Source: Xanthobacteraceae bacterium
GTDB taxonomy: Bacteria > Pseudomonadota > Alphaproteobacteria > Rhizobiales > Xanthobacteraceae
NCBI GenBank assembly: GCA_049698215.1
Contig: JBAVXH010000428.1
Coordinates: 613 to 64,612, forward strand
Direction of reading: 5' to 3'
DNA: 64,000 bases
The notes beneath the pieces were generated by a model. It had not been told where the DNA came from. It worked only from the letters and a program-made list of their open reading frames with translations, and did no database searches. Numbering within the stretch: position 1 is the stretch's first letter; every line of letters begins with the position of its first letter. A program made the translations under genes and the position numbers. Shown piece by piece: positions 1 to 64,000 of this stretch.

Positions 1-1
1 C

Positions 2-346
2 CTTCCAAGCGTAGAACGTGACGAACGCGAGGAAGTAGATGAATGCCGCGAGTCCAACCATGTCGAGCAGCGCCCGGACGCGCGCAGAAAGGTGCGTGTA
101 GACGGAGTCAATGCGCACGTGCATGCGATGCACCAGCGCGACCGTGCAGCCCCATGAGCTTGAGACGGCGAGCGCGTAACCGGAGAGTTCGTTGGCGCCG
201 CCCAGCGTAACGACAAGGATCTCGCGCAGCGCGATGTCGAGCCCGATGAGAAACGCCGACACCGTGAGCAGCAGCCCGCAGATCCAACCGCTCACCCGCG
301 CAAGCGTGAACGAGTGCGCGACCAGCCGATCGAGGGCTGCTTCCAT
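2..346 (-). CDS. TRAP transporter small permease (DctQ-like), N-terminal part only; gene runs off the left edge
   Basis: Absent from the ORF track because there is no stop in the window. Manual minus-strand translation from ATG (344-346) gives MEAALDRLVAHSFTLARVSGWICGLLLTVSAFLIGLDIALREILVVTLGGANELSGYALAVSSSWGCTVALVHRMHVRIDSVYTHLSARVRALLDMVGLAAFIYFLAFVTFYAWK, open to position 2. Hydrophobic helices plus an H-V-R-I-D stretch resemble the DctQ family (recalled). Confidence 0.55.
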   Translation of the reverse strand, partial: MEAALDRLVAHSFTLARVSGWICGLLLTVSAFLIGLDIALREILVVTLGGANELSGYALAVSSSWGCTVALVHRMHVRIDSVYTHLSARVRALLDMVGLAAFIYFLAFVTFYAWK

Positions 347-352
347 CTCGGA

Positions 353-1033
353 TCAGGCGACTTTGGCGGGCTTGATTGCTTCGAGATCGCGCGGCCGCAT
401 CATGTTGCCGACGCCGATCAGCGTGTCGGGCTTGAGGAGCCCGAACGCGCCAGCAACGTGCCACCACGAATGATCGGCGTGCCGCACGATGTAGCACTCG
501 GTGGAGAGCCCGATGTGCTGGCCTTCGAGCGAATGCCCAAGTGCAATGTGCGCGATCTCCTCCGGCAGCCCGACCGACAGACACACATGGGCACCATAGA
601 CCGAGTGACGGAGACACGGATCGCCCGCCCGCGAAGGGTCTTCGGCCCAGCGACTGCGGTTCACCGGGTCAAACTCATAGGGCTTGCCGATGTCATGACA
701 CAGCGCGCCGGCAAGCACGATGTCACGGTCGACCTTGATCTCAGGGTGCGACTCCGCAAATTCCTCAACCATCTTCATGGCGAAATGCGCAACGCCGCGC
801 AGGTGCACGGACTGGTCGCCACGCTTGAGCACCATCACGTCCGGGTTGCCTTCGCCCGGCATGTCGCGGATCCGCTTGAACGAGGACCCGGCGAGCGAGA
901 AAGCCCAGCCCTCGACGACCTTGGCGCGCAGCTCGGCGTCCTTGATGTCGTTGATCTCGGGCAGATCCTCAACGATCGAGGCGCGCAGCGCGTCCGTCAC
1001 GGCTCGCCGTTGGATGGGCGGTGTTCCTCGCAT
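353..1033 (-). CDS. HD-domain metal-dependent phosphohydrolase
   Basis: Part of ORF 353..1216. HD motif in ALCHDIGKPYEF, with further His residues (HIALGHSLEG, VRHADH). Start placed at ATG 1031-1033 (MRGTPPIQ); the longer ORF N-terminus is Arg-rich and probably not coding. Confidence 0.7.
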   Translation of the reverse strand: MRGTPPIQRRAVTDALRASIVEDLPEINDIKDAELRAKVVEGWAFSLAGSSFKRIRDMPGEGNPDVMVLKRGDQSVHLRGVAHFAMKMVEEFAESHPEIKVDRDIVLAGALCHDIGKPYEFDPVNRSRWAEDPSRAGDPCLRHSVYGAHVCLSVGLPEEIAHIALGHSLEGQHIGLSTECYIVRHADHSWWHVAGAFGLLKPDTLIGVGNMMRPRDLEAIKPAKVA

Positions 1034-1116
1034 GCTGCTCCCCGATATTCGCGTGTTGACGCGGATCGTATCGGTTTGCCGAGGGCGGTCAATTCGACGG
1101 GCGCAAGACAGCGATG

Positions 1117-1800
1117 TCATGCCGGCATCACGTCCGCGATCACCGGCAGATGATCGGAGTACAGCCGCCCTGCACGATCGGTGAAGCACCGAACGAAGGC
1201 CCTTTGGGGCCGGCAATAGATTCGATCGAGACGCAGCAAGGGGCAGCGGGACGGAAAGGTCCGAAAACGCGTGCGCGCTGGAAAAACGCTCGACAGCACA
1301 CTGCGCACCGATCCGGGCCAGAACCAGTCGTTGAAGTCGCCCATAATGACCGTTGTAAACTGCGGGTCGTTCGCCAACGCCATCAGGGTCTGCGTTTGCG
1401 CGCGACGCTCGTGGATCGAAAGCCCAAGATGCGTTGCAACCACGCGCAGCGGCCCCGACGGGGTGTCAATGCACGTTGCAATGACGCGGCGCGGTTCGCG
1501 CTCGGGGAATGAGATATCGTGAATCTCCGTGGCGCTCAGCGGCCAGCGGCTGATCAGCATCTGTCCGTAGCCGCCGTCTTCTGTGACGATGGACTTTGCG
1601 CCAATGCCGTGCTCTCCGAGCTCGCGCTGCAGGAATTCGAACGGATCGACATCGCTCTGGCGCCGCGAATCGACTTCCTGCAGCGCGACGATATTCGGCT
1701 GCCAACGGTCGATCAACTCGACCACACCGGCAAGATCATAGCGCGGGTTGCGGCCGAGCGTGCCATGAATATTCCAGCTCAACAGGCGAACCGTGCTCAA
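1117..1800 (-). CDS. Endonuclease/exonuclease/phosphatase (EEP) family protein
   Basis: C-terminal 227 aa of ORF 1117..2775: LLSWNIHG...IVALQEVD...VATHLGL...GDFNDW...SDHLPV are EEP-fold motifs. Proposed TTG start at 1798-1800 overlaps the TGA stop (1797-1799) of the upstream PLD gene (TTGA). Confidence 0.7.
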   Translation of the reverse strand: MSTVRLLSWNIHGTLGRNPRYDLAGVVELIDRWQPNIVALQEVDSRRQSDVDPFEFLQRELGEHGIGAKSIVTEDGGYGQMLISRWPLSATEIHDISFPEREPRRVIATCIDTPSGPLRVVATHLGLSIHERRAQTQTLMALANDPQFTTVIMGDFNDWFWPGSVRSVLSSVFPARTRFRTFPSRCPLLRLDRIYCRPQRAFVRCFTDRAGRLYSDHLPVIADVMPA

Positions 1801-3902
1801 CCGCGCCGTCCGAATTTTGCGAACGCCAACTGCACGGTCGCGGCCAGCGAAATCCAGATGATGATCAGCATCGCGAGCAACGCGATGTCTCCCGCGGTTG
1901 GCCCCGTCGCGATGCGCGCGATTTGATGGCCGAGCGCGGACATCAACATCCAGCCGGGCGCCATCCCGAGGATCGTGCCGGCGATGAAAGGACCGAGCCG
2001 GATATCGCTGGCTCCCGCTACGATGTTGACCACCGTGAAGGGTGCGATCGGCACCAGGCGAATGGCCGCGATCGTCACTACGCCGCCGCTCACGATCCTT
2101 CGCTGCACGCGCTTGAGGCGCGGCCCGATGACGGCGCGTAGCGTGTCGCGGCCGAGCGCAAAGCCAAGCGCATAGGTGACGGTCGCGCTCGCGAGCGATC
2201 CCGCCGCCGCGTAGAGGAACCCCAGCACGGGTCCGAACGCTGCGGCCGTCGCGGCGATCAGCAGCAACACCGGGAACGCGACCAGTCCGCCGACGACATA
2301 AACGCCGATGACCAGAAGCGGCGCCCACGGCTGCTCGGCGAGCGCGTTCAGCATCGGGCCGATCTCGGCTGGGCTCGCGACGTGCGAGAGCGGTGGGAAT
2401 TGCCACGCAATGGCCAAGGCCAGCGCAAGCAGCGGAACGGCGGCGAGCTTCGCCCACATCATCCAGCGCGAAGGGCGCGGAAGGCGATCGCGAAAGAAGC
2501 TCTCGATGAGTTTGTCGCTCTCGATGGGCCGCTCGGGATCGGCGACCGCTTGAAGATGCTCGGCAAACTCGCCCTCGTCCGCCTCGCCGTCCTCGATCGG
2601 GACCAGACGATGTCCCCGGCCCGACAGCGTGTCGGCTGCCGCGATCAGGCTCTGCTCCGCCGCGCTCAGCGCCTGTTCGACCGAGACGCCGCAGTGGTCG
2701 GCGAGCAGCCGTGCGCGCACGTATCGGATTCGTGAATGCTCCGCGTCGGACTTCGCCTCCACCACCAGGTCGCATTCGGTGTCGGTGCCCATCGATCGGT
2801 TATTGAGATTGGCGGAGCCGACACGCAGGATTCGGTCGTCGACGATCATGACCTTGGAGTGCACCATGGTATGCGCGACACGCTGGCCCGATCGTATCTC
2901 AGGGCACATGAGGCGCACGCGCTCACTTACGCCAGGCTCACTGAGCGCGCGCAGGAACTGAATACGACCGTTGCGCATCGTGTGGTATTCGAACCAATTC
3001 TCCGGTGTGTGAGGAGCGACAAGCAGCGCTTGCAAATTTGAGTTCGCGCGTAGGCGCTGCGCGAGCGCCTTAGCCATGGCGGTGCACGTCAGAAACTGGT
3101 TCTCGATATAGATCTCGCGTTCGGCGGAAGCGATCATGTCGGCAAACAGCGCCTCGACCTCTCGCACCTCCTCCTGCCCGTTGCAGGCCGGCAGCGTGCG
3201 GGCGATCGAAACCTGAACATCATGAAAGTCAGGAGCGACGTTCGGCCAGGGACTTTCTGCGGGCCTAATTGGAATGTGTTCGCCGGTGGCTCGCTGCCAA
3301 CGTTCGTGGACAAGCTCCGCGAGAGCGCGCGCCGCGTCGCCGTCGACCACCATCTGCACATCATGGAACGGCGGGTACGGCTTGCCTGACGGATCGCGCC
3401 GATGCGGGTCATCGAGATGATGCAACGACGTATCCCAGCGCCGGACCGCGAGATCGAGGCCGCCCGAGAATGCGAGCGCGTCGTCGACCACGATGATCTT
3501 CTGGTGATGCGAGGCGCCGGCGGGTAGCACGTTGTCGAGCCGGAAGCGGATCTGGTCGGGCGTTTGCCAGCCGAGCTTCAGGGAGGGAAATGGATCTCGC
3601 TCCAGCGCATAGAGGATCGCAAAATCCCAGGCGAGCAGATAGACTGTTAGTTCGGGCCGCTTTTCGACCATGCAGATCAAGAATTCGCGCAGCGTGAGCG
3701 GCCAGCCGTCATCGGCCGCGCAGTTCTCGCCGGCGAGTTTGGTGCGGCTGTCGAGATCCCACCCGACAATGAAGACGCTGTGCCGCGCTTGGCAGAGCGC
3801 GTCGCGCAGCGCCGCGAAATACGCAGCCGCATCAATCAGAACGGCAGCGCGGGATGCTGGCTCCGTGCGCCAGCAGTTGTCGCCAAGTCGCAGAATGCCC
3901 AT
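1797..3902 (-). CDS. Phospholipase D-like (two HKD motifs) fused to a C-terminal VTT/DedA (SNARE-associated) membrane domain
   Basis: HKD motif 1 is HHQKIIVVDD; HKD motif 2 is HSKVMIVDDRILRVGSANLNNRS. The C-terminal ~200 aa are multi-pass hydrophobic (LLVIGVYVVGGLVAFPVLLLIAATAAAFG...RLVPIAPFTVVNIVAGAS), typical of DedA/VTT. Start taken at ATG 3900-3902 (MGILRLGDNCW); the ORF track starts 7 codons earlier. Confidence 0.8.
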   Translation of the reverse strand: MGILRLGDNCWRTEPASRAAVLIDAAAYFAALRDALCQARHSVFIVGWDLDSRTKLAGENCAADDGWPLTLREFLICMVEKRPELTVYLLAWDFAILYALERDPFPSLKLGWQTPDQIRFRLDNVLPAGASHHQKIIVVDDALAFSGGLDLAVRRWDTSLHHLDDPHRRDPSGKPYPPFHDVQMVVDGDAARALAELVHERWQRATGEHIPIRPAESPWPNVAPDFHDVQVSIARTLPACNGQEEVREVEALFADMIASAEREIYIENQFLTCTAMAKALAQRLRANSNLQALLVAPHTPENWFEYHTMRNGRIQFLRALSEPGVSERVRLMCPEIRSGQRVAHTMVHSKVMIVDDRILRVGSANLNNRSMGTDTECDLVVEAKSDAEHSRIRYVRARLLADHCGVSVEQALSAAEQSLIAAADTLSGRGHRLVPIEDGEADEGEFAEHLQAVADPERPIESDKLIESFFRDRLPRPSRWMMWAKLAAVPLLALALAIAWQFPPLSHVASPAEIGPMLNALAEQPWAPLLVIGVYVVGGLVAFPVLLLIAATAAAFGPVLGFLYAAAGSLASATVTYALGFALGRDTLRAVIGPRLKRVQRRIVSGGVVTIAAIRLVPIAPFTVVNIVAGASDIRLGPFIAGTILGMAPGWMLMSALGHQIARIATGPTAGDIALLAMLIIIWISLAATVQLAFAKFGRRG

Positions 3903-3972
3903 GGCCTTATAGGCACCGCACAACGGGAGAGTTCCAATCCGCGTGGCGATTTGACCATGCGGCGACGCACAA

Positions 3973-3995
3973 GGGCGGCCCGATCAGGGCCGCCC
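3973..3995 (-). terminator. GC-rich perfect hairpin (9-bp stem GGGCGGCCC / GGGCCGCCC, 5-nt loop) downstream of the lipase gene
   Basis: Read directly from the sequence. It sits in the 133-bp gap between the lipase stop (4056) and the PLD start (3902). No U-tract follows, so intrinsic-terminator function is uncertain. Confidence 0.3.
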
Positions 3996-4008
3996 CTCAA
4001 TAAGCGTG

Positions 4009-4026
4009 CGTTTTCACTCGAAAACG
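4009..4026 (-). terminator. Second small hairpin (CGTTTTC-ACTC-GAAAACG) in the same gap
   Basis: 7-bp inverted repeat seen directly, 30 nt downstream of the lipase stop on the minus strand. Confidence 0.25.
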
Positions 4027-4055
4027 GCTCGTTCGCCCGCGACGGTCCGCCCGCC

Positions 4056-5477
4056 CTAGGCCGTCGCGAGGTATCTGGCGTAGTTATAAGGCCAGTGTTG
4101 CCACCACGTGCGGGTTGTGTCGTCCGGGATCAGCACCGGATCTCTTGGGTCGCGCGCGGGGAATAGATCGCGCGGATAGTATTCGCCCTCATAGACGACC
4201 GGGTAGTGCGCCGCGAGGACATGGGGGACACCCATTCCGACATATTCCATCGAGACCGCCGGCCCTTCATGCGATAGCGCCGAGATCAGGCCTCCCAGCA
4301 CGCCGGCGATGACCGACAATGGAAACGGAAGCTCGGGTGGCTTGTGCTGACCCGATCCCTCGATCATTTCCACCAGCGGCGCAAGTGGCGACGAAAGATA
4401 GAGTCCGGTCGGCTCGGCGTCCGTACCAAGACCGCTGGCAATCGCGGGGTTGATCAAATCCGACATTGCCGTCTTTGTCGGCGGCAATTGCTGAGCGGTG
4501 TCCAGCGAGTTGTCCACGCGATAGGAGAATCCGTCGTTGCCCAGTGCCAACGCATAGTTCGAAGCCATGGGCGTGTTGCAGCTCTTCGGAGTGGCGAAGC
4601 TGTAACATTTCACATTGATCTTCTTCCCGGGCACACCCCCTGCCCTGACCCATGCGGAGAACAGCTGCGCAACGGCGGCACCAAGGCTGTGGCCGGTGAC
4701 ATAGAGGTCGATCTCATCGCCCGGCAAGGTCGACAGAATCGTGCGCAGGTTTAGCGGGATCTGCAGATCGACTGCCAGCGATTCGACGGCCGTCCGATAA
4801 CCGATGTGGATCATCGGAAGCTTTAGCGGAGGCTGAGCCGGCCGGTCGCCGGGCACGACGCCGCTGGGCAGTTCGGCCGCAGTACCAAATGGCAGAGTAT
4901 AATTCTCGTTGCTCACAAGATAGGGCGTGTTGATCGGGCCAGCCGGGACCATCAACGCCGCTTCGTCCTGCATGGCCGCGCCGGGATTGAGCGTTCCGGC
5001 AAATGCGACCGCATAGGCGTTTCTGGCCGCATTGTAGGAAACGATGGCGCCATTCACCGGCGCGCCATTGGCAAGCCTGGAGGTCACGAGTGACGGCGCC
5101 CACGGCCGCAACGAGTCGCTGCTCTGCACGCCAGGACCCCATCCCGCGGGCCAGATGCGATTGGCGGGATAAGGATATGTGCGGCCATCATCGTTGGTCA
5201 GCGGATTGTCCGGGTCCGCCGAGGGAGTCAATCCGATCGGGAATGGAGGAAAGACAACCGGGCCCAGATAGTTCGCCACCACGCACATGCCCAGTAATTC
5301 TTTCGCCTCGTCGGCGGAGAAGCCGAGGATCGAAGGCCGCGGACCAACCGGACTTTCTGAGTCGCGCGTTGCCACGCTGGCCACCTGAGTGCCGCCTGTT
5401 TCGGAAACACTTGCTACGGGAACGCCGGGTTCAGAGGGGCTCTTGCTGCTCTTCGGTGCTTTCATCTTTGCCTCCAT
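4056..5477 (-). CDS. Class 3 (fungal-type) lipase family protein with a low-complexity Ser/Pro-rich N-terminus
   Basis: Nucleophile elbow YVTGHSLGAAVAQL (GHSLG). The N-terminal ~60 aa are KSSKSPSEPGVPVASVSETGG... with no obvious signal peptide. Last gene of the long minus-strand operon. Confidence 0.7.
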   Translation of the reverse strand: MEAKMKAPKSSKSPSEPGVPVASVSETGGTQVASVATRDSESPVGPRPSILGFSADEAKELLGMCVVANYLGPVVFPPFPIGLTPSADPDNPLTNDDGRTYPYPANRIWPAGWGPGVQSSDSLRPWAPSLVTSRLANGAPVNGAIVSYNAARNAYAVAFAGTLNPGAAMQDEAALMVPAGPINTPYLVSNENYTLPFGTAAELPSGVVPGDRPAQPPLKLPMIHIGYRTAVESLAVDLQIPLNLRTILSTLPGDEIDLYVTGHSLGAAVAQLFSAWVRAGGVPGKKINVKCYSFATPKSCNTPMASNYALALGNDGFSYRVDNSLDTAQQLPPTKTAMSDLINPAIASGLGTDAEPTGLYLSSPLAPLVEMIEGSGQHKPPELPFPLSVIAGVLGGLISALSHEGPAVSMEYVGMGVPHVLAAHYPVVYEGEYYPRDLFPARDPRDPVLIPDDTTRTWWQHWPYNYARYLATA

Positions 5478-5526
5478 TGATCGGATTTCTGCGGGTGAAG
5501 GGCGCTAAGCGGTCGAATGTGAGAAA

Positions 5527-6330
5527 TCATGGCGACACATGCATCTCAATGATCTCGCGGGTCAGGCTGTCGTGCGCGTTCGTTGACAAAATGCGATTTG
5601 GGCTCTCGTCAAAGACCTCGACAACACGCGGCACCGACATCGCCTCCGCCAAGGCCAAGCCGAAGCCCTGATTCGCCACGAACAGTTTTGCTGCCGCGAT
5701 GACTTGGGCGAGATCGACGAAATCGGTCGCCTTGTAGAACTCGACGGGAAACCGCGATTCGCAGAACGCAAAATGCTCCAGTTCAAGCCCGACAAAGACC
5801 GTCTTTCGGGCGAACGGCGCCAACATGCGCCAATCGAGTTGTCCCGGGTACCGGTCGGTTTTGCACACGACAATATCGCCGATGTGCTTTGGGCTGATGC
5901 CCGAGAGCCAGGGTTCAAGGTTCGCTTTTCCTGGCAATGAGACGCAATCCCAATGGCACTGAGGCAGATCGACCTCAATCTTGGGAATGATGTTCTCCCT
6001 CATCTGCTCCACGGCGTTGCCGAAAAGCAGGCCCGCGAAGCGGTTGCCTTGGGCGCGCAAGAAATTGAAGACATGAATGCCGCCCGCCTTGTCGCGGAAC
6101 CGGTCCAGGTCGCAGGTTACCAGCCTGCCGTCGTAGAGGGCTGCGTCGTGGATGTAGCTCTGGGTGCGCAGCAGCTGCGTCATCATCTCGGCAGACGCTT
6201 CGCCAAGCGGCGGCTTCTGGAAATATTCGGTGCGATGATCGACGAAGTAGCTACCACCTCCGAGCGCCCGGACGGCAGGAAGGCTGTAGATGATATCGCC
6301 CAATTTGCCGCTGTGCCGGAACGAGCGCAT
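5527..6330 (-). CDS. Hypothetical protein, possibly glycosyltransferase family 9 (heptosyltransferase)-like fold
   Basis: The N-terminus MRSFRHSGKLGDIIYSLPAVRAL resembles the GT9 N-terminal G-D-x-I-x-x-x-P-x-x-R-x-L signature. The C-terminal LFVANQGFGLALAEAMSVPRVV resembles the GT9 donor-binding end. Start at ATG 6328-6330, directly after the upstream stop (6333-6335). Weak, memory-based call. Confidence 0.35.
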   Translation of the reverse strand: MRSFRHSGKLGDIIYSLPAVRALGGGSYFVDHRTEYFQKPPLGEASAEMMTQLLRTQSYIHDAALYDGRLVTCDLDRFRDKAGGIHVFNFLRAQGNRFAGLLFGNAVEQMRENIIPKIEVDLPQCHWDCVSLPGKANLEPWLSGISPKHIGDIVVCKTDRYPGQLDWRMLAPFARKTVFVGLELEHFAFCESRFPVEFYKATDFVDLAQVIAAAKLFVANQGFGLALAEAMSVPRVVEVFDESPNRILSTNAHDSLTREIIEMHVSP

Positions 6331-6332
6331 GG

Positions 6333-7967
6333 TCAGGCCGCCCGTCGCGACAGGGTGCGCAGGCTCTGCGCCAGCAACCGGGGCAGGAACCACTGGATGC
6401 TCCAGCGGACGGCAAGCAAATCAACGAAGTTCAAAGGTATGCAGAAGTCGCGGACGCGCTGGCTCTTCTCGCCAAAACCATTCTTGAGGGCGAATTCGAC
6501 GATAACGCTTTCGATGGTCAGGCCAGGCGCCAGCTCCTCGATCACATCGCCGAGCGTCAACAGCATTTTGCGGTAGATCAGGAAAGAGCTGCTGAATTTC
6601 ACGCCCGCACGCAACAGCCGCTGCAACAAATCCTCAAATGCGCCGGAGCCGGGGATCGATCCGGGTGACAGAGCGACAAAAAATTCCTCGACGACGCGCG
6701 CGATCAACGTTCGGTTTTCGGGGCTCGGAGGCACGCTCAAGACTTCCAGGATCTGCCGTATCCCCCCTTCGTCGCGCAGCGGAATTGCTAACGACAGGAG
6801 AATGAGGAGTCGGCGCTCATCTTTGCTCAGGGCTGCGGTGAGCGCCCAGTCGAGCACCACGATCTCGCCGTCGGGCGTGATCCGGAGATTTCCGGCATGG
6901 GGATCGGCGTGAAGGACGGACAGCTCGTCACACGAGAACAGCGGGTGCGCGGCCAAATTCTCCGCCAGCGCTCGCGCGATGGCGCGCCGCCGTTCGGGAT
7001 CGCCGGGGAACGCCGCAGTGACCTTGACGCTGCGTTCTTCCGTCATCGCGGTGATGGTCGGGGTCGAAAGCGAATAGATCGGCTGTGGAATGCGAAGAGG
7101 CTCGACGCCGCGATATCGCTCCAGCGCCGCCGCCATTGACTGCCGTTCCAGCTCGAAATTGGTTTCCGAGAGGAAAAGATCCTTCACGTCCTCGAGCACG
7201 CCGCGCAAGTTGAGCCGTCCCAAGGTGTAGCGGTGCTGGTTCTCATCGAAATACCGGGCGAGATCTGAAAGCACCTCCAGGTCCTCATGGAAGTATTCGG
7301 GAATGAACGGCTTGAGCACCTTGAAGACACCAACCGCCGGCTCGCCGACCGGCGGGTTGCGGCGGGTAAAACGCAACAGCGCACTGACACTGCCCTCGGC
7401 ATAGAGATTCGGCTCGATCTCGACCTGTTGCTCGATGAGCGCATCGTGTAGCTGGCTCTCGACTTCGCTGCGGATTTCCGGCGCGCTCACCTCGTGAATT
7501 CCGTCTTCCAGCTCCGCCAGCCGGCTACGCAATTCGGGCGCAAGATCCTTGTTGCGGGCGATCGTCTGTCCGATTTTTTGGAGACTCGGAATACGCCGGA
7601 CAAAGACCAGGACACGCTCTTCGGGCCTGGTGTCCGGCGGCAATCTCAATTGCTCGATCAGTTTGGGGATCAACCTCTCGGCCGAAAGCCGCGCTCCAAT
7701 GAAGGCAAAGCCGTCCCGTACGACCGGGCGCCAATTCTCGTAGGTATCCGGGACCAGTTCTTCGACCGGCAGCAGGGCGATGATCAGGTCTTGCACGATG
7801 TCCCGATGAGCCTGCCAGTTCACCTCCGCCAGAGCGCGCGTGGCCTCGTCCTCGGCCACAAGGTCGCCGGCAATCAGGCGCAACAGCGCCGGAGCCGATC
7901 CCTCCGGCAGGATTTCGGCGAATGCGGTCAATGCGGCTTGTTGGGTGCTCGTCAGGACAGCCTCCAC
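6333..7967 (-). CDS. ABC1/UbiB-family atypical kinase (soluble paralogue)
   Basis: LHADPHAGNLRITPDGEIVVLDWA (catalytic-loop-like HADPHxGN plus D-W/F), FKVLKP Lys region. Overlaps the upstream paralogue by 16 nt. Confidence 0.7.
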   Translation of the reverse strand: MEAVLTSTQQAALTAFAEILPEGSAPALLRLIAGDLVAEDEATRALAEVNWQAHRDIVQDLIIALLPVEELVPDTYENWRPVVRDGFAFIGARLSAERLIPKLIEQLRLPPDTRPEERVLVFVRRIPSLQKIGQTIARNKDLAPELRSRLAELEDGIHEVSAPEIRSEVESQLHDALIEQQVEIEPNLYAEGSVSALLRFTRRNPPVGEPAVGVFKVLKPFIPEYFHEDLEVLSDLARYFDENQHRYTLGRLNLRGVLEDVKDLFLSETNFELERQSMAAALERYRGVEPLRIPQPIYSLSTPTITAMTEERSVKVTAAFPGDPERRRAIARALAENLAAHPLFSCDELSVLHADPHAGNLRITPDGEIVVLDWALTAALSKDERRLLILLSLAIPLRDEGGIRQILEVLSVPPSPENRTLIARVVEEFFVALSPGSIPGSGAFEDLLQRLLRAGVKFSSSFLIYRKMLLTLGDVIEELAPGLTIESVIVEFALKNGFGEKSQRVRDFCIPLNFVDLLAVRWSIQWFLPRLLAQSLRTLSRRAA

Positions 7968-9766
7968 AATCCTGCGAGAACCAATCCACCGACCGAAAGT
8001 TGCACCAACAATTGGCCGAAGGGATCGCTCGGCCAGAATTGCGTGAGCACCACCGGCAGGCGGAGGCCGTTGGTGAAAAGAAGAGCGCCAGCCAGAGCCA
8101 CACCCGCGATCACCATCGCTGCGGTGAGCCGGTTGATGCTGCGGCGCAGCCGATGAACTTCCTCCGGGTGCACGGCCGGAGCCACGACCGCGGTGACACG
8201 CTCATTCTTTCCCGCCACCAGTTGGAGGATCCAGATCATGCCACTCGGAATGCGCCCCGCGGCGACATCCTGCGCGGAGGTGCGGATCATCGTGGTGAAT
8301 TTTTCCAGGATTTCCTTTTGCAATAGCTGCTGGGCGAACGGGGCTGTTTCCGCCCACGGGTCGAAGTCCGTATCCAAACGCGCAGTCAAACCGGACAGCA
8401 TACCCATGGCCCGCATCATGAAGAGCATCTCGGTTTGAAATTGAAACGGGGCAAGGCGCATCAAATCTTGATACTTATCGAAGAACGCACGCGCCGCCGG
8501 GTTGGTGAGATCGCTCGAGCGCACCTGGCCAAGGAACGATCCCCAGAACAGGTCGAGTTGCTCGCGGATCATCTCCTCAATCCGCACCAGATCGGCGCCT
8601 GGCTGGAGGACACCCACAAGGCTGTACGATTCGAGAATCCGGCGCGGGTCTCGAGTCCCGAGGCCGATGACAAGTTCCCGTAGCGCGCTATGGAAACGCG
8701 GTGGCATCTCGACCACCATTCCGAAATCGATGAAATAGATAGCGAAGGGCGTCGAGAGCCTCTGGGGCGCCGCATGGTCGAGGCGAGATGCGCTCGGGTA
8801 TTCGCTTTCCATCAGGGGAAGCGGACGAACGAAGATATTACCCGGATGGGGATCGGCGTGGATGCGATAGGTAACGAAGAATTGCCGGAGATAGATATTG
8901 TAAACCGTGCGGGCGACGGCCTTCGGATCGATTCCGGCCTGTTCAAGGCCCACGACGTCATCGATACGAATGTACGACACATCCTCCATGGTGAGCGTGC
9001 CGGACGAGCTCTCGCGGCGATGGATGCGCGGCACCCTGAAGGCCGGATCGCCGGCGAAATCCACAGCGAAGCGTTCGATATTCAGGGCTTCGAGCCGCAG
9101 ATCGAGCTCGCGCACGGTCACCTGCTCGAACTCGTTCACCAGCGCATTGACATCGACGCTGCGCGTCAAGGGCCTCACGCGCTTGAGCACTGACGCAAGC
9201 TTCCACAGCAGGACGAAGTCGGACGCAATGATTTCACGAATGTGCGGACGAAGAACCTTCACGACGACAGGTTCGCCGGAAAGATCGTACGCTTTGTGAA
9301 CCTGGGCAAGCGACGCCGAGCCGATCGGGTACTCCGAGAAGGAGGAAAACAAGTCGCTAATGGCGCATCTGAACTCGGCTTCGATCAGCGCAATGATCCG
9401 CTGCACCGGCTCGGGCGGCACGTGATCCCGCAGCGACTCCAATTCCTGGGTGATTTCGAGCGGCAGCACGTCGACCCGGGTGCTGAGAAACTGCCCGAGC
9501 TTGATCCAGAGGCCCTGCCACCCCAGCGCGAGCTTCTTGTATTCCCTGGCATTGCGTTGCCAGCGCGGCACCCATGGGGTGCGGAACACGCGCAACCACG
9601 TGTATTTGAGGAAAACGTCCCACCACAGGAAATGCGCGACCATCCTGGTGAAAAAGGCAACGATGCGCCGCCGCCGCCTGCGCAGTGCGAGAGCGCTGGG
9701 GCCGGTCAGCACAGTGCGGTCGCCCTCATCGGGCGGCACGCTCGTGACTATGACCCTCTCGCGCAT
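7952..9766 (-). CDS. ABC1/UbiB-family atypical kinase with C-terminal transmembrane helices
   Basis: KLGQFLSTRVDVLP, GSASLAQVHKA, VVVKVLRP, HADPHPGNIFV, IDFGMV. The C-terminus has two hydrophobic helices (AAMVIAGVALAGALLF...; LLVQLSVGGLVLAGLW). Confidence 0.75.
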   Translation of the reverse strand: MRERVIVTSVPPDEGDRTVLTGPSALALRRRRRRIVAFFTRMVAHFLWWDVFLKYTWLRVFRTPWVPRWQRNAREYKKLALGWQGLWIKLGQFLSTRVDVLPLEITQELESLRDHVPPEPVQRIIALIEAEFRCAISDLFSSFSEYPIGSASLAQVHKAYDLSGEPVVVKVLRPHIREIIASDFVLLWKLASVLKRVRPLTRSVDVNALVNEFEQVTVRELDLRLEALNIERFAVDFAGDPAFRVPRIHRRESSSGTLTMEDVSYIRIDDVVGLEQAGIDPKAVARTVYNIYLRQFFVTYRIHADPHPGNIFVRPLPLMESEYPSASRLDHAAPQRLSTPFAIYFIDFGMVVEMPPRFHSALRELVIGLGTRDPRRILESYSLVGVLQPGADLVRIEEMIREQLDLFWGSFLGQVRSSDLTNPAARAFFDKYQDLMRLAPFQFQTEMLFMMRAMGMLSGLTARLDTDFDPWAETAPFAQQLLQKEILEKFTTMIRTSAQDVAAGRIPSGMIWILQLVAGKNERVTAVVAPAVHPEEVHRLRRSINRLTAAMVIAGVALAGALLFTNGLRLPVVLTQFWPSDPFGQLLVQLSVGGLVLAGLWRLS

Positions 9767-9787
9767 GGAACTCCCAATCGTCCGCTG

Positions 9788-11107
9788 TCAGTGGCCGGCT
9801 CGCGTTGTCCCTTTCAGCATCCGCGTCCGCAGCACCCCGGACAGGAATTGTTCAAAGGCTAAACAGGAATCCTGCTGTGCAGTTCGCCGCGCGATCTTCT
9901 GAGCCGCGACGCGATATTTGTCTTCGCTGAGGAGCCGCAGCGCCAACCGCCGCAGCGAATCGTCCGTGACCTCCGACTCGCGCATGAGCTCGCAGGCTCC
10001 CGCCTGCTCCACAGCCATGCTGTACAGCATCTGATCCAGATTCGAGATGAGCCCGAGGTAAGGGACGCCTGCGGATACGGCTTGCTGGCCCGACATCGCG
10101 CCTCCGTTGCAGATGACGAATCTGGAACGCCGGGCCGCTTCCATCCCGGGAATGAATTCAGCGAGGAAGACATTGCTCGGCAGTTGCGAGGGATTGATCC
10201 GGGCTGCGGTCGCCGCAATCACCGTCACCGGCAGCTCGCCCAAAACGCGGAACACCGTTTGCAGGAGCGCGGGTTCGCCGGTGCTGCCCAGCGAGACGTA
10301 CACGATCGGCTTGTGGGCGGGCAGGCGATCCCACCACGCAGGCGGCGGCACTTGGGCAGACCAGAGTAACGGGCCGATGAAGGCGTGTTCGGGCGGCAAA
10401 GGCTCGTGCAGCCGGTATAGCCCCGAATCGTTGGGATAAACCGCATAATCGCCGCAGGTGAAATAGGCCCGGATATCCGGTGCGATTTCCGGCAGCCCGT
10501 GTTTCCGCAGCACGCTGTTTATCGGTTCGACTTGGATCGCGAAGGCAATCGGAAGGACGACCGGCCGGACTATATGAAAGATGAAGTCCGACAAGGGGGT
10601 GCCTATCAGGCGCGAGATCGGGGAATCGGCCAGTTCGAACTTTGTGTCGACACACGGGCTCCAATGGGCATCGACGATCGACACGAAAGGAACGCCCGTC
10701 AGCCGACTGCTGACGATCAATGAGAACCGCGAATCGCCGACAACGATGTCGGGCTTGAACTCGCGAATAGTCTCGAGGTCGATCTGCACATACTTTTCCA
10801 GGATCTCGCGTGGAAAGAGCGGCTCGTTGTTATGTATACGCCGGAGAAAGGTCGAACTCGGCTCCGACTTGATATCGATGCGCGGGACGTTCTCGTCCGG
10901 CTGAAGCAGATGATTGTAGCGCGGATCGCGTGCAAAGCAGACGCTGTAGCCACGGCTGGCGAGATAGGAAGCGAGCATGGCCGGTCGCGCCACGTGCGAG
11001 AGGGCCGCGGTTTCGCCGATGAACAAAACGCGCGGTTTTGCGGAATCGACCGGGCTCCGGCCCGGCCTGGCCGGCGCCCATTGCTGCGCGTGGTGATACT
11101 CGCTCAT
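9788..11107 (-). CDS. GT1-family (MGT/UDP-glycosyltransferase-like) glycosyltransferase
   Basis: N-terminal VLFIGETAALSHVARPAMLASYL. The C-terminal donor-site region is VICNGGAMSGQQAVSAGVPYLGLISNLDQ (the hGG..s..eA...GvP...p...DQ pattern of GT1 enzymes). Start set at ATG 11105-11107 (MSEYHH), which overlaps the patatin TGA (ATGA). Confidence 0.7.
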   Translation of the reverse strand: MSEYHHAQQWAPARPGRSPVDSAKPRVLFIGETAALSHVARPAMLASYLASRGYSVCFARDPRYNHLLQPDENVPRIDIKSEPSSTFLRRIHNNEPLFPREILEKYVQIDLETIREFKPDIVVGDSRFSLIVSSRLTGVPFVSIVDAHWSPCVDTKFELADSPISRLIGTPLSDFIFHIVRPVVLPIAFAIQVEPINSVLRKHGLPEIAPDIRAYFTCGDYAVYPNDSGLYRLHEPLPPEHAFIGPLLWSAQVPPPAWWDRLPAHKPIVYVSLGSTGEPALLQTVFRVLGELPVTVIAATAARINPSQLPSNVFLAEFIPGMEAARRSRFVICNGGAMSGQQAVSAGVPYLGLISNLDQMLYSMAVEQAGACELMRESEVTDDSLRRLALRLLSEDKYRVAAQKIARRTAQQDSCLAFEQFLSGVLRTRMLKGTTRAGH

Positions 11108-12354
11108 CAGGTCCCGCGCAGTTGAGCGCCGCGGCGCGCTTGCATTTGCAGCGGATCGACGGTTGCCGGCGCCGATATTGCGTCTGCCGCGGTCGCGCCC
11201 GGCCAGAACCAGCCGCTGTCGGCCAGCCACTTGGCACTCCTTTGAACTGCCTCGTGCGTGCGCGGATCGTCCGGGACGAGAAAGTCCTTGATCGGAACGT
11301 TGAGGCGGTTGAAATTCTCTCGCAGCAGAACGCGGCATTGGAAGGCCGCCGACTCGTTGCCGCCCTGCAGAAATGCATCCACAAGGACCAGCGGATTTGA
11401 AAGATCAAATAGCCACTTTTGATAACCCCAGGCGGCGGATCCATTTTCGAATTCAGGATCGAGATATTGCGCCGTTCCCACCAGATTCCGGCCCGTGCCG
11501 ACCGACAGCACCAGAATCTCGTCCAACACACTCCCGGGCGCAATGGCGCCCCCTCTCATATGGATGATCGTGCCGACAATGGCCGCCAGAGTGATCATTG
11601 ACGGGTTGTTCGCGACGAGGCCCCCATCGACGAAGCCGGATACGCCGGGCGTGCCATAAAAGGACTGGTAAATAGGCAGCTCCAGCGGCGCAGCGCTGGT
11701 GCGCATCGCCACATCCACAACGCTCTCATCCAGGTCGGGATTGGAAGCCGGACTTATGCCTCCGTGCGGCAAGCTCACCGTGTACGGCAAATTCGTATAG
11801 AGCTTGGGCGCCCAGCTGCGCAGGTCGCTGGATTGACTCGCGACCTGCTTATCCAACTGGAAGGTGACGACCACGACCGGGTACCGCGTCAGGTCTCCCA
11901 GCCGCATGTCACCAAAGCGCTGAAGCAGCAATGTTTTCATGGCGTCATTGAGGAACAGGGAACGAACCCCGAGTGCCGCCATGGACAGGCCGGCGGCAAT
12001 CCTGATCACGGTACCGAGGTCTGCCGAATTCCCTGTGTGCGCCGGCATTTGCGCCAGCGCCTCAGACGCGGCAGCCTGGCTTTGCTGTAACGAACGTTGC
12101 GCCTCCGCGGAGCTCAGTCCTTCGAGGATCGAGGCGTTGACCTGGCTCCAAAAGGCCTTGATCTCTCCCAACGCAACCGTTGGATCGCCCGATGCAGCAA
12201 GATACAGGGCGTTAATGCCTCCCGCCGAGGTGCCGGCAAAAACATTGGCCTTATCAAGAAAGTGCTTGTGTGCAACATTTTCCAGTTGGATCAGCAACTC
12301 TGCGGTATTCAGGCCGTTGCCGCCATCCATCGAAAGGATTCGATATTTGCCCAT
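11107..12354 (-). CDS. Patatin-like phospholipase
   Basis: ILSMDGGNG (oxyanion DGGG-like), GTSAGG (GxSxG nucleophile), VDGGLVANNP (catalytic Asp, DGG). A purine-rich SD-like stretch lies upstream; the gap to the NRPS stop is 18 bp. Confidence 0.8.
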   Translation of the reverse strand: MGKYRILSMDGGNGLNTAELLIQLENVAHKHFLDKANVFAGTSAGGINALYLAASGDPTVALGEIKAFWSQVNASILEGLSSAEAQRSLQQSQAAASEALAQMPAHTGNSADLGTVIRIAAGLSMAALGVRSLFLNDAMKTLLLQRFGDMRLGDLTRYPVVVVTFQLDKQVASQSSDLRSWAPKLYTNLPYTVSLPHGGISPASNPDLDESVVDVAMRTSAAPLELPIYQSFYGTPGVSGFVDGGLVANNPSMITLAAIVGTIIHMRGGAIAPGSVLDEILVLSVGTGRNLVGTAQYLDPEFENGSAAWGYQKWLFDLSNPLVLVDAFLQGGNESAAFQCRVLLRENFNRLNVPIKDFLVPDDPRTHEAVQRSAKWLADSGWFWPGATAADAISAPATVDPLQMQARRGAQLRGT

Positions 12355-12372
12355 GACGCTGTCTCTTCCTCT

Positions 12373-15300
12373 CTAGTCGACGACCACGAGTTTAAGCTTT
12401 GGCTCGAGCGTCGATTCAAACATTGGCGCGAATTGCGTCGCCTGCTGTGGATCCAAAATCAAAGTCATGTGCGTGCCAGGCGCGTCCCGCATGTCCACCC
12501 GAGCGCACCACTTCGCCATGCTGTTCAGCAAGGCGTCTTCCGATACGTCCGCCGGCGGCTGGGTTCGAAACAGCGTCACCGCGCCATCGAAGTACCTCGG
12601 CTGATAACTGCGCAGGCCTCTGACGTTGGCGAGAAAGACCCGCAGGGAGCGGCCGGCGCCCGCGACAAGTTCACCCAGGAACTGAGCGGACGCACGCCAG
12701 CCGCGCTGCCGCACATTGAGGAGCGAGGGTGGCAGCGCAATGCCAAGGAAGTTGGCCAGTTGCCGCACGGTTGCGTAGTTCAACGGCATGCGTTCGCTGA
12801 ACGGATAGGTGACGGCCCACCAAAGCCCACGAAGCAGCGAAATATTGCCCGGCAGCTTCCCATTTTCGGGCAGGGCACCATCGACCAAGCCAAGATAAGC
12901 GACTTGCTTGCCCGCCTCGCGCAGCTGGCATGCGATCTCGAACGCCAAAGGGGCTCCGAGCGACCAGCCCGCAATATGATAAGGCCCGGAAGATTGAACG
13001 GCGTAGATCGCCGTGAGATAGGCGCGCGCCTGGTCTGGAATCGAGGCGGCGACCTTGCCGCCCGAGAAACCGGGCGACAACAGCCCATAGACGGCGCGGT
13101 CTCCTTCGAAGGCGGACGCCCAAACCGCGTAGCACGCCGGACTGCCGCTCGCCGGAGGCGCGAGGAACAAGGGGGGCTGCATACCGCGACCGGATCTGAG
13201 CGGCACGATCTCATCGGGCAGCTTTTCTGTCCGCTGCTGCGCATCGTCCAGAAAGCTGGCCAGGGCCTCGATTGTGGGCCGCGCCACCATGCGCGAGAGC
13301 GGGAGGTCGATATCGAAGAGTTCGCGAACACGGAGCGCGAGTCGCGTCGCTGATAGCGAGTCGCCGCCGATTTGAAAGAAATCGTCCTGCACACCGACAG
13401 CAGAAAGGCGCAGGATTTGCTGCCAGAGCTCCACCAAGCGGCTTTCGGTGACGGTGCGCGGCTTGCAAAAAGCAGCGCGAGAGCCGCCTGCCCCTGCATC
13501 CTCCGCCAATCGCTTCCAATCGGTCTTGCCGCTCGTCGTTCTCGGCAGCTGCCCAATCGTGGCAAATGAAGACGGCAGCATGTAGCTGGGTAGCTTGGCG
13601 GCGAGGTAAGTGCGCAACGCTTCGGGCTTCGGTGCGGCACCGCCGGCAGGCACCAGGTAGGCTGCAAGACTGACCCGGCCGTCCGGGCTTTCCCTCGGCA
13701 CAACCGCGGCCTCCCGGATGTCCGGAAGTTCGAGCAAGGTGCGCTCGATTTCGCTGAGCTCCACGCGGCAACCGTGAACCTGAACTTGCCGATCGGCGCG
13801 GCCCAGGAATTCGATCTCGCCGTCTCGACGGATCCGGCAGAGATCGCCGGTCCGATAGACGCGCCGGCCATCCGGCAGAGTCGCAAAACCTCCCGCAGCC
13901 GATTCCGCGGAGCCCCAATAGCCGAGGCCAACAGCGCGCCCGCCGACAATCAACTCGCCCCAAACGCCCGGCGGGACCGGTTGCAGATTTCGGTCGACGA
14001 TCCGCAGCCAGACATTGTCGATGGGCCGGCCGATCGAGGGCGCGCCACCTTGCGCCGCCGACTCTACGAGACCGGACGTCGTGACGACGGTGGCCTCTGT
14101 GGGACCGTAATTGTTGACCAGGCGAAATGCGAGATCGCGCTTTGGATGCTTGCGGAGGCGATCGCCCCCGGTCAGAAGCCACCGCAGCTTAGTGCTCGCA
14201 GGCCAATCCAGCTCGATCAATTCCTCGGCCAGCAGTGTGGGAGCGAAGCTGATGGTGATATCGCGCTGCACGAGCCAGTCACGCGTGCGCGCGGCGTCGG
14301 CGATCAGTCCGCGTGGCGGAAAGTGGATGCTCGCCCCCGCTGAGATATTGGCCCAGATCTCCCAGACCGAGGCATCAAAAGACACGGAGGCCATCTGCGA
14401 GGCGCGATCGTTCGGAGAAACGCCAAACGCACGCTGATGCCAGACGGCAAGATTGGCCAGGTTGGATCGAGAAAGAGCAACGCCTTTCGGCTGCCCCGTC
14501 GAGCCCGAGGTATAAATAACGTACGCAGGATCATCGGGCTCCGTCGTACTCGGAGCCGAAAGTGAATCGGCCTTCGGCGCTTCATTCAGCACCTGCGAGA
14601 GCCTGATCGTCTCCCCGCTAGCTTGAATATCATTGACCTGATCGTCGCCGACGATCGTCAAAGCCGCTCGGCTGTCGCGAATCAGAAAGGCAACACGGTC
14701 TGCCGGCCAGGTTGGATCGATGGGCACAAATGCGGCGCCCGCCTTCATGATTCCAAACTGCGCCGCCACCAGCGCCGGTCCCGGCGGCATGAACAGCGCG
14801 ACCGTCTGGCGCCGCCCGACATTCCGGCGGCTGAGAAAATTCGCTACCTGCGTTGCAAGCGCACTCAATTCACCGAACGTGAATTGGGTTACACCATCGC
14901 TGAGCGCGAGAGCTTGCGGCGCCTCTTGCGCGAATCTCTCCGTTGCCACGCAGGCGCTAACCGACTGCCGGTCCGAAGTATCGAGCCCGCTCGCCTCCAC
15001 GAGTGCCAGCTCATCGTCGCCGAGCATCGGCAACAGCGTGATCGGCGAGTCCGGCGCCGCCGCGACGGATCGCATCAGCGTATTGAAGTGGCGAGCGATC
15101 TGTTGGGCGGTGGCGGCCTCGTATTTTTCCGCGTCGTAGTCGAGGATCCCTTTGATCTCGTCGCCTGAATCTTCCATCGCAAGGACAAGGTCGAACTTGG
15201 CCATGCCATTGGTGACTTCGGCGCCGCGCACCGTGAAGCCGGGCGTCTCGACAAAGAGGTCGACCTTCTTCTGAAAATCGAACAGGACGCGCGCCAGCGA

Positions 15301-16488
15301 TCGTGCGCCATCTCCCTTGAGCCCGAGAGATTGCACCACACGCTGAAACGGCACTTCCTGGTTCGCCTGAGCCCCCATGGCGACATCGCGAACGCGCGCC
15401 AGGACCGTGCGGAACGTCGGATCGCCGGAAAGATCGGTGCGCAGAATGATCGTATTGATGAAGACGCCAACGATGCCGTTGAGACTGCTCTGGGTGCGGT
15501 TCGTCGTCGGCAACCCCACCAGGATGTCGTCCTGGCCGGAGTAGCGCATCAGCACGATATTGAAGACCGCGAGAAGCGCCATGAAGAGTGTGGCGTTCGA
15601 CTCGCGCGCGAGGCGCTTGAGCCCGTCGATCGTATCCGCCGGACAACTGAATACTTCCCGTCCACCCGCGTGTGCGCGGTCATCGGAGATTTGGCGGTCG
15701 ACAGGCAGCTGCAGCGGACCATCTATCCCTTGGAGCCGTTCCTTCCAATACTCGAGCTGCCGCTCAAGAAGCGGCGCTGCGTCGGTGAAGTGTGTCTGCT
15801 CCCACAGCGCAAAATCAGCGTACTGGGCATCGACCGCACCAAGCTTGGGCTCGCGGCCTTCGAGAAGCGCCGCATAAGCTCCAAACAACTCCCTGAAGAA
15901 AATTCCGCCGGACCACCCATCGAAAATGATGTGGTGCATCGTGAAGAGCAGGCGGTATTGATCTTCGTCGAGCCTCCAGAGTGCAGCGCGGAAAAGCGGA
16001 CCTTTGTCCAACTGGAACGGCTCGCGGACCAGGACTTGCGCCTCGGCCTGATATTTCGCCACGCGCCGGCCCGCTGCCAGATCGCGCAGATCGCGTATGT
16101 CGAGTCGCGGTAGCGAACATGCGGCGACGCGCTGAAGCAAGCGGCCCTCTGCTGAGTGGAATGTGGTCGAGAAAATCTCGTGCCGCGCCATCACCAAATC
16201 AAAACTTTGCGCCAAGATCTCCGCGCGAACGCGGCCTTCCAGCTTCAGCGCGAACGTTTCGTTATAGAGCGGCTGATCGGGGCTCCATTGATGATTGAAC
16301 CACATCCGCTCCTGTGCAGCGGAAAGCGGAAACTCCCGGCGATTGTCGCGCGAGTGTGACGGGATCTTGTCGTTGGGAGAAATGGCGTCTGGCGATGCGT
16401 CCTGCAGCAGCCGGCGCGTCAGCAGCGCACGCTGCTGCGGTGAGAGCGCCGCAAGGCGCTTGGAGAGTGTGGCTGCTTCAGCCGGCAT
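12373..16488 (-). CDS. Non-ribosomal peptide synthetase, single terminal module C-A-T-TE (A-domain code reads Leu)
   Basis: C: HHIIFDGWS. A: YVIYTSGSTGQPKG, NNYGPTEATV, YRTGDL, GRADRQVQVHGCRVEL, LPRTTSGKTD. T: FFQIGGDSLSA. TE: GWSLGAP. N-terminal LSKRLAALSPQQRALLTRRLL docking-like helix. Confidence 0.95.
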   Translation of the reverse strand: MPAEAATLSKRLAALSPQQRALLTRRLLQDASPDAISPNDKIPSHSRDNRREFPLSAAQERMWFNHQWSPDQPLYNETFALKLEGRVRAEILAQSFDLVMARHEIFSTTFHSAEGRLLQRVAACSLPRLDIRDLRDLAAGRRVAKYQAEAQVLVREPFQLDKGPLFRAALWRLDEDQYRLLFTMHHIIFDGWSGGIFFRELFGAYAALLEGREPKLGAVDAQYADFALWEQTHFTDAAPLLERQLEYWKERLQGIDGPLQLPVDRQISDDRAHAGGREVFSCPADTIDGLKRLARESNATLFMALLAVFNIVLMRYSGQDDILVGLPTTNRTQSSLNGIVGVFINTIILRTDLSGDPTFRTVLARVRDVAMGAQANQEVPFQRVVQSLGLKGDGARSLARVLFDFQKKVDLFVETPGFTVRGAEVTNGMAKFDLVLAMEDSGDEIKGILDYDAEKYEAATAQQIARHFNTLMRSVAAAPDSPITLLPMLGDDELALVEASGLDTSDRQSVSACVATERFAQEAPQALALSDGVTQFTFGELSALATQVANFLSRRNVGRRQTVALFMPPGPALVAAQFGIMKAGAAFVPIDPTWPADRVAFLIRDSRAALTIVGDDQVNDIQASGETIRLSQVLNEAPKADSLSAPSTTEPDDPAYVIYTSGSTGQPKGVALSRSNLANLAVWHQRAFGVSPNDRASQMASVSFDASVWEIWANISAGASIHFPPRGLIADAARTRDWLVQRDITISFAPTLLAEELIELDWPASTKLRWLLTGGDRLRKHPKRDLAFRLVNNYGPTEATVVTTSGLVESAAQGGAPSIGRPIDNVWLRIVDRNLQPVPPGVWGELIVGGRAVGLGYWGSAESAAGGFATLPDGRRVYRTGDLCRIRRDGEIEFLGRADRQVQVHGCRVELSEIERTLLELPDIREAAVVPRESPDGRVSLAAYLVPAGGAAPKPEALRTYLAAKLPSYMLPSSFATIGQLPRTTSGKTDWKRLAEDAGAGGSRAAFCKPRTVTESRLVELWQQILRLSAVGVQDDFFQIGGDSLSATRLALRVRELFDIDLPLSRMVARPTIEALASFLDDAQQRTEKLPDEIVPLRSGRGMQPPLFLAPPASGSPACYAVWASAFEGDRAVYGLLSPGFSGGKVAASIPDQARAYLTAIYAVQSSGPYHIAGWSLGAPLAFEIACQLREAGKQVAYLGLVDGALPENGKLPGNISLLRGLWWAVTYPFSERMPLNYATVRQLANFLGIALPPSLLNVRQRGWRASAQFLGELVAGAGRSLRVFLANVRGLRSYQPRYFDGAVTLFRTQPPADVSEDALLNSMAKWCARVDMRDAPGTHMTLILDPQQATQFAPMFESTLEPKLKLVVVD
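12376..13191 (-). other. NRPS thioesterase domain (approximate bounds)
   Basis: GWSLG with Ser at aa 1176; a His lies near the C-terminus (APGTHMTL). Confidence 0.6.
13249..13461 (-). other. NRPS thiolation (PCP) domain (approximate bounds)
   Basis: GGDSL with Ser at aa 1044. Confidence 0.6.
13504..14931 (-). other. NRPS adenylation domain (approximate bounds)
   Basis: aa ~520-995; core motifs A3, A5, A7, A8 and A10 read directly. Confidence 0.6.
15019..16341 (-). other. NRPS condensation domain (approximate bounds)
   Basis: aa ~50-490; HHxxxDG at aa 185-191. Confidence 0.6.
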
Positions 16489-18310
16489 AGGCAGCGTCCG
16501 ATCGCATCGGCGCTCTTACGGCAGAGACCCGCACTTTATCGAGCGAGGCGACCGCCCACTCATCCACCGTCCGCAAGTCCTTCGGGTTGAACAGGCCCTC
16601 CTGCGCCCACGCGGCGGAATTCAAGGAGACGCTATAGGGATTCACCGGACCGCTCGGCGCACCCGGCAGATTGCGCGCGGCCTCCTGAAAAATCGCAACC
16701 GCAAGCGACTCGAGCAGCTTGAGGTTCTGCGAAAACCGTTCCGCGAGCGCATCGCCGGGAAGCGAATCTTTCAATTCGAAATGGAAGCGCCGCATGAGGT
16801 CGACGCCCAGCACGTCGATGAACCGCGACTCGACCTCCGGACAATCGAGCGCATCCCATTCGCGGAAGAGCGCCTGGATGCGGGCGTTGAGGTGATTGAC
16901 CCGTTGCAGATCCTGACCTGCGCGCGTCACCAGATCGAGATCGCATATGCGTCCGCCGATGAATTGAAGCGCAAGGAACCCCCAATAGATCAGGAAATCC
17001 CAGACGATCTTGATCGGCATCACGCGCGGATTTCCCATCAGCGCGTACTGATTTTCATACACGGTCAGGAAGGATTCAAACGTGTTGAGGTAGATGCGGT
17101 TATAGTCGGCCGCACGCGCGGTGATGTCCTCACCGTCCAGATCCCGCAGGATCAGATCGGCGAGATAGGTATTCCCCATTCCGATGAAGTCACTTCCCGG
17201 CGAATAGAACGGATCGGTGAATACGCCTGCCTCTCCGGTGAGCCCCCAGCGGTCCTTCGAGAACACGCGCGCGCAGCCGTACGCGTACCGCTTGACGGCA
17301 AGGAAATCCATCAGCTTGTCGCGGCGCTCCTCAACGACGCGCGCACACGCAGGCTCATATCGCCGCAACCAATCGAGTGCGCGCTCGAACGAGTTCATCC
17401 CCTTGAGCGGATGCAACTCCGCATCGGCGACGATTCCGACGCTGGTCACGTTGGGCGCGAGCGGAATGAACCAGACCCAGTAGCCGCGGCCCATGAAATG
17501 GTTGGTGCTGAAACGCCGCAGCCCCTTCTCGAGCCGGGAGTCCCATTCCGGTGTCGACCCGAACAGGTCGATATCGATGATGTCGCCGAGCCGGAACCAC
17601 ACGGAATTGCAGTTGTGACCGACCTCGCGAGCGAGGCCGAGTTGACGCTTGATCAGTCCGGCGCGGCCCGACGCATCCACGACCCAGCGCGAGGCGATCG
17701 TCACCGCTTCGCCGTCGCGCGTCAATGCCGTGTAATATTTCCTGTCGTCGCGCGTGACGCTTCGTGCCTTGGTGCGATCGCGGAAGTCGACGCCGAGCGT
17801 CCGGTTCTCTTCGGCCAGGAAGTTTTCCAGGCGGCCGCGGTCGAGCTGATACCCCGGAGTCGGCGGGTAGAATGATGCGCCCATTTCCACCCGGCGGGCG
17901 GTGTCCTGGTTGTCACCATGCGTGAAGAAGTAGCGCAATCCCGCCTTGAGGAGTTGCGCGGTGCGCAGGTGCGGTTCCAACCCCAACACCTGGGAGAAGT
18001 AGTGTCCGCCGATCTCGACGGACGATTCTCCGACCTTGTGGGCGGACTCGGGGAACGGATGCGGCCGTGATTCTGCGAGCAGAATGGAGACCGCGGGCCG
18101 CGCACGCTTGATCTGGCGGGCGAGCGTGTGTCCGGCCAGCCCTCCGCCCAGGATGACGAGATCGACCTCGGCGTCCGGAGCGACGTCCGACGTTCTGCGT
18201 TCGATTTCCGGTTCGCGGTTCTGCTCGCCGGTGCTCGCCTGCAATTTGCGCAGAAGCAGATCGCGCTGCTCCGCACTGAGCGCCGCAATTCGCTCTGAAA
18301 GGTCCGGCAT
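16478..18310 (-). CDS. Flavin-dependent halogenase (variant acting on carrier-tethered or phenolic substrates, CmlS/PltA/CndH-like)
   Basis: GxGxxG: VILGGGLAGHTL. WxWxIP: GYWVWFIPL (nt 17462-17479) followed by TSVGIV. FTDPFYSPGSDF second motif. HKVGESSVEIG Lys region. Start set at ATG 18308-18310 (MPDLSERIAALSAEQRDLLLRKL). The stop overlaps the NRPS start by 11 nt. Confidence 0.7.
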   Translation of the reverse strand: MPDLSERIAALSAEQRDLLLRKLQASTGEQNREPEIERRTSDVAPDAEVDLVILGGGLAGHTLARQIKRARPAVSILLAESRPHPFPESAHKVGESSVEIGGHYFSQVLGLEPHLRTAQLLKAGLRYFFTHGDNQDTARRVEMGASFYPPTPGYQLDRGRLENFLAEENRTLGVDFRDRTKARSVTRDDRKYYTALTRDGEAVTIASRWVVDASGRAGLIKRQLGLAREVGHNCNSVWFRLGDIIDIDLFGSTPEWDSRLEKGLRRFSTNHFMGRGYWVWFIPLAPNVTSVGIVADAELHPLKGMNSFERALDWLRRYEPACARVVEERRDKLMDFLAVKRYAYGCARVFSKDRWGLTGEAGVFTDPFYSPGSDFIGMGNTYLADLILRDLDGEDITARAADYNRIYLNTFESFLTVYENQYALMGNPRVMPIKIVWDFLIYWGFLALQFIGGRICDLDLVTRAGQDLQRVNHLNARIQALFREWDALDCPEVESRFIDVLGVDLMRRFHFELKDSLPGDALAERFSQNLKLLESLAVAIFQEAARNLPGAPSGPVNPYSVSLNSAAWAQEGLFNPKDLRTVDEWAVASLDKVRVSAVRAPMRSDAAYAG

Positions 18311-18314
18311 CGTC

Positions 18315-20141
18315 CTATGCTCCGCCGGCCATCGCCATGGCGTATTCCCGCTCGGGTTCGAGCCAGCATCGCCGCAGTTGTGTGCGGATTTCGGCACGCT
18401 CCGCGGCACGCGCCATATGTTCGGCGAGCGTGAAGCCGGAATCCGTCATTGGCTCTTTCGGCAGCACACCGAAAGCCTGGAGATGCATTTCGGCGGCGGT
18501 CGCCTCCAGCAGGCTGATGTTGTCCATCAGCTTGCGACGCAGCGCCGCGTCGTCGAAATTCCCTTCCATCTCGGAGTGAACCAGCGGGTAGACGAAATTG
18601 ACGCGCGTGAGATCGACGTGAGCGCGAGTATGAACTTGATGCTTGGTCGCTTCGTCCCAGCTGCGCAGGAAATCCTGCGTCTTGCGTTGCAGAACCTGGA
18701 TGTGGATCAGCTCCTGCCGGATCGACCGCAGAAATTCCTGATCGTCGATCTTGTTATGAAAGAAAATAAGACCGAGCGTCGCCCAATACCAGACGAGATC
18801 CCAGATGACCTTGGCGATCCAGACCTGAGCGTTGCCCAGAATGCCGTACTGATCCTGAAACACGCGGATCGCCGTGTCGTACAGGAAATCCAGATAGAAC
18901 CAGTTATAGAACTCGACCTTCTCCGTCAGGTCTCCGCCGGAGAGGTCATGGCGCACCATGTCGGTCACGAGGGTGTTGCCCATCGCGACGAAGTCGGATC
19001 CCGGCGAATAGAGCGGGTCGGTAAACAACCCCGCATCGCCGATCAACGCCCAACGGTCCTGCGAGTAGATCTGGCTCGTCGTGTGCGCGTATTTCTTCAG
19101 CGCCAGGAAATCCAGGATCCCGTCGCGGCGCTCGCGGACGAGGCGCCCGACCAGAGGCTCGTTCTTGTCGAGCCAGTCGATAAAACGGTCGCGGCTGTTG
19201 AACTCGTTGAGTGGATGGTAGCGCGGGTCCGCCACGATCCCAACGCTCGTCGAGCCCGACGCCAGGCGGATCAGCCACACCCAGTATCCGCGCCCCACAA
19301 GATGGTTGGTGGAATACTGCCGGAAACTGCTCAGCATGCGGCCACGGAATTCGGGATCGTCGCTCCAATCCTCCAGGTTGATGGGAACGGTGATCCTCAG
19401 CCATGCGGCATTCACATCGTGTTCCGACGGCCTGGCGAGGCCGAGCTTTCGGCGCAGGAAGCCCGGACGCCCCATGCCGTCGACGACCCATCGCGCCTTG
19501 ACGCGATGTTCCTGGCCACCGCGCCTCAGCTGAATTTCGTGCGGCGTGTCCCCTTGTTGAATATCGATGCCGATGACGCGGCAATCGTCGACGACGCCGG
19601 CGCCTTCCTTCGAGGCCTGCACGGCGAGCATGTTCTCGAAGCGGCCGCGATCGATCTGGTAGGTCGGAATCGGCAAGACATGGTTGGCAAAGGGTCCGAT
19701 CTCTACGCGCTTGGCCAGGTCGCTGTTATCGCCGTAGGGGAAGAAGAAGCGCAGCCCCATCTTGCGCAACTGACGCTGGTCCATGTGGGGGCGGAATCCG
19801 AGCACACTGTCGAAATAGTGTGCGCCGATCTCGACCGAGGATTCGCCGACCTTATGCGCGGCCTCCGGAACCGGAAACCGATTGGCCTCGACGACGAGGA
19901 TACGCGCCTGCGGAACGGCGCGGCGCAGCTGAATCGCCAGCGTCAGCCCCGCCAAGCCTCCACCCAGGATGGCGACATCATACTCATCCTGCAGCGTATG
20001 CTCGTCCGGCCGGGTTTCGCTCTCGTTGATTGTCGACGAGACATTGCGCTGCTCCGCGCTCTTGCTCACCAGCCGCGCGAGCAGCTCCCGCTTTCGGTCG
20101 TCGAGAGCATCAATGCGCTTGTTGATGTCGGTCATTCCCAC
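18315..20141 (-). CDS. Flavin-dependent halogenase paralogue (WxWxIP motif degenerate: WVWLIR)
   Basis: AILGGGLAGLTL, GYWVWLIRL (nt 19266-19283), FTDPLYSPGSDF, HKVGESSVEIG. GTG start 20139-20141 with AGGGA upstream (alternative ATG at 20133-20135). The 5' end overlaps the PKS 3' end by up to 32 nt. Confidence 0.65.
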   Translation of the reverse strand: MGMTDINKRIDALDDRKRELLARLVSKSAEQRNVSSTINESETRPDEHTLQDEYDVAILGGGLAGLTLAIQLRRAVPQARILVVEANRFPVPEAAHKVGESSVEIGAHYFDSVLGFRPHMDQRQLRKMGLRFFFPYGDNSDLAKRVEIGPFANHVLPIPTYQIDRGRFENMLAVQASKEGAGVVDDCRVIGIDIQQGDTPHEIQLRRGGQEHRVKARWVVDGMGRPGFLRRKLGLARPSEHDVNAAWLRITVPINLEDWSDDPEFRGRMLSSFRQYSTNHLVGRGYWVWLIRLASGSTSVGIVADPRYHPLNEFNSRDRFIDWLDKNEPLVGRLVRERRDGILDFLALKKYAHTTSQIYSQDRWALIGDAGLFTDPLYSPGSDFVAMGNTLVTDMVRHDLSGGDLTEKVEFYNWFYLDFLYDTAIRVFQDQYGILGNAQVWIAKVIWDLVWYWATLGLIFFHNKIDDQEFLRSIRQELIHIQVLQRKTQDFLRSWDEATKHQVHTRAHVDLTRVNFVYPLVHSEMEGNFDDAALRRKLMDNISLLEATAAEMHLQAFGVLPKEPMTDSGFTLAEHMARAAERAEIRTQLRRCWLEPEREYAMAMAGGA

Positions 20142-23100
20142 CCGTTCCCTGCAAGTGCGCCTCCAGCTCTTCCGGAGACATCTTCTCGACTTGAGCCAGC
20201 AGTTCCTCGACGTGTCCGTGATCGCCGAGCTTGAGCGCCAACTGCTCGGCCAGTTTGTCGACCGTCCCGGTGAAGAGATCGACCATCGGCACCGTGATGT
20301 TGATCGTCCGCTCGATCTCGGTTTTCAGCTCCACCACCATGATCGAGTCCATGCCCAGCGATGTGAGCGGCTCCCGCACATCGAGCCGTGCCGCTTCGAG
20401 GCCTAGAACACGCGCTGCCGCCTCGCGCAGATAGCTCTGCAGTCGCTGACGGCGCGGTTCAGGCTCGGCCAGCAGCAACTCAAGCAGGAGTTCGGACGCC
20501 GCCTTTTCTTCCTCGGCGGTCCGTTCTCGTGTGGCGCTTGCGGGCATCAATTCGGCAAAGAGCGGAGATGGCGGCATGCGCGCCCAGTCGGCGCTCACCA
20601 CGATCGCCTGAGCGGGTTGAGCGGCCTGGATGCGCTCCATCGCCTGCAACGCCTGTTCGGGCGTCATCGGGAACACGCCGGAGCGGCCGCTTTTGCTCTT
20701 CTCAGTCAGGCGGGCGAACATTCCGACATCGGCCCACGGACCCCAGTTGATGCTGGTAGCGGGCAGCCCTTGCGCGCGGCGCCACAGCGCGAGGTTGTCC
20801 ATGTAGGCGTTGCCGGCCGCGTAGTGTGCCTGCCCGAACTGTCCCAGCACCGAAGAGATCGACGAGAACAGCGTAAAGAAATCGAGCGCGAGGTCCTTGG
20901 TGGCTTCGTGCAAGGCGCGCGCCCCCGCCACCTTCGGTTTCAGCACACGCTGGAACGTCTCGTCATCGAGCCGCAGCAGAAGCTGGTCTTCCACGATGCC
21001 CGCAGCATGGATGACGCCGCGGATCGGCGGCAGGCCCTGGGCATGAAAGTCCTCGACGTAGGCTTCGACATCATCGGCGTCCGCAACATCGAACGTCGCG
21101 ACGTGTACCGACGCGCCGGCGCGCTCCAGATCCAGGATGGCATCCACCCTGCTCTTGGCCGGGTGATCCGCGGACAATGTCAGCCATTCGCGCCGCGGAG
21201 GAAGTGCGGCGCGGCCCGCGAGAATGAGACGGCGCGCACCGTGCGCGATCATCCATCGCGCGACGGTAACGCCCAGGCCGCCCAATCCGCCGGTGATGAG
21301 ATATGACGCGTCCGGCCGGAACACCGCCGGATCGACCGGCGGCGCCTGATCGGAAGCCCGCAACCGCGCCACGTAGCGCGCCTCGCCGCGTAGCGCGATC
21401 TGGCGGTCCGCACTGGGCGCCAGCAATTCTTCCGTCAACCGCTCGGCGTCACCTTCATCGACGGGTCCAAGATCAATGAGCCCGCCCCACAATTCCGGGT
21501 GCTCAAGGGCGACCACGCGGCCAAAGCCCCAGAGCTGCGACGCCCAGCTTGCGTCGACCGCTTCATTGCCTGCGGCCTGAAGCTGTCGTGTGACGATCCA
21601 GAGCTTCGGTGCATTTTCGAAGGTGGCGAGCCGCTTGACCCCATTCAACAGAAACGCGCAGGACGCATGCGCTTCGTCGGCCGAAGTATCAAGTCCGTGG
21701 AGATAGACGATCCCTGTTGTATCCGGGTTCGGCATCTCCGATCCCGCAAAGACCTCGGCTTGCAGGCCCCGCCGTTTCAGCACGGACGCGAGCGCACTGC
21801 AGAGATCGTCGCTGCCTCCGAAAATGGCCCATTTGCCGGTCTTGGCGTCGCTCGTCCCCTCCCGAGCGGCTTGCTCCCACCGCAGTTCATACATCCAATC
21901 GCGGACGGAGCCTCGCGCGACACCCTGAGTAGATTCAACATGCGCGAGGCGCAGCTCATCGATCTCCAGGCAAACCTGGCCGTCTTCGCTCACGATGCGA
22001 AGATCGAAGACCAACTCAGGGTCCTTGGGTGCCCCCGACTTCAGCTCTGCAATGCACAGAGCCCGGCCTCCGGGGTTAGCGGAAAAGCGGACGCGACCCA
22101 TTCCTTGAGGGAGGTATTGCTCCTCGTTGTAGATTTTGCCTTCGGATGGCTCCAGCGTGGCGGCGGCGGTCTGCAGCGCGGCATCGATCAGGATCGGATG
22201 CACGCAATAGTCCGGCGCCTCGGCAGCGGCAATTTCGTCGAGCGCGAGCTCCGACACCGCCCGGCCCCGGCTGCGCCAGATCTGCGAGATGGCGCGGAAG
22301 TGCTTGCCATAGTCGAGGCCCTGGGACGCCATCGCCTCGTAGTGCGCCGTGCCGGCGATGTGGTCAGTCAAGCCGAGGCGAAGTTCGTTGACGGCGAGCG
22401 ACGCGGCAGGAGCACGAACAGCAGCTGCGCGGCCGCTGGCCGTCGGCGTCCAATCCTCGGTGGAAGCCTGGCGGGCACTGAACTGAAAGCCGTAGCTTCC
22501 ATCGCCAGACGGCGAAAAGAGCGTCTGCAGCCGGCAGCCGGCTTCGGAAATCGGCAGCACTTCACGGAGATACAGCGTGGTGATCTCCGTCGCCGCCGCA
22601 TCCGGCCGCAGCTGACGCATCGCAGCCAGCGCGGCCGCGACATAACCTGCCGCCGGAAAGATCACCGAGCCGAGAACCTTGTGCCCCGACAGATAATAAG
22701 GAGAGTGCAGCGCGAGATGTTGCTCCCACACATGCTGTCCGCCCGGCAGCGCACATTCCAATGCCCGCCCGAGCAATGGACTGGCGCCTGCCGCGTCGGG
22801 TGCGACCTCATCGCCCGGAAGCTGATCGAGCCAATAGCGCTCGCGCAAAAACGGATAAGCCGGCAGGCTTGCGACGCTTCCGCGTGCGGGGAAGAGAGCG
22901 CGCCAATCGGGATTCTTGCCGCCCTTGTAAAGCTGCGCCACGGACGTGAGCAGTGCGCGGCCCGCCGCATCGCCCCGCTGCGCCGAACCAAGGACGAGCG
23001 CATCGCGACCCCTCTTGCCCAGCACCTCGCGGATCGGCCCGGCCAGCATCAGGTGCGGGCTGATTTCGAGAAATCCGTCGAAGCCCGCTTCAACCAGGCG

Positions 23101-25494
23101 GTCGAGCGCAGATGACAGCTGGAACGGCTCGCAAAGATTGCGTCCCCAATAGTCCGCACCGAGCCCTTCGCCGTTCACCCACGCGCCGGTGACCGTCGAC
23201 ATCAGGTCGACGCGGGCCTGGGTGTAGTCGAGCTGGCCTAGCGACGCCGCCAGTTCCTCACGCAGCGGCTCCATGTGAGGAGTGTGGAACGCGACGTCGA
23301 TATCCGACAGCGTCCGCACCAGCACGCCCTGCTGTTGGACGGCCGTCGACCACGCCGAGAGCGCCGACGGCTCTCCGGACACAACGCACGTCTCCGGGCC
23401 GCTGTGCCCGGCGAGGAAAATCTGGCCGTCCCAATCGGAGATCGACTCACGGGTCGGGTCAGGCGCGAGGCTGACGACGGCCGTCTTGCCTTGACCCGCA
23501 AGTCTCTTCATCAGCCGGCCGCGATGATGAACAACCGCCACCGCGCTCTCGAGGCTGAGGCCGCCAGCACAATAAGCAGCCGCCACCTCGCCCAGGCTCT
23601 GGCCAACGACGCCATCCGGCTCGATGCCGAATGAGCGCCATAGAGCGGCAAGCGCCACCTGCATCGAGAACACGGCCGCCTGAGAAACGTCGGTTTCGTT
23701 CAGCCGTTCTCCGGAACGGATCTCCTCGATGACCGACCGTCCGGAGCACTGCTCAAACAGACGATCGCAGGCCTGCAGGGTTTCGCGAAAGGCCGGGTAA
23801 TGATCGAATAGCGGGTCGCACATGCCCTTCCAGTGCGACCCCTGGCCCGAAAATACGAATGCCAGCTTGGAAATCGGCCGTGCGGCCGGCGCCTCGGCGC
23901 GTATGGCGTCGGCAAGTTCAGCCGCCGTGGATGCAACGGCGGCGGCGCGGTGCTGGTGGTGGCTTCTGCGTATCGCAGCCGTGAAGCAGATGTCGCGCGG
24001 GGCCGCGCCACCCGCAGCGGTCTTGAGCAGCCCGCTGTAGGATTCCTTCAAGCCCTGTAGCGCGTCGGGCGATTTCGCCGAAATCGGCAGAACGAAGACC
24101 TCCGGAACGGCCTGCACGGCGCGAGGCGGCGCGGAATCGGGTGCTTCTTCCAACACCAGGTGGGCGTTGGTCCCGCCGAAACTGAACCCACTGACGCCAC
24201 CCACGCGCCGCGAACCGTTGCGCTTCCAAGGTCGCGTCGCGACCGGGATCTCCATCGGGAAATCGACTTGCGGTACGCCCGATGTCCACGCTTCAAAATG
24301 GAAATTCGGCGGGATCGCATCGTAGTGCATCGCCAGCGCCATCTTGATGACGCCGGCAACGCCGGCTGCCGCTTCCATGTGGCCGAGATTGCTTTTCAGG
24401 GACCCGAGTACGAGATCCGTCGAACGCCCGTCACCGAGCGCCTGCGCGAGCGCACCGATCTCGATCGAGTCTCCCAGCGGCGTTCCCGTGCCATGCGTCT
24501 CGATGTACTGCGCCGCAGACGGCTCAATTCCGGCGTTCTTGTAGGCCTCGCGCAGAACTCGCTTCTGCGCCTCCCCGTTCGGCGCCATGATGCCGTTACT
24601 CGCGCCGTCGTGATTGATCGCGCCACCGCGGATAACCGCATAGATTCGATCGCCATCGTCCAACGCGTCGGCCATCCGCTTGAGGACGACGATGCCGGCG
24701 CCTTCGCTGCGCACGATGCCATCGGCCGCCGTATCGAAGCTATGGCAAGCCCCGGTGGGCGATAGCGCTCCCGCCGCCGAGAAGAAGACGTCTCCTTTGG
24801 GCAGCAGGTTGAGGCTGACGCCGCCGGCGAGCGCGAGCGATGTTTCTCCAGCGCGCAGGCTGCGGCACGCCAGTTCGATCGCCAGGAGTGAACCCGAGCA
24901 GGCCGTATCCAGCGTCAGGCTCGGACCATGCAGATCGAGAAAGTAGGAGATACGGTTGGCGATGATGCTGTTGGCGGTGCCCGGGCCCGTGGAGGCGCTG
25001 AAGCGGTTATAGTTCCGGCTCAGCATCAAGTCGTAATCGTTGCTGAGCGTGGCGACGTAGACGCCGGTGGCCGTGTTGGCGAGGCTGAGCGGCGGAATGC
25101 CCGCATCCTCCAGCGCATTCCAGGCGACTTCGAGCATCACCCGCTGGCGCGGATCGACGTGCGGCGCTTCGCGCGGCGAGATGCCGAAGAACGCCGGATC
25201 AAACCGGTCCAGCTCTTCGAGAAAGCCGCCCCAGCGCCCCGCGATCTTTCCAGGCGTACGTGCATCGGGATGAAAGAAGCGCGACGCGTCCCATCGTTCG
25301 GCCGGCACCTCACGCACACCGCTACGCTTCTCGCAGAGCAACTTCCAGAAGTCCTGCAAACCCGAAGCGCCCGGCAGGCGGCAATCCATGCCGACAATCG
25401 CGATGCTCGCATTCTCCCCGGCACGAAGGGATTCGATCTCGGCCCGCAGATCACGTAACGCGAAAAGTGCTCGTTCCAAAGGTGTGGATGTCAT
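20110..25494 (-). CDS. Type I polyketide synthase, one module KS-AT-DH-KR-ACP
   Basis: KS: IAIVGMDCRLPGA, DTACSGS (Cys199), HGTGT, NLGHMEAAAG. AT: GQSLGE (Ser633), VAFH. DH: HKVLGSVIFP, GLDYGKHF, DAALQ. KR: YLITGGLGGLG, HYAAGNAY. ACP: LGMDSI (Ser1717). Confidence 0.95.
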   Translation of the reverse strand: MTSTPLERALFALRDLRAEIESLRAGENASIAIVGMDCRLPGASGLQDFWKLLCEKRSGVREVPAERWDASRFFHPDARTPGKIAGRWGGFLEELDRFDPAFFGISPREAPHVDPRQRVMLEVAWNALEDAGIPPLSLANTATGVYVATLSNDYDLMLSRNYNRFSASTGPGTANSIIANRISYFLDLHGPSLTLDTACSGSLLAIELACRSLRAGETSLALAGGVSLNLLPKGDVFFSAAGALSPTGACHSFDTAADGIVRSEGAGIVVLKRMADALDDGDRIYAVIRGGAINHDGASNGIMAPNGEAQKRVLREAYKNAGIEPSAAQYIETHGTGTPLGDSIEIGALAQALGDGRSTDLVLGSLKSNLGHMEAAAGVAGVIKMALAMHYDAIPPNFHFEAWTSGVPQVDFPMEIPVATRPWKRNGSRRVGGVSGFSFGGTNAHLVLEEAPDSAPPRAVQAVPEVFVLPISAKSPDALQGLKESYSGLLKTAAGGAAPRDICFTAAIRRSHHQHRAAAVASTAAELADAIRAEAPAARPISKLAFVFSGQGSHWKGMCDPLFDHYPAFRETLQACDRLFEQCSGRSVIEEIRSGERLNETDVSQAAVFSMQVALAALWRSFGIEPDGVVGQSLGEVAAAYCAGGLSLESAVAVVHHRGRLMKRLAGQGKTAVVSLAPDPTRESISDWDGQIFLAGHSGPETCVVSGEPSALSAWSTAVQQQGVLVRTLSDIDVAFHTPHMEPLREELAASLGQLDYTQARVDLMSTVTGAWVNGEGLGADYWGRNLCEPFQLSSALDRLVEAGFDGFLEISPHLMLAGPIREVLGKRGRDALVLGSAQRGDAAGRALLTSVAQLYKGGKNPDWRALFPARGSVASLPAYPFLRERYWLDQLPGDEVAPDAAGASPLLGRALECALPGGQHVWEQHLALHSPYYLSGHKVLGSVIFPAAGYVAAALAAMRQLRPDAAATEITTLYLREVLPISEAGCRLQTLFSPSGDGSYGFQFSARQASTEDWTPTASGRAAAVRAPAASLAVNELRLGLTDHIAGTAHYEAMASQGLDYGKHFRAISQIWRSRGRAVSELALDEIAAAEAPDYCVHPILIDAALQTAAATLEPSEGKIYNEEQYLPQGMGRVRFSANPGGRALCIAELKSGAPKDPELVFDLRIVSEDGQVCLEIDELRLAHVESTQGVARGSVRDWMYELRWEQAAREGTSDAKTGKWAIFGGSDDLCSALASVLKRRGLQAEVFAGSEMPNPDTTGIVYLHGLDTSADEAHASCAFLLNGVKRLATFENAPKLWIVTRQLQAAGNEAVDASWASQLWGFGRVVALEHPELWGGLIDLGPVDEGDAERLTEELLAPSADRQIALRGEARYVARLRASDQAPPVDPAVFRPDASYLITGGLGGLGVTVARWMIAHGARRLILAGRAALPPRREWLTLSADHPAKSRVDAILDLERAGASVHVATFDVADADDVEAYVEDFHAQGLPPIRGVIHAAGIVEDQLLLRLDDETFQRVLKPKVAGARALHEATKDLALDFFTLFSSISSVLGQFGQAHYAAGNAYMDNLALWRRAQGLPATSINWGPWADVGMFARLTEKSKSGRSGVFPMTPEQALQAMERIQAAQPAQAIVVSADWARMPPSPLFAELMPASATRERTAEEEKAASELLLELLLAEPEPRRQRLQSYLREAAARVLGLEAARLDVREPLTSLGMDSIMVVELKTEIERTINITVPMVDLFTGTVDKLAEQLALKLGDHGHVEELLAQVEKMSPEELEAHLQGTGGNDRHQQAH
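20230..20442 (-). other. PKS ACP domain (approximate bounds)
   Basis: aa ~1685-1755; LGMDS. Followed by a 39-aa acidic helical tail (HVEELLAQVEKMSPEELEAHL). Confidence 0.55.
20725..21312 (-). other. PKS ketoreductase catalytic subdomain (approximate bounds)
   Basis: aa ~1395-1590; TGGLGGLG; catalytic Tyr1558. HAAGIVEDQ aligns with the LDD motif region, with the third Asp conserved (B-type-like). Confidence 0.55.
21940..22782 (-). other. PKS dehydratase domain (approximate bounds)
   Basis: aa ~905-1185; HxxxGxxxxP with His938; DxxxQ at aa 1104-1108. Confidence 0.55.
22885..23865 (-). other. PKS acyltransferase domain (approximate bounds)
   Basis: aa ~544-870; G-Q-S-L-G encoded at 23590-23604; xAFH motif (VAFH) suggests a malonyl-type extender. 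Confidence 0.55.
24145..25410 (-). other. PKS ketosynthase domain (approximate bounds)
   Basis: aa ~29-450; active-site Cys codon at 24898-24900. Confidence 0.6.
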
Positions 25495-25519
25495 TCTGAC
25501 GCTGTACCCTTAGCCTTCC

Positions 25520-27340
25520 TCACCGATTCACTCGGTTTAGTTCCGCGAGGACCAATGCCTCGGTTGCCTGATCCTTCGTCGCCAAGGTGCTGCTCGCCCC
25601 CTGGTCGTTTGGACCACTCGCAACGCAGCGCGCCATCGCGGTCGTGGTCGAATAGGTCCACGGAGCGGTTGGCTCCAAATCAATGCCGAGCCAAGCGTTC
25701 AGACTCTGGACGAGCAGCACAGCGCGCATCGAATCCAGACCGAGATCGGCCAACGCAATATCCGGGGAGTTCGTCGGCGGAGGCGTCTCCAGATTGTCGG
25801 CCAGCCAATCGAGAATCCAACGCTTCGCCGCCTCCTCGCTTACGTGCTTGCGCGTCCGGTTGAGCGTGCGATCCGCTGCTTGCTGACGCAGGACGCGCTT
25901 CAGGATCTTGCCCGTCGGACTCTTCGGTATCTCCTGCACGAAGCGAACGATGGCCGGCACCTTCACTTCCGCCATCCGCTGCCGGCAGTAGCGGCGAATC
26001 TCGTGTTCGGACGCCACGGCAGTTGGCCGCAGCACGATATCGGCGCGGACCTGCTCGCCAAGAAGCGGTTCGCGGATCCCGTAGACGGCAGCCTCGGCCA
26101 CCGCCGGATGAGAGTGAAGAACGTTCTCCACTTCGGCCGGATAGACGTTGACCCCGCCCAAGATGACCATATCCGAGAGGCGATCTTCGACATAGAAATA
26201 ACTATCGGCATCGCGCCTGCCGATATCGCCGGTGTGAAACCAGCCGCCGCGCATGACCAGTTCAGTTTCCTCGGGCCGGCCCCAATAGCCGAGCATCACA
26301 TTGTGCCCGCGCACGACGATCTCGCCCTTCTCCCCCTCGGCGCATTCCGCGCCGCTCGCGGGATCGAGGATTTTCATTTCCACGCCGTCGATGGGCACGC
26401 CGATGGAGCCCGGCCGGTGATCGGACAGGTGATTGTAGGAAGCGAAGGGAGAAGTTTCCGAAAGACCGTAGCCCTGGAAGATCGGCGCTCCGAACATCTC
26501 CTGCCAGGCGCTCTCGATTTCGAGCGGGAGCGGTGCCGCGGCGGAAAACCAGTACCTTACCCCCGCGACTTCCTTCAGCGGACGCCGGGCCAGCAGCACG
26601 ATGAAGTTGGCGGGCACGCCGAAAAACATCGTAACGCCGTGATCGGCGATGGAGCGCAGCACCTGTTCGAGATCGAACCGGCGGTGCAGCACGACCGCCG
26701 CGCCCGATTGCAGCATGGCGTTGAAAATCGCGTTCTGGCCGAAGCAGTGATAGAGCGGCAAAAACAGAATGCCGCGGTCGTCGGGACGAATGCCGAGATA
26801 ACGCTGCTTGGCTTCGATATTCCGGACGACGTTGGAGTGAGAGAGCACCGCGCCCTTTGGGCGGCCGGTGGTGCCGGATGTGTAAACGATCGCGGCGGGA
26901 TCATGCGGCTGCATAGCCCGCGCGCCCGAGAGCGGCTCTGCCGCCATCAAGGTCGCGGCGAACGCCTCATCGCAGACGTAGACATGCTCCACCGACGCTG
27001 CCGAGAGGTTCTCGCGCAACTCCGGCATGGTCACGACCGCGCGCGCCTCACAATTTTTCAGAACATAGTGGAGCTCGTCGTACTTCCATCCGGTGCTGAT
27101 GGAAACCGCAATCGCGCCAAGCTTGAGAATCCCCAAATAGGCGATCGCAAACTCAGGCACATTCGGCAGGTAGAGCGCGATGCGATCGCCCGCAGACAAG
27201 CCGTCCCGGGCGAAGAGGCCTGCCGCTTGCGACGATCGCTCGTTCAGCTCCTTGTAGGTCCAGGTTTGCCTCTCGAACACCAACGCGATGCGCTCCGGAT
27301 GAGCACCCGCGCCGCGTTCGATGTGTTCGGCAATGTTCAT
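25520..27340 (-). CDS. Acyl/aryl-acid adenylating enzyme (4CL/FadD-like ANL family) fused to a C-terminal carrier protein (loading didomain)
   Basis: IVYTSGTTGRPKGAVLSH, GYGLSETSP, WFHTGDIGRRD, GGVNVYPAEVE, PKSPTGKILK, then ACP-like ADLGLDSMRAVLLV. The ATG overlaps the lyase TGA (ATGA at 27337-27340). Confidence 0.85.
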   Translation of the reverse strand: MNIAEHIERGAGAHPERIALVFERQTWTYKELNERSSQAAGLFARDGLSAGDRIALYLPNVPEFAIAYLGILKLGAIAVSISTGWKYDELHYVLKNCEARAVVTMPELRENLSAASVEHVYVCDEAFAATLMAAEPLSGARAMQPHDPAAIVYTSGTTGRPKGAVLSHSNVVRNIEAKQRYLGIRPDDRGILFLPLYHCFGQNAIFNAMLQSGAAVVLHRRFDLEQVLRSIADHGVTMFFGVPANFIVLLARRPLKEVAGVRYWFSAAAPLPLEIESAWQEMFGAPIFQGYGLSETSPFASYNHLSDHRPGSIGVPIDGVEMKILDPASGAECAEGEKGEIVVRGHNVMLGYWGRPEETELVMRGGWFHTGDIGRRDADSYFYVEDRLSDMVILGGVNVYPAEVENVLHSHPAVAEAAVYGIREPLLGEQVRADIVLRPTAVASEHEIRRYCRQRMAEVKVPAIVRFVQEIPKSPTGKILKRVLRQQAADRTLNRTRKHVSEEAAKRWILDWLADNLETPPPTNSPDIALADLGLDSMRAVLLVQSLNAWLGIDLEPTAPWTYSTTTAMARCVASGPNDQGASSTLATKDQATEALVLAELNRVNR

Positions 27341-29037
27341 GCGTAGAACTCCCGCAGATCCGACAGCACGGGGCCGAACGACTGCGCGATTGGACCATCG
27401 CTCTCAAGATCCTCGACGATGGCGGAGATGTACTCGTCCAGCGACTGATCCCCGTCGTCCCAAACGTAGGGGCGCGCTCGCCCCGGTTTCACGCCGGTGA
27501 CCTGCTTAACCGCTTCATATGTCGTTCGTGTTGCATCGGAGAGCGTTTCGCGGGCGTCATAATGGTGGAATTGTGCAAACGTCCGCAGGTCGGCTGCCTG
27601 GACGCCGAAGATCAATCCCGCCGCCAGATAGAGGCGGAAGGTGTCGAGTGACTCGCGCGCGAGAACCGCCGAGCCCAGGCCCTGGCTGTTGACGTTCTGA
27701 TTGAACTGCTCGGCATGGGTCGGGAACCGGTCCGCGATCGAGTTTCCGAAGAATGACAGTCGCGGCGCCAAAGAATTCAGAGTGATCTGTAGCGCCTTAA
27801 GACCAGTGTTGACCGGCTGCTGCACGTTGCCGACCAGCGAGGGCGGGAGCCCATTGCTGAATTCCGGCGCGACCACGAGCGCAATCTGCGCGTCCAAATG
27901 CTTGGCCAGCATGCCGAGATGATAGCGCAGCTGGTCCATGCCGACGCCGATGTATTGCCCCAGAAAGTTGCCGCCGTGATAGGCAATGCCTGCTTCCGCA
28001 TCGATCAGCGGATTATCCGTCGCCGAGTTCCCCTCGACTTCGATCTGGGCCCCGATGGCGATCAGCCCGTCGACGATGGGCCCAAGAAATTGCGGCAAGC
28101 AGCGCAGCGAGTATCGGTCCTGAATAAGTTCACCGGGCGCACGGCCGCGATCGGTCCCGCTCCCGCGGACTAGTTTCGAGCCGTGCAGCAGTTGCAGCAT
28201 CTGTTGAGCGGCCCAGCGCTGGCCTGGATGTGGCTTGAGCCGATGCACGAACGGCGCAAAGGACTCGGTCGAGGCACGCAAGGCCTGTGCCAGGAGGGCG
28301 TGAAGGCACAACGTCCCGGCCAGGAATTTGTGTGTGTCAGAGATACAGTTGGCGGCGACGCCCGTCATCACCGAGGTACCGTTCATCATCGCCAGCGCTT
28401 CTTTCGCCTCCAGAGGAAGCGGCGAAAGGCCGAGGCGCTCGAGCGCGACCAGCGCGTCGATTTCCTCGCCATCGTCGTCGACGCGATAGCCCGGCGCGAG
28501 ACCACAGATCGCACCCGTGACGTAGGCGAGCGGCACTAGATCGCCGCTCGCGCCGATCGAGCCATGCGCCCGCACGCGCGGCGTAACGTTCTCGTTCAAA
28601 AAGAGGATCAGCCGTTCGATCAATTCCAGGCGAACGCCCGAGGCGCCCCAGAGCAGCGCATTGGCGCGCAACAGCATCGCGGCCCGGACGTCCTCGTTGC
28701 TGAGAAAATTCCCCGCGCCGGTCCGATGGGACAGCGGCAAATTGTTTTGCAGCGCGGCCGCCGAAGTGGATGGCACGGCGAGGTTGGCCATGCCGCCGAA
28801 CAGCGTCGTGATCCCGTAGATCGGCTGACCGCGGCGCACCGCGTCCTCAACGAAGGCGCGCGATGCAGCGATTCTGTTCAGAACGATGGGATCGTCGGTG
28901 AGCCTGACGCTGGACCGCTGGCGGGCGACGCGCAGCATGTCATCGAGCGACAAGCCCTGACCGCGCAGGACAACAGCCTCACGTTCGCCGCGAGACGGCC
29001 AGCGAGCAGCTTCTGCGTCCGAGGTGGCCACAGCCAT
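27337..29037 (-). CDS. MIO-dependent aromatic amino acid ammonia-lyase (or aminomutase), TAL/PAL/TAM clade
   Basis: MIO-forming triad in GSIGASGDLVPLAYV (Ala-Ser-Gly encoded at 28543-28551). Also YGITTLFGG, NGTS, PHPGQ, YSLRC, TDNPL, GGNFLGQ. Confidence 0.85.
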   Translation of the reverse strand: MAVATSDAEAARWPSRGEREAVVLRGQGLSLDDMLRVARQRSSVRLTDDPIVLNRIAASRAFVEDAVRRGQPIYGITTLFGGMANLAVPSTSAAALQNNLPLSHRTGAGNFLSNEDVRAAMLLRANALLWGASGVRLELIERLILFLNENVTPRVRAHGSIGASGDLVPLAYVTGAICGLAPGYRVDDDGEEIDALVALERLGLSPLPLEAKEALAMMNGTSVMTGVAANCISDTHKFLAGTLCLHALLAQALRASTESFAPFVHRLKPHPGQRWAAQQMLQLLHGSKLVRGSGTDRGRAPGELIQDRYSLRCLPQFLGPIVDGLIAIGAQIEVEGNSATDNPLIDAEAGIAYHGGNFLGQYIGVGMDQLRYHLGMLAKHLDAQIALVVAPEFSNGLPPSLVGNVQQPVNTGLKALQITLNSLAPRLSFFGNSIADRFPTHAEQFNQNVNSQGLGSAVLARESLDTFRLYLAAGLIFGVQAADLRTFAQFHHYDARETLSDATRTTYEAVKQVTGVKPGRARPYVWDDGDQSLDEYISAIVEDLESDGPIAQSFGPVLSDLREFYA

Positions 29038-29175
29038 TGGATTGCACGTGATGAGTAGAAAATGTCCGATTGCATCCTAGCATCAGTTGAATCCGGATTC
29101 CAAGCCTGCAGCTACGCAATGCTGATCAGACGAGCTGCGGCACGCCATCGCTTCGACATCGGAACTCGATTTTGC

Positions 29176-29694
29176 TCAAGCCGGTTGCCGGCCTGTCAGA
29201 AGGCGCTGAATGAATCGAACCGGCGGAGGGATAAGGAACTCGCGAATGATCTGCGCCAGATCGAAAAAAGCACGCACTTCTAGAATGCGACCATTGTGCA
29301 TGTAGATCAGATCGCACCCCTCAACGTCGATCACCACGCCAAGCGGCGGAATGCCATGAAAATAGCCATCTTGGGTGCCGGTCATCCGGAACCGAAGCGC
29401 CACTCGGTTCCCTTCCGATATTCGATCTAGCTCAACGAAGTGCTTGTTAGAGAAGGCCATCCTGGTCTCCTCCAGAAATGTCCGAAATCCGCTCTGATCG
29501 ACCCCGTGCAAGGTCGACGGTCCTCGGAATACGAAATCCGGCGCCAGGATTTCGTCCGCCCTGCTGAAGTCGCCTCGATTGAGTAGCTCATCGAAATAAC
29601 GATCCACCAATACGCGGTGTGGAATGCTCTGCTGCGTCGGCGGCGCCGGTTGGACCGCAGTTCCTGCGAGGAAATCGTTCGGGGGATTTTCCAT
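29176..29694 (-). CDS. SnoaL-like / ester cyclase (NTF2-fold) protein
   Basis: YFDELLNRGDFSRADEILAPDFVFRG...GVDQSGFRTFLEE...VALRFRMTGTQDGYFHGIPPLG...VEGCDLIYMHNGRILEVRAFFD matches the ester-cyclase/SnoaL pattern (recalled). Confidence 0.6.
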   Translation of the reverse strand: MENPPNDFLAGTAVQPAPPTQQSIPHRVLVDRYFDELLNRGDFSRADEILAPDFVFRGPSTLHGVDQSGFRTFLEETRMAFSNKHFVELDRISEGNRVALRFRMTGTQDGYFHGIPPLGVVIDVEGCDLIYMHNGRILEVRAFFDLAQIIREFLIPPPVRFIQRLLTGRQPA

Positions 29695-29856
29695 CGACGT
29701 CGCTCACGCGTTCGAATGACGCGTTCGCCGCGTCCTTGTGCCTCGACAAGCTAGCTCATCGTGGCCTACAGTAGAACAACGAAAGGTGGTGTCAGCGGAA
29801 ATTAGGGCTGCGACCTACGAGCCCGGACGTAGGAGCGCGAGCTAGCGCGGCGAGAA

Positions 29857-31113
29857 TTGCCGCAAGCTGTACCTGAAGTTGCGATGGCGGTTCCAGCGCT
29901 CAATCATCCTGCGATTAGTCCGCCGCCGGGGCACGCCATTGATTCCGGCAGCAAGTCGGCCGCGGAAAGCTGGCAAACAATCAAAGATCAAATCCGCATT
30001 GTCCGCGCCGAGAATGATCTGCTTTTCGATGAGCAGGACAGGGAACTCGTCGACCTGTTTTCCGGAAACGGAACTGTATGGCTCGGTCACAAGAACCGCA
30101 GGATTAATGCGCGCGTCGCGCATCAACTCGATCAAGTCTGGATCACTGGCGGGCTGGAAACCACAGTCCGCCGCGAGGCCGTCGCTGCGATCGAGCGCTT
30201 CATTCCGGCCTCGCACAAAGTCGCAGCGCTCTATTCGACCGGGATGGAGGCGTCCGAATTTGCCATCCGGATGGCGCGCGTCATCACCGGCAAGCCGGGC
30301 GTCGTCGGATTCGAGAAATCGATGCATGGCAAGTCGCTCGCGACCGCGTTCCTTGGCTGGGATAACCACGATGGCGTCATGCTTCCCCAGTTCCATCGGC
30401 TGCCCTATCTGCCGGCCCTCTCCGAGCCGGACATTCTGGAGCGGCTGGAAACGACACTGCGTCTTCATCCGATTTCGCTGGTGTTCATCGAGCCGCTTCA
30501 GGGCACCGGTGGCGGCTATTCTGCTTCGGATGATTTCTATCGGACCGTGTTCCGGTTGTGCGAGCAGCATGGCGCACTTCTCGCCTTCGACGAGATCCTC
30601 ACGGGGTTCTATCGCACCGGAACGCCGTTCTATTTTTCGAGGCTCGGCTTCACGCCGCATCTGCTGCTTCTCGGGAAGGGGATCGGCAACGGCTTCCCGG
30701 TCTCCAGCGTCGCGGTCGACCGCCGCTATAGCGTGTTGCCGCAAATGCTGCCGGGCAGCACTTATGCGGGAAACCCGCTCGCAGCGGCAGCCGTGGTGGC
30801 GACTCTCGGCGAGCTCGATCAGGCAAGTCCACTCGAGAAGGTTCGCGTCATCGAACGCACCATTACCGAAGCGATCCTGCCGCTCGCTCGACTTGGTTTG
30901 GCGGCCCGCGGCTGCGGAGCCATGTGGATCATCGAGCTGCCGCCCGAGTCAGACGCGCAGAGCATTGCACTGAAACTCTACACCCGCGGCATCTTTGCCA
31001 GTTACGCCGGACGGATTCTGCGCCTGCTTCCGGCACTCACGATCGCGCCCCAACGCTTGTCAGACGCGTGCGGCGTCGTACAGCAGGTGCTCGGAGAAGT
31101 CTATGCGGCCTGA
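29857..31113 (+). CDS. Class III pyridoxal-phosphate-dependent aminotransferase
   Basis: STGMEASEFAIRMAR, FIEPLQGTGGG, AFDEILTGFYRTG, LLGKGIGNGFP (Schiff-base Lys). The start could be 29857 or the ATG at 29884. Confidence 0.75.
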   Translation: MPQAVPEVAMAVPALNHPAISPPPGHAIDSGSKSAAESWQTIKDQIRIVRAENDLLFDEQDRELVDLFSGNGTVWLGHKNRRINARVAHQLDQVWITGGLETTVRREAVAAIERFIPASHKVAALYSTGMEASEFAIRMARVITGKPGVVGFEKSMHGKSLATAFLGWDNHDGVMLPQFHRLPYLPALSEPDILERLETTLRLHPISLVFIEPLQGTGGGYSASDDFYRTVFRLCEQHGALLAFDEILTGFYRTGTPFYFSRLGFTPHLLLLGKGIGNGFPVSSVAVDRRYSVLPQMLPGSTYAGNPLAAAAVVATLGELDQASPLEKVRVIERTITEAILPLARLGLAARGCGAMWIIELPPESDAQSIALKLYTRGIFASYAGRILRLLPALTIAPQRLSDACGVVQQVLGEVYAA

Positions 31114-32275
31114 GCCGGACGGCGCGCCCAAGCTGATGTTCGTGCTCAACGCGGCTTTCGGCGAATTGTTCAACGCCATGTACATGGTGACGGGCTGCGG
31201 CTTCCGCAGCTGCTTTGCGATGCGCGACCCGTTGTATTCACTCAACCGTGACACATTGCCGGGTGCAAGCTACCGCTTCGAGGGCCTCGCCGATCTGCTA
31301 GCACTCGTCGACCAGGAAGAGCCTGACGTCGTCTGCCTGTTCTCGGGCTATCTCTACGCCGGTGACAAGATCATTGGCTTCGATGAACTCGCCAATCTGC
31401 TGACCTATCTCGAAAAGCGCGGTATCAAGGCGGTCACAAGCGATCCATTTCTCGGGCTGGTGTCGCGGCTGCCTCCGCTCGACTTGAACAGTCCAGTCGG
31501 TCAAGTTCTCGGGCTTCCGATCCGTCTGATCGGAGAGTCGATCGTCGGCTCCATGTTCTCGTATTTCATGAGAGCGCGGCTCGTTTTGCAGGATTTGCCT
31601 CACGTTTATGTCGTGGATCCCGACGAGCATGGCGTCACCGCCCTGCCGTTCTACAATCCGAACATCCGCCGCAACGCGGAGCAGATGGACCTGCCGCGCG
31701 GGCCGGCGGCAAGCCTCTGCGCCGAGCCTTACTGGTTGTTCGTTCTCACCTCCGACTACAAAAACCAAATCAAACCAGATGGCGCGGACGCCGTTCACGC
31801 TCGCGTTGCGCGTAAGCTGCAAGAAACAATGAACGAAGGCCGTCGCGCCGTCTTGATGGCGCCAGCGGCGTGCGTCGCAGCCCTTGAGAACGAGGCCACG
31901 CTGAAAGAGTGCTTATTCATCCAGAACTGCGATTACGATCGGTTCATGGCGCTCCTGCTCGGAGCGGAGTATGCATTCTACTGGAACATCTTTTCCGCTT
32001 CGGTCATCGCCCGTGTGCTCAATCGTCTGCCGACTTTCTTCTTTGCCGCCGGCCATATTGCCGACGAGAACCAGATCATGTTCGACAAAGGCATGAGCCG
32101 CTACTATTGCAATGCCCGGCCAACGTACCTGCCTCGCGAAGATCGCCTGACGACAGCCTCGCTGTCCGGTTTGGCGCTCGCGCAGGAAGAACAACTGTTC
32201 AGGCCGTTTTTGGAGAACGTGCAGCATCTGCCGACGCCGGACGTGCTGGTGCGAAACCTTCTGGCCCAACGGTAA
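31103..32275 (+). CDS. Hypothetical protein (no motif recognised; possibly a two-Rossmann GT-B-like fold)
   Basis: In-frame part of ORF 30995..32275, starting at ATG 31103 (MRPEPDGAPKLMFVLN), which overlaps the aminotransferase 3' end by 11 nt. Coding-like composition; function unknown. Confidence 0.45.
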   Translation: MRPEPDGAPKLMFVLNAAFGELFNAMYMVTGCGFRSCFAMRDPLYSLNRDTLPGASYRFEGLADLLALVDQEEPDVVCLFSGYLYAGDKIIGFDELANLLTYLEKRGIKAVTSDPFLGLVSRLPPLDLNSPVGQVLGLPIRLIGESIVGSMFSYFMRARLVLQDLPHVYVVDPDEHGVTALPFYNPNIRRNAEQMDLPRGPAASLCAEPYWLFVLTSDYKNQIKPDGADAVHARVARKLQETMNEGRRAVLMAPAACVAALENEATLKECLFIQNCDYDRFMALLLGAEYAFYWNIFSASVIARVLNRLPTFFFAAGHIADENQIMFDKGMSRYYCNARPTYLPREDRLTTASLSGLALAQEEQLFRPFLENVQHLPTPDVLVRNLLAQR

Positions 32276-32281
32276 CGGTTC

Positions 32282-32941
32282 ATGAGCCCGCTGATCATCT
32301 TCGGCGCGAGCGGCTTCGCCGAAATGGCGCATTATTACTTCGAGCGCGACAGCCAATACACCGTGGCCGCTTTTACGGTCGACGCGGCCTTCTTGAAGGA
32401 AGCGACATTCCAAGGCCTGCCCGTGATCGCCTTCGAGGAGCTCGAGACCAGATTTCCTCCCGAAACAGTGACCTTGTTCATCGCAATGGGAATTCAGAAG
32501 GTGAACCGGCTGCGTGCACAAAAAGTAGCTGACAGCGAAGCACGAGGCTATCGGCTGGCCAGCTATCTGAGCTCGAAAGCGAAGGTCGCCGATGACCTTG
32601 CCCTCCATCCCAACAGTTTCGTCATGGAAGAAGCATACCTGCAGCCCCACGTCACGGTGGGGCGAAATTCGATCATCTGGCCGAGATCGACCATCGGGTT
32701 TCGAAGTCGCATTGGCGATCACTGCTGGATCGTGGGGGCGACCCTCGGTGAGTCCGTGACCGTAGGTGACTACACATTCGTCGGCCTTAGCGCGACGATC
32801 GCGCCATCGCGTACGATCGGCGCCAGCAACGTGATCGGGGCCGGAGCAGTCGTGCTAGAGGACACGCAAGACGACTCGATCTACAGGGCTCAGGCGAGCG
32901 AGCGAGCGCGGGTGCCTAGCCATCGCCTGCGCCGGATTTAG
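32282..32941 (+). CDS. NeuD/PglB-family sugar (or amine) acyltransferase, left-handed beta-helix
   Basis: N-terminal Rossmann-like LIIFGASGFAEMAHYY. C-terminal hexapeptide repeats IGDHCWIVGATLGESVTVGDYTFVGLSATIAPSRTIGASNVIGAGAVV. Confidence 0.7.
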   Translation: MSPLIIFGASGFAEMAHYYFERDSQYTVAAFTVDAAFLKEATFQGLPVIAFEELETRFPPETVTLFIAMGIQKVNRLRAQKVADSEARGYRLASYLSSKAKVADDLALHPNSFVMEEAYLQPHVTVGRNSIIWPRSTIGFRSRIGDHCWIVGATLGESVTVGDYTFVGLSATIAPSRTIGASNVIGAGAVVLEDTQDDSIYRAQASERARVPSHRLRRI

Positions 32942-32955
32942 AGCGGGCGATCTGC

Positions 32956-33678
32956 TCAATTCGGTATCAACAGCAGGCTGCCCAGCGCGCCGCATGCCAA
33001 GCCAAGCGCCGCGCCGGCCAACAGGTCGGTTGCATAGTGGTGTACGAGGAGAATCCGCACCCCTCCAATGAGACACCAGACGGCAAACAAGCCGGGCCCG
33101 AGCTGCGGGAATGCCAACGCGCACGGGAGGAAGACCGCAGCTGCGGTCATGGCGTGCCCGCTCGGGCACGAATATTTGTCGAGCGGGAGAGCCGAGACAG
33201 TCAGGGTCGCGTCGGTCTCGAAAGGTCGCTGTCGTCCCACATATCGTTTTACGAATGGGAAGACCGCGTGCGCGAGAAGCCCCGACAATGTCGCGGCCAG
33301 TATCGGTATGATCGCGCGGCGTCCGGCGGCGGCGACGAGCACAAGCGCCAACAGTGGATAGATCCAGCCGTCGCCCAGTCTGTTGACGAACAGCGCAAGT
33401 CTCAATACGGCCGGTCGCGATCCATGCCGCGCGACTCCACGGACAAGCCGCAATTCAAGCGGATCAATTCGCGCGAACACGCGCTGGAGATAGGCGGGCG
33501 ACCGCCTTCCGGCAGTTGCCTCCAAAGCCTCGGGGGGCGCGTCAATGTCTCGAACCTCAGGAGCCATCGCGTTTTGGTCCGTCGCCGGCGCGACGAATAC
33601 AGGCTCACCGTGAAGCGCCGGTGACATCTCCGAATGATGGTCAATATCAATAGTCGTTCTTGAATCTGCTACGATCAT
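32956..33678 (-). CDS. PAP2-family (type 2 phosphatidic acid phosphatase-like) membrane phosphatase
   Basis: KRYVGRQRP (KxxxxxxRP), CPSGH (PSGH), VRILLVHHYATD (SRxxxxxHxxxD-like). Start uncertain (alternative Met codons lie downstream). Confidence 0.75.
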   Translation of the reverse strand: MIVADSRTTIDIDHHSEMSPALHGEPVFVAPATDQNAMAPEVRDIDAPPEALEATAGRRSPAYLQRVFARIDPLELRLVRGVARHGSRPAVLRLALFVNRLGDGWIYPLLALVLVAAAGRRAIIPILAATLSGLLAHAVFPFVKRYVGRQRPFETDATLTVSALPLDKYSCPSGHAMTAAAVFLPCALAFPQLGPGLFAVWCLIGGVRILLVHHYATDLLAGAALGLACGALGSLLLIPN

Positions 33679-33708
33679 GCTTCCGGCTCAAGGTACCAGC
33701 GTTCCTCG

Positions 33709-34440
33709 ATGATGCAATCGCCGCACATTTTGGTATGGACCGTCGCCTTGCAGCAGGTTCCCGAACCAGCGTGGAGCCGACTCGGGACATTGCTCGACCA
33801 TGGGGAGCGTGTCCGCGCCGGGCGCTTTGCGTTTGAGCGACACCGGCGGGAATACAGCGCGGCTCACGCATTGAAGCGGCTGATGCTCACGGCTGTCGGC
33901 GGCATGGCGCCGCATTCATGGTGCTTTGAAACGGATGCATGGGGAAAGCCACGGGTCAGTCCCGAGGTGGGACCCCATTTTAACCTCTCCCACTGCGCGG
34001 GACTTGTGGCATGTGCCGTCAGCAATGAGTTGGAACTCGGTATCGACGTCGAGCCCCTTGATCGAGAGGCGCCCCTCGAAATTGCCAAAGTCCACTTCAC
34101 TCCGACGGAGCAAGCTTGGATCGCCGCACTGCCTTCACCGGAGCGCGGCGTGGCTTTCTGGAAGGTCTGGACGCTGAAGGAAGCCTTCATCAAAGCGACG
34201 GGCCGCGGGCTCAGGCAGCCACTGCACGACTTCAGCGTCGCCTTCGACCCGCTGCGTGTGATTTTTCACGACCAAACGCTTGGAGACAGCCGTGCATGGC
34301 ACTTCGAGCAGCGCCAGGTCGGCAGCGCACATATGCTGGCATTGGCCTGGCGCGACCCTGGTCGGCAGGCTTCGGTCGCGCTCCAGGAGATGCAGTTAGG
34401 TCCCTTGTTGGATCGCTTTCGCGCGTTCTCATCGCGCTAG
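33709..34440 (+). CDS. Sfp-type 4'-phosphopantetheinyl transferase
   Basis: FNLSHCAGLVACAVS, GIDVEPL, WTLKEAFIKATG. Confidence 0.85.
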   Translation: MMQSPHILVWTVALQQVPEPAWSRLGTLLDHGERVRAGRFAFERHRREYSAAHALKRLMLTAVGGMAPHSWCFETDAWGKPRVSPEVGPHFNLSHCAGLVACAVSNELELGIDVEPLDREAPLEIAKVHFTPTEQAWIAALPSPERGVAFWKVWTLKEAFIKATGRGLRQPLHDFSVAFDPLRVIFHDQTLGDSRAWHFEQRQVGSAHMLALAWRDPGRQASVALQEMQLGPLLDRFRAFSSR

Positions 34441-34522
34441 CCGCGAACAACCCGGCGCAATTGAAACGCTCTGCCGTTCCCGTTGCGTGTGGGCGACGTC
34501 GTCGTATGGCCCGCGACCACCC

Positions 34523-35155
34523 TCAGGCGTTCGACTTCCGCCACTCTTCGATACGGGCCAGCACCGTCGCGAGATCGGACACATCGACGTAACGGCGGCC
34601 GATGTCGCGCAGGTTGTCGCGATGCGGCTGCTCCTCGATGTCGCCGACGCAGTCTTCCGGAACGATCGTTCGATAACGATAGCTGAAGCTATCGACGGCG
34701 GTGGCGCGGATGCAGCCTGAGGTGTTGCAGCCCGTCACGATCACCGTGTCGACGCGCTCCTTGTTGAAGTACTCGGCGACGCCGGTGTTGAAGAAGATCG
34801 ATGGTCCCTTTTTGCACACGGTCAGGTCATAGAGGGGATCATGCACGCGCGGATCGATACCGGCGCTGGGATGATCGTGCAGGAACGTTTCGCGCACGGC
34901 GCTGATCTTCCAGTACGGCATCTCGCGTTGGTTCATGTAGGCGGTGTTGCAAGAGGCGATCGGCACGTTGCAGCGGCGCGCCACTTCCAGCAGCTTCACG
35001 GTGTTCTCGAACGCGCGCAGAACCAGCGGAGCGCCGCCAAGCGGGTACTGCGGGTCGGTAAACGCGACCATGAAATCCACGACGACGATCCCGGGTTTCT
35101 GGCCGAAGCCGACCGGCGTGTCGCCATAGGTTCGCCGTTGATAGTCGTCTGTCAT
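34523..35155 (-). CDS. Isochorismatase-family cysteine hydrolase
   Basis: GIVVVDFMVAFTD (Asp), KKGPSIFF (Lys), VIVTGCNTSGCIRATAVD (nucleophile Cys). Start set at ATG 35153-35155 (MTDDYQ). Confidence 0.75.
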   Translation of the reverse strand: MTDDYQRRTYGDTPVGFGQKPGIVVVDFMVAFTDPQYPLGGAPLVLRAFENTVKLLEVARRCNVPIASCNTAYMNQREMPYWKISAVRETFLHDHPSAGIDPRVHDPLYDLTVCKKGPSIFFNTGVAEYFNKERVDTVIVTGCNTSGCIRATAVDSFSYRYRTIVPEDCVGDIEEQPHRDNLRDIGRRYVDVSDLATVLARIEEWRKSNA

Positions 35156-35423
35156 CTCGCACCTTCGTTTTGGAACCCAACTCAGCACCGTCTTCGGCAG
35201 CGGTCACTGTCAACGTTTCGTCGTCCTGGCAGTGTAGCGCGGTTCTGCTGAACCGAGACGCCGTCGCAAAGTTGGAATGCGACGTCCCGCAAACTTGACG
35301 AGTACACGCTGACAGCGATACAAAATAGCAACTCAATCAGTGGCCAAAAACAACGAGAGTCCAGCTCCGCGGCATCCCGGGGGTCGCGAGAGAATCCGGA
35401 CTTGATAACATCCAGAGTAATGA

Positions 35424-36470
35424 ATGCTTGCCGAGCCTCCTGGGACGCGACATCAAGTCGATCGCCGCCAAGTGCTGTGCAGCGCCCTCGCCGCGGCGCT
35501 CCCCGCCATCCCGCTGCCCGCTTTGGCCGCCCCTGCCAAACCTTTGATTGTGGGTGGGCTGCCGGTCACCTGCAACCTGACGCTGCCCGTCGCCTGCGTC
35601 GCCAAGGCGGCCGCGAACACCGCCGACAAGAGCGGCGCTCCGCAGTTCGCTTTCGAATATAGCAAATACAACGGCTGGCCGGAGGTGAAGGAATCGCTGA
35701 TGACGGGCCGCATTCCGGCCGCCTACATGCTGGCGCCGCTCGTGATGGACCTGGCCGACAAGAGGATTCCGGTGAAGATCGTCTCGCTCGGCCACCGGTC
35801 CGGCGCCGTGATCATGGTGCGCACCGATTCGCCTTATCAACGTTTCAAGGATCTGACCGGCAAGCGCGTCGCGATCCCGAGCCGGTTCGCGGTCGACTAC
35901 CTGTTCCTGCGCAAGATGCTGGCGCAGGAGAACATGACCCCGAAGGAGTTGGAACTCATCGAGATGGCGCCGCCCGACATGCCGGCCGCGCTCTACGCCA
36001 AGGCGGTCGACGCCTACTGCACCGGCGAGCCGTTCGGGGCCTCGGCACAGCGCGCCGGCTATGCGCGGGTGCTGCGGATGACGCGCGACGAGTGGCGCAA
36101 CTACATCTGCTGCGTGCTCACCGTGCGGGAGGAACTGATCAACGAGAACCGGCCGCTGGTCCAGGATCTGGTCAATTACGTGCTCGGCGCGGGAGTCTGG
36201 CTCGATGAACAGCAGGAGAACCGCGAAAAGGCGGTCAAGATCGCTGCCGGACGCCGGTATTTCAACCAGGACCCGAATATCATCCGCTTTGTGATGGAAA
36301 ACCCGACGGACCGCGTGACCTACGGCGACCTGCGGATGATCCGCGAGGAGTTCGATGAGCTGATGGAGTTGTCGATCGAGGCCGGCACGCTGACCCGGCC
36401 CGTCCCCTTCGAGAAATACGTCGACGATAGCTTCGCCAAGGCGGCGCGGGCCGCCCCGATCGGTCTTTGA
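35424..36470 (+). CDS. ABC transporter periplasmic substrate-binding protein (NitT/TauT, NMT1-like) with Tat-type signal
   Basis: N-terminal DRRQVLCSALAAALPAIPLPALA (twin-Arg). Adjacent to the matching permease and ATPase. Confidence 0.65.
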   Translation: MLAEPPGTRHQVDRRQVLCSALAAALPAIPLPALAAPAKPLIVGGLPVTCNLTLPVACVAKAAANTADKSGAPQFAFEYSKYNGWPEVKESLMTGRIPAAYMLAPLVMDLADKRIPVKIVSLGHRSGAVIMVRTDSPYQRFKDLTGKRVAIPSRFAVDYLFLRKMLAQENMTPKELELIEMAPPDMPAALYAKAVDAYCTGEPFGASAQRAGYARVLRMTRDEWRNYICCVLTVREELINENRPLVQDLVNYVLGAGVWLDEQQENREKAVKIAAGRRYFNQDPNIIRFVMENPTDRVTYGDLRMIREEFDELMELSIEAGTLTRPVPFEKYVDDSFAKAARAAPIGL

Positions 36471-37072
36471 TGATGCGTTCGAACCTCATCCGCCTGAACC
36501 GCGCCGCAGTCCTGGTGCTGTCGCTGCTGCTGGCAAGCGTTGCCGCCGTCGCGATCGCGGGGCCGGCGTTAAAGGCCGGCGTATTCGATCCGCCGCGTTT
36601 GGCGCCCGAGTTCGCGCTAAGCGGCTCTGACGGCGCGGAGGTGACGCTTGCGCGCTACCGCGGCAAAGTCGTGCTGATGGCGTTCGGTTTCACCAACTGC
36701 GCGGCGGTCTGCCCGGTCACGCTGGCGACGCTCGCCGACGCGCGCAGCGGCCTTGGCGAAGCCGCGGGTGCCATACAGGTGATCTTCGTGACCGTCGATC
36801 CCGAGCGCGACGATGCAGCCCGCATGAAGGACTATCTCGAAACGTTCGACCCGAGCTTCGTCGGCGTCACCGGCGAGCCGGACGCGTTGGCGGCTGTGCG
36901 CCAGAGCTATGGGGTCACGGCGGTCAAGCATGGCACCGGCAACGACTACGTGATGGACCATTCGTCGTCCATCTACCTGATCGATCGAGCCGGCAAGCTG
37001 CGCGCGCTGATGCCTTACGGGCACGCTGCGGAAGACTTCGTGCACGACATCAAGCTGCTGTTGGTGCAGTGA
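36467..37072 (+). CDS. SCO1/SenC-family copper chaperone (thioredoxin fold)
   Basis: FGFTNCAAVCP (CxxxC) and downstream MDHSSSIYLID (conserved His). N-terminal membrane anchor or signal. The start overlaps the SBP stop (ATGA). Confidence 0.8.
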   Translation: MMMRSNLIRLNRAAVLVLSLLLASVAAVAIAGPALKAGVFDPPRLAPEFALSGSDGAEVTLARYRGKVVLMAFGFTNCAAVCPVTLATLADARSGLGEAAGAIQVIFVTVDPERDDAARMKDYLETFDPSFVGVTGEPDALAAVRQSYGVTAVKHGTGNDYVMDHSSSIYLIDRAGKLRALMPYGHAAEDFVHDIKLLLVQ

Positions 37073-37569
37073 TGGTCAGCTCCCGCGCGACGCCCTCGAC
37101 AGAGACTTTCGGGACGCGCGACCAGCCGCGATTGCGACGCTGGCTTGTCGCGATCGCGCTGTTGCTTGTGCTTGCACCGCTCGGATGGGCGGCGTTTGCG
37201 CCGATCCAACTGGCTTCGCGCGACGAGCTCTTTGAGATTCCGCACGGCACCTGGGCCCGCCGCATGGCCGGCGAAAAGGTCGAGATCCTGCCGGACACGA
37301 TCCGGCTGACACTCGGCCTCAACGACGTGCTACTGCTCAGGAACGCGGATGACGTGCCGCAGATGTTCGGCCCGACACTGATCATGCCAGGCCAGAGCTT
37401 CCGCCTGCCGTTCGCGACCGCGTCGACCTACAACTTTGCCTGCACCGCGCATGCCAGCGGGCAACTCAACGTGATCGTCGAGCCGACTCCGGCGCGCGGC
37501 TGGGAGACGCTGCGCTGGCGCTGGCACAGGCTGATGAGCGACATGACGCGGCGTCGCGCAACCGGTTAA
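37069..37569 (+). CDS. Membrane-anchored hypothetical protein, cupredoxin-like C-terminus
   Basis: One N-terminal TM (WLVAIALLLVLAPLGWAAF). The C-terminal YNFACTAHASGQLNVIVEP resembles the plastocyanin/amicyanin Y-x-F-x-C-x2-H-x3-[MQ]-x-G-x-V motif. The upstream His ligand position looks substituted (VPQMF). Confidence 0.4.
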   Translation: MMVSSRATPSTETFGTRDQPRLRRWLVAIALLLVLAPLGWAAFAPIQLASRDELFEIPHGTWARRMAGEKVEILPDTIRLTLGLNDVLLLRNADDVPQMFGPTLIMPGQSFRLPFATASTYNFACTAHASGQLNVIVEPTPARGWETLRWRWHRLMSDMTRRRATG

Positions 37570-37593
37570 GCGCACCAACGAGGAGGGAAACCA

Positions 37594-38364
37594 GTGCGCG
37601 GAGTGAGCGCCACGCTGTTAAAGGTTGTGCCACCAATCGTCGTGATCCTGCTTCTGATCGCGATCTGGTGGATCGTCGTCGTGCGCAACGACAGCGCGAT
37701 CTTTCCCACGCCGTTGCAAGTCATCACAGGCGCGTTTGAACTTGCAGAGGACGGGACCCTGGCGGAGCACATCGGCGCGTCGCTGTTCCGCGTTGGCGCT
37801 GGTTTCGGACTGGCGTTTCTGGTGGCGATTCCGCTCGGCCTCTGGATGGGCTGGGTCAGCGGCGCCTATTACACGCTCAACCCTTTCTTCCAGATGCTGC
37901 GGCCGATTTCTCCGATCGCGTGGATCCCGATCGCGATCCTGTGGTTCGGCGTCGGAGACTTCTCACCGATCTTCCTGATCTTCATTTCGTCGGTGTTTCC
38001 GATGATGGTGCAGACCACTGCGGGAGTGCACACCATCGACCGGCGTTACCTCCGCGCGGCCGCGAACTTCGGCGTGTCGCGCTGGACGCTGTTCCGGCGC
38101 GTCGTGATCCCCGCCGTATTGCCGGAGATCATCATCGGAATGCGCATCGGCCTCGGCGTCGCGTGGCTGGTGGTCGTCGCCGCCGAGATGATCGCGCTGC
38201 GCTCCGGCCTCGGCTATCTGATCATGGACTCGCGCAACGCCGGCAACCGCTACGACCTGGTGATCGCCAGCATGATCATCATTGGCGTGATCGGCCTGAT
38301 GCTCGACGGCACCACGCGCCTGCTCGAACGACTGAAGACCGTGAGATGGCGCTATGTCCGATAA
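37594..38364 (+). CDS. ABC transporter permease (NitT/TauT family)
   Basis: Six hydrophobic helices; EAA-like loop RYLRAAANFGVSRWTLFRRVVIPAVLP. GTG start. Confidence 0.8.
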   Translation: MRGVSATLLKVVPPIVVILLLIAIWWIVVVRNDSAIFPTPLQVITGAFELAEDGTLAEHIGASLFRVGAGFGLAFLVAIPLGLWMGWVSGAYYTLNPFFQMLRPISPIAWIPIAILWFGVGDFSPIFLIFISSVFPMMVQTTAGVHTIDRRYLRAAANFGVSRWTLFRRVVIPAVLPEIIIGMRIGLGVAWLVVVAAEMIALRSGLGYLIMDSRNAGNRYDLVIASMIIIGVIGLMLDGTTRLLERLKTVRWRYVR

Positions 38365-39097
38365 GAAGATCGTCGTCGACGGCGTCACCAAAAGTTTTGC
38401 GTCGAATGGACGCGCGCTGCCGGTCATCGATGGTGTGAGCTTCAACGTCGAAGACGGCGAGTTCGTCGCGATCGTCGGACCTTCCGGCTGTGGGAAGTCG
38501 ACACTGATGAACATCATCGCCGGCTTCGAGGCGCAAGATCAGGGCTCGATCAAGGTCGACGGCACCGAACGCGCCGGTCCAAGCCCGAAGGGTATCGTGA
38601 TCTCTCAGCACGGCTCGGTGTTTCCGTGGCTGACCGTGCAACAGAATTTGATGTTCGGGCTGAACGGCGCCGGTCACGCCCATAATGCCGCTCTCGCTGA
38701 CCACTATACCGACATGGTCGGGCTCAAGGGGTTTGAGGCGGCCTACCCGTACGAGTTGTCAGGCGGCATGCTCAAGCGCGTCGAGATCGCGCGTGCCCTC
38801 GTCGTGAAGCCCCAGATTCTCTACATGGACGAGCCGTTCTCGGCTCTCGACGCGCTGATGAACCTGCGCATGCGGACCGTGCTGCGGCACATTCTCGATG
38901 AGGAACGCCATACGGTCCTTCTCATCACGCACGACGTCGAGGAAGCTATTTCCATGGCGGATCGCATCATGGTGCTGTCGCCGCGGCCAGCGACGATTCA
39001 AAGCACGTTCCAGGTGACCCTGCCGCGTCCGCGCAAGATCTCAAGTCCGGAAGCGCAAAATTTGCGCGAAGCCCTCCTCAAGGAGCTTGGACTCTAG
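38354..39097 (+). CDS. ABC transporter ATP-binding protein (NitT/TauT family)
   Basis: Walker A GPSGCGKST, signature LSGGMLKRVEIARAL, Walker B LYMDEPFSALD. Confidence 0.9.
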   Translation: MSDKKIVVDGVTKSFASNGRALPVIDGVSFNVEDGEFVAIVGPSGCGKSTLMNIIAGFEAQDQGSIKVDGTERAGPSPKGIVISQHGSVFPWLTVQQNLMFGLNGAGHAHNAALADHYTDMVGLKGFEAAYPYELSGGMLKRVEIARALVVKPQILYMDEPFSALDALMNLRMRTVLRHILDEERHTVLLITHDVEEAISMADRIMVLSPRPATIQSTFQVTLPRPRKISSPEAQNLREALLKELGL

Positions 39098-39141
39098 GCG
39101 CGAAGGTTCGCTGCACTACGATAACCAGTTCGCACGATGCG

Positions 39142-39945
39142 CTACTCGATGCGTGCCGCGTCGCCGTCGAATCCCATCGGCGTATACATGCCGCCATGGA
39201 ACTGCCGCGAGATCGGGTCCTCGGTGTCCGGCGTGCGCATGATGTCCGCCGCATAGTCCTCGGACTTGTCCTGCGGCCGGTAGCCGAGGAAGTCTAGATC
39301 GGCATTGCGGTAGCGCGTGCGCGCGTTGTCGGAGACGCCGTACACCGTGATGAAGTGGTAGTCCGGCGCGTCGATGCAGCACTGGACCAGATGCACGGTG
39401 TCGCGCGGGCTGAGCCAGACATAAAGCAGGCGCCGGTCCGTCGGCTTGTCGCGAAACGCGCCGATGCGCAGGCACGCGACCGACAAGCCGTGCTTGTCGG
39501 CGAACAGGCGGCCGACCGCCTCGCCGAACACTTTGCTGACGCCGTAGATGCCATCCGGCCGCGGGACGACGTTCTGGTCGATGACGCGGGCGCGCCGGTA
39601 GAAGCCGACCGCATGATGCGAGCTCGCATAGACGACACGACGCGCGCCTTGTCGCCGCGCCGCCTCGAACACATTCCAGGTTCCGACGATGTTGTTGGGC
39701 AGGATCTTGTCCCAGGTGTCCTCGCCCGGAATCGCGCCGAGGTGAACGACGCAGTCGACGCCCCGCATGGCTTCCTCCACCGATGCGAGATCGGTTAGAT
39801 CGGCGGGCGCGATTTCTTCGCCGTCACGCGCCGGACCGAGCGGCGCGACATCGGAGAGGCGCAAGCTCGGATAGCGGCCACGCAGGCCTTCGCGCAACGT
39901 GCGCCCGATATGTCCGGCCGCGCCGGTGATGAGAATGCGATTCAT
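39142..39945 (-). CDS. NAD-dependent epimerase/dehydratase-family oxidoreductase (uronate dehydrogenase-like size and N-terminus)
   Basis: MNRILITGAAGHIGRTLREGL; YGVSKVFGE (YxxxK); 267 aa. Confidence 0.65.
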   Translation of the reverse strand: MNRILITGAAGHIGRTLREGLRGRYPSLRLSDVAPLGPARDGEEIAPADLTDLASVEEAMRGVDCVVHLGAIPGEDTWDKILPNNIVGTWNVFEAARRQGARRVVYASSHHAVGFYRRARVIDQNVVPRPDGIYGVSKVFGEAVGRLFADKHGLSVACLRIGAFRDKPTDRRLLYVWLSPRDTVHLVQCCIDAPDYHFITVYGVSDNARTRYRNADLDFLGYRPQDKSEDYAADIMRTPDTEDPISRQFHGGMYTPMGFDGDAARIE

Positions 39946-39957
39946 GCGACCTCTTTT

Positions 39958-40893
39958 TCAGTACCCGAGCTTGATGTCGACCTCTTGCAGCAGCCCGCCC
40001 CCGGCCTCGAGACTGCGGACGTTCGCGACGATTTCGGTGACGAGCTGCGCGACGGTCGGGCGCCGCGCCACGTGCGGCATCACCGTGATCTTCGGATGCG
40101 ACCAAAGCGGGCTCTCCGGCGGCAGCGGTTCCGGATACAGCGCATCCAGCGCCGCGTAGGATAATTGCCCGGAATCGAGCGCCACGATCAGGTCCTTGTC
40201 CACCACATGCCTGCCACGCCCTACGTTCACCAGCATCGCGCCTTTCGGCATCATGGCCAATGTGCGGGCGCAGAAGATGCCCTCCGTCTCCGCCGTCAGC
40301 GGCAACAGGCAGACCGCGATATCGGTCTGGTTGAGAAACGGCTCGAGCTGATCGGGTCCATGGAAGATCGGGACCTCCTCGGCCTGCCGCGGCGAGCGCA
40401 CCCAAGCTGAGATGGGAAAGCCGAGGGACTTCAGGACCAGTGCCGGAGACTTCGCCATCATGCCGAAGCCGAGAAAGCCGACGCGTCTGTGCTCGGGCCG
40501 CGCGATCGGGATCCTGAGCCATTCGTGACGCGCCTGAGCCGCCTGATAGGCCGGCATCTCGCGATGCAGGCGCAGAACGTGCATGACGACGTATTCCGTC
40601 ATCATCGGATCGCCGCCGGGCGGCTCGACTTTTCCAAGTGGGACCTTCGGGAGCTTCGGATGGGGAACAATGTCCTCCACGCCGGCGGCGCGGCTGAACA
40701 TCGCTTTCAAATTCGGGAACGCAGGCAGCGCGTCGAAATCCGGATGCATGAAGGCAAGGTATTCGATGTCCTTCACGTCCCCTACGTTAGGCCAGAAGCG
40801 AAGCTCCAGATCGGGAAGCTGTTGGCAAAACGTTTCCGACCACGTCGTTGCAGCGCCGATAATGTGGTCCAGCCCGACGATCAGTAGCGCCAT
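39958..40893 (-). CDS. D-isomer-specific 2-hydroxyacid dehydrogenase (glyoxylate/hydroxypyruvate reductase A-like)
   Basis: VGFLGFGMMAKSPA (NAD fold), LVNVGRGRHVV, TVMPHVA (catalytic His). Confidence 0.75.
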   Translation of the reverse strand: MALLIVGLDHIIGAATTWSETFCQQLPDLELRFWPNVGDVKDIEYLAFMHPDFDALPAFPNLKAMFSRAAGVEDIVPHPKLPKVPLGKVEPPGGDPMMTEYVVMHVLRLHREMPAYQAAQARHEWLRIPIARPEHRRVGFLGFGMMAKSPALVLKSLGFPISAWVRSPRQAEEVPIFHGPDQLEPFLNQTDIAVCLLPLTAETEGIFCARTLAMMPKGAMLVNVGRGRHVVDKDLIVALDSGQLSYAALDALYPEPLPPESPLWSHPKITVMPHVARRPTVAQLVTEIVANVRSLEAGGGLLQEVDIKLGY

Positions 40894-40949
40894 GCGACCT
40901 CCAATGCGGCGCCAACCGGCGCGTCACGCTTTCCAAGATGACAGGATAG

Positions 40950-40994
40950 GCATGATCCCGAAAAGTGGACACCGGTTTTCGGACAAGATCATGC
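40950..40994. repeat. 45-bp intergenic palindromic (REP-like) element, copy 1
   Basis: GCATGATCCCGAAAA...TTTTCGGACAAGATCATGC: outer arms GCATGATC/GATCATGC, inner arms CCGAAAA/TTTTCGG. 40/45 identical to 54768-54812. Confidence 0.8.
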
Positions 40995-41031
40995 CTGAAC
41001 AAGAGGACGACTTGATCAACCCAACGTCTGC

Positions 41032-41832
41032 TCACCGCCCAACCAGATTGGTCAGCGCACCGCCCGTTGCGGTGCGCCCGCCGTCGACGACGAACTGTCC
41101 GCCGGTGGTGTTGGAGGAAAGGTCGGAGCAGAGGAAGAGCACGAGGTTCGCGACCTCATCCGGCGTGGTGTAGCGCCCGCTCGGGATCGCTGTCCGGTAG
41201 CGCTCACCGACCGAGGCCGGATTGCCGGGCGCGAGTTGCTCCTCGAGGTCGTGGATCATGCGCGTATCGACCGGCCCCGGGCAAACGCAATTCACCCGAA
41301 TGCCCTGACGCGCGACTTCGCCCGCCGCCACTTTGGTGAGCCCGATCACGGCGTGCTTCGAGGCCACATAGGCCGGCATGCCCGGCGTGCCGACCAGACC
41401 GGCCACCGAAGCGGTGTTGACCACCGCGCCGCTCCCCTGGCGGATCATCTCCGGCAACACATGACGCAGGCCGAGGAAGACTCCCTTCACATTCACATTG
41501 ATCACCTGGTCGAACACCGCCTCGTCGTACTCGGCGATCGTTGCGACCTTGCCTTCGATACCGGCGTTGTTGAAGAAGCAGTCGATCCGGCCGAATTTTT
41601 CGATCGCCGCCTTCACATAAGCCTTCACATCTTCCGACTTGGTGACATCGGCCGTCGCAGGCGCGGCTTCCCCGCCGTTCTGGCGAATGATGCCGACGGT
41701 CGCTTGCGAGCCCACGGCGTCGTGGTCCACCACCACGACCTTCGCACCATGGCGTGCGAACGCCACCGATGTCGCGCGGCCGATGCCGTTGCCGCCGCCG
41801 GTGACCAGCGCAACCTTGCCGGAGAAATCCAT
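41032..41832 (-). CDS. Short-chain dehydrogenase/reductase (SDR)
   Basis: KVALVTGGGNGIGRAT, NNAG, YVASKHAV. Confidence 0.9.
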   Translation of the reverse strand: MDFSGKVALVTGGGNGIGRATSVAFARHGAKVVVVDHDAVGSQATVGIIRQNGGEAAPATADVTKSEDVKAYVKAAIEKFGRIDCFFNNAGIEGKVATIAEYDEAVFDQVINVNVKGVFLGLRHVLPEMIRQGSGAVVNTASVAGLVGTPGMPAYVASKHAVIGLTKVAAGEVARQGIRVNCVCPGPVDTRMIHDLEEQLAPGNPASVGERYRTAIPSGRYTTPDEVANLVLFLCSDLSSNTTGGQFVVDGGRTATGGALTNLVGR

Positions 41833-41942
41833 GTGACGCCCCTACTCGATGATCGCGAAGTCTAACATCGGCACGCGAAGCTGGTGCTCACTTCTATATC
41901 CGCTCTCGGCGTCTGCCGATGCGCGAAACGCATAGCCACTCC

Positions 41943-43037
41943 CTACGTGATGCGGATCGACGCCGGGTCGAGCGGGCGAAGGCGAGCGGGGTCGAAGGAT
42001 GTCAGGTCGGTCGTTTCCGCGCCGCCTTCCGCAATGAGTTCGGCCATTGCCTCGCCTGTGGCGGGCGCGTTGAGGATGCCCCAGACGCTATGCCCGGTCG
42101 CAACATAGGCGCCCTCGCTGCCCGGCACCTTTCCGATGAGGGGAAGTCCGTCTTGTGTCACCGGACGAAAGCAGGCTTGCCGCGCGATGATCCGTTCCGG
42201 CCGGAACGCGGGTGATAGGCGCTCGCAGAATGCCTGCAATCTCTCGATCGCCCGAGGGTCGGGCTTCACGTCGGCCGGGTTCACCGGCAGCGGGATCTGG
42301 GCCGAAAAAGCGGCCACGTGCGTGCTGCCGTCGGCGCGCGGGAAGACTTCGATCCCCTGTTCCTCCTCGTAGTCGAGAAAGAGCGCCTCGGCGGGAACGT
42401 CACGGCCGGTATCGTAGACAAGACTCGGGCTTTGCATCCCGAAACCCGCGGGCAGCCGCAGCCATTGCGCGGCGCGCAGGGACCAGGGCCCCATCGCCAC
42501 GACGACGGCGTCTGCCCGAATCGTCTCGCCGTCGACCTCGACCCCTCCGATCGCGTCGCCGCGGCGGATGAAGCCTGTGACCTCGCCGATACGCAGCTTC
42601 GCGCCTTGCTGCTCGGCCGCGCGCATCATCCCAACGGTGAATGCGCGCGGATTGACCATCGCGGTTGTTTCGGTGGTGCTCAGTTGTCCGCCGACGATCA
42701 CGCCGTCGGAGAGCCATCCGAGTTGCGAGGCAGCATGCCGGCGCTCGTCGTCCTCCGGGACAACAAGGCCGCTGTACGCGGACACGCGCTGATAGCTCCA
42801 GCTGCCGATCTCCGCGTACAAACTTGCATGAAGCGCAAAGCTACGGCGCGCGAGCGCATCGAGCGGACTGCCCGCGCACCAGTCGCGTGCCAGAAAGCCT
42901 CCGGCCTTACCGGACGCGGAAGACGCCACCTCGGCACGTTCCACAACGGTCACGTCGATCCCGCGGCGCGCGAGGAAGTAAGCGGTGCATGCCCCGATGA
43001 CGCCGCCACCGCAGATCACGACATGCATCGGCATCAA
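41943..43037 (-). CDS. FAD-dependent oxidoreductase (DAO / glycine-D-amino-acid oxidase family)
   Basis: VVICGGGVIGACTAYFLARRG dinucleotide fold; ~364 aa. The start overlaps the upstream hydrolase stop. Confidence 0.75.
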   Translation of the reverse strand: MMPMHVVICGGGVIGACTAYFLARRGIDVTVVERAEVASSASGKAGGFLARDWCAGSPLDALARRSFALHASLYAEIGSWSYQRVSAYSGLVVPEDDERRHAASQLGWLSDGVIVGGQLSTTETTAMVNPRAFTVGMMRAAEQQGAKLRIGEVTGFIRRGDAIGGVEVDGETIRADAVVVAMGPWSLRAAQWLRLPAGFGMQSPSLVYDTGRDVPAEALFLDYEEEQGIEVFPRADGSTHVAAFSAQIPLPVNPADVKPDPRAIERLQAFCERLSPAFRPERIIARQACFRPVTQDGLPLIGKVPGSEGAYVATGHSVWGILNAPATGEAMAELIAEGGAETTDLTSFDPARLRPLDPASIRIT

Positions 43038-43906
43038 CGACCTTCGTCGCTCAGGCCGAGAAATGCCCGGATGTGCCCGAGAACCTCGTCAGGCTTGTCG
43101 TGATGAAGCCAGTGTCCTGCGCCGGAGATCGTCTCGCTGCGCGCTTGCCGGAAATAGCTCACCAATCCGGCCGTCTCGGAGCTTTTCAGGAAACTCTCCT
43201 CGGCATGCAGCAGCAGCGTCGGGCAGGTGTTGCGCGACCAGAGCGAAACATGATCGTCCGGCAGCAGCCGGTGGGGCGCCATCGAGCGCTGGTATGGGTC
43301 GAATTTCCAGCTGTACGTATCGTCCGTATTTCGTCGCACGCCGAACGTCGCGAGATGCAGGGCCAGGTCCAGCGGCAGGCGCTGGTTGTGCGCGCGCATC
43401 TGCTCCGCCGCCTCGTCGATGGTGCGATAGCGGCGTGGCGCGCGATCTTCCAGCCTGTCGAGTTGGCCGACCCACTTCGCAATTCGTTCGTGTGCCGGCA
43501 GTCTCTTCGCATTCGGCAAGACCGTTACGCCGTCGAGAACCACCAGCGCCGAAACCTGGTCCGGGAACGTGCCCGCGTAGATGAGCCCGACCATCCCGCC
43601 CATCGAGTGCCCGACGATCGCCACCTGGCGCGCCGCTATGTGCCGCACGAGGCGCGACAGATCGTAGACATACTCAGTCAGGGCGTAGCTGCCGCCCTTC
43701 GTCCAGTCGGAATCGCCGTGTCCGCGAAGGTCGGGGGCGAGGACATGAAAATGGGGCCGCAACGATCGGGCGATCCGGTCCCAGCTGCGGCAATGATCGC
43801 GGCCGCCATGAACCAGCAGCAGGGGCGGGGCTTCCTCGTTGCCCCAGTCCGCGTAGTGCAGCCGCAGGTCTTGCGACTTGAAGAAGCGGCTTTCCGGACC
43901 GGACAT
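43034..43906 (-). CDS. Alpha/beta-fold hydrolase
   Basis: LLLVHGGRDH, VGHSMGG nucleophile elbow, C-terminal GAGHWLHHD. Confidence 0.8.
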   Translation of the reverse strand: MSGPESRFFKSQDLRLHYADWGNEEAPPLLLVHGGRDHCRSWDRIARSLRPHFHVLAPDLRGHGDSDWTKGGSYALTEYVYDLSRLVRHIAARQVAIVGHSMGGMVGLIYAGTFPDQVSALVVLDGVTVLPNAKRLPAHERIAKWVGQLDRLEDRAPRRYRTIDEAAEQMRAHNQRLPLDLALHLATFGVRRNTDDTYSWKFDPYQRSMAPHRLLPDDHVSLWSRNTCPTLLLHAEESFLKSSETAGLVSYFRQARSETISGAGHWLHHDKPDEVLGHIRAFLGLSDEGR

Positions 43907-44063
43907 GGCCCCCTCACCTCATGAATGGCCGGTCCGGCCCGCAACGAAGCGTCACGCTGGCGTAGCGTCCTGACGAGGGGCAAGCAAGCGATGGCGCCGT
44001 CGGCATTCAGGTCGCGTTGACAGGCGCGCCGGCGCCTTTTAGCCTTTTCCGAACTACAAAAAT

Positions 44064-44084
44064 GTTTTCCGCAATACGGAAAAC
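44064..44084. promoter_or_regulatory. Perfect 8-5-8 palindrome GTTTTCCG-CAATA-CGGAAAAC in a divergent promoter region (candidate operator, possibly for the adjacent IclR regulator)
   Basis: Read directly. Lies 40 bp upstream of the SBP start codon (44124), in an AT-richer stretch. A half-site-like TTTTCCGAAC sits just upstream (44046-44055). Confidence 0.5.
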
Positions 44085-44123
44085 TCTAAAGCCCGGGTAA
44101 TCCGGCTCATCAGGGAGGACGAG

Positions 44124-45326
44124 ATGAACTGGTCAAGACGTGGCATTGCATTGCTTGGCGCAACCGCCGCCATCTTCATGGTGGCCGAGGCGCAGGCGCA
44201 GAAACCCATCCGCATCGGCTATCCGGTGATCCTGTCGGGGCCGGGTGCGCTGATCGGCGAGCCTTCGATGAAGGGCGCCCAGATGTTCGTCGAGGAGATC
44301 AACGCCAAGGGCGGCGTGCTCGGCCGCAAGATCGAGCTCGTCGTCCGCGACACCAAGGGCAACGCCGACGAGGCGGTGCGCGTCGCGCGCGACCTGATCC
44401 TGCGCGAGAACGTCGATTTCCTGTTTGGCACGCTCACGTCGGCCGAAGGGCCGGCGGTCTCGCCGATCGCGAAAGAGAACAAGATCGTCTTCGTGGTGCC
44501 GGTCGTGAAGACCGACCAGCTCGTCGCAAAGGAAAACCTGCACCCCTACATATTCCGCACCGCCAGCAACACCACGATCGAGGGCCGCACCGGCGCCGAG
44601 ATCATGGCGAAGTGGCCGAACATCAAGCGCGTCGGAACGATGAGCCCCGACTACGCGTTCGGCCAGGACGTGACGCGCGCGTTCGTGACGCATCTGAAGA
44701 AACTCCGGCCCGACATCGAGATCGTCGATCAGCAATGGCCGAAGCTCGGCGAGACCGACTACACGCCGTTCATCAACGCGCAGATGTCGAAGAAGCCGGA
44801 CGCGGTGTTCTCGAGCCTCTGGGGCGGGCACTTCGTGACCTTCGCCAAGCAGGCAAAGCCGCTGAAGTACTTCGAGTCGTTCGGCAACAACTTCCTCGGC
44901 GCGGGCGAAGCAGGCGCGATCGAGACCGCGAGGGCTGCGGGCGACGACTATCCGCTCGGGATCACGGCGAATGCGTATGACGCGTTCAACTGGACCGACG
45001 GTCCGCAAGCGCATAAGGATTACACCGCGCGGCTCAAGGCCTTCATCAAGGAAGACCCGCCGTCTTCGTGGCCGATCACCGGCTACATGGGGATGCAGAT
45101 CCTGACCGCCGCAATCGCCAAGGCCGGCTCGACCGACAGCGACAAGGTCTCGGCGGCGATGATGGACATCAAGGTCGATACCCCGATCGGCACGCAGACG
45201 ATCCGCTCAAAGGATCAACAGGCAAATCGCGCACAGTTCTGGGGAAAGATGACCAAGGATGAAAAACTCGGCTTTGCCGTGATGACCCCGCCGACCTATA
45301 TCGATCCGCTGCCCTTCATGGACTGA
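44124..45326 (+). CDS. Branched-chain amino acid-type (LivJ/K-like, family 4) ABC substrate-binding protein
   Basis: Signal peptide ALLGATAAIFMVAEAQA; KPIRIGYPVILSGPGALIG. Same operon context as the Liv-type permeases. Confidence 0.8.
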   Translation: MNWSRRGIALLGATAAIFMVAEAQAQKPIRIGYPVILSGPGALIGEPSMKGAQMFVEEINAKGGVLGRKIELVVRDTKGNADEAVRVARDLILRENVDFLFGTLTSAEGPAVSPIAKENKIVFVVPVVKTDQLVAKENLHPYIFRTASNTTIEGRTGAEIMAKWPNIKRVGTMSPDYAFGQDVTRAFVTHLKKLRPDIEIVDQQWPKLGETDYTPFINAQMSKKPDAVFSSLWGGHFVTFAKQAKPLKYFESFGNNFLGAGEAGAIETARAAGDDYPLGITANAYDAFNWTDGPQAHKDYTARLKAFIKEDPPSSWPITGYMGMQILTAAIAKAGSTDSDKVSAAMMDIKVDTPIGTQTIRSKDQQANRAQFWGKMTKDEKLGFAVMTPPTYIDPLPFMD

Positions 45327-45335
45327 CGGACGCGA

Positions 45336-46133
45336 ATGCCCGGTGGAAGGCCAAGAGAGAAGACGCAGGCTGATTCAGTCAAGAGCGTCGTCAAGGTGCT
45401 CGACATCCTCGAGCACCTTGGCTCCTCGCAAAGCGCGATCGGCCTCTCCGATCTGTCGCGCGCGACGGGGCTGAGTGTCTCGACCGCTTTCCGCCTGCTG
45501 CAAACCCTGATGGTGCGCGGCTACGTCGAGCAGGAGAAGGCGAACCGCACTTACTTCCTGGGGCCCCGCATCTTTCAGATGGGCAGCGCCTATCTGCGGG
45601 GAAGCGATCTTGCCACCATCGCGCGTCCGCACCTCGAAGCGCTGCGCGATGAGGTCGGCGAGACGGCGTATCTGGTGACCTTCAGCCAGGGGGAGATCGT
45701 GCAGCTCGCCAAGGCAGATGGAAAACAGGCAGTGAGCGCGGCGATCCGCCCGATGGTGCGCGAACCCGCCTACTGCACGGCGACCGGGAAGGTTTTGCTA
45801 TCTGCGCTCGGTCCGGATGAGTTCGACGGCTATCTGCAGACCGTGGAGATGCAATCCTTCACGCCACGGACGCTGACCAGCAAGACCGAGCTGCGGCGCG
45901 AGATCCGCGCCGTGCGCGAGAAAGGCTTCGCGCTGGATCTGGAGGAATTCGTGCCGAACCTGTGCTGCGTCGCGATTCCTCTGCCGGACCACAACGGCGG
46001 CGCACCACTCGCCGCGATCAGCATCGCGATGCCGAAGATGCGCTTCAAGAAGGGCAATGTCGCAGGTTGGTGCGGCCGGATGCGCGAGAAGGCCACGCTC
46101 ATCACGGAGCAGCTCGGTCTGGTCGAGAATTGA
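45336..46133 (+). CDS. IclR-family transcriptional regulator
   Basis: N-terminal wHTH (VKVLDILEHLGSSQSAIGLSDLSRATGLSVSTAFRLLQTL) and C-terminal effector domain (ALDLEEFVPNLCCVAIPL). Confidence 0.85.
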   Translation: MPGGRPREKTQADSVKSVVKVLDILEHLGSSQSAIGLSDLSRATGLSVSTAFRLLQTLMVRGYVEQEKANRTYFLGPRIFQMGSAYLRGSDLATIARPHLEALRDEVGETAYLVTFSQGEIVQLAKADGKQAVSAAIRPMVREPAYCTATGKVLLSALGPDEFDGYLQTVEMQSFTPRTLTSKTELRREIRAVREKGFALDLEEFVPNLCCVAIPLPDHNGGAPLAAISIAMPKMRFKKGNVAGWCGRMREKATLITEQLGLVEN

Positions 46134-46160
46134 ACATGTTCTCGCGTGTACAGGCTCTAT

Positions 46161-46234
46161 CCGCTCATCCCCGCGAAAGCAGGGAGCCAGTTCTTTGCAA
46201 AGCACTGGATGCCCGATTGCACGGGCATGAGCGG
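46161..46234. repeat. 74-bp intergenic inverted-repeat element (second REP-like type)
   Basis: CCGCTCATCCCCG...CGGGCATGAGCGG termini, read directly between iclR and the first permease gene. Only one copy in the window. Confidence 0.5.
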
Positions 46235-46242
46235 AGCATGCT

Positions 46243-47127
46243 GTGAGTCTCTCGTTCCTGCTCGCCCAGAGCGTCAGCGGCCTCACCGCCGCGATGTTCC
46301 TGTTCATCGTGGCGTCCGGCCTGTCGCTGATCTTCGGCGTGCTGCGCGTGCTCAACTTCGCGCACGGCTCGTTCTACATGCTTGGCGCCTACGCGGCCTG
46401 GCAGGTCGCCCAATGGATCGGCACGTTCACGGGCAGCTTCTGGCTCGCGGTCCTCGGCGCGGCGTGTGCGGTGGCCTTGCTTGGCGGCGTCATCGAGCGG
46501 TTGCTGCTGCGCCATCTCTACGGCCGCGACGACCTATACCAGTTGTTGTTCACCTATGCGCTGGTGTTGATCCTCGGCGATGTGGCGCGCGTATTCTGGG
46601 GCACACAGCAGCTCTCAGTGCCGCGCCCATCGGGCTTGAGCGGCGGCTTCGAGGTGTTCGGCACCGTCATTCCGCACTACAACCTGTTCATCATCGTGCT
46701 CGGCCCTGCGCTCGCGATCGCGTGCTGGCTTCTGCTCAGCCGCACCGGAACGGGGCGCATGATCCGCGCAGCGGCTTTCGACCGCGACATGCTGGCCGCG
46801 CTCGGCGCCGATGTCGGCAAGCTCTACACGCTGATGTTCATGGCGGGCTCCTTCCTCGCCGGCCTCGGCGGGGCACTGGTCACGCCGGTGCGCAGCATCG
46901 TCCCCGGCATGGACGTCGACATCATCGTCGAGGCGTTCATTGTCGTCGTGATCGGCGGCCTCGGCTCCTTCTGGGGCACGTTTCTCGGCGCGCTCATCTT
47001 GGGGCAGGTGCTCGCCTTCGGCATCCTGATCCTGCCCGGCTTCTCGATCTTCGCGGTGTTCGCCTTGATGGCGCTGGTGCTGGTGGTGCGGCCCTCCGGT
47101 CTGCTCGGCCGCCCGGTGAAGGGCTAG
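46243..47127 (+). CDS. livH: Branched-chain amino acid ABC transporter permease (LivH-type)
   Basis: LLAQSVSGLTAAMFLFIVASGLSLIFGVLRVLNFAHGSFYMLGAY is the typical LivH N-terminus. GTG start. Confidence 0.85.
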   Translation: MSLSFLLAQSVSGLTAAMFLFIVASGLSLIFGVLRVLNFAHGSFYMLGAYAAWQVAQWIGTFTGSFWLAVLGAACAVALLGGVIERLLLRHLYGRDDLYQLLFTYALVLILGDVARVFWGTQQLSVPRPSGLSGGFEVFGTVIPHYNLFIIVLGPALAIACWLLLSRTGTGRMIRAAAFDRDMLAALGADVGKLYTLMFMAGSFLAGLGGALVTPVRSIVPGMDVDIIVEAFIVVVIGGLGSFWGTFLGALILGQVLAFGILILPGFSIFAVFALMALVLVVRPSGLLGRPVKG

Positions 47128-47131
47128 GGCG

Positions 47132-48106
47132 ATGCAACCGCTCCGCCGCCGCATACCCTGGGCCGCGCTGGTGTTTCTCGTGGCGGCGTGCGTGCCCTGG
47201 CTCGGATCGCGCTTCTACACGTTCCTCGCGACCGATATCGCGATCCTCGCGCTGTTCGCGGTCAGCCTGAACCTGCTGCTCGGCTATACCGGTCTCGTCT
47301 CGTTCGGCCACGCCGCCTATTTCGGAATCGGCGCCTACACCTGCGCGATCCTGATGAAGACGTACGGCGTGCCGTTCGCGCTCGCGCTCATCGCGGGCAC
47401 CGCGAACGCCGCCGCCTGGGCGCTGCTGTTCGGCGCGTTCTGCGTGCGCTCGACCAAGATCTATTTCTCGATGCTGACGCTCGCCTTCGCGCAGATCGTC
47501 TGGGCGGTGTGCTTCAAATGGAATTCCGTCACCGGCGGCGAGCAAGGCTTCAACAACGTCCCCTATCCGAACATGGACTGGATGGACGCGCTGCCGCTGC
47601 TCGGTGGCCTGCGCTCTGGCGACAAGTTCTATCTCGTCGTGCTGGTGCTCACCGGCATCGCGTTCATGCTGATCAAGCGGGTCGTCGGCTCGCCGTTCGG
47701 CCGCGTGCTGACCGCGATCCGCGAGAATCCAGAGCGCGCCGAGTTCGTCGGGATCAATGTGCGGCGCTATCAGCTTGCAGCGTTCGTGATGGCGGGGGCC
47801 TTCGCGGGATTTGCCGGCGCGCTGTTCGGCATCTTCAACCGCGGCGTCTTTCCGGACTTCGCCTACTGGGCGAAGTCGGCCGAAGTCCTCATCATGGTGA
47901 TCCTCGGCGGCATGGGGCACTTCTGGGGCCCCGCGGTCGGCGCCGCCGTGCTGACCGTCCTGAATCAGGAGATCAATGCCTATACGGTGTACTGGCCGTT
48001 CATCCTCGGCACGATCCTGATCGTGCTCCTGTTCGCGTTCCCGGGCGGCATCGTCGGGACGCTGAGCGCCGGCATCGCGCGCGCACGGAGGGGCCGCGAT
48101 GCTTGA
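47132..48106 (+). CDS. livM: Branched-chain amino acid ABC transporter permease (LivM-type)
   Basis: LSLNLLLGYTGLVSFGHAAYFGIGAY motif; multiple TM helices. Confidence 0.85.
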   Translation: MQPLRRRIPWAALVFLVAACVPWLGSRFYTFLATDIAILALFAVSLNLLLGYTGLVSFGHAAYFGIGAYTCAILMKTYGVPFALALIAGTANAAAWALLFGAFCVRSTKIYFSMLTLAFAQIVWAVCFKWNSVTGGEQGFNNVPYPNMDWMDALPLLGGLRSGDKFYLVVLVLTGIAFMLIKRVVGSPFGRVLTAIRENPERAEFVGINVRRYQLAAFVMAGAFAGFAGALFGIFNRGVFPDFAYWAKSAEVLIMVILGGMGHFWGPAVGAAVLTVLNQEINAYTVYWPFILGTILIVLLFAFPGGIVGTLSAGIARARRGRDA

Positions 48107-48836
48107 GGTCTACAAGCTCCGCAAGTCCTTCAGCGGATTCACGGCGGTCGACGGCGTGAGTCTCGCGGTGCCGGCGCGCGGCATCACGGCGGTGATCGGC
48201 CCGAATGGCGCCGGCAAGTCGACACTCTTCAACCTGCTCACCGGCCATCTGCGCGCGGACGAGGGCAGCGTCGCATTCGAGGGCCGCGACATCACGACGG
48301 CCGCGCCGCACGCGATCTGCCGCATGGGCGTCGGCCGCTCGTTCCAGCATACGAACATCTTCCGCAAGCTCACCGTGTTCGAGAATGTGCGGGCTGCGCT
48401 GATCGCGCATGGCGGGCAGGCGCGCAACTTCTGGGGCCGCGCCGAAGGGCTCTACCGCGACGAGACAATGGCGCTGCTTGCCTCGCTCGGCCTCGCCGAA
48501 CAGGCGAACGCGGTCAGCGGCGAGCTGTCCCACGGCGTGCAGAAGCAGCTCGAGCTCGGCATCGCGCTCGCCAGCGACCCGAAGCTTCTGTTGCTCGACG
48601 AGCCGACCGCCGGAATGTCGGCGAGCGAGACGCGCGAGGCGATCCGGCTCCTCGAACGCGTCGTCGCGGAGCGCAAACTCACCCTTCTGTTCACCGAGCA
48701 CGACATGGGTGTCGTGTTTTCGATCGCGCAGAAGATCGCGGTGCTGCATCAGGGCAGGCTCATCGCCGAAGGCACGCCCACGGAAGTCCGCGCGAGCGCC
48801 GAGGTGCGGCGCGTCTATCTCGGGGGGCGACAGTGA
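48099..48836 (+). CDS. livG: ABC transporter ATP-binding protein (LivG-type)
   Basis: GPNGAGKST, LSHGVQKQLELGIAL, LLLDEPTAGM. Confidence 0.9.
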   Translation: MLEVYKLRKSFSGFTAVDGVSLAVPARGITAVIGPNGAGKSTLFNLLTGHLRADEGSVAFEGRDITTAAPHAICRMGVGRSFQHTNIFRKLTVFENVRAALIAHGGQARNFWGRAEGLYRDETMALLASLGLAEQANAVSGELSHGVQKQLELGIALASDPKLLLLDEPTAGMSASETREAIRLLERVVAERKLTLLFTEHDMGVVFSIAQKIAVLHQGRLIAEGTPTEVRASAEVRRVYLGGRQ

Positions 48837-49546
48837 GCCTGCTCGACGTCCACGACATCCACGCCGCCTACGGCTCGTCGCGCGTGCTGTTCGGCATCTC
48901 GCTTGACGTCGCGCGCGGTGAGTGCGTCTGCCTGCTCGGCCGCAACGGCGTCGGCAAGACGACCACCATGCGCGCCATCATGGGACTGACTCCGCCCTCC
49001 TCCGGCAGGATCGTCTTCGACGGGACGGACATCACCGGGGCGGCGCCGCATCGAATCGCGCGGCTCGGCATAGGCTTCGTGCCGGAAGACCGCCGCATCT
49101 TCGCCGAGCTGACGGTCTGGGAGAACCTCGACGTGTCGGCGCGCGCCGCCGGCCGTCCCGGCCGCTGGACCATCGAGGCAGTGTACGGCCTTTTCCCCAA
49201 GCTCAGGGAGCTGGCCAACCGGCAGGGCGGATTCCTCTCAGGCGGCGAGCAGCAGATGCTCACCATCGGCCGCACGCTGATGGGAAATCCCGACCTGCTG
49301 CTGCTCGACGAGCCGTCCGAGGGCCTTGCGCCGCTCGTGGTGGAAAACCTGCTCGAGCAAGTGAGCCGCCTCAAGCGTGAGGGGCTCACCATCCTGCTCG
49401 CCGAACAGGGCGTCGACTTCTCGCTCGCGCTCGCCGATCGCGTCTACGTGCTGGAGAAAGGCGCGGTGCGCTTCGCGGGCGCCGCCGCCGAGCTGCGCGA
49501 CAACCCACGCCTGCGCGATGAACTGCTCGCACTGTCTGCCGCATAA
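48833..49546 (+). CDS. livF: ABC transporter ATP-binding protein (LivF-type)
   Basis: GRNGVGKTT, LSGGEQQMLTIGRTL, LLLDEPSEGL. Confidence 0.9.
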   Translation: MSLLDVHDIHAAYGSSRVLFGISLDVARGECVCLLGRNGVGKTTTMRAIMGLTPPSSGRIVFDGTDITGAAPHRIARLGIGFVPEDRRIFAELTVWENLDVSARAAGRPGRWTIEAVYGLFPKLRELANRQGGFLSGGEQQMLTIGRTLMGNPDLLLLDEPSEGLAPLVVENLLEQVSRLKREGLTILLAEQGVDFSLALADRVYVLEKGAVRFAGAAAELRDNPRLRDELLALSAA

Positions 49547-49560
49547 CAAGGGAGGAAGCC

Positions 49561-49767
49561 ATGCCGTTCGTGAATATCCAGATCCTCAAGGGCCATCCGC
49601 AGAAGCGCAAGGACGAGATCGCGCGCCGCGTGGTCGCGACCGTGAGCGAGCTCGCGCAATTGCCGCCCGAGGCGGTGTGGGTCGTGTTCGACGAGTTGCC
49701 GGCGACGGACTGGTACGTCGGCAACACGCGCGTCGACATCCTGAAGAAGCAGGCGGCAAAGAAATGA
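49561..49767 (+). CDS. 4-oxalocrotonate tautomerase-family enzyme
   Basis: 68 aa; MPFVNIQILKG (catalytic Pro1 after Met removal). Confidence 0.8.
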   Translation: MPFVNIQILKGHPQKRKDEIARRVVATVSELAQLPPEAVWVVFDELPATDWYVGNTRVDILKKQAAKK

Positions 49768-50678
49768 ACGACACCGCCGCCAATCAAGCCAACGTCGAGA
49801 TCCGCGATCGGGCGTTCCGCGCGGTCGTCGGGGAATCCGTCGCGATCGAGCGGATCGCGACCGGCTTCCTGTTCACCGAAGGTCCGCTCTGGCACGCGCG
49901 GGAGAAATATCTCCTGTTCAGCGACATGCCGGGCGACCACATGCGGAAATGGACGGCGCGCGGCGGGACTGCGACGTTCCGCAAGCCCTGCGCGCAGTCG
50001 AACGGCCTCACCTGGGATCGGCAGGGCCGCCTCCTTGTCTGCGAGCACGCGACCAGCAAGGTCACGCGCACCGAGGCCGACGGGAGCAGCACCGTGATTG
50101 CGAGCCATCACGATGGCAAGGAGCTGAACAGCCCCAACGACATCGTGGTGAAGTCGGACGGCGGCATCTATTTCTCGGATCCGACCTACGGCCGCAACGA
50201 GTACTACGGCAATCCGCGTCCGCTGCCGCGCGACTTTCGGGGCGTCTACCGGGCCGAGCCGGAGGGCGGCAAGCTCACGCTGCTGGCGGACGATTTCGGC
50301 CAGCCGAACGGGCTCTGCTTTTCGCGCGACGAGCGGCTGCTCTTCGTCAACGACACCGACCGCCAGCACATTCGCGTCTTCGATGTGCAGCCCGATGGGA
50401 CGCTCGCGAACAGCCGGGTGTGGGCCGAGACGAAGGGCGAAGGTGCGGGCGCGCCGGACGGCATGAAGATCGACAGCGCCGGCAACGTGTACTGCTGCGG
50501 CCCCGGGGGTATCCACGTGTTCTCGCCCGACGCAATCTGCCTCGGTGTGATCCGCATGCCGGAGTACACGGCGAACTTCTGCTTCGGCGACGACGACCTG
50601 CGCAGCCTTTATGTAACCGCCTCGACGTCGCTCTATCGGCTTCGGGTCGAGACTCCGGGTACGTCCCAAGGGCGATAA
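49764..50678 (+). CDS. SMP-30/gluconolactonase/LRE-family hydrolase
   Basis: In-frame part of ORF 49377..50678, from ATG 49764 (ATGA overlap with the tautomerase stop). TEGPLW, SNGLTWD, PNDIVV, PNGLCFS, PDGMKID blade motifs. Confidence 0.8.
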   Translation: MNDTAANQANVEIRDRAFRAVVGESVAIERIATGFLFTEGPLWHAREKYLLFSDMPGDHMRKWTARGGTATFRKPCAQSNGLTWDRQGRLLVCEHATSKVTRTEADGSSTVIASHHDGKELNSPNDIVVKSDGGIYFSDPTYGRNEYYGNPRPLPRDFRGVYRAEPEGGKLTLLADDFGQPNGLCFSRDERLLFVNDTDRQHIRVFDVQPDGTLANSRVWAETKGEGAGAPDGMKIDSAGNVYCCGPGGIHVFSPDAICLGVIRMPEYTANFCFGDDDLRSLYVTASTSLYRLRVETPGTSQGR

Positions 50679-50770
50679 AACGCTCGCCAAGCGTTGCGAA
50701 GCTGAACCTGCGCCGCTACTTGGAGCGTGCTACCTTCTCGTCGCAACAGAGACGACGAAGGGGAACCGGC

Positions 50771-51103
50771 ATGCCTGGCTACTATGACACCCAGCACCTC
50801 GCGGATTTCGGTAAGATCGCTGAGGTGAAACCGGAACTCGGCAACAAGTTCTTCGACTACTACGGCAGTGTGTTCGCCGACGGGGCGCTCTCGGCTCGGG
50901 AGAAAAGCCTGATCGCGCTTGCCGTCGCTCACGCGGTGCAATGTCCGTACTGCATCGACGCCTATACGCAAGACTGCCAGCAAAAGGGAGCCGACATCGA
51001 GCAAATGACCGAGGCGCTGCATGTCGCCGTCGCGATCAGAGGCGGAGCCTCCCTGGTGCATGGTATGCAGATGCGCGGTCACGTCCAGAAGCTGGGGATG
51101 TAA
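50771..51103 (+). CDS. Carboxymuconolactone decarboxylase/AhpD-like protein (the type found next to ArsS-like radical SAM genes)
   Basis: LIALAVAHAVQCPYCIDAY (CxxC of the AhpD/CMD fold); 110 aa; 2-bp gap to the radical SAM gene. Confidence 0.7.
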   Translation: MPGYYDTQHLADFGKIAEVKPELGNKFFDYYGSVFADGALSAREKSLIALAVAHAVQCPYCIDAYTQDCQQKGADIEQMTEALHVAVAIRGGASLVHGMQMRGHVQKLGM

Positions 51104-51105
51104 AA

Positions 51106-52215
51106 ATGAGCCCGGCGGCCGAAGCGCTCGAGGGGGTGGTCGAGGATCTTGCCCGCGACCTGAAGACCCCACGCGCCGGCGCGACGTTACGCAGGCGCAG
51201 TGCTCCGCTTGCCGAAACGGCGGAGCAACTTAAGCTTCTTGCGGCAGTACCGCTCGAGCGGCAGAGCAAGCGGATCGAGTTTGCGACGTCGGCGGACAAC
51301 CTGTCTCCCGCCGCGCTCGAAATCTTTCAGGTCAATGTCGGAAAGCTCTGCAACATGACCTGCCGCCACTGTCATGTGGATGCCGGCCCCGACCGAACCG
51401 ACGCGGTCATGCCGGATGCGATCATGGACGCGGTGATCGCGGCGATCGGCCGAACGCGGGCCCACACGGTTGACATCACCGGCGGAGCGCCCGAGCTGCA
51501 TCCGCGCTTTCGCGATCTCGTCGAAGCCTCTGTTGCGGCCGGCAAGCATGTCATGGATCGATGCAACCTCACGATCCTGCTGCTTCCGCGCAACAAGGGG
51601 CTGGTGGATTGGTTTGCCGAGCGCAGGGTCGAGGTCGTTGCCTCGCTGCCGCACTATCGCCGTCCGAATACCGATGCGCAGCGCGGCCAAGGCGTCTTCG
51701 ATCGATCGATTGAAGCCATGCGGCTTCTCAACGCCGCAGGCTATGGACGCGGCGATCCTGCGCGGCGATTGACTCTCGTCTCGAATCCGGCAGGCGCCTT
51801 TCTGGGCGCCTCGCAATCGACCGCCGAGCGGGAGTGGCGGCAGTCCCTGGAACGCGAGCATGGAGTCACATTCGACCGTCTCTTCGTCCTCAACAACATG
51901 CCGATCTCGCGATTTCTTGAGTGGCTGCAGCAGAGCGGGAATTTGGAGGCCTACATGCAGCGGCTGGTGCAGGCCTTCAATCCGGCGGCCGTGGCGGGCC
52001 TGATGTGCCGCAACACGCTTTCGGTTGGCTGGGATGGACGGCTCTACGATTGCGATTTCAACCAGATGCTCGACCTGGAGATCGCGCTGCCCGACGGGCC
52101 GCACATTTCGACGTTCAGCGAGGACAGCTGGGGCAAGCGCTCCATCGTCACGGCTCGTCATTGCTTTGGGTGCACCGCAGGCGCGGGAAGTTCGTGCGGC
52201 GGACAAACCGCCTGA
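51106..52215 (+). CDS. arsS: Radical SAM / Cys-rich C-terminus protein, ArsS-like (arsenosugar biosynthesis family)
   Basis: CNMTCRHC (CxxxCxxC) and the family-typical C-terminal HCFGCTAGAGSSCGG. Family assignment is from memory of the rSAM/Cys-rich (TIGR04167-type) description. The start is uncertain: it gives an N-terminal ~60 aa extension. Confidence 0.7.
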   Translation: MSPAAEALEGVVEDLARDLKTPRAGATLRRRSAPLAETAEQLKLLAAVPLERQSKRIEFATSADNLSPAALEIFQVNVGKLCNMTCRHCHVDAGPDRTDAVMPDAIMDAVIAAIGRTRAHTVDITGGAPELHPRFRDLVEASVAAGKHVMDRCNLTILLLPRNKGLVDWFAERRVEVVASLPHYRRPNTDAQRGQGVFDRSIEAMRLLNAAGYGRGDPARRLTLVSNPAGAFLGASQSTAEREWRQSLEREHGVTFDRLFVLNNMPISRFLEWLQQSGNLEAYMQRLVQAFNPAAVAGLMCRNTLSVGWDGRLYDCDFNQMLDLEIALPDGPHISTFSEDSWGKRSIVTARHCFGCTAGAGSSCGGQTA

Positions 52216-52568
52216 CGCTCCAGGCTTTTGATCCGAGTCCCGCCGCTCGCTTGGTGTAGGACAACTCGGCATCAAGCCGTCCGCCAGTTGTAACGCCGGT
52301 TCAGGCGATTGAGATGCGGAATGGAGCCCGAGAACGCCTGCATCGCCCGACTGCGCCTTCCGACCGACCCGATGGTCCTGGCGGTCATGCCTTGGTTGCG
52401 AAGACCTCATAGCGCACGGAACAAATTGGTTTGACCGGCAACACCGGCGCAGTGACAATCCACAATTGAGACCAGACCTGCGGCCAGGCCGGGGCGACCC
52501 TTTTCGACCGAGAGCCGGCATCAGCATGCGCTACGACAAGGACGCCTGGTCGGTCAAGGAGAGAAAGC

Positions 52569-54713
52569 ATGGACACGAGGACATTGTATCTCGGCGTCGC
52601 GGCGATCGCCGTCGCTTTGATCGCGTCACCGTCCTCGCTGTGCGCCCAGCAAGCCGCGAGTGCGCAGGTCAGCGTCGGGCCCGACAACATCGGCGGCATA
52701 GTGTCCGGTCCGAACGGCCCGGAGGCGGGCGTGTGGGTGATCGCCGAGACCACCGATCTCCCGACGCGTTACACCAAGAGCGTCGTCACCGACGATCAGG
52801 GCCGCTACGTCATCCCCGACCTGCCGAATGCGAACTATCAGGTCTGGGTGCGCGGCTATGGCCTGATCGACTCGCCGCGGATGCGCGCAAAGCCCGGCCA
52901 GACACTCAACCACACCGCCATCAAGGCGCCCGACGAGCGCTCCGCCGCCCATTACTATCCGGCGATCTACTGGTACACGATGATGAAGATCCCGCCGGCT
53001 GCGGATTTCGGCGGGCACACCGATATTCCGAAGAACATCACGCGCGAGGTCTGGCTGCAGCGGATGAACAATGTCGACTGCGTCGGCTGCCATCAGCTTG
53101 GGCAGGAATCGACGCGCACCGTTCCGGCGCAGTTCGGCAAGTTCGACTCGGGCGCGGACGCCTGGGTACGCCGCATCGCCTCGGGTCAGTCAGGCGAGAT
53201 GATGACGAACCGGCTCGCCGGTCAGCTCGGCGGCGTGCCGTACAAGTATTTGGGTGACTGGACCGATCGTGTCGCAAAAGGCGATCTGCCCAAGCACAAG
53301 CCCCAGCGCCCGTCCGGTATCGAGCGCAACATCGTGGTGACGACGTGGGACTGGTCGACGCCGGACAAGTATCTGCACGACCTGATCTCGTCAGACCGGC
53401 GCAAGCCAACGGTCAATGCCAACGGCCTGCTCTACGGCGCGCCGGAGTATTCGACCGACTTGATGCCGATCCTTGATCCGAAGACGCACAAGGTGTCGTA
53501 CTTCAAGATGCCGGTGGCCGATCCCGGCATGCCGGTCTCGCTCGGACCGGGCCACGCCGGCGCGATCAAGCCGACGATGGCGTCCGCCTATTGGGGCGAG
53601 GAAGTCCTCTGGGATACCAAGGCGAACCAGCACAACGCGATGTTCGACGACAAGGGCCGCGTCTGGCTTGCCGCGACGGTGCGCGGCATGGACAATCCGG
53701 CCTGGTGCAAGAAGGGCTCGGAGCATCCGTCCGCGAAGGTGTTCCCGATCGAGCGCTCGCCGCGTCAGGCGAGCGTGCTCGATCCGAAGACGATGAAATA
53801 CGAGTTCGTCGACACCTGCTTCGGCACGCATCATCCGCAGTTCGGCTACGACGCCGACAACACGCTCTGGCTCTCGGGTTCGGGTCCCGTGGCGGGTTGG
53901 GTCAACACCAAGGTGTGGGACGAGACCAAGGACCCGCAGAAGGCCGTCGGCTGGTTCCCGTTCGTGCTCGACGTGAACGGCAACGGCAAGCTCGACGAAT
54001 TCAGCGAGCCGGGCAAAGCGGAAGAAGGCAAGGATATGCGCTTCAATCCGGGCTCCGGTCCCTACGCGGTGATGCCGCATCCGACCGACGGCTCGGTCTG
54101 GTACACGTCCGGCACGTTCGCCGGACGGGCGGGCTTCCTGCGCTTCGATCCCAAAACCAAGCTCTCCGAGTTCTTTGCGCTTCCGAGGGAAGCGGTCGGC
54201 GTGCGCGGCGGCGACATCGGCGCCGACGGCCGGCTGTGGGGCTCGGGCTCTGCGGGCCATCTGATCGAGTTCGACCGCCGCAAGTGCAAGGGCCCGCTCA
54301 ATGGGCCGAACGCGACCGGCGATCACTGCCCGGAAGGCTTCACGCTGCACAAGTATCCGGGACCGGGCTTCGACGACGTGCCGAATTCGAGCGCGGAGGC
54401 GAGCTACTATACGTGGGTCGATCACCACAACGCGGTCGGCCTTGGGCCGGACGTTCCGATCTCGACCGCGAACCTTCAAGATGGCTTCGTCGGCTTCAAA
54501 GACGGACAGATGATCCTGATGCGCGTGCCGTATCCGATGGGCTACTACGCCAAGGGTCTCGACGCGCGTATCGACGACCCGAATGCCGGCTGGAAGGGCC
54601 GTGGCCTGTGGAGCGCCAGCGGCGACCGCACGCCGTGGCTGAACGAGCTCGGCAAGGGCGCGCGCCCGATGGCGGTGCACATCCAGGTGCGGCCGGACCC
54701 GCTGGCGAAGTAG
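52569..54713 (+). CDS. Secreted ~714-aa protein of unknown function: N-terminal carboxypeptidase-regulatory-like beta-sandwich, single CxxCH haem-c motif, large C-terminal (propeller-like) region
   Basis: Signal peptide LGVAAIAVALIASPSSLCAQQ. GIVSGPNGPEAGVWVIAETTD...DDQGRYVIPDLP...YQVWVRGYG. CVGCHQLG. GGAGAG Shine-Dalgarno 8 nt upstream. Confidence 0.75.
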   Translation: MDTRTLYLGVAAIAVALIASPSSLCAQQAASAQVSVGPDNIGGIVSGPNGPEAGVWVIAETTDLPTRYTKSVVTDDQGRYVIPDLPNANYQVWVRGYGLIDSPRMRAKPGQTLNHTAIKAPDERSAAHYYPAIYWYTMMKIPPAADFGGHTDIPKNITREVWLQRMNNVDCVGCHQLGQESTRTVPAQFGKFDSGADAWVRRIASGQSGEMMTNRLAGQLGGVPYKYLGDWTDRVAKGDLPKHKPQRPSGIERNIVVTTWDWSTPDKYLHDLISSDRRKPTVNANGLLYGAPEYSTDLMPILDPKTHKVSYFKMPVADPGMPVSLGPGHAGAIKPTMASAYWGEEVLWDTKANQHNAMFDDKGRVWLAATVRGMDNPAWCKKGSEHPSAKVFPIERSPRQASVLDPKTMKYEFVDTCFGTHHPQFGYDADNTLWLSGSGPVAGWVNTKVWDETKDPQKAVGWFPFVLDVNGNGKLDEFSEPGKAEEGKDMRFNPGSGPYAVMPHPTDGSVWYTSGTFAGRAGFLRFDPKTKLSEFFALPREAVGVRGGDIGADGRLWGSGSAGHLIEFDRRKCKGPLNGPNATGDHCPEGFTLHKYPGPGFDDVPNSSAEASYYTWVDHHNAVGLGPDVPISTANLQDGFVGFKDGQMILMRVPYPMGYYAKGLDARIDDPNAGWKGRGLWSASGDRTPWLNELGKGARPMAVHIQVRPDPLAK

Positions 54714-54767
54714 GAGACAATCGAGACACCGGGGCCGCGATGTGGCCCCGGCGCACATCCTGAGAGA

Positions 54768-54812
54768 GCATGATCCCGAAAAGTGTGAAGCGGTCTTCGG
54801 ACAAGATCATGC
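54768..54812. repeat. 45-bp intergenic palindromic (REP-like) element, copy 2
   Basis: GCATGATCCCGAAAAGTGTGAAGCGGTCTTCGGACAAGATCATGC; 40/45 identical to 40950-40994. Lies between the two paralogous haem-motif genes. Confidence 0.8.
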
Positions 54813-54867
54813 GCAAGGAAGACAGAGACGATCCGCAGGATCACCTCTGCGACGGCAGGAGGGCGAC

Positions 54868-56976
54868 ATGACATTCCGACAGTTTCTTTTTGCGAGCGTG
54901 ACCGCGGCCGGTATCGCGGCATTGTCTGTGAACGCGAACGCGCAACAGGTCTCCGTCAACGTCGACAACATCGGCGGCGTGGTGACGGGTCCGGACGGCC
55001 CGGAGGCGGGCGTCTGGGTGATCGCCGAGACCACCGACCTGCCGACGCGGCTGATCAAGAGCGTCGTGACCGACGACCAGGGCCGCTATCTCATCCCCGA
55101 GCTGCCCAAGGCGACCTACGAGGTTTTCGCGCGCGGATATGGCTTGAAGGATTCGACGCGGCAGAAGAGCGAGCCCGGCAAGGTGGTCAACATCACGACG
55201 ACGGCGGCGACGCCGAAGGAGGCGGCCGAGCACTACCCGGCGATCTACTGGTACGCGATGCTGAGGGCACCGGCGAAGCATGAATTTCCGCTCGGCAATG
55301 CCAAGACGCAGGCCGAGTGGATGAACGTCGTGAAGACCAACGGCTGCTACGGCTGCCATGCGCTCGGTAACAAGGCGACGCGCACGATTCCTTCGGTGTT
55401 CGCCGACATGAAGTCCGAGGATGCCTGGTCGCGCCGCATTATGTCGGGTCAGGCCATGACCAACATGGCGACCGCGATCGGCCGCGTCGATGCGCAGCGC
55501 GCCCTCAAGCACTTCGCCGATTGGACCGACCGCATTGCGGATGGCGAGCTGCCGGCCGCGAAGCCGCCGCGCCCGCAAGGCCAGGAGCGCAATGTCGTCG
55601 TCACGCAGTGGGATTTCTCCGATCCCAAGCATTATCTGCACGACATCACGGCGACCGACAAGCGCAAGCCGACGCTCAATCCCAACGGGTTGATCTATGG
55701 CGCCGTCGAGAACTCCACCGATCTCGTCCCGATCCTCGATCCGGTGAAGCACACGGCGACGACGCTCAGGATGCCGGTGCGCGATCCGAACACGCCCTCG
55801 CACAAGGACGATCCGCTCTCGCCCTCGCCCTACTGGGGCGAGGAGATTCTCTGGGACAGCCGCACCGCGACGCACAATCCGATGTACGACCAGAGCGGCC
55901 GGGTATGGTGGACCTCGCGCGTCGGCGTGGCGCAGAACCCGGACTTCTGCCGCAAGGGCTCGGATCATCCGTCGGCGAAAGTCTTCCCGATGGAGAGTTC
56001 GACGCGGCATCTGTCGATGCTCGATCCGAAGAGCGGCAAGATCACGCTGATCCGCACCTGTTACCAGACGCACCATCTCGTCTTCGCCGAGGACGCCAAC
56101 AATACGCTCTGGATGAGCGCGGGCGGTCCCGGCAGCGGTGCGCTTGGCTGGCTCGACACCAAGAAATTCGACGAGACCGGCGATGAGCAGAAATCGCAAG
56201 GCTGGACCCCGATCGTTCTGGACACCAACGGCAACGGCAAGCGCGACGAGTACGTCGAGCCGAACCAGCCGCTCGATCCCGCCAAGGACAAGCGCATCGT
56301 CGGCGCGCTCTACGGCATCGGCGTCAACCCGCAGGACGGCACGATCTGGGGCTCGATCCTGACCTTCCCGGGGTACATCGTGCGCGTCGATCCCGGGCCG
56401 AATCCGTCCGAGACGGCGCTTGCCGAGATCTACGAGCCGCCCGCGCCCGGCTACGGCCCGCGCGGCTTCGACATCGACCGCAACGGCGTCGCCTGGGTAC
56501 CGCTCTCGAGCGGACACATGGCGTCTTTTGACCGGAAGAAGTGCAAGGGCCCGCTGAATGGTCCAGCCGCCACGACCGGCCGCCACTGCCCGGAGGGCTG
56601 GACGCTCTACGATTTCCCCGGTCCCAAGCATGCCGACGCGCCGGACATCGGCAGCGCGGAGGCGAGCTATTACACCTGGGTCGACCAGTTCGACACGTTC
56701 GGGCTCGGGCAGAACGTGGCGTGGGCGACCGGCAACGCCAACGAGTCGCTGATGGCGCTGGTCGACGGCAAATGGCTCAATTTCGTCGTGCCGTATCCGA
56801 ACGGCTTCTATGCCAAATGGATGGATGGCCGGATCGACGATCCAAATGGCGGCTGGAAGGGACGCGGCGTCTGGGCCACCTACGGCACACGCACGCCGTT
56901 CCACACGGAAACCGGAAAGGGCACGCGGCCGAAGGTGGTGAAATTCCAGCTCCGGCCCGATCCGCTTGCGCGGTGA
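54868..56976 (+). CDS. Paralogue of 52569..54713 (secreted, single CxxCH motif, unknown function)
   Basis: Start at ATG 54868 (MTFRQFLFASVTAAGIAALSVNANAQQ) with AGGAGGG upstream. CYGCHALG. Long collinear identity to the upstream gene (e.g. GPEAGVWVIAETTDLPTR, SVVTDDQGRY, HYPAIYWY, RKCKGPLNGP, EASYYTWVD). Confidence 0.75.
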   Translation: MTFRQFLFASVTAAGIAALSVNANAQQVSVNVDNIGGVVTGPDGPEAGVWVIAETTDLPTRLIKSVVTDDQGRYLIPELPKATYEVFARGYGLKDSTRQKSEPGKVVNITTTAATPKEAAEHYPAIYWYAMLRAPAKHEFPLGNAKTQAEWMNVVKTNGCYGCHALGNKATRTIPSVFADMKSEDAWSRRIMSGQAMTNMATAIGRVDAQRALKHFADWTDRIADGELPAAKPPRPQGQERNVVVTQWDFSDPKHYLHDITATDKRKPTLNPNGLIYGAVENSTDLVPILDPVKHTATTLRMPVRDPNTPSHKDDPLSPSPYWGEEILWDSRTATHNPMYDQSGRVWWTSRVGVAQNPDFCRKGSDHPSAKVFPMESSTRHLSMLDPKSGKITLIRTCYQTHHLVFAEDANNTLWMSAGGPGSGALGWLDTKKFDETGDEQKSQGWTPIVLDTNGNGKRDEYVEPNQPLDPAKDKRIVGALYGIGVNPQDGTIWGSILTFPGYIVRVDPGPNPSETALAEIYEPPAPGYGPRGFDIDRNGVAWVPLSSGHMASFDRKKCKGPLNGPAATTGRHCPEGWTLYDFPGPKHADAPDIGSAEASYYTWVDQFDTFGLGQNVAWATGNANESLMALVDGKWLNFVVPYPNGFYAKWMDGRIDDPNGGWKGRGVWATYGTRTPFHTETGKGTRPKVVKFQLRPDPLAR

Positions 56977-57091
56977 CGTGTCACGGTGACAGCGACGCCG
57001 CGTCGGCGGATCGTTGTCACCGGAACGAGAGAAGAGACAGACGGCGGTTAGCCAGAAGCCAGCCCGCCATGGATCCGATTGGGGGCAGCCC

Positions 57092-57610
57092 ATGGGAATA
57101 ATCCCTGAGTTCTTGCTCGACTACATCACGGTCAACACCTACTGGACCATCCTGTTCACCGCCCACGCGCTGCTGGCGGTGGCGTTGCTCGGCGCGCTGT
57201 CCCACCAGGCGCTTTCGGTCGCGATGCCGGTGCGTGCGGCCGCGGGTCCGGCCGGCTTCGTGACGCGGTTTCGCGCCGTGCACAGCGCGAGCTATGCGGC
57301 CGCTGTCTGCCTGCTCTGGGTCGTGACCTTTTTCTTTGGGGCGTGGATCTACACCAAATACCGCATGCATGTCCGCATCCCGATCGAGGCGGACGGCTTC
57401 TGGAAGACGCAAGGTGTTTTCGAGTTGAAGGAACACCTCGCAACCATCGCCCTCGGCCTGCTGCCGATCTACTGGTTCTTCTGGAAGAACGCGCGCGATC
57501 CTCAATACGACAGCGCGCGCAAGTGGCTGACAGTGACCTTGGCGGGGTTTTGCTGGTTCAATTTTCTCGTCGGCCATATCGTCAACAACGTCCGGGGGTT
57601 CGGCTCATGA
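57092..57610 (+). CDS. Small integral membrane protein (about 4 TM, several conserved-looking His), unknown function
   Basis: MGIIPEFLLDYITVNTYWTILFTAHALLAVALLGALSHQ...; in-frame part of ORF 57014..57610. Confidence 0.55.
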   Translation: MGIIPEFLLDYITVNTYWTILFTAHALLAVALLGALSHQALSVAMPVRAAAGPAGFVTRFRAVHSASYAAAVCLLWVVTFFFGAWIYTKYRMHVRIPIEADGFWKTQGVFELKEHLATIALGLLPIYWFFWKNARDPQYDSARKWLTVTLAGFCWFNFLVGHIVNNVRGFGS

Positions 57611-57996
57611 GCACCACCGCGCAAGTCGCGCCCGCCGCGCGCTCCGCATCGCTCGCGTCGTCGGTGGCGTTCCGGAATTTTGCGATCGTCTTCGCCATCG
57701 CGACGCCGATCCTCTACGTGATCTGCGAAATGCGAAACTGGCCGCTGTTCACCTATCATCCCGGCACGAACCGGATCGATCTCGGCTGGGCGCCGGCCGT
57801 GAGGGACCAGGGCCCGGCAATGCACTGGTACGGCTGGACAGCGAACACCTTGCTGGTGGCGGGCGTTCTCGGCCTTGCCGCCGTGAAGCTGCCCGAAAGC
57901 ATCGTCAAGAAGATCCCGTTGTGGCTGATCTGGATTCTGCCGCTCGCCGCGATCCCGATCCTGGTTTATGGCTTGCGGTTCTACTGGCGCTGGTAA
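57607..57996 (+). CDS. Small integral membrane protein (about 3 TM), unknown function
   Basis: The ATG overlaps the upstream TGA (ATGA at 57607-57610). FRNFAIVFAIATPILYVI..., LLVAGVLGLAAV, LWLIWILPLAAIPILVYG. Confidence 0.55.
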   Translation: MSTTAQVAPAARSASLASSVAFRNFAIVFAIATPILYVICEMRNWPLFTYHPGTNRIDLGWAPAVRDQGPAMHWYGWTANTLLVAGVLGLAAVKLPESIVKKIPLWLIWILPLAAIPILVYGLRFYWRW

Positions 57997-58008
57997 GGAG
58001 ACGGCCTC

Positions 58009-58398
58009 ATGCGAAGGACAGCGTTTTGCTCCGCCTTTTGCGCAGTGGCAACGCTCGCAACGGTCGCAACGGCGCCCGCCCGCGCCGGCGGCGATGAAGA
58101 AACGGGAATGATGGACCCCGAGAATGGGCCATCCTACTTCGGCTTCGTGCGTGACAAGCGCGGCCTGGGTGTTCCGGAGGCCAGCGTCATGTTGAAGCCG
58201 AAGGACGGCGAGGCCATCGTGGTCAAGTCGAATGTGCTCGGGCTTTATCGCACGCACCTCAGCAAGGAGGTGAAACCGGACGATGTCACGGTGTCCTGCG
58301 AGAAGAGCGGATACCGGCAAGTGAACACCGCGCGCAGGAAGTCACAGTCTGCCGATGCGCCGAGCGTTGAGACGAGTTGCACGCTCGAACGGCTCTAG
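58009..58398 (+). CDS. Small secreted protein with a carboxypeptidase-regulatory-like segment
   Basis: Signal peptide AFCAVATLATVATAPARA. GFVRDKRGLGVPEASVMLKPKDGEAIVVKSNVLGLYR resembles a CarboxypepD_reg fold. Confidence 0.5.
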   Translation: MRRTAFCSAFCAVATLATVATAPARAGGDEETGMMDPENGPSYFGFVRDKRGLGVPEASVMLKPKDGEAIVVKSNVLGLYRTHLSKEVKPDDVTVSCEKSGYRQVNTARRKSQSADAPSVETSCTLERL

Positions 58399-58401
58399 GC
58401 G

Positions 58402-60072
58402 ATGCGCTGGGTCGCGTGCTGGCTCTGGCTCCTTATTCCGAGTCTGGTCCAAGCACAGCCGGACATTGTCCTCTTCAACGGAAAAATAGCTCGCTTCGAC
58501 GCCGCTCAGGCTGAGGCGCTCGCGATCCGCGACGGCCATATCACGGCGCTCGGATCGTCGGCCGAAATCCAGGCGCTGGCCGGGCCCGCCACACAGGTCA
58601 TCGATCTTGAAGGCCGCACCGTCATTCCCGGGCTGATCGACTCGCATATTCATGCGATCCGCGCCGGACTCACCTACACCACCGAAGTCCATTGGATCGG
58701 CGCCCGCTCGCTCGATGAAGCGCTGGACCGGCTTCGCGCAGCGGCTGCCAGGGCCCCGAAGGGGAGTTGGCTCATCGTCGCCGGTGGCTGGATCGAAGGG
58801 CAATTTGCCGAGAAGCGGCGGCCGACCCAGGCGGAGATCGCGGCCGCGGCGCCCGAGCATCGCGTCTATGTGCAGATGATGTATAGCGCGGCCTTGCTGA
58901 CGCGCGGCGGACTCGAGGCGCTGGGCATCCTGAAGGATGCCGAGCTTGGCTCACGCCTCACCGTGGACCTGGACTCCTCCGGCAATCCGACCGGGTGGGT
59001 GAGCGGCGACGCGCGGACCATCAGCGACCTTTATGACAAGCTTCCCCATCCGACACTGGAGCAACAAGTCAAAGGCACCCGTGCTTTCTTCCGCGAGCTG
59101 AACAGCCTCGGCATCACGGGGGTGCTCGATCCGGGTGGCTATAACCTTCCCATCAATGCCTACCGCGCGGTGTTCAGGTTATGGCGCGAGCAGGGACTCA
59201 CATTGCGCGTCGTTTATAGTCTCTGCGCGCCGCGCCGGAATCACGAACTGGAGGACTTCCAGGCGTTGACCGCGATGTTGCCGATGGGCTTCGGCGACGG
59301 CTGGCTCAAGTTCAACGGTATCGGCGAGAACGTCACCTGGAGCATGTACAACAATGACACGCCCGCCGAGCCGCAGAAGGAACAGCTCTACCGCACGCTT
59401 AGCTGGGCGGCGCAGCGCGGCATCACCGCGACCTTCCATTGGAACAACAACCGTTCAGTCCATCACCTGCTCGACGTCCTGGAGCGCGTGAACCGGGAAA
59501 TTCCGATCGCGCCGCTGCGGTGGTCGATCGCGCACCTCAACGATGCCTCGCTGGACAATCTCGTGCGCATCAAGGCGCTCGGCGCCGGCTGGCTGATGCA
59601 GAATGCGCTCTACTTCCGCGGCGAGGCTTTCTTCGGCCAGCGCGGCGCCGAGGCGATCCGGCTCGCGCCGCCGATCGGGGCGGCGCTCAGGATGGAAATC
59701 CCCATCGGGGGGGGGACTGACGCGCACCGGGTGATGTCGTTCAACCCCTTCGTGTCGCTGCAATGGATGCTCGATGGCAGGACAGTCATGGGCTTGCCGA
59801 CGCGCACGGCTGACGAAATGCCGACGCGCATCGAGGCGCTACGCCTCTATACGGAAGGCAGCGCATGGTTTTCCTTTGACGACACGCGCCGGGGCTCGCT
59901 TGCGGTGGGCAAGCTTGCGGATCTTGCCGTTCTCACCGAGGACTATCTCACCATCCCTGTGGACCGGATCGGCAGGATTCGTTCGGTGCTGACCATGGTC
60001 GGCGGCCGCATCGTTCATGCAGCGGAGCGCTACGCCGCGTTCGAATCGGAACGGAGAGTCCGCGACCGATGA
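58402..60072 (+). CDS. Amidohydrolase-family (amidohydrolase 3 / metal-dependent TIM-barrel) hydrolase, secreted or periplasmic
   Basis: Signal-like WLWLLIPSLVQAQ. VIPGLIDSHIHAIRAG (HxH metal site). C-terminal GSLAVGKLADLAVL, typical of the family. Confidence 0.8.
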   Translation: MRWVACWLWLLIPSLVQAQPDIVLFNGKIARFDAAQAEALAIRDGHITALGSSAEIQALAGPATQVIDLEGRTVIPGLIDSHIHAIRAGLTYTTEVHWIGARSLDEALDRLRAAAARAPKGSWLIVAGGWIEGQFAEKRRPTQAEIAAAAPEHRVYVQMMYSAALLTRGGLEALGILKDAELGSRLTVDLDSSGNPTGWVSGDARTISDLYDKLPHPTLEQQVKGTRAFFRELNSLGITGVLDPGGYNLPINAYRAVFRLWREQGLTLRVVYSLCAPRRNHELEDFQALTAMLPMGFGDGWLKFNGIGENVTWSMYNNDTPAEPQKEQLYRTLSWAAQRGITATFHWNNNRSVHHLLDVLERVNREIPIAPLRWSIAHLNDASLDNLVRIKALGAGWLMQNALYFRGEAFFGQRGAEAIRLAPPIGAALRMEIPIGGGTDAHRVMSFNPFVSLQWMLDGRTVMGLPTRTADEMPTRIEALRLYTEGSAWFSFDDTRRGSLAVGKLADLAVLTEDYLTIPVDRIGRIRSVLTMVGGRIVHAAERYAAFESERRVRDR

Positions 60073-60234
60073 GGCGCGCCTTTTCATGGCGGCAAAGAGC
60101 CGAAGTGGCGCCGAAAAGCGCATTTGTGGCGCAGGGAACGCCGCCGATGGCGCTAGACGCAGGCGGCGTCTCCCGGCCGGAACTGCCGAAAGGTTTAATC
60201 CACCACCCCGAGGGATAGGATCGGCATGCCCTGG

Positions 60235-60266
60235 CAGCTTGTAGAGTCCTGACAGCTTGTAGAGTC
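60235..60266. repeat. Tandem direct repeat CAGCTTGTAGAGTC x2 (18-bp period) in the promoter region of the DUF3302/HlyD pair
   Basis: Copies at 60235-60248 and 60253-60266, read directly. Confidence 0.6.
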
Positions 60267-60358
60267 TTGTGCACGTTCGGGGGGAGCGTGCCACATCAAG
60301 CGATGACGAAGGCCGCCAGGCGCGCGCCGTCGGCTGTCGCTGTCGGGGGTTAACGAGC

Positions 60359-60877
60359 ATGGCGAGCGCAGGCGATTCCATTCACCCGGTCGCGATCGAG
60401 CATCTGCCGATGTTCATCACGCCGCCGGGCGAGACCGACGTGCTCCTGGTGACGTGCGCGGTCATCCTGGCGGTTTCCGTGCTCGGTTTCGGCGTCTTCT
60501 TCTTCCGTCTGCACTCGCTGCCCGAACACATCGCGCACAAGTCCGACAAGATGCAGGCCGAGCTCGTGGCGGTGCTCTGCCTCATCTCCCTGTTCACGCA
60601 CATGCACATTTTCTGGATCATCGGCCTCGTGCTGGCGATGATCGAACTGCCGGATTTCGGCGGACCGCTCAGCCGCATCGCGGGATCGACCGAGAAGCTC
60701 GCCGGTTTCAAACCCGGGGAAGGCGATGTCGAGGTGCCGCGCGGCGGCGGAGCTCATGGGCACGCCGCCGCGGAGGAACCGCCGCCGGCCGATGCGGGTG
60801 CGAAGCAAGCCGAGGCGATCCCGCTTCCGGCGAGAGAGGCTGCGCAGGCAAAGCACAGGGGGCGCGCCCATGCTTGA
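60359..60877 (+). CDS. DUF3302-like small inner-membrane protein (YiaW/YibI-like) with a disordered C-terminal tail
   Basis: VLLVTCAVILAVSVLGFGVFFFRLHSLPEHIAHK...VLCLISLFTHMHIFWIIGLVLAM resembles E. coli YiaW/YibI (recalled). Alternative start at 60410 (MFITPPG). Confidence 0.5.
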   Translation: MASAGDSIHPVAIEHLPMFITPPGETDVLLVTCAVILAVSVLGFGVFFFRLHSLPEHIAHKSDKMQAELVAVLCLISLFTHMHIFWIIGLVLAMIELPDFGGPLSRIAGSTEKLAGFKPGEGDVEVPRGGGAHGHAAAEEPPPADAGAKQAEAIPLPAREAAQAKHRGRAHA

Positions 60878-62102
60878 GATGATGCTTTGCTCTCTCTTCA
60901 CCATCGTGCCCGACTATCTCTACCGCCGCTACGCGCAGGGAAAGCGCTTCGGCCAGGAGATCAACCTCTACACCGTGTGGTTCGAGCTGCGCTGGGGCAT
61001 CACGGGCTGCATCATCCTCACGGTGCTCCTGATCACCACGGTCTTCTACAATCATCCGGCCACCACCAACGTCACGTTGTATTTCCGCACGGTGCCGATT
61101 ATTTCCGAAGCCGTGGGGCGCGTCGCCGAGATTTTCGTTCCTCCGAGCGGCCCCATCAAAGCAGGGGATCCGATCTTCCGGCTCGACAACACGAAGCAGG
61201 TGGCCGCGGTCGAGACCGCCAAGAGCAAGATCGCCGAGGTCGAAGCATCGCTCGCGGTGGCGAAGGCCGATGTGATGAAGGCGGAAGGACAGGTCCAGGA
61301 GGCCCAGGGCAATGTCCAGCAGGCCCAGGACGAACTCGACACCAAGCTCGAGCTGCAACGCCGCAATGCCGGCGTCGTCGCGCAGCGCGACATCGAGAAA
61401 TTGCAGGTCCGGGTGAGCGCGGCTGAAGGCTCGCTTGCCGCCGCGAACGCCGCAAAGCAGGCAGCCGAGATCAAGGTGTCGCAAGTGCTCCCGGCCGAGA
61501 AGGCGAGCGCCGAAGCCGAGCTTGGGCAGGCGCAAGTCGAGCTGGACAAGACGGTCGTCCGCGCCGGCGTCGACGGGCGCGTCGAGCAGTTCTTCCTGCG
61601 CGTCGGCGACATCGTCAATCCGGTGCTGCGCCCGGCCGGCGTGCTCATTCCGGCGGGCGCGGGCCAGCGCGGCCTGCAGGCCGGCTTCAACCAGATCGAA
61701 GCGCAGATCATGAAGGCCGGGATGATCGCGGAGGTCACCTGTGTGAGCAAGCCGTTCACCGTCATCCCGATGGTCGTTACCGATGTGCAGGACTACATCG
61801 CGGCCGGCCAGTTCCGCGGCGGCGAGCAACTGATCGATCCGAACCAGGTGGCGCGGCCCGGCACGCTGCTGGCGTTTCTCGAACCGCTCTACAAAGGCGG
61901 GCTCGACGGCGTGACGCCGGGCTCAAGCTGCATCGCCAACGCCTACTCGAACAACCATGACGCCATCCACGACCCCGCCACCGGCACCATGAAGGGCATC
62001 GCGCTGCACGCCGTGGATGCGCTGGCGCTGGTGCATGCGCTGATCTTAAGGCTGCAGGCGCTGGTGCTGCCGTTCAAGACGCTCGTCTTCGCCGGGCATT
62101 GA
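60870..62102 (+). CDS. HlyD-family membrane fusion / secretion protein (YiaV/YibH-like)
   Basis: N-terminal TM, then a long coiled coil (AKSKIAEVEASLAVAKADVMKAEGQVQEAQGNVQQAQDELD...) and VVRAGVDGRVEQF beta-barrel motifs. Overlaps the upstream gene by 8 nt. Confidence 0.75.
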   Translation: MLEMMLCSLFTIVPDYLYRRYAQGKRFGQEINLYTVWFELRWGITGCIILTVLLITTVFYNHPATTNVTLYFRTVPIISEAVGRVAEIFVPPSGPIKAGDPIFRLDNTKQVAAVETAKSKIAEVEASLAVAKADVMKAEGQVQEAQGNVQQAQDELDTKLELQRRNAGVVAQRDIEKLQVRVSAAEGSLAAANAAKQAAEIKVSQVLPAEKASAEAELGQAQVELDKTVVRAGVDGRVEQFFLRVGDIVNPVLRPAGVLIPAGAGQRGLQAGFNQIEAQIMKAGMIAEVTCVSKPFTVIPMVVTDVQDYIAAGQFRGGEQLIDPNQVARPGTLLAFLEPLYKGGLDGVTPGSSCIANAYSNNHDAIHDPATGTMKGIALHAVDALALVHALILRLQALVLPFKTLVFAGH

Positions 62103-62243
62103 TCGCCCCGTGTTCACGTCACGCCCACCCGCCTTCTAGCTATAGTCTAGAGGGGCCTGCCGAGACGACCGCAAGCATCGCGACCCCAACGGCCGTGAAG
62201 GCAGAGAGGGCGGCGCGGGGTGTGCTTGGCACCGGTGCAGAGT

Positions 62244-62966
62244 TCACTTCACCATTTCCAATGCCGCGTACGCGATACGCTGGGCGAGATGCGCCCGCGT
62301 CGCGGATGCGGGTGCGCCGCGCAGTTGCGTGAAGGTCAGGCCCTTCCCGCCAAGCTCCGCCAACAGCAGGTCGAGGGAGCCGGCATCGTCCACGTCGTAC
62401 CAGCCGGGAACGTTCACGACCGGCAGGCCAAGTTTACCGGCTCGCGCCACGGTATCGCCGTAGACCGTCGCGGTGCTCCAAGGAATGCCGACGAAAAGCT
62501 CTTCCTGCATCGCCGGGAGGCCGATGAGCGTATAGCCGCCGTCCAGCGCGGGACTCAGTACGACGCTCGTCCGCGTCCGTACCGCCTGTACCGCGTCGCG
62601 CAGGATCGAGGCCGGCAATGTCGGGCTGTCGGCGTTCACCAGGATCACGCCGGCATGCAGCGCGAGCAGTTCACGCATCGCGGTTGCCAGCCGGGCGCCG
62701 AAGTCGCCGTCGCACTGCGGATGCAGACAGAATCCCGCCGGCAGAAGCTGGCTCAAGGCATCCCCGGTTCCGCGCGGCGTGTAGACCGCGTAACCCGTCG
62801 CGCTTCCGTCTTGTGCCACTTCGCCGATTGTCTGCGTGAGGTCGCGAATGAAGCAGGCAGAGAGCGCGGCGCATTCTTCAAGCCGCAGCGGGGGTGAGAG
62901 CCGCGTCTTGGACAGACCAGCGGCCGGCGTCTTGCAGAAGATTCCGACGGCGATCGTGCTTCGCAT
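62244..62966 (-). CDS. DUF2064-family (CofC/glycosyltransferase-like nucleotidyltransferase fold) protein
   Basis: IAVGIFCKTPAAGLSKTRLSPPL is the typical DUF2064 N-terminus (AKxPxxGxxKTRL). Start set at ATG 62964-62966. Confidence 0.6.
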   Translation of the reverse strand: MRSTIAVGIFCKTPAAGLSKTRLSPPLRLEECAALSACFIRDLTQTIGEVAQDGSATGYAVYTPRGTGDALSQLLPAGFCLHPQCDGDFGARLATAMRELLALHAGVILVNADSPTLPASILRDAVQAVRTRTSVVLSPALDGGYTLIGLPAMQEELFVGIPWSTATVYGDTVARAGKLGLPVVNVPGWYDVDDAGSLDLLLAELGGKGLTFTQLRGAPASATRAHLAQRIAYAALEMVK

Positions 62967-63094
62967 TCCGTTCTCCCGACCACGGTCGAACACGTTTGCG
63001 CGGGCGCTGTCACCAACGTGCTTCATGCAAATTCGGCGTGGGGGCGCGAACGTTACTAACCCTCACGCGTTCGTGATGCCGAACACTGTAGGCG

Positions 63095-64000
63095 TCACGC
63101 AAACAGAAGGTCATTTTGCGTGAGTTGATGCTGTGCATCGAGCAGCCAACTCGTCATCGCGCCGGTCGCATCGTTGTGCCACATGATGTCGCTCACGCCG
63201 TTGTGGTCCAAATCACCGATGGCAGCGACGCTCGATCCCACCGGATGCGCACCAAGATCGACGCTCGCCGCCCAGTGACCATCCTCAAGCTCCCAAATCT
63301 CGGCGGTGTTGTCATTGGTCCAGAGAATGTCGCTGGTGCCATCACCGTTGAAGTCCCCGATCGCGGGCCGCCATCCCGGCGGGTGCCCACCGATATCGAC
63401 GCTCGCGGACCATCGGCCACCCTTGAGCATCCAGAAGTCGATATTGTTCGTCTCCGGATTAAACCACGCGATGTCGGTTGCGCCATCGCCATTGAAATCG
63501 CCGGCGCCGATCGGCTGCCATCCGGCCGGATGCGAGCCGAGATCGATGCTTGCCGACCACCCACCGTCCTTGAGCATCCAGATATCGACGTTACCCGATG
63601 CGGCGTTGTACCAGGCGATGTCGCTGGCGCCATCGCCGTTGAAGTCGCTGGTCGCGACGGGCCGCCATGCCATCGGATGTGAGCCGACCTCGATGCTGGC
63701 GGCCCAGCGGCCGTCGGCGAGCTGCCACATGTCGATGGCGCCGGTTGCCGGATTGTACCAGGCGGCATCGCTGGCACCGTCGCCGGTGAAATCGGCGATG
63801 CCGACGGGCACCCAACCAGCGGGGTGATAACCCGTATCGACGCTGCCGGCCCAGCGGCTGTCGGCGAGCTTCCACAGGTCGAGGTTTCCGCTCGCGGCGT
63901 TGAACCAGGCGAGGTCGCCGGTGCCGTCGGCGTTGAAGTCACCGGAACCCACCGGCAGCCAGCCGGCCGGATGCGACCCCACCGAGACGGTCCCGGCAAG
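63095..64000 (-). CDS. FG-GAP/VCBS-repeat protein, C-terminal part; gene continues beyond the right edge
   Basis: At least six ~49-aa repeats HP.GW.P.G.GDFNGDG.SDI.W.N...G....W.L.DG.W.AS.D.G. The frame stays open upstream of the annotated GTG to position 64000 (LAGTVSVGSHPAGW continues the repeat). Confidence 0.75.
   Translation of the reverse strand, partial: LAGTVSVGSHPAGWLPVGSGDFNADGTGDLAWFNAASGNLDLWKLADSRWAGSVDTGYHPAGWVPVGIADFTGDGASDAAWYNPATGAIDMWQLADGRWAASIEVGSHPMAWRPVATSDFNGDGASDIAWYNAASGNVDIWMLKDGGWSASIDLGSHPAGWQPIGAGDFNGDGATDIAWFNPETNNIDFWMLKGGRWSASVDIGGHPPGWRPAIGDFNGDGTSDILWTNDNTAEIWELEDGHWAASVDLGAHPVGSSVAAIGDLDHNGVSDIMWHNDATGAMTSWLLDAQHQLTQNDLLFA

Follow-up and report, generated by a model that had tools for sequence, protein, structure and literature searches.

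What does the run of minus-strand genes in this window, a 64,000-nucleotide stretch of DNA from a Xanthobacteraceae bacterium, produce, and do all of its genes serve one pathway? Taking the gene and domain assignments together, we propose that the 13-gene cluster makes a halogenated aryl-enoyl-leucine that is further decorated afterwards, a reading of the sequence to which we give a probability of roughly 60%.

Open reading frame coordinates and junction sequences reproduced the 12–13 co-directional genes that an earlier note on this DNA had placed between positions 29694 and 4056, and resolved them into 13 tightly packed genes (Table 1). The lyase and ligase genes share an ATGA overlap (27337–27340), as the note had stated; its second ATGA site, between the patatin and GT1 genes (11105–11109), instead reads TGATG, a 1-nt overlap. 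Longer overlaps were recovered as described for Hal2/NRPS (11 nt, 16478–16488), for the two ABC1 genes (16 nt, 7952–7967) and for PKS/Hal1, where the overlap is 26 nt if translation starts at the ATG at 20135 and 32 nt if it starts at the GTG at 20141. The remaining gaps measure 2–49 nt, within the 50 bp claimed, with the sole exception of the 138 nt between the SnoaL-like and lyase genes. Two hairpins with 7-bp and 11-bp stems do lie beyond the final gene; the region folds at −53.6 kcal/mol (z = −2.1), has no T-tract and received no call in a consensus terminator scan. Within the cluster, promoter-like and terminator-like sites showed no excess over shuffled expectation. The genes from lyase to lipase probably form one operon.

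Table 1. Features of the cluster and its surroundings (window coordinates, in order of the minus strand, then the separate PPTase gene)
Feature	Position	Strand	Basis or remark
SnoaL-like (NTF2-fold) protein, 172 aa, first cassette gene	29176..29694	-	Pfam SnoaL 1.6e-24
MIO-dependent aromatic amino acid ammonia-lyase, 566 aa	27337..29037	-	Pfam Lyase_aromatic 3.9e-137
Aryl-acid adenylating ligase-ACP fusion (loading didomain), 606 aa	25520..27340	-	Pfam AMP-binding, AMP-binding_C, PP-binding
Type I PKS KS-AT-DH-KR-ACP, 1794 aa, docking-like tails at N and C termini	20110..25494	-	Pfam and motifs
Flavin-dependent halogenase paralogue Hal1, 606 aa, WVWLIR	18315..20135	-	PDB matches and motifs
Flavin-dependent halogenase paralogue Hal2, 610 aa, canonical WVWFIP	16478..18310	-	PDB matches and motifs
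NRPS C-A-T-TE, Leu-specific, 1371 aa	12373..16488	-	Pfam; Stachelhaus code DAWFLGNVVK
Patatin-like phospholipase/acyl hydrolase, 415 aa	11107..12354	-	Pfam Patatin 1.8e-15
GT1-family (MGT/EryCIII-like) glycosyltransferase, 439 aa	9788..11107	-	Pfam EryCIII-like_C
ABC1/UbiB-family atypical kinase-like protein, C-terminal membrane helices, 604 aa	7952..9766	-	Pfam ABC1 2.4e-60
Second, divergent ABC1/UbiB-family protein, 544 aa	6333..7967	-	Pfam ABC1 4.5e-21
267-aa protein, probably glycosyltransferase-related	5527..6330	-	Family fusions; conserved in cassette
Class-3 lipase-domain protein, 473 aa, last cassette gene	4056..5477	-	Pfam Lipase_3 5.3e-14
Two stem-loops, possible transcript end without T-tract	3972..4030	-	Directly 3' of last stop codon
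Sfp-type PPTase	33709..34440	+	Pfam ACPS and AASDHPPT_N; ~4 kb upstream of cluster, outside conserved cassette

How widely this synteny is conserved had been named as a check by the earlier note. At least seven independent contigs carry the 13 genes in identical order, with NRPS identities of 52–87%; the arrangement is therefore not due to chance, and the cassette represents a conserved cluster family. Its carriers are mostly Acidobacteriaceae MAGs from uncultured soil bacteria; in three of the Acidobacteriaceae loci (L002–L004) the SnoaL-like gene also lies upstream of the lyase gene, at 64–66% identity. The PPTase, which lies about 4 kb rather than 5 kb away, is not syntenic in the Acidobacteriaceae loci, though a PPTase gene does adjoin the cassette in locus L036; the enzyme likely activates the three carrier domains. 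With a KS-AT-ACP module, C-A-T plus TE and an available Sfp-type PPTase, the locus classes as a hybrid type I PKS–NRPS cluster. Literature searches turned up no characterised cluster with such an architecture, and the product appears uncharacterised so far; the pathway type itself is familiar, orphan hybrid clusters are commonplace, and no general principle is altered. The source lineages, Acidobacteriaceae and a MAG labelled Xanthobacteraceae, have yielded almost no characterised natural products.

Pfam and motif reading reproduced each domain call of the earlier note, from the MIO triad through ligase-ACP, KS-AT-DH-KR-ACP and halogenases to C-A-T-TE, and the gene order is collinear with an assembly line. 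This would begin with the lyase deaminating an aromatic amino acid to the corresponding acrylic acid, most likely L-Tyr to 4-coumarate. The enzyme class is clear: the MIO-forming Ala-Ser-Gly triad is intact (GSIGASGD), the cyanobacterial PALs 2NYN and 2NYF head the PDB matches (E about 1e-198), and the scaffold is of PAL type (about 58–60% identity). The protein falls below the cut-off of all NCBIfam equivalog models, with 363 bits for phe_am_lyase (cut-off 519), 323 bits for hutH (cut-off 539) and scores far under the cut-offs of the FlxA and BagA TAL models. Its selectivity pair is Ser-His (NLPLSHRTGAG, aligned to NLVWFLKTGAG in AvPAL). Assignment as an AvPAL/NpPAL-type cyanobacterial PAL was rejected for lack of the Phe-Leu pair, and assignment by motif as an RsTAL/Sam8-type TAL for lack of His-Leu. 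Because the pair is neither of these, the 'Tyr or Phe' of the earlier note follows from inference rather than from reading the sequence.

Ser-His lyases form a clade of their own, comprising 38 clusters at 68% identity or above in which the pair is invariant or nearly so. Ser-His is the pattern of histidine ammonia-lyases, whose hallmarks are this pair together with the Glu414-equivalent of the NQEDH motif. The lyase could accordingly be imagined to deaminate His (to urocanate), DOPA, pre-halogenated Tyr or Trp, with the halogenases acting on its ring. Replacing Phe or Tyr with Ser would enlarge the lyase pocket, and the nearest solved halogenases include the pyrrole halogenases PltA, Bmp2 and Mpy16. 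We nevertheless regard a starter other than Tyr or Phe as unlikely, given the PAL-type scaffold and the Gln that occupies the HAL Glu414 position (HAEQFNQNVNS), as in PAL and TAL. In addition, a cyanobacterial furanolide-type cluster (Scytonema hofmannii PCC 7110; L037 for the ligase) contains neighbouring CybB/CybC-like genes whose products share 58% identity with the lyase and 51% with the ligase. A sister clade of the Ser-His lyases, with a Tyr-His pair, occurs in cyb-like clusters adjoining prephenate dehydrogenase. CybB is reported to be a tyrosine ammonia-lyase making 4-coumarate, and CybC the 4-coumarate ligase that activates it (PMC13288894). This homology favours Tyr conversion to coumarate and backs the aryl-acrylate part of the earlier proposal of a (hydroxy)cinnamate starter, even though Ser-His matches neither PAL nor TAL. 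The locus differs from cyb in its Ser-His pair, where the cyb-like lyase has Tyr-His, and in an ACP-fused ligase that supplies a PKS. It was rejected as a furanolide (cyb/ncl/mac) cluster: the CybE-type TPP enzyme and the CybF-type KASIII-like synthase, both found in L037, are absent from the Pfam-scanned genes.

The ligase, which among PDB entries comes closest to a feruloyl-CoA synthetase and 4CL-type ligases, has the domains with which it would adenylate the acid and load its own fused ACP. FadD22-type loaders of mycobacterial phenolic glycolipids are likewise adenylating enzyme–carrier fusions and provide a type I PKS with a loaded hydroxy-aryl acid. By contrast, the ligase described here falls among 4CL, feruloyl-CoA and fatty-acyl-CoA synthetase-type enzymes, and the mycobacterial matches in a genome scan were only 42% identical and came without the rest of the cluster. 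Both the Ser-His lyase on a PAL scaffold and this compact loader for cinnamate-type acids are enzymes of interest in their own right.

In the PKS, the KS motifs TACSG, HGTGT and KSNLGH supply the catalytic Cys-His-His, and the carrier motif is LGMDS. The AT has a GQSLGE active site that keeps the Ser and carries Gln for the usual His (GQSLG rather than GHSxG), and the xAFH of the earlier note reads VAFH. The DH carries HKVLGSVIFP and the KR GGLGGLG, LDD (the B-type feature noted earlier) and YAAGN. These motifs are conserved among orthologues, those of the AT and KS across the family, as is the C-terminal tail EELLAQVEKMSPEELEAHL. The module would add malonate, and its B-type KR and DH would create a trans double bond, giving 5-aryl-2,4-pentadienoyl-S-ACP if it acts once; a single extension round is our assumption.

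If the lone module iterated, the product would instead be a longer, pigment-like halogenated aryl-polyene acyl-leucine. KS-AT-DH-KR-ACP followed by C-A-T-TE is the layout of the iterative PTM synthases, aryl-polyene lipopeptides such as the alterochromides are known, and lipid-handling accessory genes fit a membrane pigment. Set against this, the PKS is closest to ordinary modular cis-AT PKSs, and no feature in its sequence was found that fixes the number of rounds or marks iteration. Moreover, the deltaproteobacterial locus L005, which has a homologous ligase-ACP, contains at least two successive KS-AT-DH-KR-ACP modules, which suggests collinear module use in the family. We consider iteration unlikely, and one round of extension remains our preferred reading. 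The shared layout notwithstanding, the cluster was rejected as a PTM/HSAF-type PKS–NRPS: its domains lie on two polypeptides whose genes are split by the two halogenase genes, and its A domain selects Leu, not Orn. It also has a dedicated aryl starter cassette, and no PTM cyclising oxidoreductases were seen.

The acyl chain would next be chlorinated or brominated by Hal1 and Hal2, presumably ortho to the phenol and while carrier-bound. The closest structural relatives are variant B (carrier-protein-dependent) halogenases, namely CmlS, PltA, ChlB4, CndH and Bmp2 for Hal1 (E 1e-12 to 1e-16) and CmlS (6e-18) and CndH (3e-16) for Hal2. Identity to CmlS, CndH, PltA and Bmp2 is only about 20–25%, with GxGxxG, the Lys that follows the GES motif, WxWxIP and FxDPxxSxG as shared motifs. 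All four are present in Hal2; Hal1 has Arg for Pro (WxWxIR) and all the others, and its GGGLAG, LRKMGLRFF (Lys), WVWLIR and FTDPLYSPG are kept in seven orthologues. Across six to seven orthologues each, both proteins conserve GxGxxG, the Lys region, WxWxI(P/R) and FxDPxYSxG. None of the cluster genes was identified as encoding a flavin reductase.

Could one or both proteins be flavin monooxygenases or otherwise non-halogenating, so that the product is hydroxylated instead? Pfam and NCBIfam models of halogenases match them weakly, at scores far under the cut-offs, Hal1 carries the Pro-to-Arg change, and no characterised member was found in their clade, which is large, consists of proteins of about 600 aa and often bears an N-terminal docking-like helix. 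Yet in both paralogues the two Trp residues of WxWxI are retained, as are FxDPxYSxG and a Lys that aligns to the CmlS catalytic-Lys region, almost all of their PDB matches are halogenases, and 118 of the 120 best homologues of Hal2 have WxWxIP. We therefore judge loss of halogenation very unlikely and retain halogenation as the predicted step.

Hal1, Hal2 and the NRPS share an N-terminal docking-like helix, [LI][SN]xR[IL]xALxxxxRxLL, and the conserved C-terminal tail of the PKS is docking-like as well. Because this helix is common to all three, it suggests that the halogenases act on a PKS-bound intermediate, docking in the manner of the NRPS. Docking domains on halogenases have precedent, according to a passage in PMC9113145 that cites Kosol 2019. 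If the putative helices function in this way, Hal1 and Hal2 would lend themselves to the engineering of on-line halogenation.

In the NRPS, the Leu code reported earlier was borne out: DAWFLGNVVK is the canonical Leu code and is identical in 20 of the 22 orthologues scanned. The C domain (HHIIFDG) would condense the acyl chain with PCP-bound Leu, after which the TE (GWSLG) would release the product.

The six genes past the NRPS had been treated as peripheral, a view that does not hold, as they are conserved as strongly as the core. The patatin-like protein, which comes after the NRPS in all relatives, has the catalytic motifs DGGNG, GTSAG and DGG; the lipase, also conserved, has GHSLG. GT1, a below-cut-off match to the NCBIfam MGT subfamily, is retained in relatives, in some as a fusion with a GT2 domain. 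The two ABC1/UbiB proteins are conserved as a pair, the first scoring 272 bits, below cut-off, for NCBIfam UbiB and having a TM-like segment at residues 544–562. The 267-aa protein gave no Pfam family and no PDB match; within its family of about 2,000 representatives, fusions to GT2, GT9 or methyltransferase domains are frequent.

These genes might be mere neighbours with an unrelated lipid or envelope function, since, apart from GT1, none belongs to a standard tailoring family and UbiB, patatin and lipase proteins generally belong to lipid metabolism. We consider this highly improbable: the cassette keeps its gene order and its tight or overlapping junctions down to 52% NRPS identity and across two phylum-level labels, whereas the genes flanking the cassette on either side are not conserved. 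Such strong conservation of the accessory genes makes it probable that the pathway does not stop at a free acyl-leucine but goes on to a more elaborate product, and the six genes imply further glycosylation or lipid chemistry. From strict co-conservation, we suggest that GT1 and the 267-aa protein would attach one or more sugars, and that the patatin-like enzyme, the lipase and the two UbiB-like proteins may act on a lipophilic product by processing, acylating or trafficking it; their co-conservation with the PKS–NRPS could hint at how such products are handled. If expressed, the cluster should thus yield a small halogenated aryl-dienoyl amino-acid glycoconjugate.

A more far-reaching and doubtful reading would set the cluster beside the aryl-polyene, xanthomonadin and flexirubin pigments, as their equivalent built on a type I PKS/NRPS. 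Under this reading, a very large, uncharacterised halogenase clade may have been recruited to a PKS carrier by an NRPS-type docking helix, so that Hal1, Hal2 and the NRPS may be three partners of one docking site. The Ser-His lyase may represent a new substrate class on a PAL-type scaffold, and the halogenated aryl-enoyl-leucine may be glycosylated and then moved to or with membrane lipids by patatin, lipase and the paired UbiB-like proteins, with no free acid formed. In the alterochromide pathway, too, a MIO lyase provides an aromatic acrylate starter, extension is of the polyene type, a flavin halogenase takes part and an NRPS attaches amino acids. That pathway elongates in type II FAS-like fashion and builds a cyclic pentapeptide on a multi-module NRPS, whereas the cluster described here has one type I PKS module, one Leu module and a conserved block of glycosyl and lipid accessory genes.

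The 13 genes running from the SnoaL-like gene to the Lipase_3 gene represent a real and conserved cluster family that is apparently orphan; we found no characterised cluster with such an architecture in the literature. On several independent contigs the order was kept throughout: SnoaL-like protein, lyase (an MIO enzyme), ligase(-ACP), PKS, the two halogenases Hal1 and Hal2, NRPS, patatin and glycosyltransferase (GT), followed by two ABC1 proteins, a 267-aa protein and Lipase_3. The NRPS of the closest relative, L027, is 87% identical to that of the window, with values of about 54% for the L028/L029 loci and 51-54% for L034, L035, L036 and one JGI contig. In the species-representative genome set, the ligase found its closest relatives in Acidobacteriaceae MAGs (63% identity), and a 50.7-kb Logan contig also carries the ligase-ACP gene together with the neighbouring genes, SnoaL through NRPS. 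Variants among the relatives include a GT1 fused to a GT2 domain, a TylF-type O-methyltransferase before the lipase, a UbiE-type methyltransferase after it, and ligase and ACP encoded by separate genes, as in one Acidobacteriaceae MAG in which a 535-aa ligase and a 75-aa ACP-sized protein were called separately (L028/L029, 1-883). This MAG holds the cluster in two near-identical copies on two contigs, the second with many broken downstream genes.

The class-III aminotransferase, PglD-like acetyltransferase, PAP2 and PPTase genes of the window showed no synteny in the relatives compared. The upstream aminotransferase, PglD-like and PAP2 genes were thus ruled out as members, and we place the cassette borders at SnoaL and Lipase_3. 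The Sfp-type PPTase noticed earlier near the cluster was located. A PAP2 phosphatase and an Sfp-type PPTase, along with a type II thioesterase, recur beside the cassette in relatives, where their position and orientation differ.

The tightly packed, co-directional layout and its overlaps, as described in the earlier note, were reproduced from the six-frame ORF list and junction sequences. The two hairpins past the last gene are likewise present, with stems of 7 bp and 11 bp. They lack a T-tract, so a canonical intrinsic terminator after the Lipase_3 gene was ruled out, and a consensus scan called no terminator at this site. Within the cluster, promoter-like and terminator-like matches did not exceed the shuffled expectation. 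The arrangement is compatible with, but does not prove, a single long transcript. Rfam and tRNA scans detected no Rfam families or tRNA genes in the window.

Coordinates of the cluster, its junctions and neighbouring features (window positions unless a locus is named)
Feature	Position	Strand	Remark
Cluster, 13 genes	29694-4056	-	SnoaL to Lipase_3
Lyase stop / ligase start	27337-27340	-	ATGA in common
PKS	20110-25494	-	
Hal1	18315-20135	-	
Hal2	16478-18310	-	
Patatin / GT1	11105-11109	-	TGATG, one base in common
267-aa protein	5527-6330	-	
PKS / Hal1 junction		-	26-nt overlap; 32 nt if an upstream GTG is the start
Hal2 / NRPS junction		-	11-nt overlap
ABC1a / ABC1b junction (two UbiB/ABC1 proteins)		-	16-nt overlap
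SnoaL / lyase gap		-	138 nt; remaining intergenic gaps 2-49 nt
Two stem-loops 3' of final stop codon	~3972-4030		
PAP2	32956-33678		
Sfp-type PPTase	33709-34440		outside conserved cassette
PAP2 / PPTase neighbours, L035	23385-23678		
PAP2 / PPTase neighbours, L036	22967-24110		

Pfam searches together with intact motifs confirmed all domain assignments made earlier for the assembly line. The first genes encode a SnoaL-like protein, a Lyase_aromatic protein with the MIO motif GSIGASGD in its translation, an AMP-binding plus PP-binding protein, and a KS-AT-DH-KR-ACP protein; these are followed by two FAD/Trp-halogenase-like proteins and a C-A-T-TE protein, then by a patatin, an EryCIII-like GT1, two ABC1 proteins, one protein without a family, and Lipase_3. 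In the PKS, the KS keeps its Cys/His/His residues and a TACSG motif, the AT carries VAFH, whose Phe is of the malonate type, the DH motif reads HKVLGSVIFP, and the KR has LDD (B-type) and YAAGN. The AT active site reads GQSLGE, where GHSxG is usual; this motif and TACSG were kept in all five family orthologues checked, and VAFH in four of five, the search pattern being unmatched in locus L006. All carrier-domain serines are there in the translations. The NRPS has HHIIFDG in its C domain and GWSLG in its TE, and the Leu specificity proposed for its A domain was read as the canonical Stachelhaus code DAWFLGNVVK (counted ungapped from FDASVWE), which is identical in 20 of the 22 NRPS orthologues scanned.

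Structurally, the lyase is closest to two cyanobacterial PALs, AvPAL and NpPAL (E ~1e-198), and none of the NCBIfam models reached its equivalog cut-off. PALs have Phe-Leu at the selectivity pair, TALs His-Leu and HALs Ser-His; the window enzyme aligns Ser-His to AvPAL Phe107-Leu108, and its equivalent of HAL Glu414 is Gln, as in PAL and TAL. Among the best 120 homologues, NLP(L/F)(S/A)H sets 38 clusters of at least 68% identity apart as a clean clade, beyond which identity falls to 63% or lower; the next group is mostly from Nostocales with Tyr-His at the pair, and genuine Phe-Leu enzymes are rare. One Tyr-His lyase lies in an apparent furanolide (cyb-like) cluster of Scytonema hofmannii PCC 7110 (L037; KQ976354.1, 1239452-1259161), alongside genes for DAHP synthase, a CoA ligase, a TPP enzyme, a KASIII-like enzyme, a Coq4-like protein and prephenate dehydrogenase. 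In the characterised cyb cluster, CybB turns tyrosine into 4-coumarate, which CybC activates (PMC13288894). With the adjacent L037 pair, the lyase of the window shares 58% identity and the ligase 51%, the best available evidence for what would be a (hydroxy)cinnamate-type starter acid. The halogenases, moreover, need an electron-rich ring, and these two considerations favour tyrosine as the lyase substrate. Owing to the Ser-His pair, however, we only infer tyrosine, and the enzyme may instead act on histidine, DOPA, halogenated tyrosine or tryptophan. An aminomutase feeding a β-amino acid is unlikely, because the activating enzyme is of the acid:CoA-ligase type rather than an NRPS A domain and the MIO enzyme has a lyase scaffold.

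Hal1 and Hal2 are 42% identical. Their only solved relatives (E 1e-10 to 1e-18) are CmlS, CndH, PltA, ChlB4, Bmp2, Mpy16 and an uncharacterised Cytophaga flavoprotein, the named ones being carrier-dependent or small-molecule flavin halogenases. Both proteins keep GGGLAG, FTDP(L/F)YS(P/L)G and a Lys aligned to the catalytic-Lys region of CmlS. They differ at a further motif, WVWFIP in Hal2 versus WVWLIR in Hal1, and because each pattern is invariant in its own 6-7 orthologues, we regard the two as paralogues that have both been maintained, which would fit a pair of distinct halogenation events. The Pro-to-Arg change of Hal1 in WxWxIP was invariant in 7/7 Hal1 orthologues. Both fall within a very large clade, so far uncharacterised, of flavin halogenase-like proteins of ~550-650 aa (window 16478-20135; P0241-P0360): nearly all of the 8000 candidates scored had E values of 1e-20 or lower, from Chloroflexota, Acidobacteriota and Deltaproteobacteria, and WxWxIP was present in 118 of the best 120 homologues.

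Hal1, Hal2, many clade members and the NRPS N-terminus share an N-terminal helix of ~30 residues, [LI][SN]xR[IL]xALxxxxRxLL, which is missing from CmlS; in many clade members, and also on NRPS N-termini, it takes the form LSxRIxALSPEKRxLL. The PKS ends in a conserved tail, (E/D)LLxQVExMSPxE(L/I)EAxL, and helix and tail may be docking elements. Docking domains of a β-hairpin type are documented on halogenases (PMC9113145). In the proposed pathway, the PKS C-terminus would be the recruitment site for Hal1, Hal2 and the NRPS alike, and the halogenases would act while the intermediate is bound to the ACP. The order KS-AT-DH-KR-ACP followed by C-A-T-TE is also that of the PTM synthases, which work iteratively. 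Collinear, non-iterative use here is mildly favoured by L005, a related locus from Deltaproteobacteria with successive PKS modules.

Conservation together with the core speaks for the accessory genes as members of the pathway, with putative roles in acyl transfer or hydrolysis and in handling a lipophilic product. Active sites are intact in the patatin (GTSAG and DGG) and the lipase (GHSLG), and ABC1a has membrane helices at its C-terminus. A reading of the patatin as a CBASS-type defence lipase was rejected on account of its fixed position in the cluster; the match is weak as well, scoring 86 bits where the cut-off is 200 bits. A metagenome scan with the patatin alignment returned only four short contigs, uninformative on synteny. 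The 267-aa protein matched no Pfam family or PDB entry, and a relaxed Pfam search gave sub-threshold GT1 hints only. Its family comprises about 2000 representatives at 50% clustering, none of its relatives appearing in the metagenome scan, and longer relatives are fusions to GT2, GT9 and methyltransferase domains. Its N-terminus is of the GDxxxxxP type; an AlphaFold2 single-sequence model was unusable (mean pLDDT 31). The protein is probably glycosyltransferase-related, a candidate for an unannotated domain of this kind, and its presence with the GT1 points to glycosylation.

The likeness to the logic of the alterochromide pathway, C-1027 and FadD22 was upheld; in more concrete terms, the cluster looks like a minimal PKS-NRPS that has been given a CybB/CybC-type loading pair. 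As defining components are missing, membership in the furanolide, PTM and type II aryl-polyene families was rejected. The earlier note was largely right about the cluster but too specific about its product and too narrow in gene membership. Three parts of the family are of enzymological interest.

The contig carries the NCBI label Xanthobacteraceae, yet relatives of the cluster are nearly all Acidobacteriaceae MAGs (L002-L004, L028, L034-L036). GC content is 0.60-0.62 in most 2-kb windows of the cluster and 0.64-0.66 over the PKS gene, compared with 0.63-0.68 for most of the remaining window. Label, relatives and GC difference together indicate one of two origins, horizontal transfer or mis-binning.

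Downstream of the cluster, the same strand encodes a fusion of a PLD-domain protein with a DedA/VTT membrane domain (1797-3902) and, after it, a member of the endonuclease/exonuclease/phosphatase family (together 1117-3902); this region is conserved only in L027, with 90% identity for the PLD gene. Upstream, a divergent trio (29857-32941) encodes the class-III aminotransferase, a 426-aa protein without a Pfam family and the PglD-like hexapeptide acetyltransferase, which may form an amino-sugar or amine modification unit. Farther along, a radical SAM protein with DUF3641 adjoins a carboxymuconolactone-decarboxylase-family protein (49949-52215), and an AT-skew dip at 46-48 kb overlaps branched-chain amino acid ABC transporter permease genes.

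Follow-up and report, generated by a model that had tools for sequence, protein, structure and literature searches.

The six genes that lie behind the NRPS in a 64-kb stretch of Xanthobacteraceae DNA (the window) are genuine and closely spaced, and they are inherited as a unit with the PKS-NRPS core. At slightly better than even confidence, this tail is the late-stage half of a biosynthetic gene cluster that is organised like an operon and comprises 13 genes in about 25.7 kb; in it the tail would decorate the acyl-Leu made by the core with sugars and acyl esters, the pair of ABC1 ATPases handling the resulting amphiphile. Judged from its genes, the tail is mainly a glycosylation module, accompanied by acyl-ester enzymes and a membrane-anchored pair of ATPases: GT1, the GT9-like protein and lineage-specific sugar enzymes all point in this direction. 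The initial annotation, which spoke of a lipid-handling tail, gave too little weight to glycosylation, since two of the six genes encode glycosyltransferases.

Organisation of the cluster

The 13 genes are located on the minus strand. The first conserved one encodes a SnoaL-like protein (29176..29694; Pfam SnoaL 86.5 bits), which is also found directly upstream of PAL in an Acidobacteriaceae locus (L039), and is followed by a phenylalanine ammonia-lyase of the cyanobacterial type (PAL, 27337..29037; Lyase_aromatic 458 bits), whose match to the Anabaena/Nostoc PAL structures 2nyn, 3czo and 2nyf scores 662 bits. By a 4-nt ATGA overlap PAL is translationally coupled to the gene of an acyl/aryl-acid adenylating enzyme fused to a carrier protein (25520..27340; AMP-binding and PP-binding), whose nearest NCBIfam models are acyl-CoA ligases and whose substrate is probably cinnamate. 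A type I PKS module with the Pfam domain order KS-AT-DH-KR-ACP (20110..25494) precedes two flavin-dependent halogenase-like enzymes. One of them (18315..20135; FAD_binding_3/Trp_halogenase) has a docking-like N-terminus and the motifs GGGLAG, HKVGES and a degenerate WVWLIR, its top NCBIfam match being CmlS at a score far under the CmlS cut-off; the other (16478..18310; Trp_halogenase 46 bits) carries WVWFIP (WxWxIP) and HKVGES, and its stop overlaps the start of the NRPS by 11 nt. The NRPS, C-A(Leu)-T-TE (12373..16488; Pfam Condensation, AMP-binding, PP-binding and Thioesterase), has an intact TE triad with invariant Ser, Asp and His, and its specificity code DAWFLGNVVK is the same in nine orthologues, suggesting that the product is conserved.

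The tail continues in the order patatin, GT1, two ABC1/UbiB-family genes (UbiB1 and UbiB2), GT9-like protein and class-3 lipase. All six genes named in the initial annotation are present at their minus-strand positions, and Pfam matches the families of all except the GT9-like one. Neighbouring genes overlap by up to 16 nt or are separated by gaps of up to about 61 nt. The NRPS stop and the patatin ATG are separated, as annotated, by 18 nt read from the sequence; a ribosome-binding site (GAGGAAG) is the sole content of this gap, so that there is no space between 12354 and 12373 for the promoter or terminator that had been named as a refuting finding. The patatin/GT1 junction, earlier described as ATGA-coupled, reads CTGATGAGC: the patatin TGA and the GT1 ATG have an A in common, giving a 1-nt TGATG overlap instead of the 4-nt one, an equivalent coupling. 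A 21-nt gap with GGGAG leads to UbiB1, and the reported 16-nt overlap of the two UbiB-type genes was recovered at their junction, UbiB2 starting at a GTG whose position is kept in orthologues. The GT9-like gene begins 2 nt further on with the ATG at 6330, in concurrence with gene calls on related contigs, while its longest ORF (GTG 6393) would overlap UbiB2 by 61 nt. The lipase gene has two candidate ATGs, one 49 nt further on (5477) and another after 61 nt (5465); the latter has GGAGG in front of it and was chosen in the gene call of the source contig. A GC-rich hairpin (3973..3995, minus strand) with 9-bp perfect arms (GGGCGGCCC/GGGCCGCCC) and a weak U-tract lies 3' of the lipase stop and is the probable operon end; L002 shares its stem, and in L004 the place is taken by another stem, of 15 nt.

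As annotated, no MbtH-like motif was found within the 64-kb window. The reported lack of an exporter holds inside the window's operon, where the Pfam domain search revealed none, but not as a general rule, since the Acidobacteriaceae locus L008 has MFS transporter and PAP2 phosphatase genes behind the lipase. In the window, as in L002, the gene just 3' of the lipase encodes a PLD-DedA (VTT/SNARE-associated) fusion.

Co-inheritance of core and tail

The succession of NRPS and patatin is kept at about 13 distinct loci, and the tail can be followed through the GT9-like gene in eight (the window, L002, L004, L008, L010, L011, L023 and L025). Across loci of two phyla, identity falls from about 90 to about 50% for core and tail in parallel. 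Identities to L002 are 87% for NRPS, 76% for patatin, 87% for GT1, 90 and 89% for the UbiB-family proteins and 83% for lipase; for L011 the values are 58% (PKS), 52-57% (NRPS), 50% (patatin), 56 and 53% (UbiB) and 60% (lipase), the PKS module being 52-58% identical in Acidobacteriaceae loci. The 90%-cluster family sizes are also alike (43 for the GT9-like protein, 46 for UbiB2 and 38 for PAL). The presence of the same gene set beside the same core on many independent contigs rules out a chance arrangement, and joint inheritance with the assembly line in two phyla indicates that the tail genes are members of one pathway; the comparative test that the initial annotation had proposed, co-occurrence of tail and core, thus favours linkage. 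The window proteins are deposited as those of a Xanthobacteraceae MAG, and a flank protein clusters at 90% or above with a second Xanthobacteraceae MAG, while relatives at 50-55% identity come from Acidobacteriaceae MAGs; the hosts belong to two phyla according to MAGs, in which binning could misassign them.

It is hardly credible, and largely refuted by synteny, that the tail forms an envelope-lipid operon of its own which merely abuts the PKS-NRPS. UbiB2-like and patatin-like genes do occur alone elsewhere (a patatin paralogue of 58% identity stands alone in L009), and the mycobacterial ABC1-type ATP-binding protein Rv0647c/MSMEG_1353, conserved beside the phospholipase/thioesterase LipG, is linked to envelope lipid homeostasis (bioRxiv 10.64898/2026.02.26.708182). 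That locus, however, has one ABC1 gene and neither assembly line nor GTs, its lipase being likened to the one in the window by description only. The 18-nt gap with only a ribosome-binding site, the uniform core-tail divergence across two phyla and the altered gene order of the L023 tail, which is still attached to its NRPS, argue against independence, and the complete six-gene tail was never found without an NRPS among the loci compared. In Solibacteraceae a reduced patatin-UbiB-GT1 set is located behind an unrelated NRPS-TE.

Glycosyltransferases and acyl-ester enzymes

Catalytic residues are conserved in all six tail proteins. The GT1 (GT-B) glycosyltransferase (9788..11107, minus strand; EryCIII-like_C 47.5 bits, above the Pfam gathering score) is of the small-molecule type, its nearest structures being the small-molecule GTs CalG1, OleD/OleI and YjiC. 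In Acidobacteriaceae loci it carries a fused N-terminal GT2 domain, and these cluster versions have gained a TylF sugar O-methyltransferase. The 267-aa GT9-like protein (5527..6330, minus strand) had zero matches in Pfam and NCBIfam, so that its earlier label is backed by fold and domain fusions only. Its model (pLDDT 95) has the GT9 heptosyltransferases WaaC, WaaF and 3tov as top Foldseek matches (E about 1e-6, TM about 0.5), and its wider family of 3452 representatives includes many fusions to GT2, GT4, GT6 and GT9 pieces and to (TylF-like) methyltransferases; from fold and fusions it is read as a putative GT-B glycosyltransferase.

The patatin-like serine hydrolase/acyltransferase (11107..12354, minus strand; Patatin 58 bits, above the Pfam gathering score) contains the annotated GTSAGG/DGG dyad, and its DGGNG, GTSAG and DGG are invariant among cluster orthologues; in distant relatives the flanking residues vary (GTSVG and DGF in L013), the catalytic Ser and Asp being kept. 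In NRPS clusters of three kinds its gene comes first after the TE. The other serine hydrolase (4056..5477, minus strand, start probably at 5465) has the class-3 lipase fold (Lipase_3 52.7 bits, above the Pfam gathering score), in accordance with the initial annotation, and its GHSLG, NSLDTA..LPP (with its Asp) and C-terminal His are invariant in five orthologues. The usual lipase position is empty of lipase in L023, and thus the enzyme is not indispensable. Signal peptides were absent from both hydrolase sequences. Patatins and class-3 lipases are usually hydrolases, and their action here as acyltransferases is speculative.

Two lipase-fold enzymes with intact triads, and a patatin always placed first behind the TE, would also suit the covalent membrane anchoring proposed in the initial annotation. 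By this distinctly unlikely mechanism, patatin would make a lysolipid acceptor, a phospho- or glycolipid would then be esterified with the halogenated aryl-acyl-Leu by TE or lipase, and movement of that lipid would fall to the UbiB pair; aryl-polyene, xanthomonadin or flexirubin lipids would thereby have a counterpart made by a type I PKS-NRPS. The PKS without an ER domain, the PAL-derived aryl starter and the halogenases fit this proposal, as they presumably resemble the equipment for halogenated aryl-polyene pigments, and so do the genes after the lipase (PAP2 and MFS in L008, the PLD-DedA fusion in the window and L002). None of these downstream genes is conserved along with the cluster, however; L023 can dispense with the lipase, GT1 belongs to the small-molecule type, and the Pfam domains include no acyltransferase of aryl-polyene-cluster types and no LolA- or MMPL-type exporter.

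The ABC1/UbiB-family pair and the predicted product

UbiB1 (7952..9766, minus strand; ABC1 204 bits, above the Pfam gathering score) contains KxGQ, the catalytic Lys, HADPHPGN and DFG, and its hydrophobic segment at residues 544-574 forms C-terminal membrane helices like those of bacterial UbiB. The divergent UbiB2 (6333..7967, minus strand; ABC1 75.6 bits, likewise above the gathering score) has no membrane helices; its core residues K131/G133/Q134, K216, H353-N360 and D373 are invariant, and its AF2 model (pLDDT 89) matches COQ8A (TM 0.72), with MSMEG_1954 and Rv3197 close behind. The pair has in common with UbiB/COQ8 the ABC1 domain, KxGQ, catalytic Lys, HxDxHxGN loop and Mg-binding Asp, but with 272 and 91 bits both proteins are below the cut-off of the NCBI UbiB equivalog model (487.55), and no ubi genes are near the cluster. 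UbiB orthology was rejected: the pair has UbiB-family fold and motifs without being UbiB orthologues, and of the earlier label, two ABC1/UbiB atypical kinases, the ABC1 family stands while the isoprenoid-quinone handling that UbiB implies is not supported. The hosts in Acidobacteriaceae are described as menaquinone organisms.

UbiB2 also matches the APH phosphotransferase family of Pfam at gathering score, catalytic Asp, Asn and Lys are kept in both proteins, and PAP2 phosphatases are near two cluster versions. This might indicate true small-molecule kinases (aminoglycoside/macrolide phosphotransferase-like), phosphorylating the product or its sugar for tailoring or masking, with later unmasking by the hydrolases, but such a role is highly improbable. 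The KxGQ motif is invariant, and in the 2015 work of Stefely et al. that of COQ8A reportedly occludes the substrate cleft, favouring ATPase over kinase activity; PAP2 is not conserved alongside the cluster, and to our knowledge phosphotransfer has been demonstrated for no bacterial member of the family.

By sequence, the nearest solved relatives of the pair are the mycobacterial ABC1 ATPases MSMEG_1954 and Rv3197 (MABP-1), the latter a dimeric ATPase that binds the glycosylated macrolide erythromycin and confers macrolide resistance (PMC6208485). The two paralogues of the window have diverged and one is anchored in the membrane, whereas MABP-1 is a soluble homodimer encoded outside any biosynthetic cluster. 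Genes of UbiB2-like proteins with about 40% identity are solitary and lie outside BGCs, and the data therefore fit a recruited housekeeping role as well as a product-specific one.

By analogy with MABP-1 and with oleandomycin self-resistance, where OleI and OleD inactivate by glycosylation, the tail could be a self-resistance or pro-drug module, which is possible, if unlikely. GT1 would inactivate a toxic acyl-Leu intracellularly, the UbiB pair would sequester or pass on the glycosylated form, as has been proposed for MABP-1, and the patatin and lipase esterases would process or reactivate it. GT1 belongs to the macrolide-GT family type, its top NCBIfam and PDB relatives being macrolide-inactivating or macrolide-family GTs; MABP-1 is among the nearest solved relatives of UbiB1; and the patatin-UbiB-GT1 triad with an unrelated NRPS in L013 fits generic protection better than structure-specific tailoring. 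The scores are, however, far under the family cut-offs (MGT 80 vs 260; MABP-1 88 vs 800 bits, a distant similarity), two further GTs plus a sugar O-methyltransferase are more than mere inactivation would call for, and, in contrast to the oleandomycin system, the cluster has neither ABC exporter nor secreted glycosidase, its hydrolases being devoid of signal peptides.

Under the preferred reading, decoration of the acyl-Leu by the tail, all chemical steps of which are read from the genes, the pathway probably makes a sugar-decorated, membrane-associated compound. The core would build a cinnamate-primed, probably halogenated, polyketide-extended acyl-Leu, to be released by the TE; one to three sugars would then be attached by GT1, next by the GT9-like enzyme and, in Acidobacteriaceae, also by the GT2 domain, with TylF O-methylation there; on the predicted halogenated cinnamate-primed acyl-Leu glycoside, patatin and lipase might form or trim acyl esters, and the product would be amphiphilic and resemble a glycolipid. 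Translation couples membrane-anchored UbiB1 to soluble UbiB2; the two probably form a heterodimer, which by analogy with COQ8/UbiB and MABP-1 may use ATP to bind or extract the amphiphile at the cytoplasmic membrane, for hand-over between enzymes, export or self-protection.

No published description of a PKS-NRPS cluster with this tail was found in the literature searched, in line with the earlier view that the joining of such an assembly line to a UbiB pair is undescribed or rare. Mycobacterial glycopeptidolipid (GPL) loci are similar in joining a PKS/NRPS acyl-peptide, GT1 GTs and sugar O-methyltransferases to produce an envelope-associated amphiphile, but the chain of the window cluster is aryl-primed, single-residue (Leu) and probably halogenated. 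GPL loci have MmpL4/Gap export and acetyltransferases, and we know of no patatin, class-3 lipase or ABC1 pair there. Patatins with no step assigned to them adjoin NRPSs elsewhere: as orf2 of puwainaphycin (PMC4219810), and together with a SNARE-associated domain in Rhodoferax/Rhodocyclaceae clusters (PMC10681181). The patatins were compared by description, and neither an ABC1 pair nor GT1 or GT9-like enzymes are reported for these clusters, although the Rhodoferax/Rhodocyclaceae ones resemble the window with its VTT/SNARE-associated (DedA) fusion just downstream.

Organisation of the tail behind the NRPS

The gene of the C-A-T-TE NRPS (12373-16488, minus strand, from gene calls and Pfam) is followed by a tail of six genes, all on the minus strand, as the initial annotation had described; its account stands with minor corrections. 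The tail encodes a patatin-like protein (11107-12354; PF01734, 58.1 bits against a gathering score of 27.7), a GT1 glycosyltransferase (9788-11107; EryCIII-like_C, 47.5 against 31.7 bits), two ABC1/UbiB-family proteins, UbiB1 (7952-9766) and UbiB2 (6333-7967), which score 204.1 and 75.6 bits with the ABC1 domain PF03109 (gathering score 22.9), a protein of 267 codons (5527-6330), the only tail gene without a Pfam match, and a class-3 lipase (4056-5477; PF01764, 52.7 against 22 bits), of which only residues 221-334 align to the model. As read from the sequence, the patatin gene starts 18 nt behind the NRPS gene, with GAGGAAG within the gap, and overlaps the GT1 gene by 1 nt in TGATG. The coupling of these two genes proposed earlier is real, but it is not of the ATGA type: an ATGA can be read at the junction, yet the TGA inside it is not the stop codon of the patatin gene. 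Further on, a 21-nt gap with GGGAG separates GT1 from UbiB1, UbiB1 and UbiB2 overlap by 16 nt, 2 nt lie between UbiB2 and the 267-codon gene, and 49 or 61 nt, depending on the choice of the lipase ATG, precede the lipase gene. Core and tail share one strand and the tail junctions span -16 to +61 nt, which is the layout of a single cluster.

A perfect 9-bp GC hairpin lies at 3973-3995, about 60 nt past the lipase stop, and no other local structure of that spacer is as strong; a hairpin was found only after this last gene. Its stem also occurs in the closest relative of the locus (L002), and a relative of 70% identity (L004) carries a different stem in the same place, for which reason the hairpin is read as the putative operon end. 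A scan for sigma-70 promoters and intrinsic terminators, which is uninformative for a GC-rich organism, found none in the intergenic gaps; its counts stayed under those of shuffled sequences, and every terminator-like site was intragenic. Just past the hairpin lie three more genes of the minus strand, encoding a fusion of a PLD domain with a membrane domain of the VTT/DedA (SNARE-associated) type (1797-3923), an EEP phosphatase (1117-1800) and an HD protein (353-1033). These were considered as members of the tail and rejected: they are kept only in L002, are absent from the related loci L004, L008 and L023, and stand behind the hairpin, so they are assigned to the flank.

Co-inheritance of core and tail

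The 267-aa protein has 43 close (at least 44%) 90%-clusters among 5.8 billion proteins, and every long contig examined for its relatives showed the order NRPS-TE, patatin, GT, ABC1, ABC1, 267-aa gene, sometimes TylF, and lipase. The counts of 90%-clusters for the PAL of the core (38, at least 68%) and for UbiB2 (46, at least 50%) match this number. With the patatin as anchor, 10 loci were retrieved from genomes and 20 from metagenomes, and all cluster proteins were mapped onto them by tblastn. In this map the NRPS is followed by the patatin in about 13 distinct loci; upstream, wherever a contig extends that far, lie the PKS, the two flavoenzymes and the NRPS; and 8 loci have the tail as far as the 267-aa gene. 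Core and tail also diverge evenly, the identities being 76-90% in L002, 67-75% in L004 and 50-68% in the Acidobacteriaceae loci. The initial annotation had proposed synteny as the test of its claim that the tail belongs to the PKS-NRPS core, and this co-occurrence and co-divergence support the linkage well. The exceptions are a stand-alone patatin in one related locus (L009) and the missing lipase of L023; in addition, UbiB2-like proteins of about 40% identity are encoded singly in ordinary surroundings, and this, like the lone patatin, counts against a strict linkage. That the tail is an unrelated neighbouring operon seems hardly credible.

The patatin gene of L009 (4086-5264) encodes a protein 58% identical to that of the window and stands alone between the genes of a nitrile hydratase subunit and a DUF2961 protein; it is nearer to the patatin of the window than is the cluster-encoded patatin of the same MAG. 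Two contigs of the MAG MFD10064.bin.1.84 (L010 and L015) each carry the PKS-halogenase-NRPS core, about equally similar to that of the window. Only fragments of the patatin (39%) and of GT1 (35%) are matched in L015, which may reflect either the decay of a second copy or an artefact of assembly or binning.

The composition of the tail varies among lineages. In the Acidobacteriaceae loci GT1 has an N-terminal GT2 domain (743-747 aa) and a gene of a TylF-family O-methyltransferase follows the 267-aa gene. The lineage of L023 has the order patatin, GT2-GT1, UbiB2, 267-aa gene, TylF and UbiB1, and in one locus (L008) an MFS transporter and a PAP2 phosphatase come after the lipase. On a Solibacteraceae contig (L013) the TE of an unrelated multi-module NRPS is followed by a patatin (34%), a single ABC1 protein with a membrane anchor (42% identical to UbiB1) and a GT1 (41%); the rest of the tail is missing. 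More distant patatins (29-35%) adjoin other NRPS or pyrrole-halogenase clusters. Those of two further loci (L014, 9866-12191, and L030, 8215-15210) have an ArsA-like ATPase as their neighbour; the clusters concerned also encode an adenylating enzyme, an acyl-CoA dehydrogenase and a halogenase, a logic of the pyrrole type, and form another recurrent pairing of a patatin with an assembly line. A Rhodocyclaceae locus (L016) was not informative, as its patatin-like sequence is incomplete and its surroundings are unrelated.

The proteins of the window are deposited as those of a Xanthobacteraceae MAG, and one protein of the flank falls into the same cluster, at 90% or more, as a protein of a second Xanthobacteraceae MAG. 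Relatives that are 50-55% identical come from Acidobacteriaceae MAGs. The G+C content of the cluster is 0.60-0.62, against 0.64-0.68 in the window flanks. Hosts from Xanthobacteraceae and Acidobacteriaceae, together with the lower G+C content of the cluster, suggest that the whole cluster was transferred between phyla; core and tail appear to travel together, with the caveat of MAG binning. Overall, the Acidobacteriaceae MAG copies (L010-L012, L015 and L021-L025) are 50-68% identical to the window.

Predicted functions of the core, glycosyltransferases and hydrolases

Upstream of the NRPS gene and on the same strand, overlapping or nearly so, are genes of two halogenase-like flavoenzymes, a KS-AT-DH-KR-ACP polyketide synthase, a fusion of an acid-adenylating enzyme with a carrier protein, a phenylalanine ammonia-lyase (PAL) and a SnoaL-like protein. 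The PAL matches the Anabaena/Nostoc PAL structures with 662 bits and its gene shares an ATGA overlap with that of the acid loader, from which cinnamate is the likely starter of the assembly line. The NRPS specificity code, DAWFLGNVVK, which we take to be the canonical code for Leu, is identical in all nine orthologues examined, and the Ser, Asp and His of the TE are kept in all ten aligned sequences; the acyl-Leu product foreseen by the initial annotation is therefore a reasonable prediction. WxWxIP is present in one of the flavoenzymes, and HKVGES and docking-like N-termini in both. The flavoenzymes (16478-20135, minus strand), the PKS and the NRPS share helical Arg/Leu-rich N-termini, e.g. 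KRIDALDDRKRELLARL and SKRLAALSPQQRALLTRRLL. Their resemblance to docking elements suggests that the flavoenzymes act on carrier-bound intermediates.

A six-frame scan of the window for the MbtH motif gave one spurious match only. A PAP2 phosphatase (minus strand) and an Sfp-type phosphopantetheinyl transferase (plus strand) are encoded at 32956-34440, 4-5 kb upstream of PAL, and adjoin a class-III aminotransferase and a PglD-like hexapeptide transferase. These four genes were rejected as conserved members of the cluster, being missing upstream of the Acidobacteriaceae copy; the Sfp-type enzyme may serve the cluster. Just upstream of the SnoaL gene of an Acidobacteriaceae locus (L039, 7491-9164) is the gene of a 557-aa protein with a weak match to PF03583 (secretory lipase), another lipase-type gene close to the cluster. 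A 2.29-Mb contig (L040, PAL 63% identical) has the same core of PAL, loader, PKS and two flavoenzymes, preceded by transposases and a Na/H exchanger. Related clusters may also begin with the PALs of Nostoc, which are about 60% identical.

GT1 has the C-terminal nucleotide-sugar domain of GT-B enzymes. Its nearest PDB relatives are the small-molecule glycosyltransferases CalG1, OleD/OleI and YjiC, and its score with the MGT subfamily TIGR01426 (79.9 bits) lies below the cut-off of 260. The 267-aa protein matched nothing in Pfam, including the GT9 family PF01075, or in NCBIfam, and a profile of its family gave no meaningful match among PDB sequences, so that only the fold comparison was informative. 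The best 8 Foldseek matches of its model (pLDDT 95) were to WaaC, WaaF and 3tov (E 1e-6 to 2e-5), with TM scores of only 0.49-0.53 and the protein 50-80 residues shorter. The profile found at least 3452 representatives among 1.84 billion proteins, a family for which there is no Pfam model. Many members occur as fusions with pieces of GT2, GT4, GT6 or GT9 and with methyltransferases of the TylF or FkbM type, and two multidomain members have a stretch that passes PF01075. From the fold match to GT9 heptosyltransferases and from these fusions it was concluded that the 267-aa protein probably belongs to an unmodelled family of GT9-like GT-B glycosyltransferases. Often a member makes up one of the domains of a large multi-GT/methyltransferase protein, and distant members were seen in two other settings, one RiPP-like (L006) and one phage-like (L007).

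The patatin motifs DGGNG, GTSAG and DGG do not vary among 5 orthologues, nor do GHSLG, the Asp of NSLDTA..LPP and His461 among those of the lipase; the catalytic residues of both enzymes are kept in all orthologues. Neither has a signal peptide. The nearest structures to the patatin are of the CapV type. A role in anti-phage defence was nevertheless rejected, since no partner genes were matched, the equivalog model of CapV, a CBASS defence phospholipase, gives 86 bits against a required 200, and PADLOC assigned only effector models, to the patatin, the other five tail proteins matching nothing.

The ABC1/UbiB pair and the probable product

Neither ABC1 protein has lost KxGQ, the catalytic Lys, HADPHxGN or the Mg-binding Asp; K131/G133/Q134, K216, H353-D355-H357-G359-N360 and D373 are invariant in both paralogues over 19 sequences. 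The Ala-rich loop is divergent in UbiB2, and C-terminal membrane helices are present in UbiB1 alone. The model of UbiB2 (pLDDT 89) shows the UbiB-family fold, with COQ8A (E 1e-10, TM 0.72), MSMEG_1954 and Rv3197 as its best Foldseek matches. With the UbiB equivalog TIGR01982 the two proteins reach 272 and 91 bits (cut-off 487.55), and with PRK04750 201 and 42 bits (cut-off 667). Because both fall below the equivalog cut-off, UbiB1 and UbiB2 are, by these profile scores, members of the ABC1/UbiB family and not UbiB itself. Genomic context likewise speaks against a genuine UbiB of ubiquinone synthesis: no ubi genes were found among the neighbours of the pair, and in every orthologous locus the pair is inside the PKS-NRPS cluster. 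That the two are true small-molecule kinases has a slim chance.

Taken as established are the inheritance of the genes as one cluster, the presence in it of three to five activities related to sugars and of two enzymes with a serine hydrolase fold, and an intact pair of ABC1 ATPase-like proteins, one of which is membrane-bound. With somewhat better than even confidence, the core would make a halogenated, cinnamate-primed, polyketide-extended acyl-Leu, on which the glycosyltransferases would build a mono- to trisaccharide, O-methylated in Acidobacteriaceae; the patatin and the lipase might then add or trim acyl esters, and the ABC1 pair, coupled by its 16-nt overlap, might handle the resulting amphiphile at the inner membrane. 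The last step is proposed by analogy with COQ8/UbiB, which handle hydrophobic quinone precursors, and with MABP-1. The latter is a dimeric ABC1 ATPase which binds erythromycin and confers resistance (PMC6208485); the score with the MABP-1 macrolide-binding ATPase model NF050082 is 87.7 bits against a cut-off of 800. The "lipid-handling tail" of the initial annotation is kept as to its linkage to the core, but is better called a glycosylation-centred late-stage module. Covalent anchoring of the product to a membrane lipid, the earlier proposal, is doubtful, and a little less probable than a cycle of self-resistance or pro-drug activation. The latter is unlikely in its turn.

A more far-reaching possibility, which we regard as unlikely, is that a diverged, translationally coupled UbiB-family pair was recruited into a horizontally mobile PKS-NRPS cluster as a dedicated ATP-driven extractor or chaperone of its own glycolipid and, with the patatin and the lipase, joins the halogenated aryl-acyl-Leu to a membrane lipid or glycolipid. 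If true, this would be the first bacterial UbiB-family protein with a small-molecule client readable from its gene neighbourhood, and the cluster would be a type I PKS-NRPS counterpart of the aryl-polyene lipids.

Whether UbiB/ABC1 proteins outside quinone biosynthesis act as kinases, ATPases or lipid extractors is a question for which the pair offers a pathway with a predictable, makeable substrate, and the interest of the cluster is chiefly this handle on bacterial UbiB-family function. A PKS-NRPS cluster as such is of a known type; the conserved patatin/GT/ABC1/lipase accessory set is unusual, and a patatin, a class-3 lipase and a GT9-like family of thousands call for explanation. The producers, soil Acidobacteriaceae and Xanthobacteraceae, are poorly explored for natural products. 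In practice, boundary predictions for such clusters should take in the tail.

In chemical logic the nearest known system is the mycobacterial glycopeptidolipid locus, in which an acyl-peptide is made together with GT1s and sugar methyltransferases. Unlike the present cluster, such loci are not, to our knowledge, endowed with a patatin, a class-3 lipase or an ABC1 pair. A limited literature search found no description of a PKS-NRPS cluster with an ABC1/UbiB pair, nor of this architecture. The puwainaphycin NRPS cluster has an adjoining patatin gene, to which no role was given (PMC4219810), and NRPS clusters of the Rhodoferax type contain a patatin gene and a gene with a SNARE-associated domain (PMC10681181). 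The PLD-VTT fusion past the hairpin recalls the latter, although it is not conserved with the cluster. Mycobacteria keep an ABC1 gene beside that of the lipase LipG (bioRxiv 10.64898/2026.02.26.708182).

Follow-up and report, generated by a model that had tools for sequence, protein, structure and literature searches.

The two free-standing halogenases encoded between a PKS and an NRPS subunit in the 64-kb stretch of Xanthobacteraceae DNA analysed here (the window) begin with a peptide related to the N-terminus of the NRPS, which raises the question of whether this peptide recruits them to the assembly line and, if so, to which carrier protein. Translation of the window places the PKS, HalA, HalB and NRPS genes on the minus strand (Table 1). 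The genes are tightly packed, with an overlap of 26 nt between the 5' end of HalA and the 3' end of the PKS gene and of 11 nt between the NRPS start and the HalB stop. The likely start of HalB is the ATG 4 nt past the HalA stop, with an AGGA that overlaps that stop, and the mechanical open reading frame (16478..18409) opens 33 codons ahead of it. The ammonia-lyase or aminomutase of the MIO family presumably supplies the aryl starter acid, and the short tail of the loader is presumed to pair with the KS-type docking helix of the PKS.

Table 1. Genes, tags and docking ends in the 64-kb window
Feature	Position	Strand	Description
Aromatic amino acid ammonia-lyase or aminomutase (MIO family)	27337..29037	-	Pfam domains
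Loader, acyl-CoA-ligase-type adenylation enzyme with fused carrier protein (A-T)	25520..27340	-	Pfam domains, translation
Loader short tail, ...KDQATEALVLAELNRVNR	25523-25576	-	C-terminal; net charge 0
PKS subunit, KS-AT-DH-KR-ACP	25494..20110	-	1794 aa; Pfam domains and translation
KS-type N-terminal docking helix of PKS, TPLERALFALRDLRAEIESLR	25423..25485	-	Net charge 0
PKS C-terminal docking tail (putative) after ACP, HVEELLAQVEKMSPEELEAHLQG	20146..20214	-	Residues 1761-1783; two predicted helices, net charge -5
HalA, flavin-dependent halogenase	20135(ATG)..18315	-	606 aa; N-terminus MTDINKRIDALDDRKRELLARLV
HalA tag, INKRIDALDDRKRELLARLV	20067..20126	-	Residues 4-23; I8, L11, L19 aliphatic; 33.7 bits, 25.4 bits with leave-out profile
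HalB, flavin-dependent halogenase	18310(ATG)..16478	-	610 aa; N-terminus MPDLSERIAALSAEQRDLLLRKLQ
HalB tag, LSERIAALSAEQRDLLLRKLQ	18239..18301	-	Residues 4-24; I8, L11, L19 aliphatic; profile search and AlphaFold2
NRPS subunit, C-A-T-TE	16488..12373	-	1371 aa; N-terminus MPAEAATLSKRLAALSPQQRALLTRRLL
NRPS tag, LSKRLAALSPQQRALLTRRLL	16405..16467	-	Residues 8-28; L12, L15, L23 aliphatic; 27.9 bits, 20.1 bits with foreign-only profile

Judged by family, motifs and predicted fold, HalA and HalB are flavin-dependent halogenases. Both match the Pfam family Trp_halogenase above cut-off and have the features of the group (the GxGxxG FAD motif, WxWxIP, the active-site lysine and the halogenase fold): HalB carries GGGLAG, WVWFIP and AHKVGE, and HalA carries GGGLAG, WVWLIR and AHKVGE, with R in place of the P of WxWxIP. 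The AlphaFold2 model of HalB (mean pLDDT 92.9) has its best Foldseek matches in CtcP, PltM, CmlS, PltA and CndH (E 1e-21 to 1e-25), phenolic or carrier-dependent flavin halogenases of the same family and fold. It should be noted that the original prediction numbered the two enzymes in reverse, as its Halogenase 1 (LSERIAAL...) corresponds to HalB, encoded second, and its Halogenase 2 to HalA, encoded first.

HalA, HalB and the NRPS share the N-terminal motif [LI]-x-x-R-[LI]-x-A-L-x-x-x-x-R-x-L-L (hereafter the tag). In the six-frame translation of the window, a tag profile scored 39.3, 33.7 and 27.9 bits on the N-termini of HalB, HalA and the NRPS, respectively, with the runner-up at 5.2 bits, and a profile built without the window sequences, from foreign halogenase tags only, gave 36.6, 25.4 and 20.1 bits (independent E 1e-10, 3e-7 and 1.5e-5; six-frame runner-up 5.1 bits). 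All three matches are N-terminal and the window holds no other, bearing out the prediction of a related peptide on exactly these proteins. Over the motif, HalB and the NRPS are 59% identical. The DNA coding for the three tags is 48-65% identical and uses the same codon at about half of the identical residues; because the other half differ in codon, the tag is not a recent duplication. The three tags are basic (net charge +1 to +5), and in HalB the AlphaFold2 model predicts a helix at residues 4-10, a turn, a helix at 13-31 and a linker to residue ~46 ahead of the Rossmann fold, with moderate pLDDT (59-83) over the tag.

Among the 120 closest relatives of HalB, ~86 (~70%) carry the tag, 40-55 residues ahead of GGGLAG, and ~30 full-length relatives are without it. 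The patchy presence of the tag on the halogenase similarity tree fits a module that has been both gained and lost. Tagged halogenases occur in Acidobacteriota, Chloroflexota, Deltaproteobacteria, Streptomyces and Kribbella, from MAGs as well as cultured strains and in any gene order, and the orthologues of HalA and HalB elsewhere each have their own variant of the tag. On these sequence comparisons the tag is an old, portable N-terminal module and not a local duplication. In relatives, the tagged halogenase genes are located before the PKS or flank it on both sides, and the order PKS-Hal-Hal-NRPS, which the original prediction had taken to match its timing of halogenation, is not conserved.

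The genomic context of the tag is restricted. Among halogenase genes with enough flanking DNA, which are related genes and not independent events, a type I PKS or NRPS is present at the locus of all 27 tagged genes and of 25 of the 114 untagged genes (Fisher 7e-15), and a carrier protein with a 20-80-residue tail at 21 and 2 of these, respectively. Tagged halogenases chosen across diverse lineages were likewise inside PKS/NRPS clusters in eight of eight cases. The search of homologues for a restriction to PKS/NRPS contexts, which the original prediction had proposed, thus came out in its favour, and the finding that it had named as a refutation, the tag on homologues without a partner synthase, was negative at the 27 tagged loci.

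Most tagless relatives come from loci that lack a type I megasynthase. At least 599 halogenase relatives came out of the genome scan, and among the matches listed many are from Variovorax, Xanthomonas and Bacteroidota and adjoin a stand-alone KS gene, with an ammonia-lyase gene adjoining as well at four of the Bacteroidota loci. The neighbouring genes and the organisms suggest that these megasynthase-free loci are aryl-polyene pigment clusters. Halogenases of such clusters (xanthomonadin, flexirubin) have the family and fold of HalA and HalB but, unlike them, have no tag and no tailed carrier protein at the locus, and these pigment-type relatives start only 5-20 residues ahead of GGGLAG. Halogenases at some Planctomycete type I PKS loci are also untagged. 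In clusters where three or four halogenases lie in tandem, the tag is confined to the first of them, so not every carrier-dependent relative needs one. There was no sign of a cluster-specific tag code, with similarity within clusters only marginally above that between clusters (permutation p = 0.054).

The tag extends well beyond halogenases, to synthase subunits that open with C, KS or A, to free-standing thioesterases and methyltransferases and to a reductase-condensation protein; in some PKS subunits it lies directly ahead of the KS domain. Of the 150 best representatives in a set of 1.84 billion proteins, 72 have C as their first recognisable domain, 7 have KS, 5 a halogenase, 2 have A and 1 a thioesterase; in 129 of them the motif starts within 10 residues of the N-terminus. 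At one locus (L173), a methyltransferase and a thioesterase, both tagged, directly follow a tailed single-module PKS with no downstream module in the locus DNA examined. The Kribbella locus similarly has a tailed PKS without a downstream module in the DNA examined, and the tagged proteins are a halogenase and, with a weak tag, a thioesterase. Clusters of this kind, in which tailoring or release enzymes alone bear the tag, speak for docking of such enzymes to the PKS tail. In six membrane proteins a motif of this type is repeated 4-7 times in tandem, and no PKS context was visible for the two that were looked up, indicating that the motif may have a wider use as a helical unit.

The original prediction treated LSxxxRxLL-type helices as established docking elements. 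This premise is backed indirectly, by a match of the motif to the residue pattern published for type 2 docking domains; a literature search turned up no experiment on this exact motif. Type 2 domains are reported mainly from outside the actinomycetes and include monomeric NRPS versions (PMC11221535, PMC9113145). The C-terminal member consists of two helices after the carrier, with hydrophobic residues in helix 1, the loop and twice in helix 2 at i, i+3, i+8 and i+12 (PMC11221535), and the N-terminal member of two helices arranged as a V, whose three conserved aliphatic residues lie at i, i+3 and i+11 (PMC11221535, PMC9113145). The tags of HalA, HalB and the NRPS all have the i, i+3, i+11 aliphatics and the HalB model the helix-turn-helix; the second and third positions are near-invariant in an alignment of 38 tags, and the listed tags have an aliphatic residue at the first position too. 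The PKS ends in ...GDHGHVEELLAQVEKMSPEELEAHLQGTGGNDRHQQAH and, as had been predicted, has an acidic tail after the ACP, with helices at 1761-1771 and 1774-1784 in a low-confidence single-sequence AlphaFold2 model (pLDDT 58.5). Its hydrophobic residues V1769, M1772, L1777 and L1781 follow the i, i+3, i+8, i+12 spacing, a pattern also seen in 13 homologous tails (homologues occur at loci L002, L081, L082, L162 and L166-168).

These spacings are those reported for CurG/H, Bamb_5925/4 and PaxA/B. The type 2 pairs CurG/CurH, CurK/CurL, Bamb_5925/Bamb_5924, PaxA/PaxB and PaxB/PaxC have an acidic two-helix tail after the carrier, as found here, and their N-terminal partners have basic residues on the second helix, as in the window tags. 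In those systems the tag is on the next module, whereas here free-standing halogenases carry it, as do thioesterases and methyltransferases in other clusters, and one tail would serve several tagged proteins. The canonical CurH type, a dimeric coiled coil running into the KS, does not fit, as the second helix of HalB stops at ~31 and a linker leads on to the halogenase, and in the NRPS a C domain follows. A second helix and then a flexible linker fit the monomeric 'type 2-related' kind of PaxB. Profile searches of the PDB with the tag (38 sequences) and the tail (14 sequences, and as a single sequence) are short queries with little power and returned no docking domain at E <= 10, the solved type 2 members for comparison being 4MYY, 4MYZ, 6TDN, 7B2B and 6TRP; the best matches of the tag profile were designed helical repeat proteins. 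Two other classes were considered and rejected. The HalB model has two helices and no hairpin ahead of the Rossmann fold, contrary to the SLiM/β-hairpin class (type 3), and NRPS COM domains pair a donor helix after an epimerisation domain with a C-domain acceptor, whereas the upstream partner here is a PKS ACP and the cluster has no epimerisation domain.

The designed proteins, the missing sequence match to a solved docking domain, the moderate pLDDT of the HalB tag and the tandem-motif membrane proteins would all be expected if the peptide were a generic amphipathic helix-turn-helix, common and easily evolved, that serves folding, solubility, self-association or a membrane or partner contact unrelated to carriers. 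A generic helix does not account for the N-terminal placement in most representatives, for motif bearers that, where recognisable, are mostly PKS/NRPS subunits or their tailoring enzymes, for the synthases and tailed carriers at tagged loci or for the lack of a tag on many relatives in megasynthase-free loci, and this explanation is considered improbable. Less likely by far is a functionless leftover of recombination, in which the halogenase genes were inserted between the PKS and the NRPS and brought along a copied 5' end of the NRPS gene. The packed, overlapping junctions and the motif identity of HalB and the NRPS could be read in this way, but the motif DNA is diverged, with differing codons for the same residues, the tag is kept in several unrelated bacterial groups whatever the gene order, and each halogenase orthologue keeps its own tag variant.

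If the tag is a docking element, more than one partner is conceivable, as the window has two tailed carrier proteins, the PKS ACP and the A-T loader. The tags could dock elsewhere than on the PKS tail, either on the loader tail, with the starter aryl acid halogenated before extension, or on each other, as a bundle of HalA, HalB and the NRPS that meets the carrier through catalytic-domain contacts. Halogenation of carrier-bound starters is common among related enzymes, such as SgcC3 and PltA, the loader and PKS tails have a hydrophobic spacing in common when read by eye, and a single tagged enzyme among three or four tandem halogenases fits a tagged subunit that carries untagged partners. Conversely, neither the loader tail nor the KS head has a net charge, whereas the PKS tail, at -5, is acidic and the tags are basic. 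The halogenase tags resemble the NRPS tag and not the KS-type head of the PKS, and none of the KS N-termini at tagged loci reached 10 bits. Finally, at loci L166-L168 the loading carrier is fused within the PKS and is tailless, and the only tail seen is that of the terminal ACP of the PKS, yet two or three halogenases and the NRPS are tagged. A different partner is on this evidence unlikely.

The tag is thus probably an N-terminal docking domain, with the acidic two-helix tail of the PKS as its most likely partner. Docking of the halogenases to this tail is well supported by context. The motif, its place at the N-terminus, the two helices predicted for it, its spread over enzyme families and its association with type I synthases and tailed carriers are observed, whereas the physical binding, the tail that is bound, the substrate and the timing are inferred. 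The domain would comprise 20-25 residues (two helices, the first of them short, on either side of a turn that is often S-P) and a flexible linker of ~15-25 residues to the enzyme. The PKS is presumably dimeric, like comparable subunits, and would have two tails on offer, which the three basic tags could compete for or share. Shared docking would keep HalA, HalB and the condensation domain near the aryl-polyketide on its carrier. Both halogenases would work on an intermediate tethered as a thioester, probably on a phenolic ring derived from the ammonia-lyase product loaded by the A-T protein, after which the NRPS would join the acyl chain to an amino acid and release the product. Of the recruitment in trans envisaged by the original prediction, docking to the PKS tail is supported by context; the timing it proposed, on the extended chain bound to the PKS ACP, does not follow, because the loader has a second tail and a docked halogenase could also reach the starter unit.

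A tail that serves more than one tagged protein has precedents. In the vatiamide pathway, one C-terminal docking domain is described with several downstream partners (Moss et al. 2019, as cited in PMC10127204), and CurK binds both CurH and CurM (PMC9113145). Those partners are alternative extension modules that lead to alternative products, whereas the partners proposed here are tailoring enzymes and the next module, which would act sequentially on one chain. The SLiM/β-hairpin systems (enacyloxin Bamb_5915/5917) follow the same logic as that proposed here, as a short element after the carrier recruits enzymes, either free-standing or next in line, by way of a small N-terminal domain borne on a flexible linker. 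That domain is an α-β-β-α-α fold of ~50-60 residues which binds an extended peptide, unlike the purely helical partners predicted here. According to the account of Kosol 2019 in PMC9113145, β-hairpin docking domains are located N-terminal to C, E, Cy, TE and MT domains, reductases and halogenases, and a single motif is able to recruit several partners (PMC9113145). Docking-equipped halogenases are therefore not as unusual as the original prediction had supposed, and the new element is a putative helical docking tag, in place of the β-hairpin type, on free-standing halogenases.

The same N-terminal peptide opens both halogenases and the NRPS of the window, and the PKS ends in an acidic stretch that could serve as its docking partner. 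The peptide, a predicted two-helix segment of 20–25 residues referred to here as the tag, reads MTDINKRIDALDDRKRELLARLV in HalA, MPDLSERIAALSAEQRDLLLRKLQ in HalB and MPAEAATLSKRLAALSPQQRALLTRRLL in the NRPS, while the predicted two-helix tail that follows the ACP of the PKS reads HVEELLAQVEKMSPEELEAHLQG (net charge -5), as in the original prediction. Run against the 64 kb translated in all six frames, a peptide profile recovered the three tags only, at 39.3 (HalB), 33.7 (HalA) and 27.9 bits (NRPS; next best 5.2), and a profile free of window sequences returned them, in that order, at 36.6, 25.4 and 20.1 bits (next best 5.1). The shared peptide that had been proposed for these three proteins is thus confirmed; the two halogenases had been listed in swapped order and the HalB reading frame had been started 33 codons too early, neither of which affects the observation. 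The motif DNA of HalA, HalB and the NRPS is 48–65% identical, and because the codon is shared at only about half of the identical residues, a recent local duplication of the NRPS 5' end can be ruled out.

The junctions between the genes are tight, with the HalA ATG inside the PKS gene, the HalB ATG 4 nt after the stop of HalA and the NRPS ATG 11 nt within HalB. The PKS and HalA genes share 26 nt (20110-20135), which hold the final 8 PKS codons with their stop and, in a different frame, the opening 8 codons of HalA, such that one stretch of DNA encodes both the last residues of the disordered extension of the tail and the first of the tag.

Features of the halogenase operon in the window
Feature	Coordinates	Strand	Remark
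Aromatic amino acid ammonia-lyase or aminomutase	29037..27337	minus	
Loader: acyl-CoA-ligase-type adenylation enzyme fused to carrier protein	27340..25520	minus	
PKS, KS-AT-DH-KR-ACP	25494..20110	minus	
HalA, flavin-dependent halogenase	20135..18315	minus	
HalB, flavin-dependent halogenase	18310..16478	minus	
NRPS, C-A-T-TE	16488..12373	minus	
Patatin-like protein	11107-12354	minus	downstream of NRPS
Glycosyltransferase, two ABC1-type kinases		minus	after NRPS in operon

Among the 120 closest relatives of HalB, the tag is present in about 86, placed 40–55 residues ahead of the GGGLAG motif, and about 30 full-length members begin 5–20 residues ahead of that motif; MAGs classified as Chloroflexota, Acidobacteriota and Deltaproteobacteria are among the named sources of these relatives. 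In a similarity tree of the catalytic domain the tagless proteins are dispersed among the tagged ones, four of them with a tagged nearest neighbour, a scatter expected of a module gained or lost repeatedly. In this halogenase subfamily the tag is an old feature. The signature motifs are intact in HalB, which has the canonical WVWFIP, and in HalA apart from WVWLIR in place of the usual WxWxIP. HalB is 100% identical to P0001, the NCBI entry for this protein from a Xanthobacteraceae MAG. The confident AlphaFold2 model of HalB (pLDDT 92.9) matches CtcP, PltM, CmlS, PltA and CndH, and neither halogenase is assigned an NCBIfam family above the cut-off.

The tag extends well beyond halogenases. A tag-profile search of 1.84 billion representative proteins gave 180 matches at E <= 0.001, and in 129 of the best 150 of these 180 the motif begins at residue 10 or earlier. 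The first recognisable domain in the same best 150 is C in 72, KS in 7, a halogenase in 5, A in 2 and a thioesterase in 1, with 51 short fragments and a remaining 12 that include three methyltransferases and a reductase-condensation protein. The tag therefore commonly heads synthase subunits and has in addition been placed on stand-alone enzymes. One such placement is found in a second cluster type, with the gene order Hal(tag)-Hal-Hal-(Hal)-thioesterase(tag)-PKS, that occurs in Ktedonobacteraceae, Streptomyces albipurpureus, Kribbella and metagenomes. Its free-standing thioesterase of ~305 residues begins with the tag (e.g., MKNVTERIAALSPDKQMRLLQRLK), and only the first of its 3–4 tandem halogenases is tagged (loci L012, L020, L087, L107, L019 and L024). 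The PKS of this cluster type is a single KS-AT-DH-KR-ACP protein, to which the Kribbella version adds an acyl-CoA carboxylase and two DUF1702 proteins, which suggests that an iterative PKS makes a polyhalogenated product here. In a further locus (L173), a single-module PKS with the C-terminal end ...LIEQLSDEEVKQLLAELKPSP is followed by a tagged methyltransferase (MANLSNRIAELSPEKRELLHRLL) and then a tagged thioesterase (ITQRIQNLTPEKRQLLERLL).

The presence of the tag on a halogenase tracks the type of synthase encoded nearby. Loci from reference genomes (n = 80), metagenomes (n = 80) and the surroundings of tagged halogenases of diverse lineages (n = 8) were annotated with domain queries from the window and the tag profile, the scores of which were bimodal (at least 15 bits or at most 9.5 bits), and counts took in only those halogenase genes whose flanks total at least 8 kb. 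A type I PKS or NRPS was present in the locus for 27/27 tagged vs 25/114 untagged halogenase genes (Fisher 7e-15, a value that overstates independence as the counts take in related genes), and a carrier protein with a C-terminal tail of 20–80 residues for 21/27 vs 2/114. The direction of the association between tag and type I synthase is unambiguous. The tag was not observed, among the loci examined, on homologues without a partner synthase, the case that would have told against the original prediction. The majority of the untagged relatives occur in loci without a type I megasynthase; those of Variovorax, Xanthomonas and Bacteroidota have a stand-alone KS gene, accompanied in four Bacteroidota loci by an ammonia-lyase gene, and their carrier proteins have no tail at the end. 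Based on neighbours and organisms, we take these loci to be putative aryl-polyene-type pigment clusters (xanthomonadin, flexirubin). In some Planctomycete type I PKS loci the halogenases are untagged and the carriers untailed.

Several features of the tag and tail match the type 2 class of α-helical docking domains, for which two reviews (PMC11221535, PMC9113145) describe a C-terminal tail of two helices with hydrophobic residues at i, i+3, i+8 and i+12, and a V-shaped N-terminal partner of two helices with aliphatic residues at i, i+3 and i+11 and a basic residue on the second helix. The tail spacing is matched by V1769, M1772, L1777 and L1781 of the window PKS, and the N-terminal spacing by I8, L11 and L19 of both halogenases and L12, L15 and L23 of the NRPS; AlphaFold2 predicts two helices in the tail, with low confidence, and a helix-turn-helix followed by a linker in the HalB tag. 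Unlike the canonical class, the window tags lack the coiled coil leading into a KS, though the Pax NRPS is described in the reviews as having monomeric, 'type 2-related' forms. Neither profile, tag or tail, nor the tail sequence by itself matched a solved docking domain in sequence searches of the PDB, which returned only designed helical proteins and chance matches. Due to the missing coiled coil and the lack of a sequence match to a solved docking domain, we say only that tag and tail appear to work like a type 2-related docking pair, a likeness at the level of pattern. A β-hairpin docking domain is ruled out by the predicted model, which lacks the hairpin, and a COM domain by context. As a test of co-adaptation to one tail, tag similarity was compared within and between clusters, and it was only marginally higher within them (p = 0.054).

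A different role for the motif is raised by six membrane proteins of 635–860 aa (P0121-P0125 and P0129; loci L169-L171), in which 4–7 tandem copies of LSPxKRALLExRL at ~40-residue spacing precede a disordered stretch, a transmembrane helix, a ~250-residue domain without a Pfam match and a second transmembrane helix. For the two that were looked up (P0124 and P0121), no PKS was visible on the short contigs and the genes adjoin a MutL-family gene and unknown genes, so the motif may not be exclusive to docking.

If the tag is part of a docking pair, two tailed carriers in the window could receive it, the PKS and the loader. Neither the loader tail (KDQATEALVLAELNRVNR) nor the KS-type head of the PKS (TPLERALFALRDLRAEIESLR) has a net charge, whereas the PKS tail carries -5 and the three tags +1 to +5, and the halogenase tags resemble the NRPS tag and not the KS head. 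This charge contrast and tag likeness favour the PKS tail as the probable partner of the halogenases. The original prediction of that pairing is supported to this extent, but its further step, halogenation of the chain bound to the PKS ACP, does not follow, as other carriers could be within reach of a halogenase docked at that tail. Nor can the gene order PKS, Hal, Hal, NRPS, to which the prediction had appealed, serve as a guide to timing, because tagged halogenase genes precede the PKS in L083 and L163-L165 and lie on both sides of it in L166-L168. A second, apparently neutral docking pair lies at 25423-25576, where the partner of the loader tail would be the KS-type head of the PKS; both elements are conserved in L002 and L081.

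Some tails have no downstream module in view. In Kribbella antibiotica (L024), a TetR regulator, an acyl-CoA carboxylase, a tagged halogenase and two further halogenases are followed by a weakly tagged thioesterase, a PKS ending ...DDELDQLLASASPDELEALLAELEREEGM..., two DUF1702 proteins and a transporter, with no synthase beyond the PKS within the available locus sequence, and L173 resembles it. The PKS of L166-L168 has the loading carrier fused within it, the sole tail seen is that of the terminal ACP, and the tag is present on 2–3 halogenases and the NRPS. If the tail in these loci (L024, L173 and L166-L168) has any partner, tailoring enzymes must be among its partners. The second halogenase gene of L024 (9034-10720, strain JCM 13523) is split into overlapping ORFs (9037-10296 and 10043-10720), reflecting either a frameshift or a sequencing error.

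The original prediction had considered docking-equipped halogenases unusual, a view that does not hold for docking in general: PMC9113145 describes recruitment of stand-alone enzymes by the SLiM/β-hairpin class and already lists halogenases among its carriers. A single tail with several partners likewise has precedent in CurK (PMC9113145) and in the vatiamides, cited as such in PMC10127204. For a helical type-2-like tag on free-standing halogenases, thioesterases or methyltransferases, no description was found in the openly searchable literature, and full-text searches with motif strings (LSPEKR and similar) returned nothing relevant. A tentative extension, which we regard as possible without leaning towards it, is that the tailed carrier acts as a general hub, to which the tag recruits any enzyme (halogenase, methyltransferase, thioesterase, reductase or next module), that gain and loss of tags reprograms pathways, and that the tandem-tag membrane proteins are scaffolds gathering tailed synthases at the membrane. 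A practical bottleneck in assembly-line engineering is for free-standing tailoring enzymes to find the right carrier at the right step. Should the tag (25 residues) and tail (~25 residues) suffice for recruitment, they would constitute a very small portable handle with which halogenases, methyltransferases or thioesterases could be directed to a module of choice. As a simple marker for genome mining, the tag would separate carrier-dependent, type I-linked tailoring enzymes from free or type II relatives, and the type 2 class would be widened from links between modules to links between enzyme and carrier protein.

Comparison of the whole cluster (1117-29037) with L002, L081, L082, L161 and L162 revealed that the lyase, ligase-carrier, PKS, halogenases, NRPS-TE and patatin-like protein recur, with the glycosyltransferase and ABC1 kinase part of the cluster in the window and L161. 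The MAGs that carry these clusters are classified as Xanthobacteraceae, Acidobacteriaceae and Deltaproteobacteria, a spread that suggests horizontal transfer or binning errors. A guess at the product is a halogenated amino acid of the aryl-dienoyl type, perhaps with a lipid or sugar attached. The patatin-like protein of the window matches a model for the CBASS cGAMP-activated phospholipase at 86 bits, below the curated cut-off of 200, and a patatin-like gene likewise lies after the NRPS in L161 and L162.
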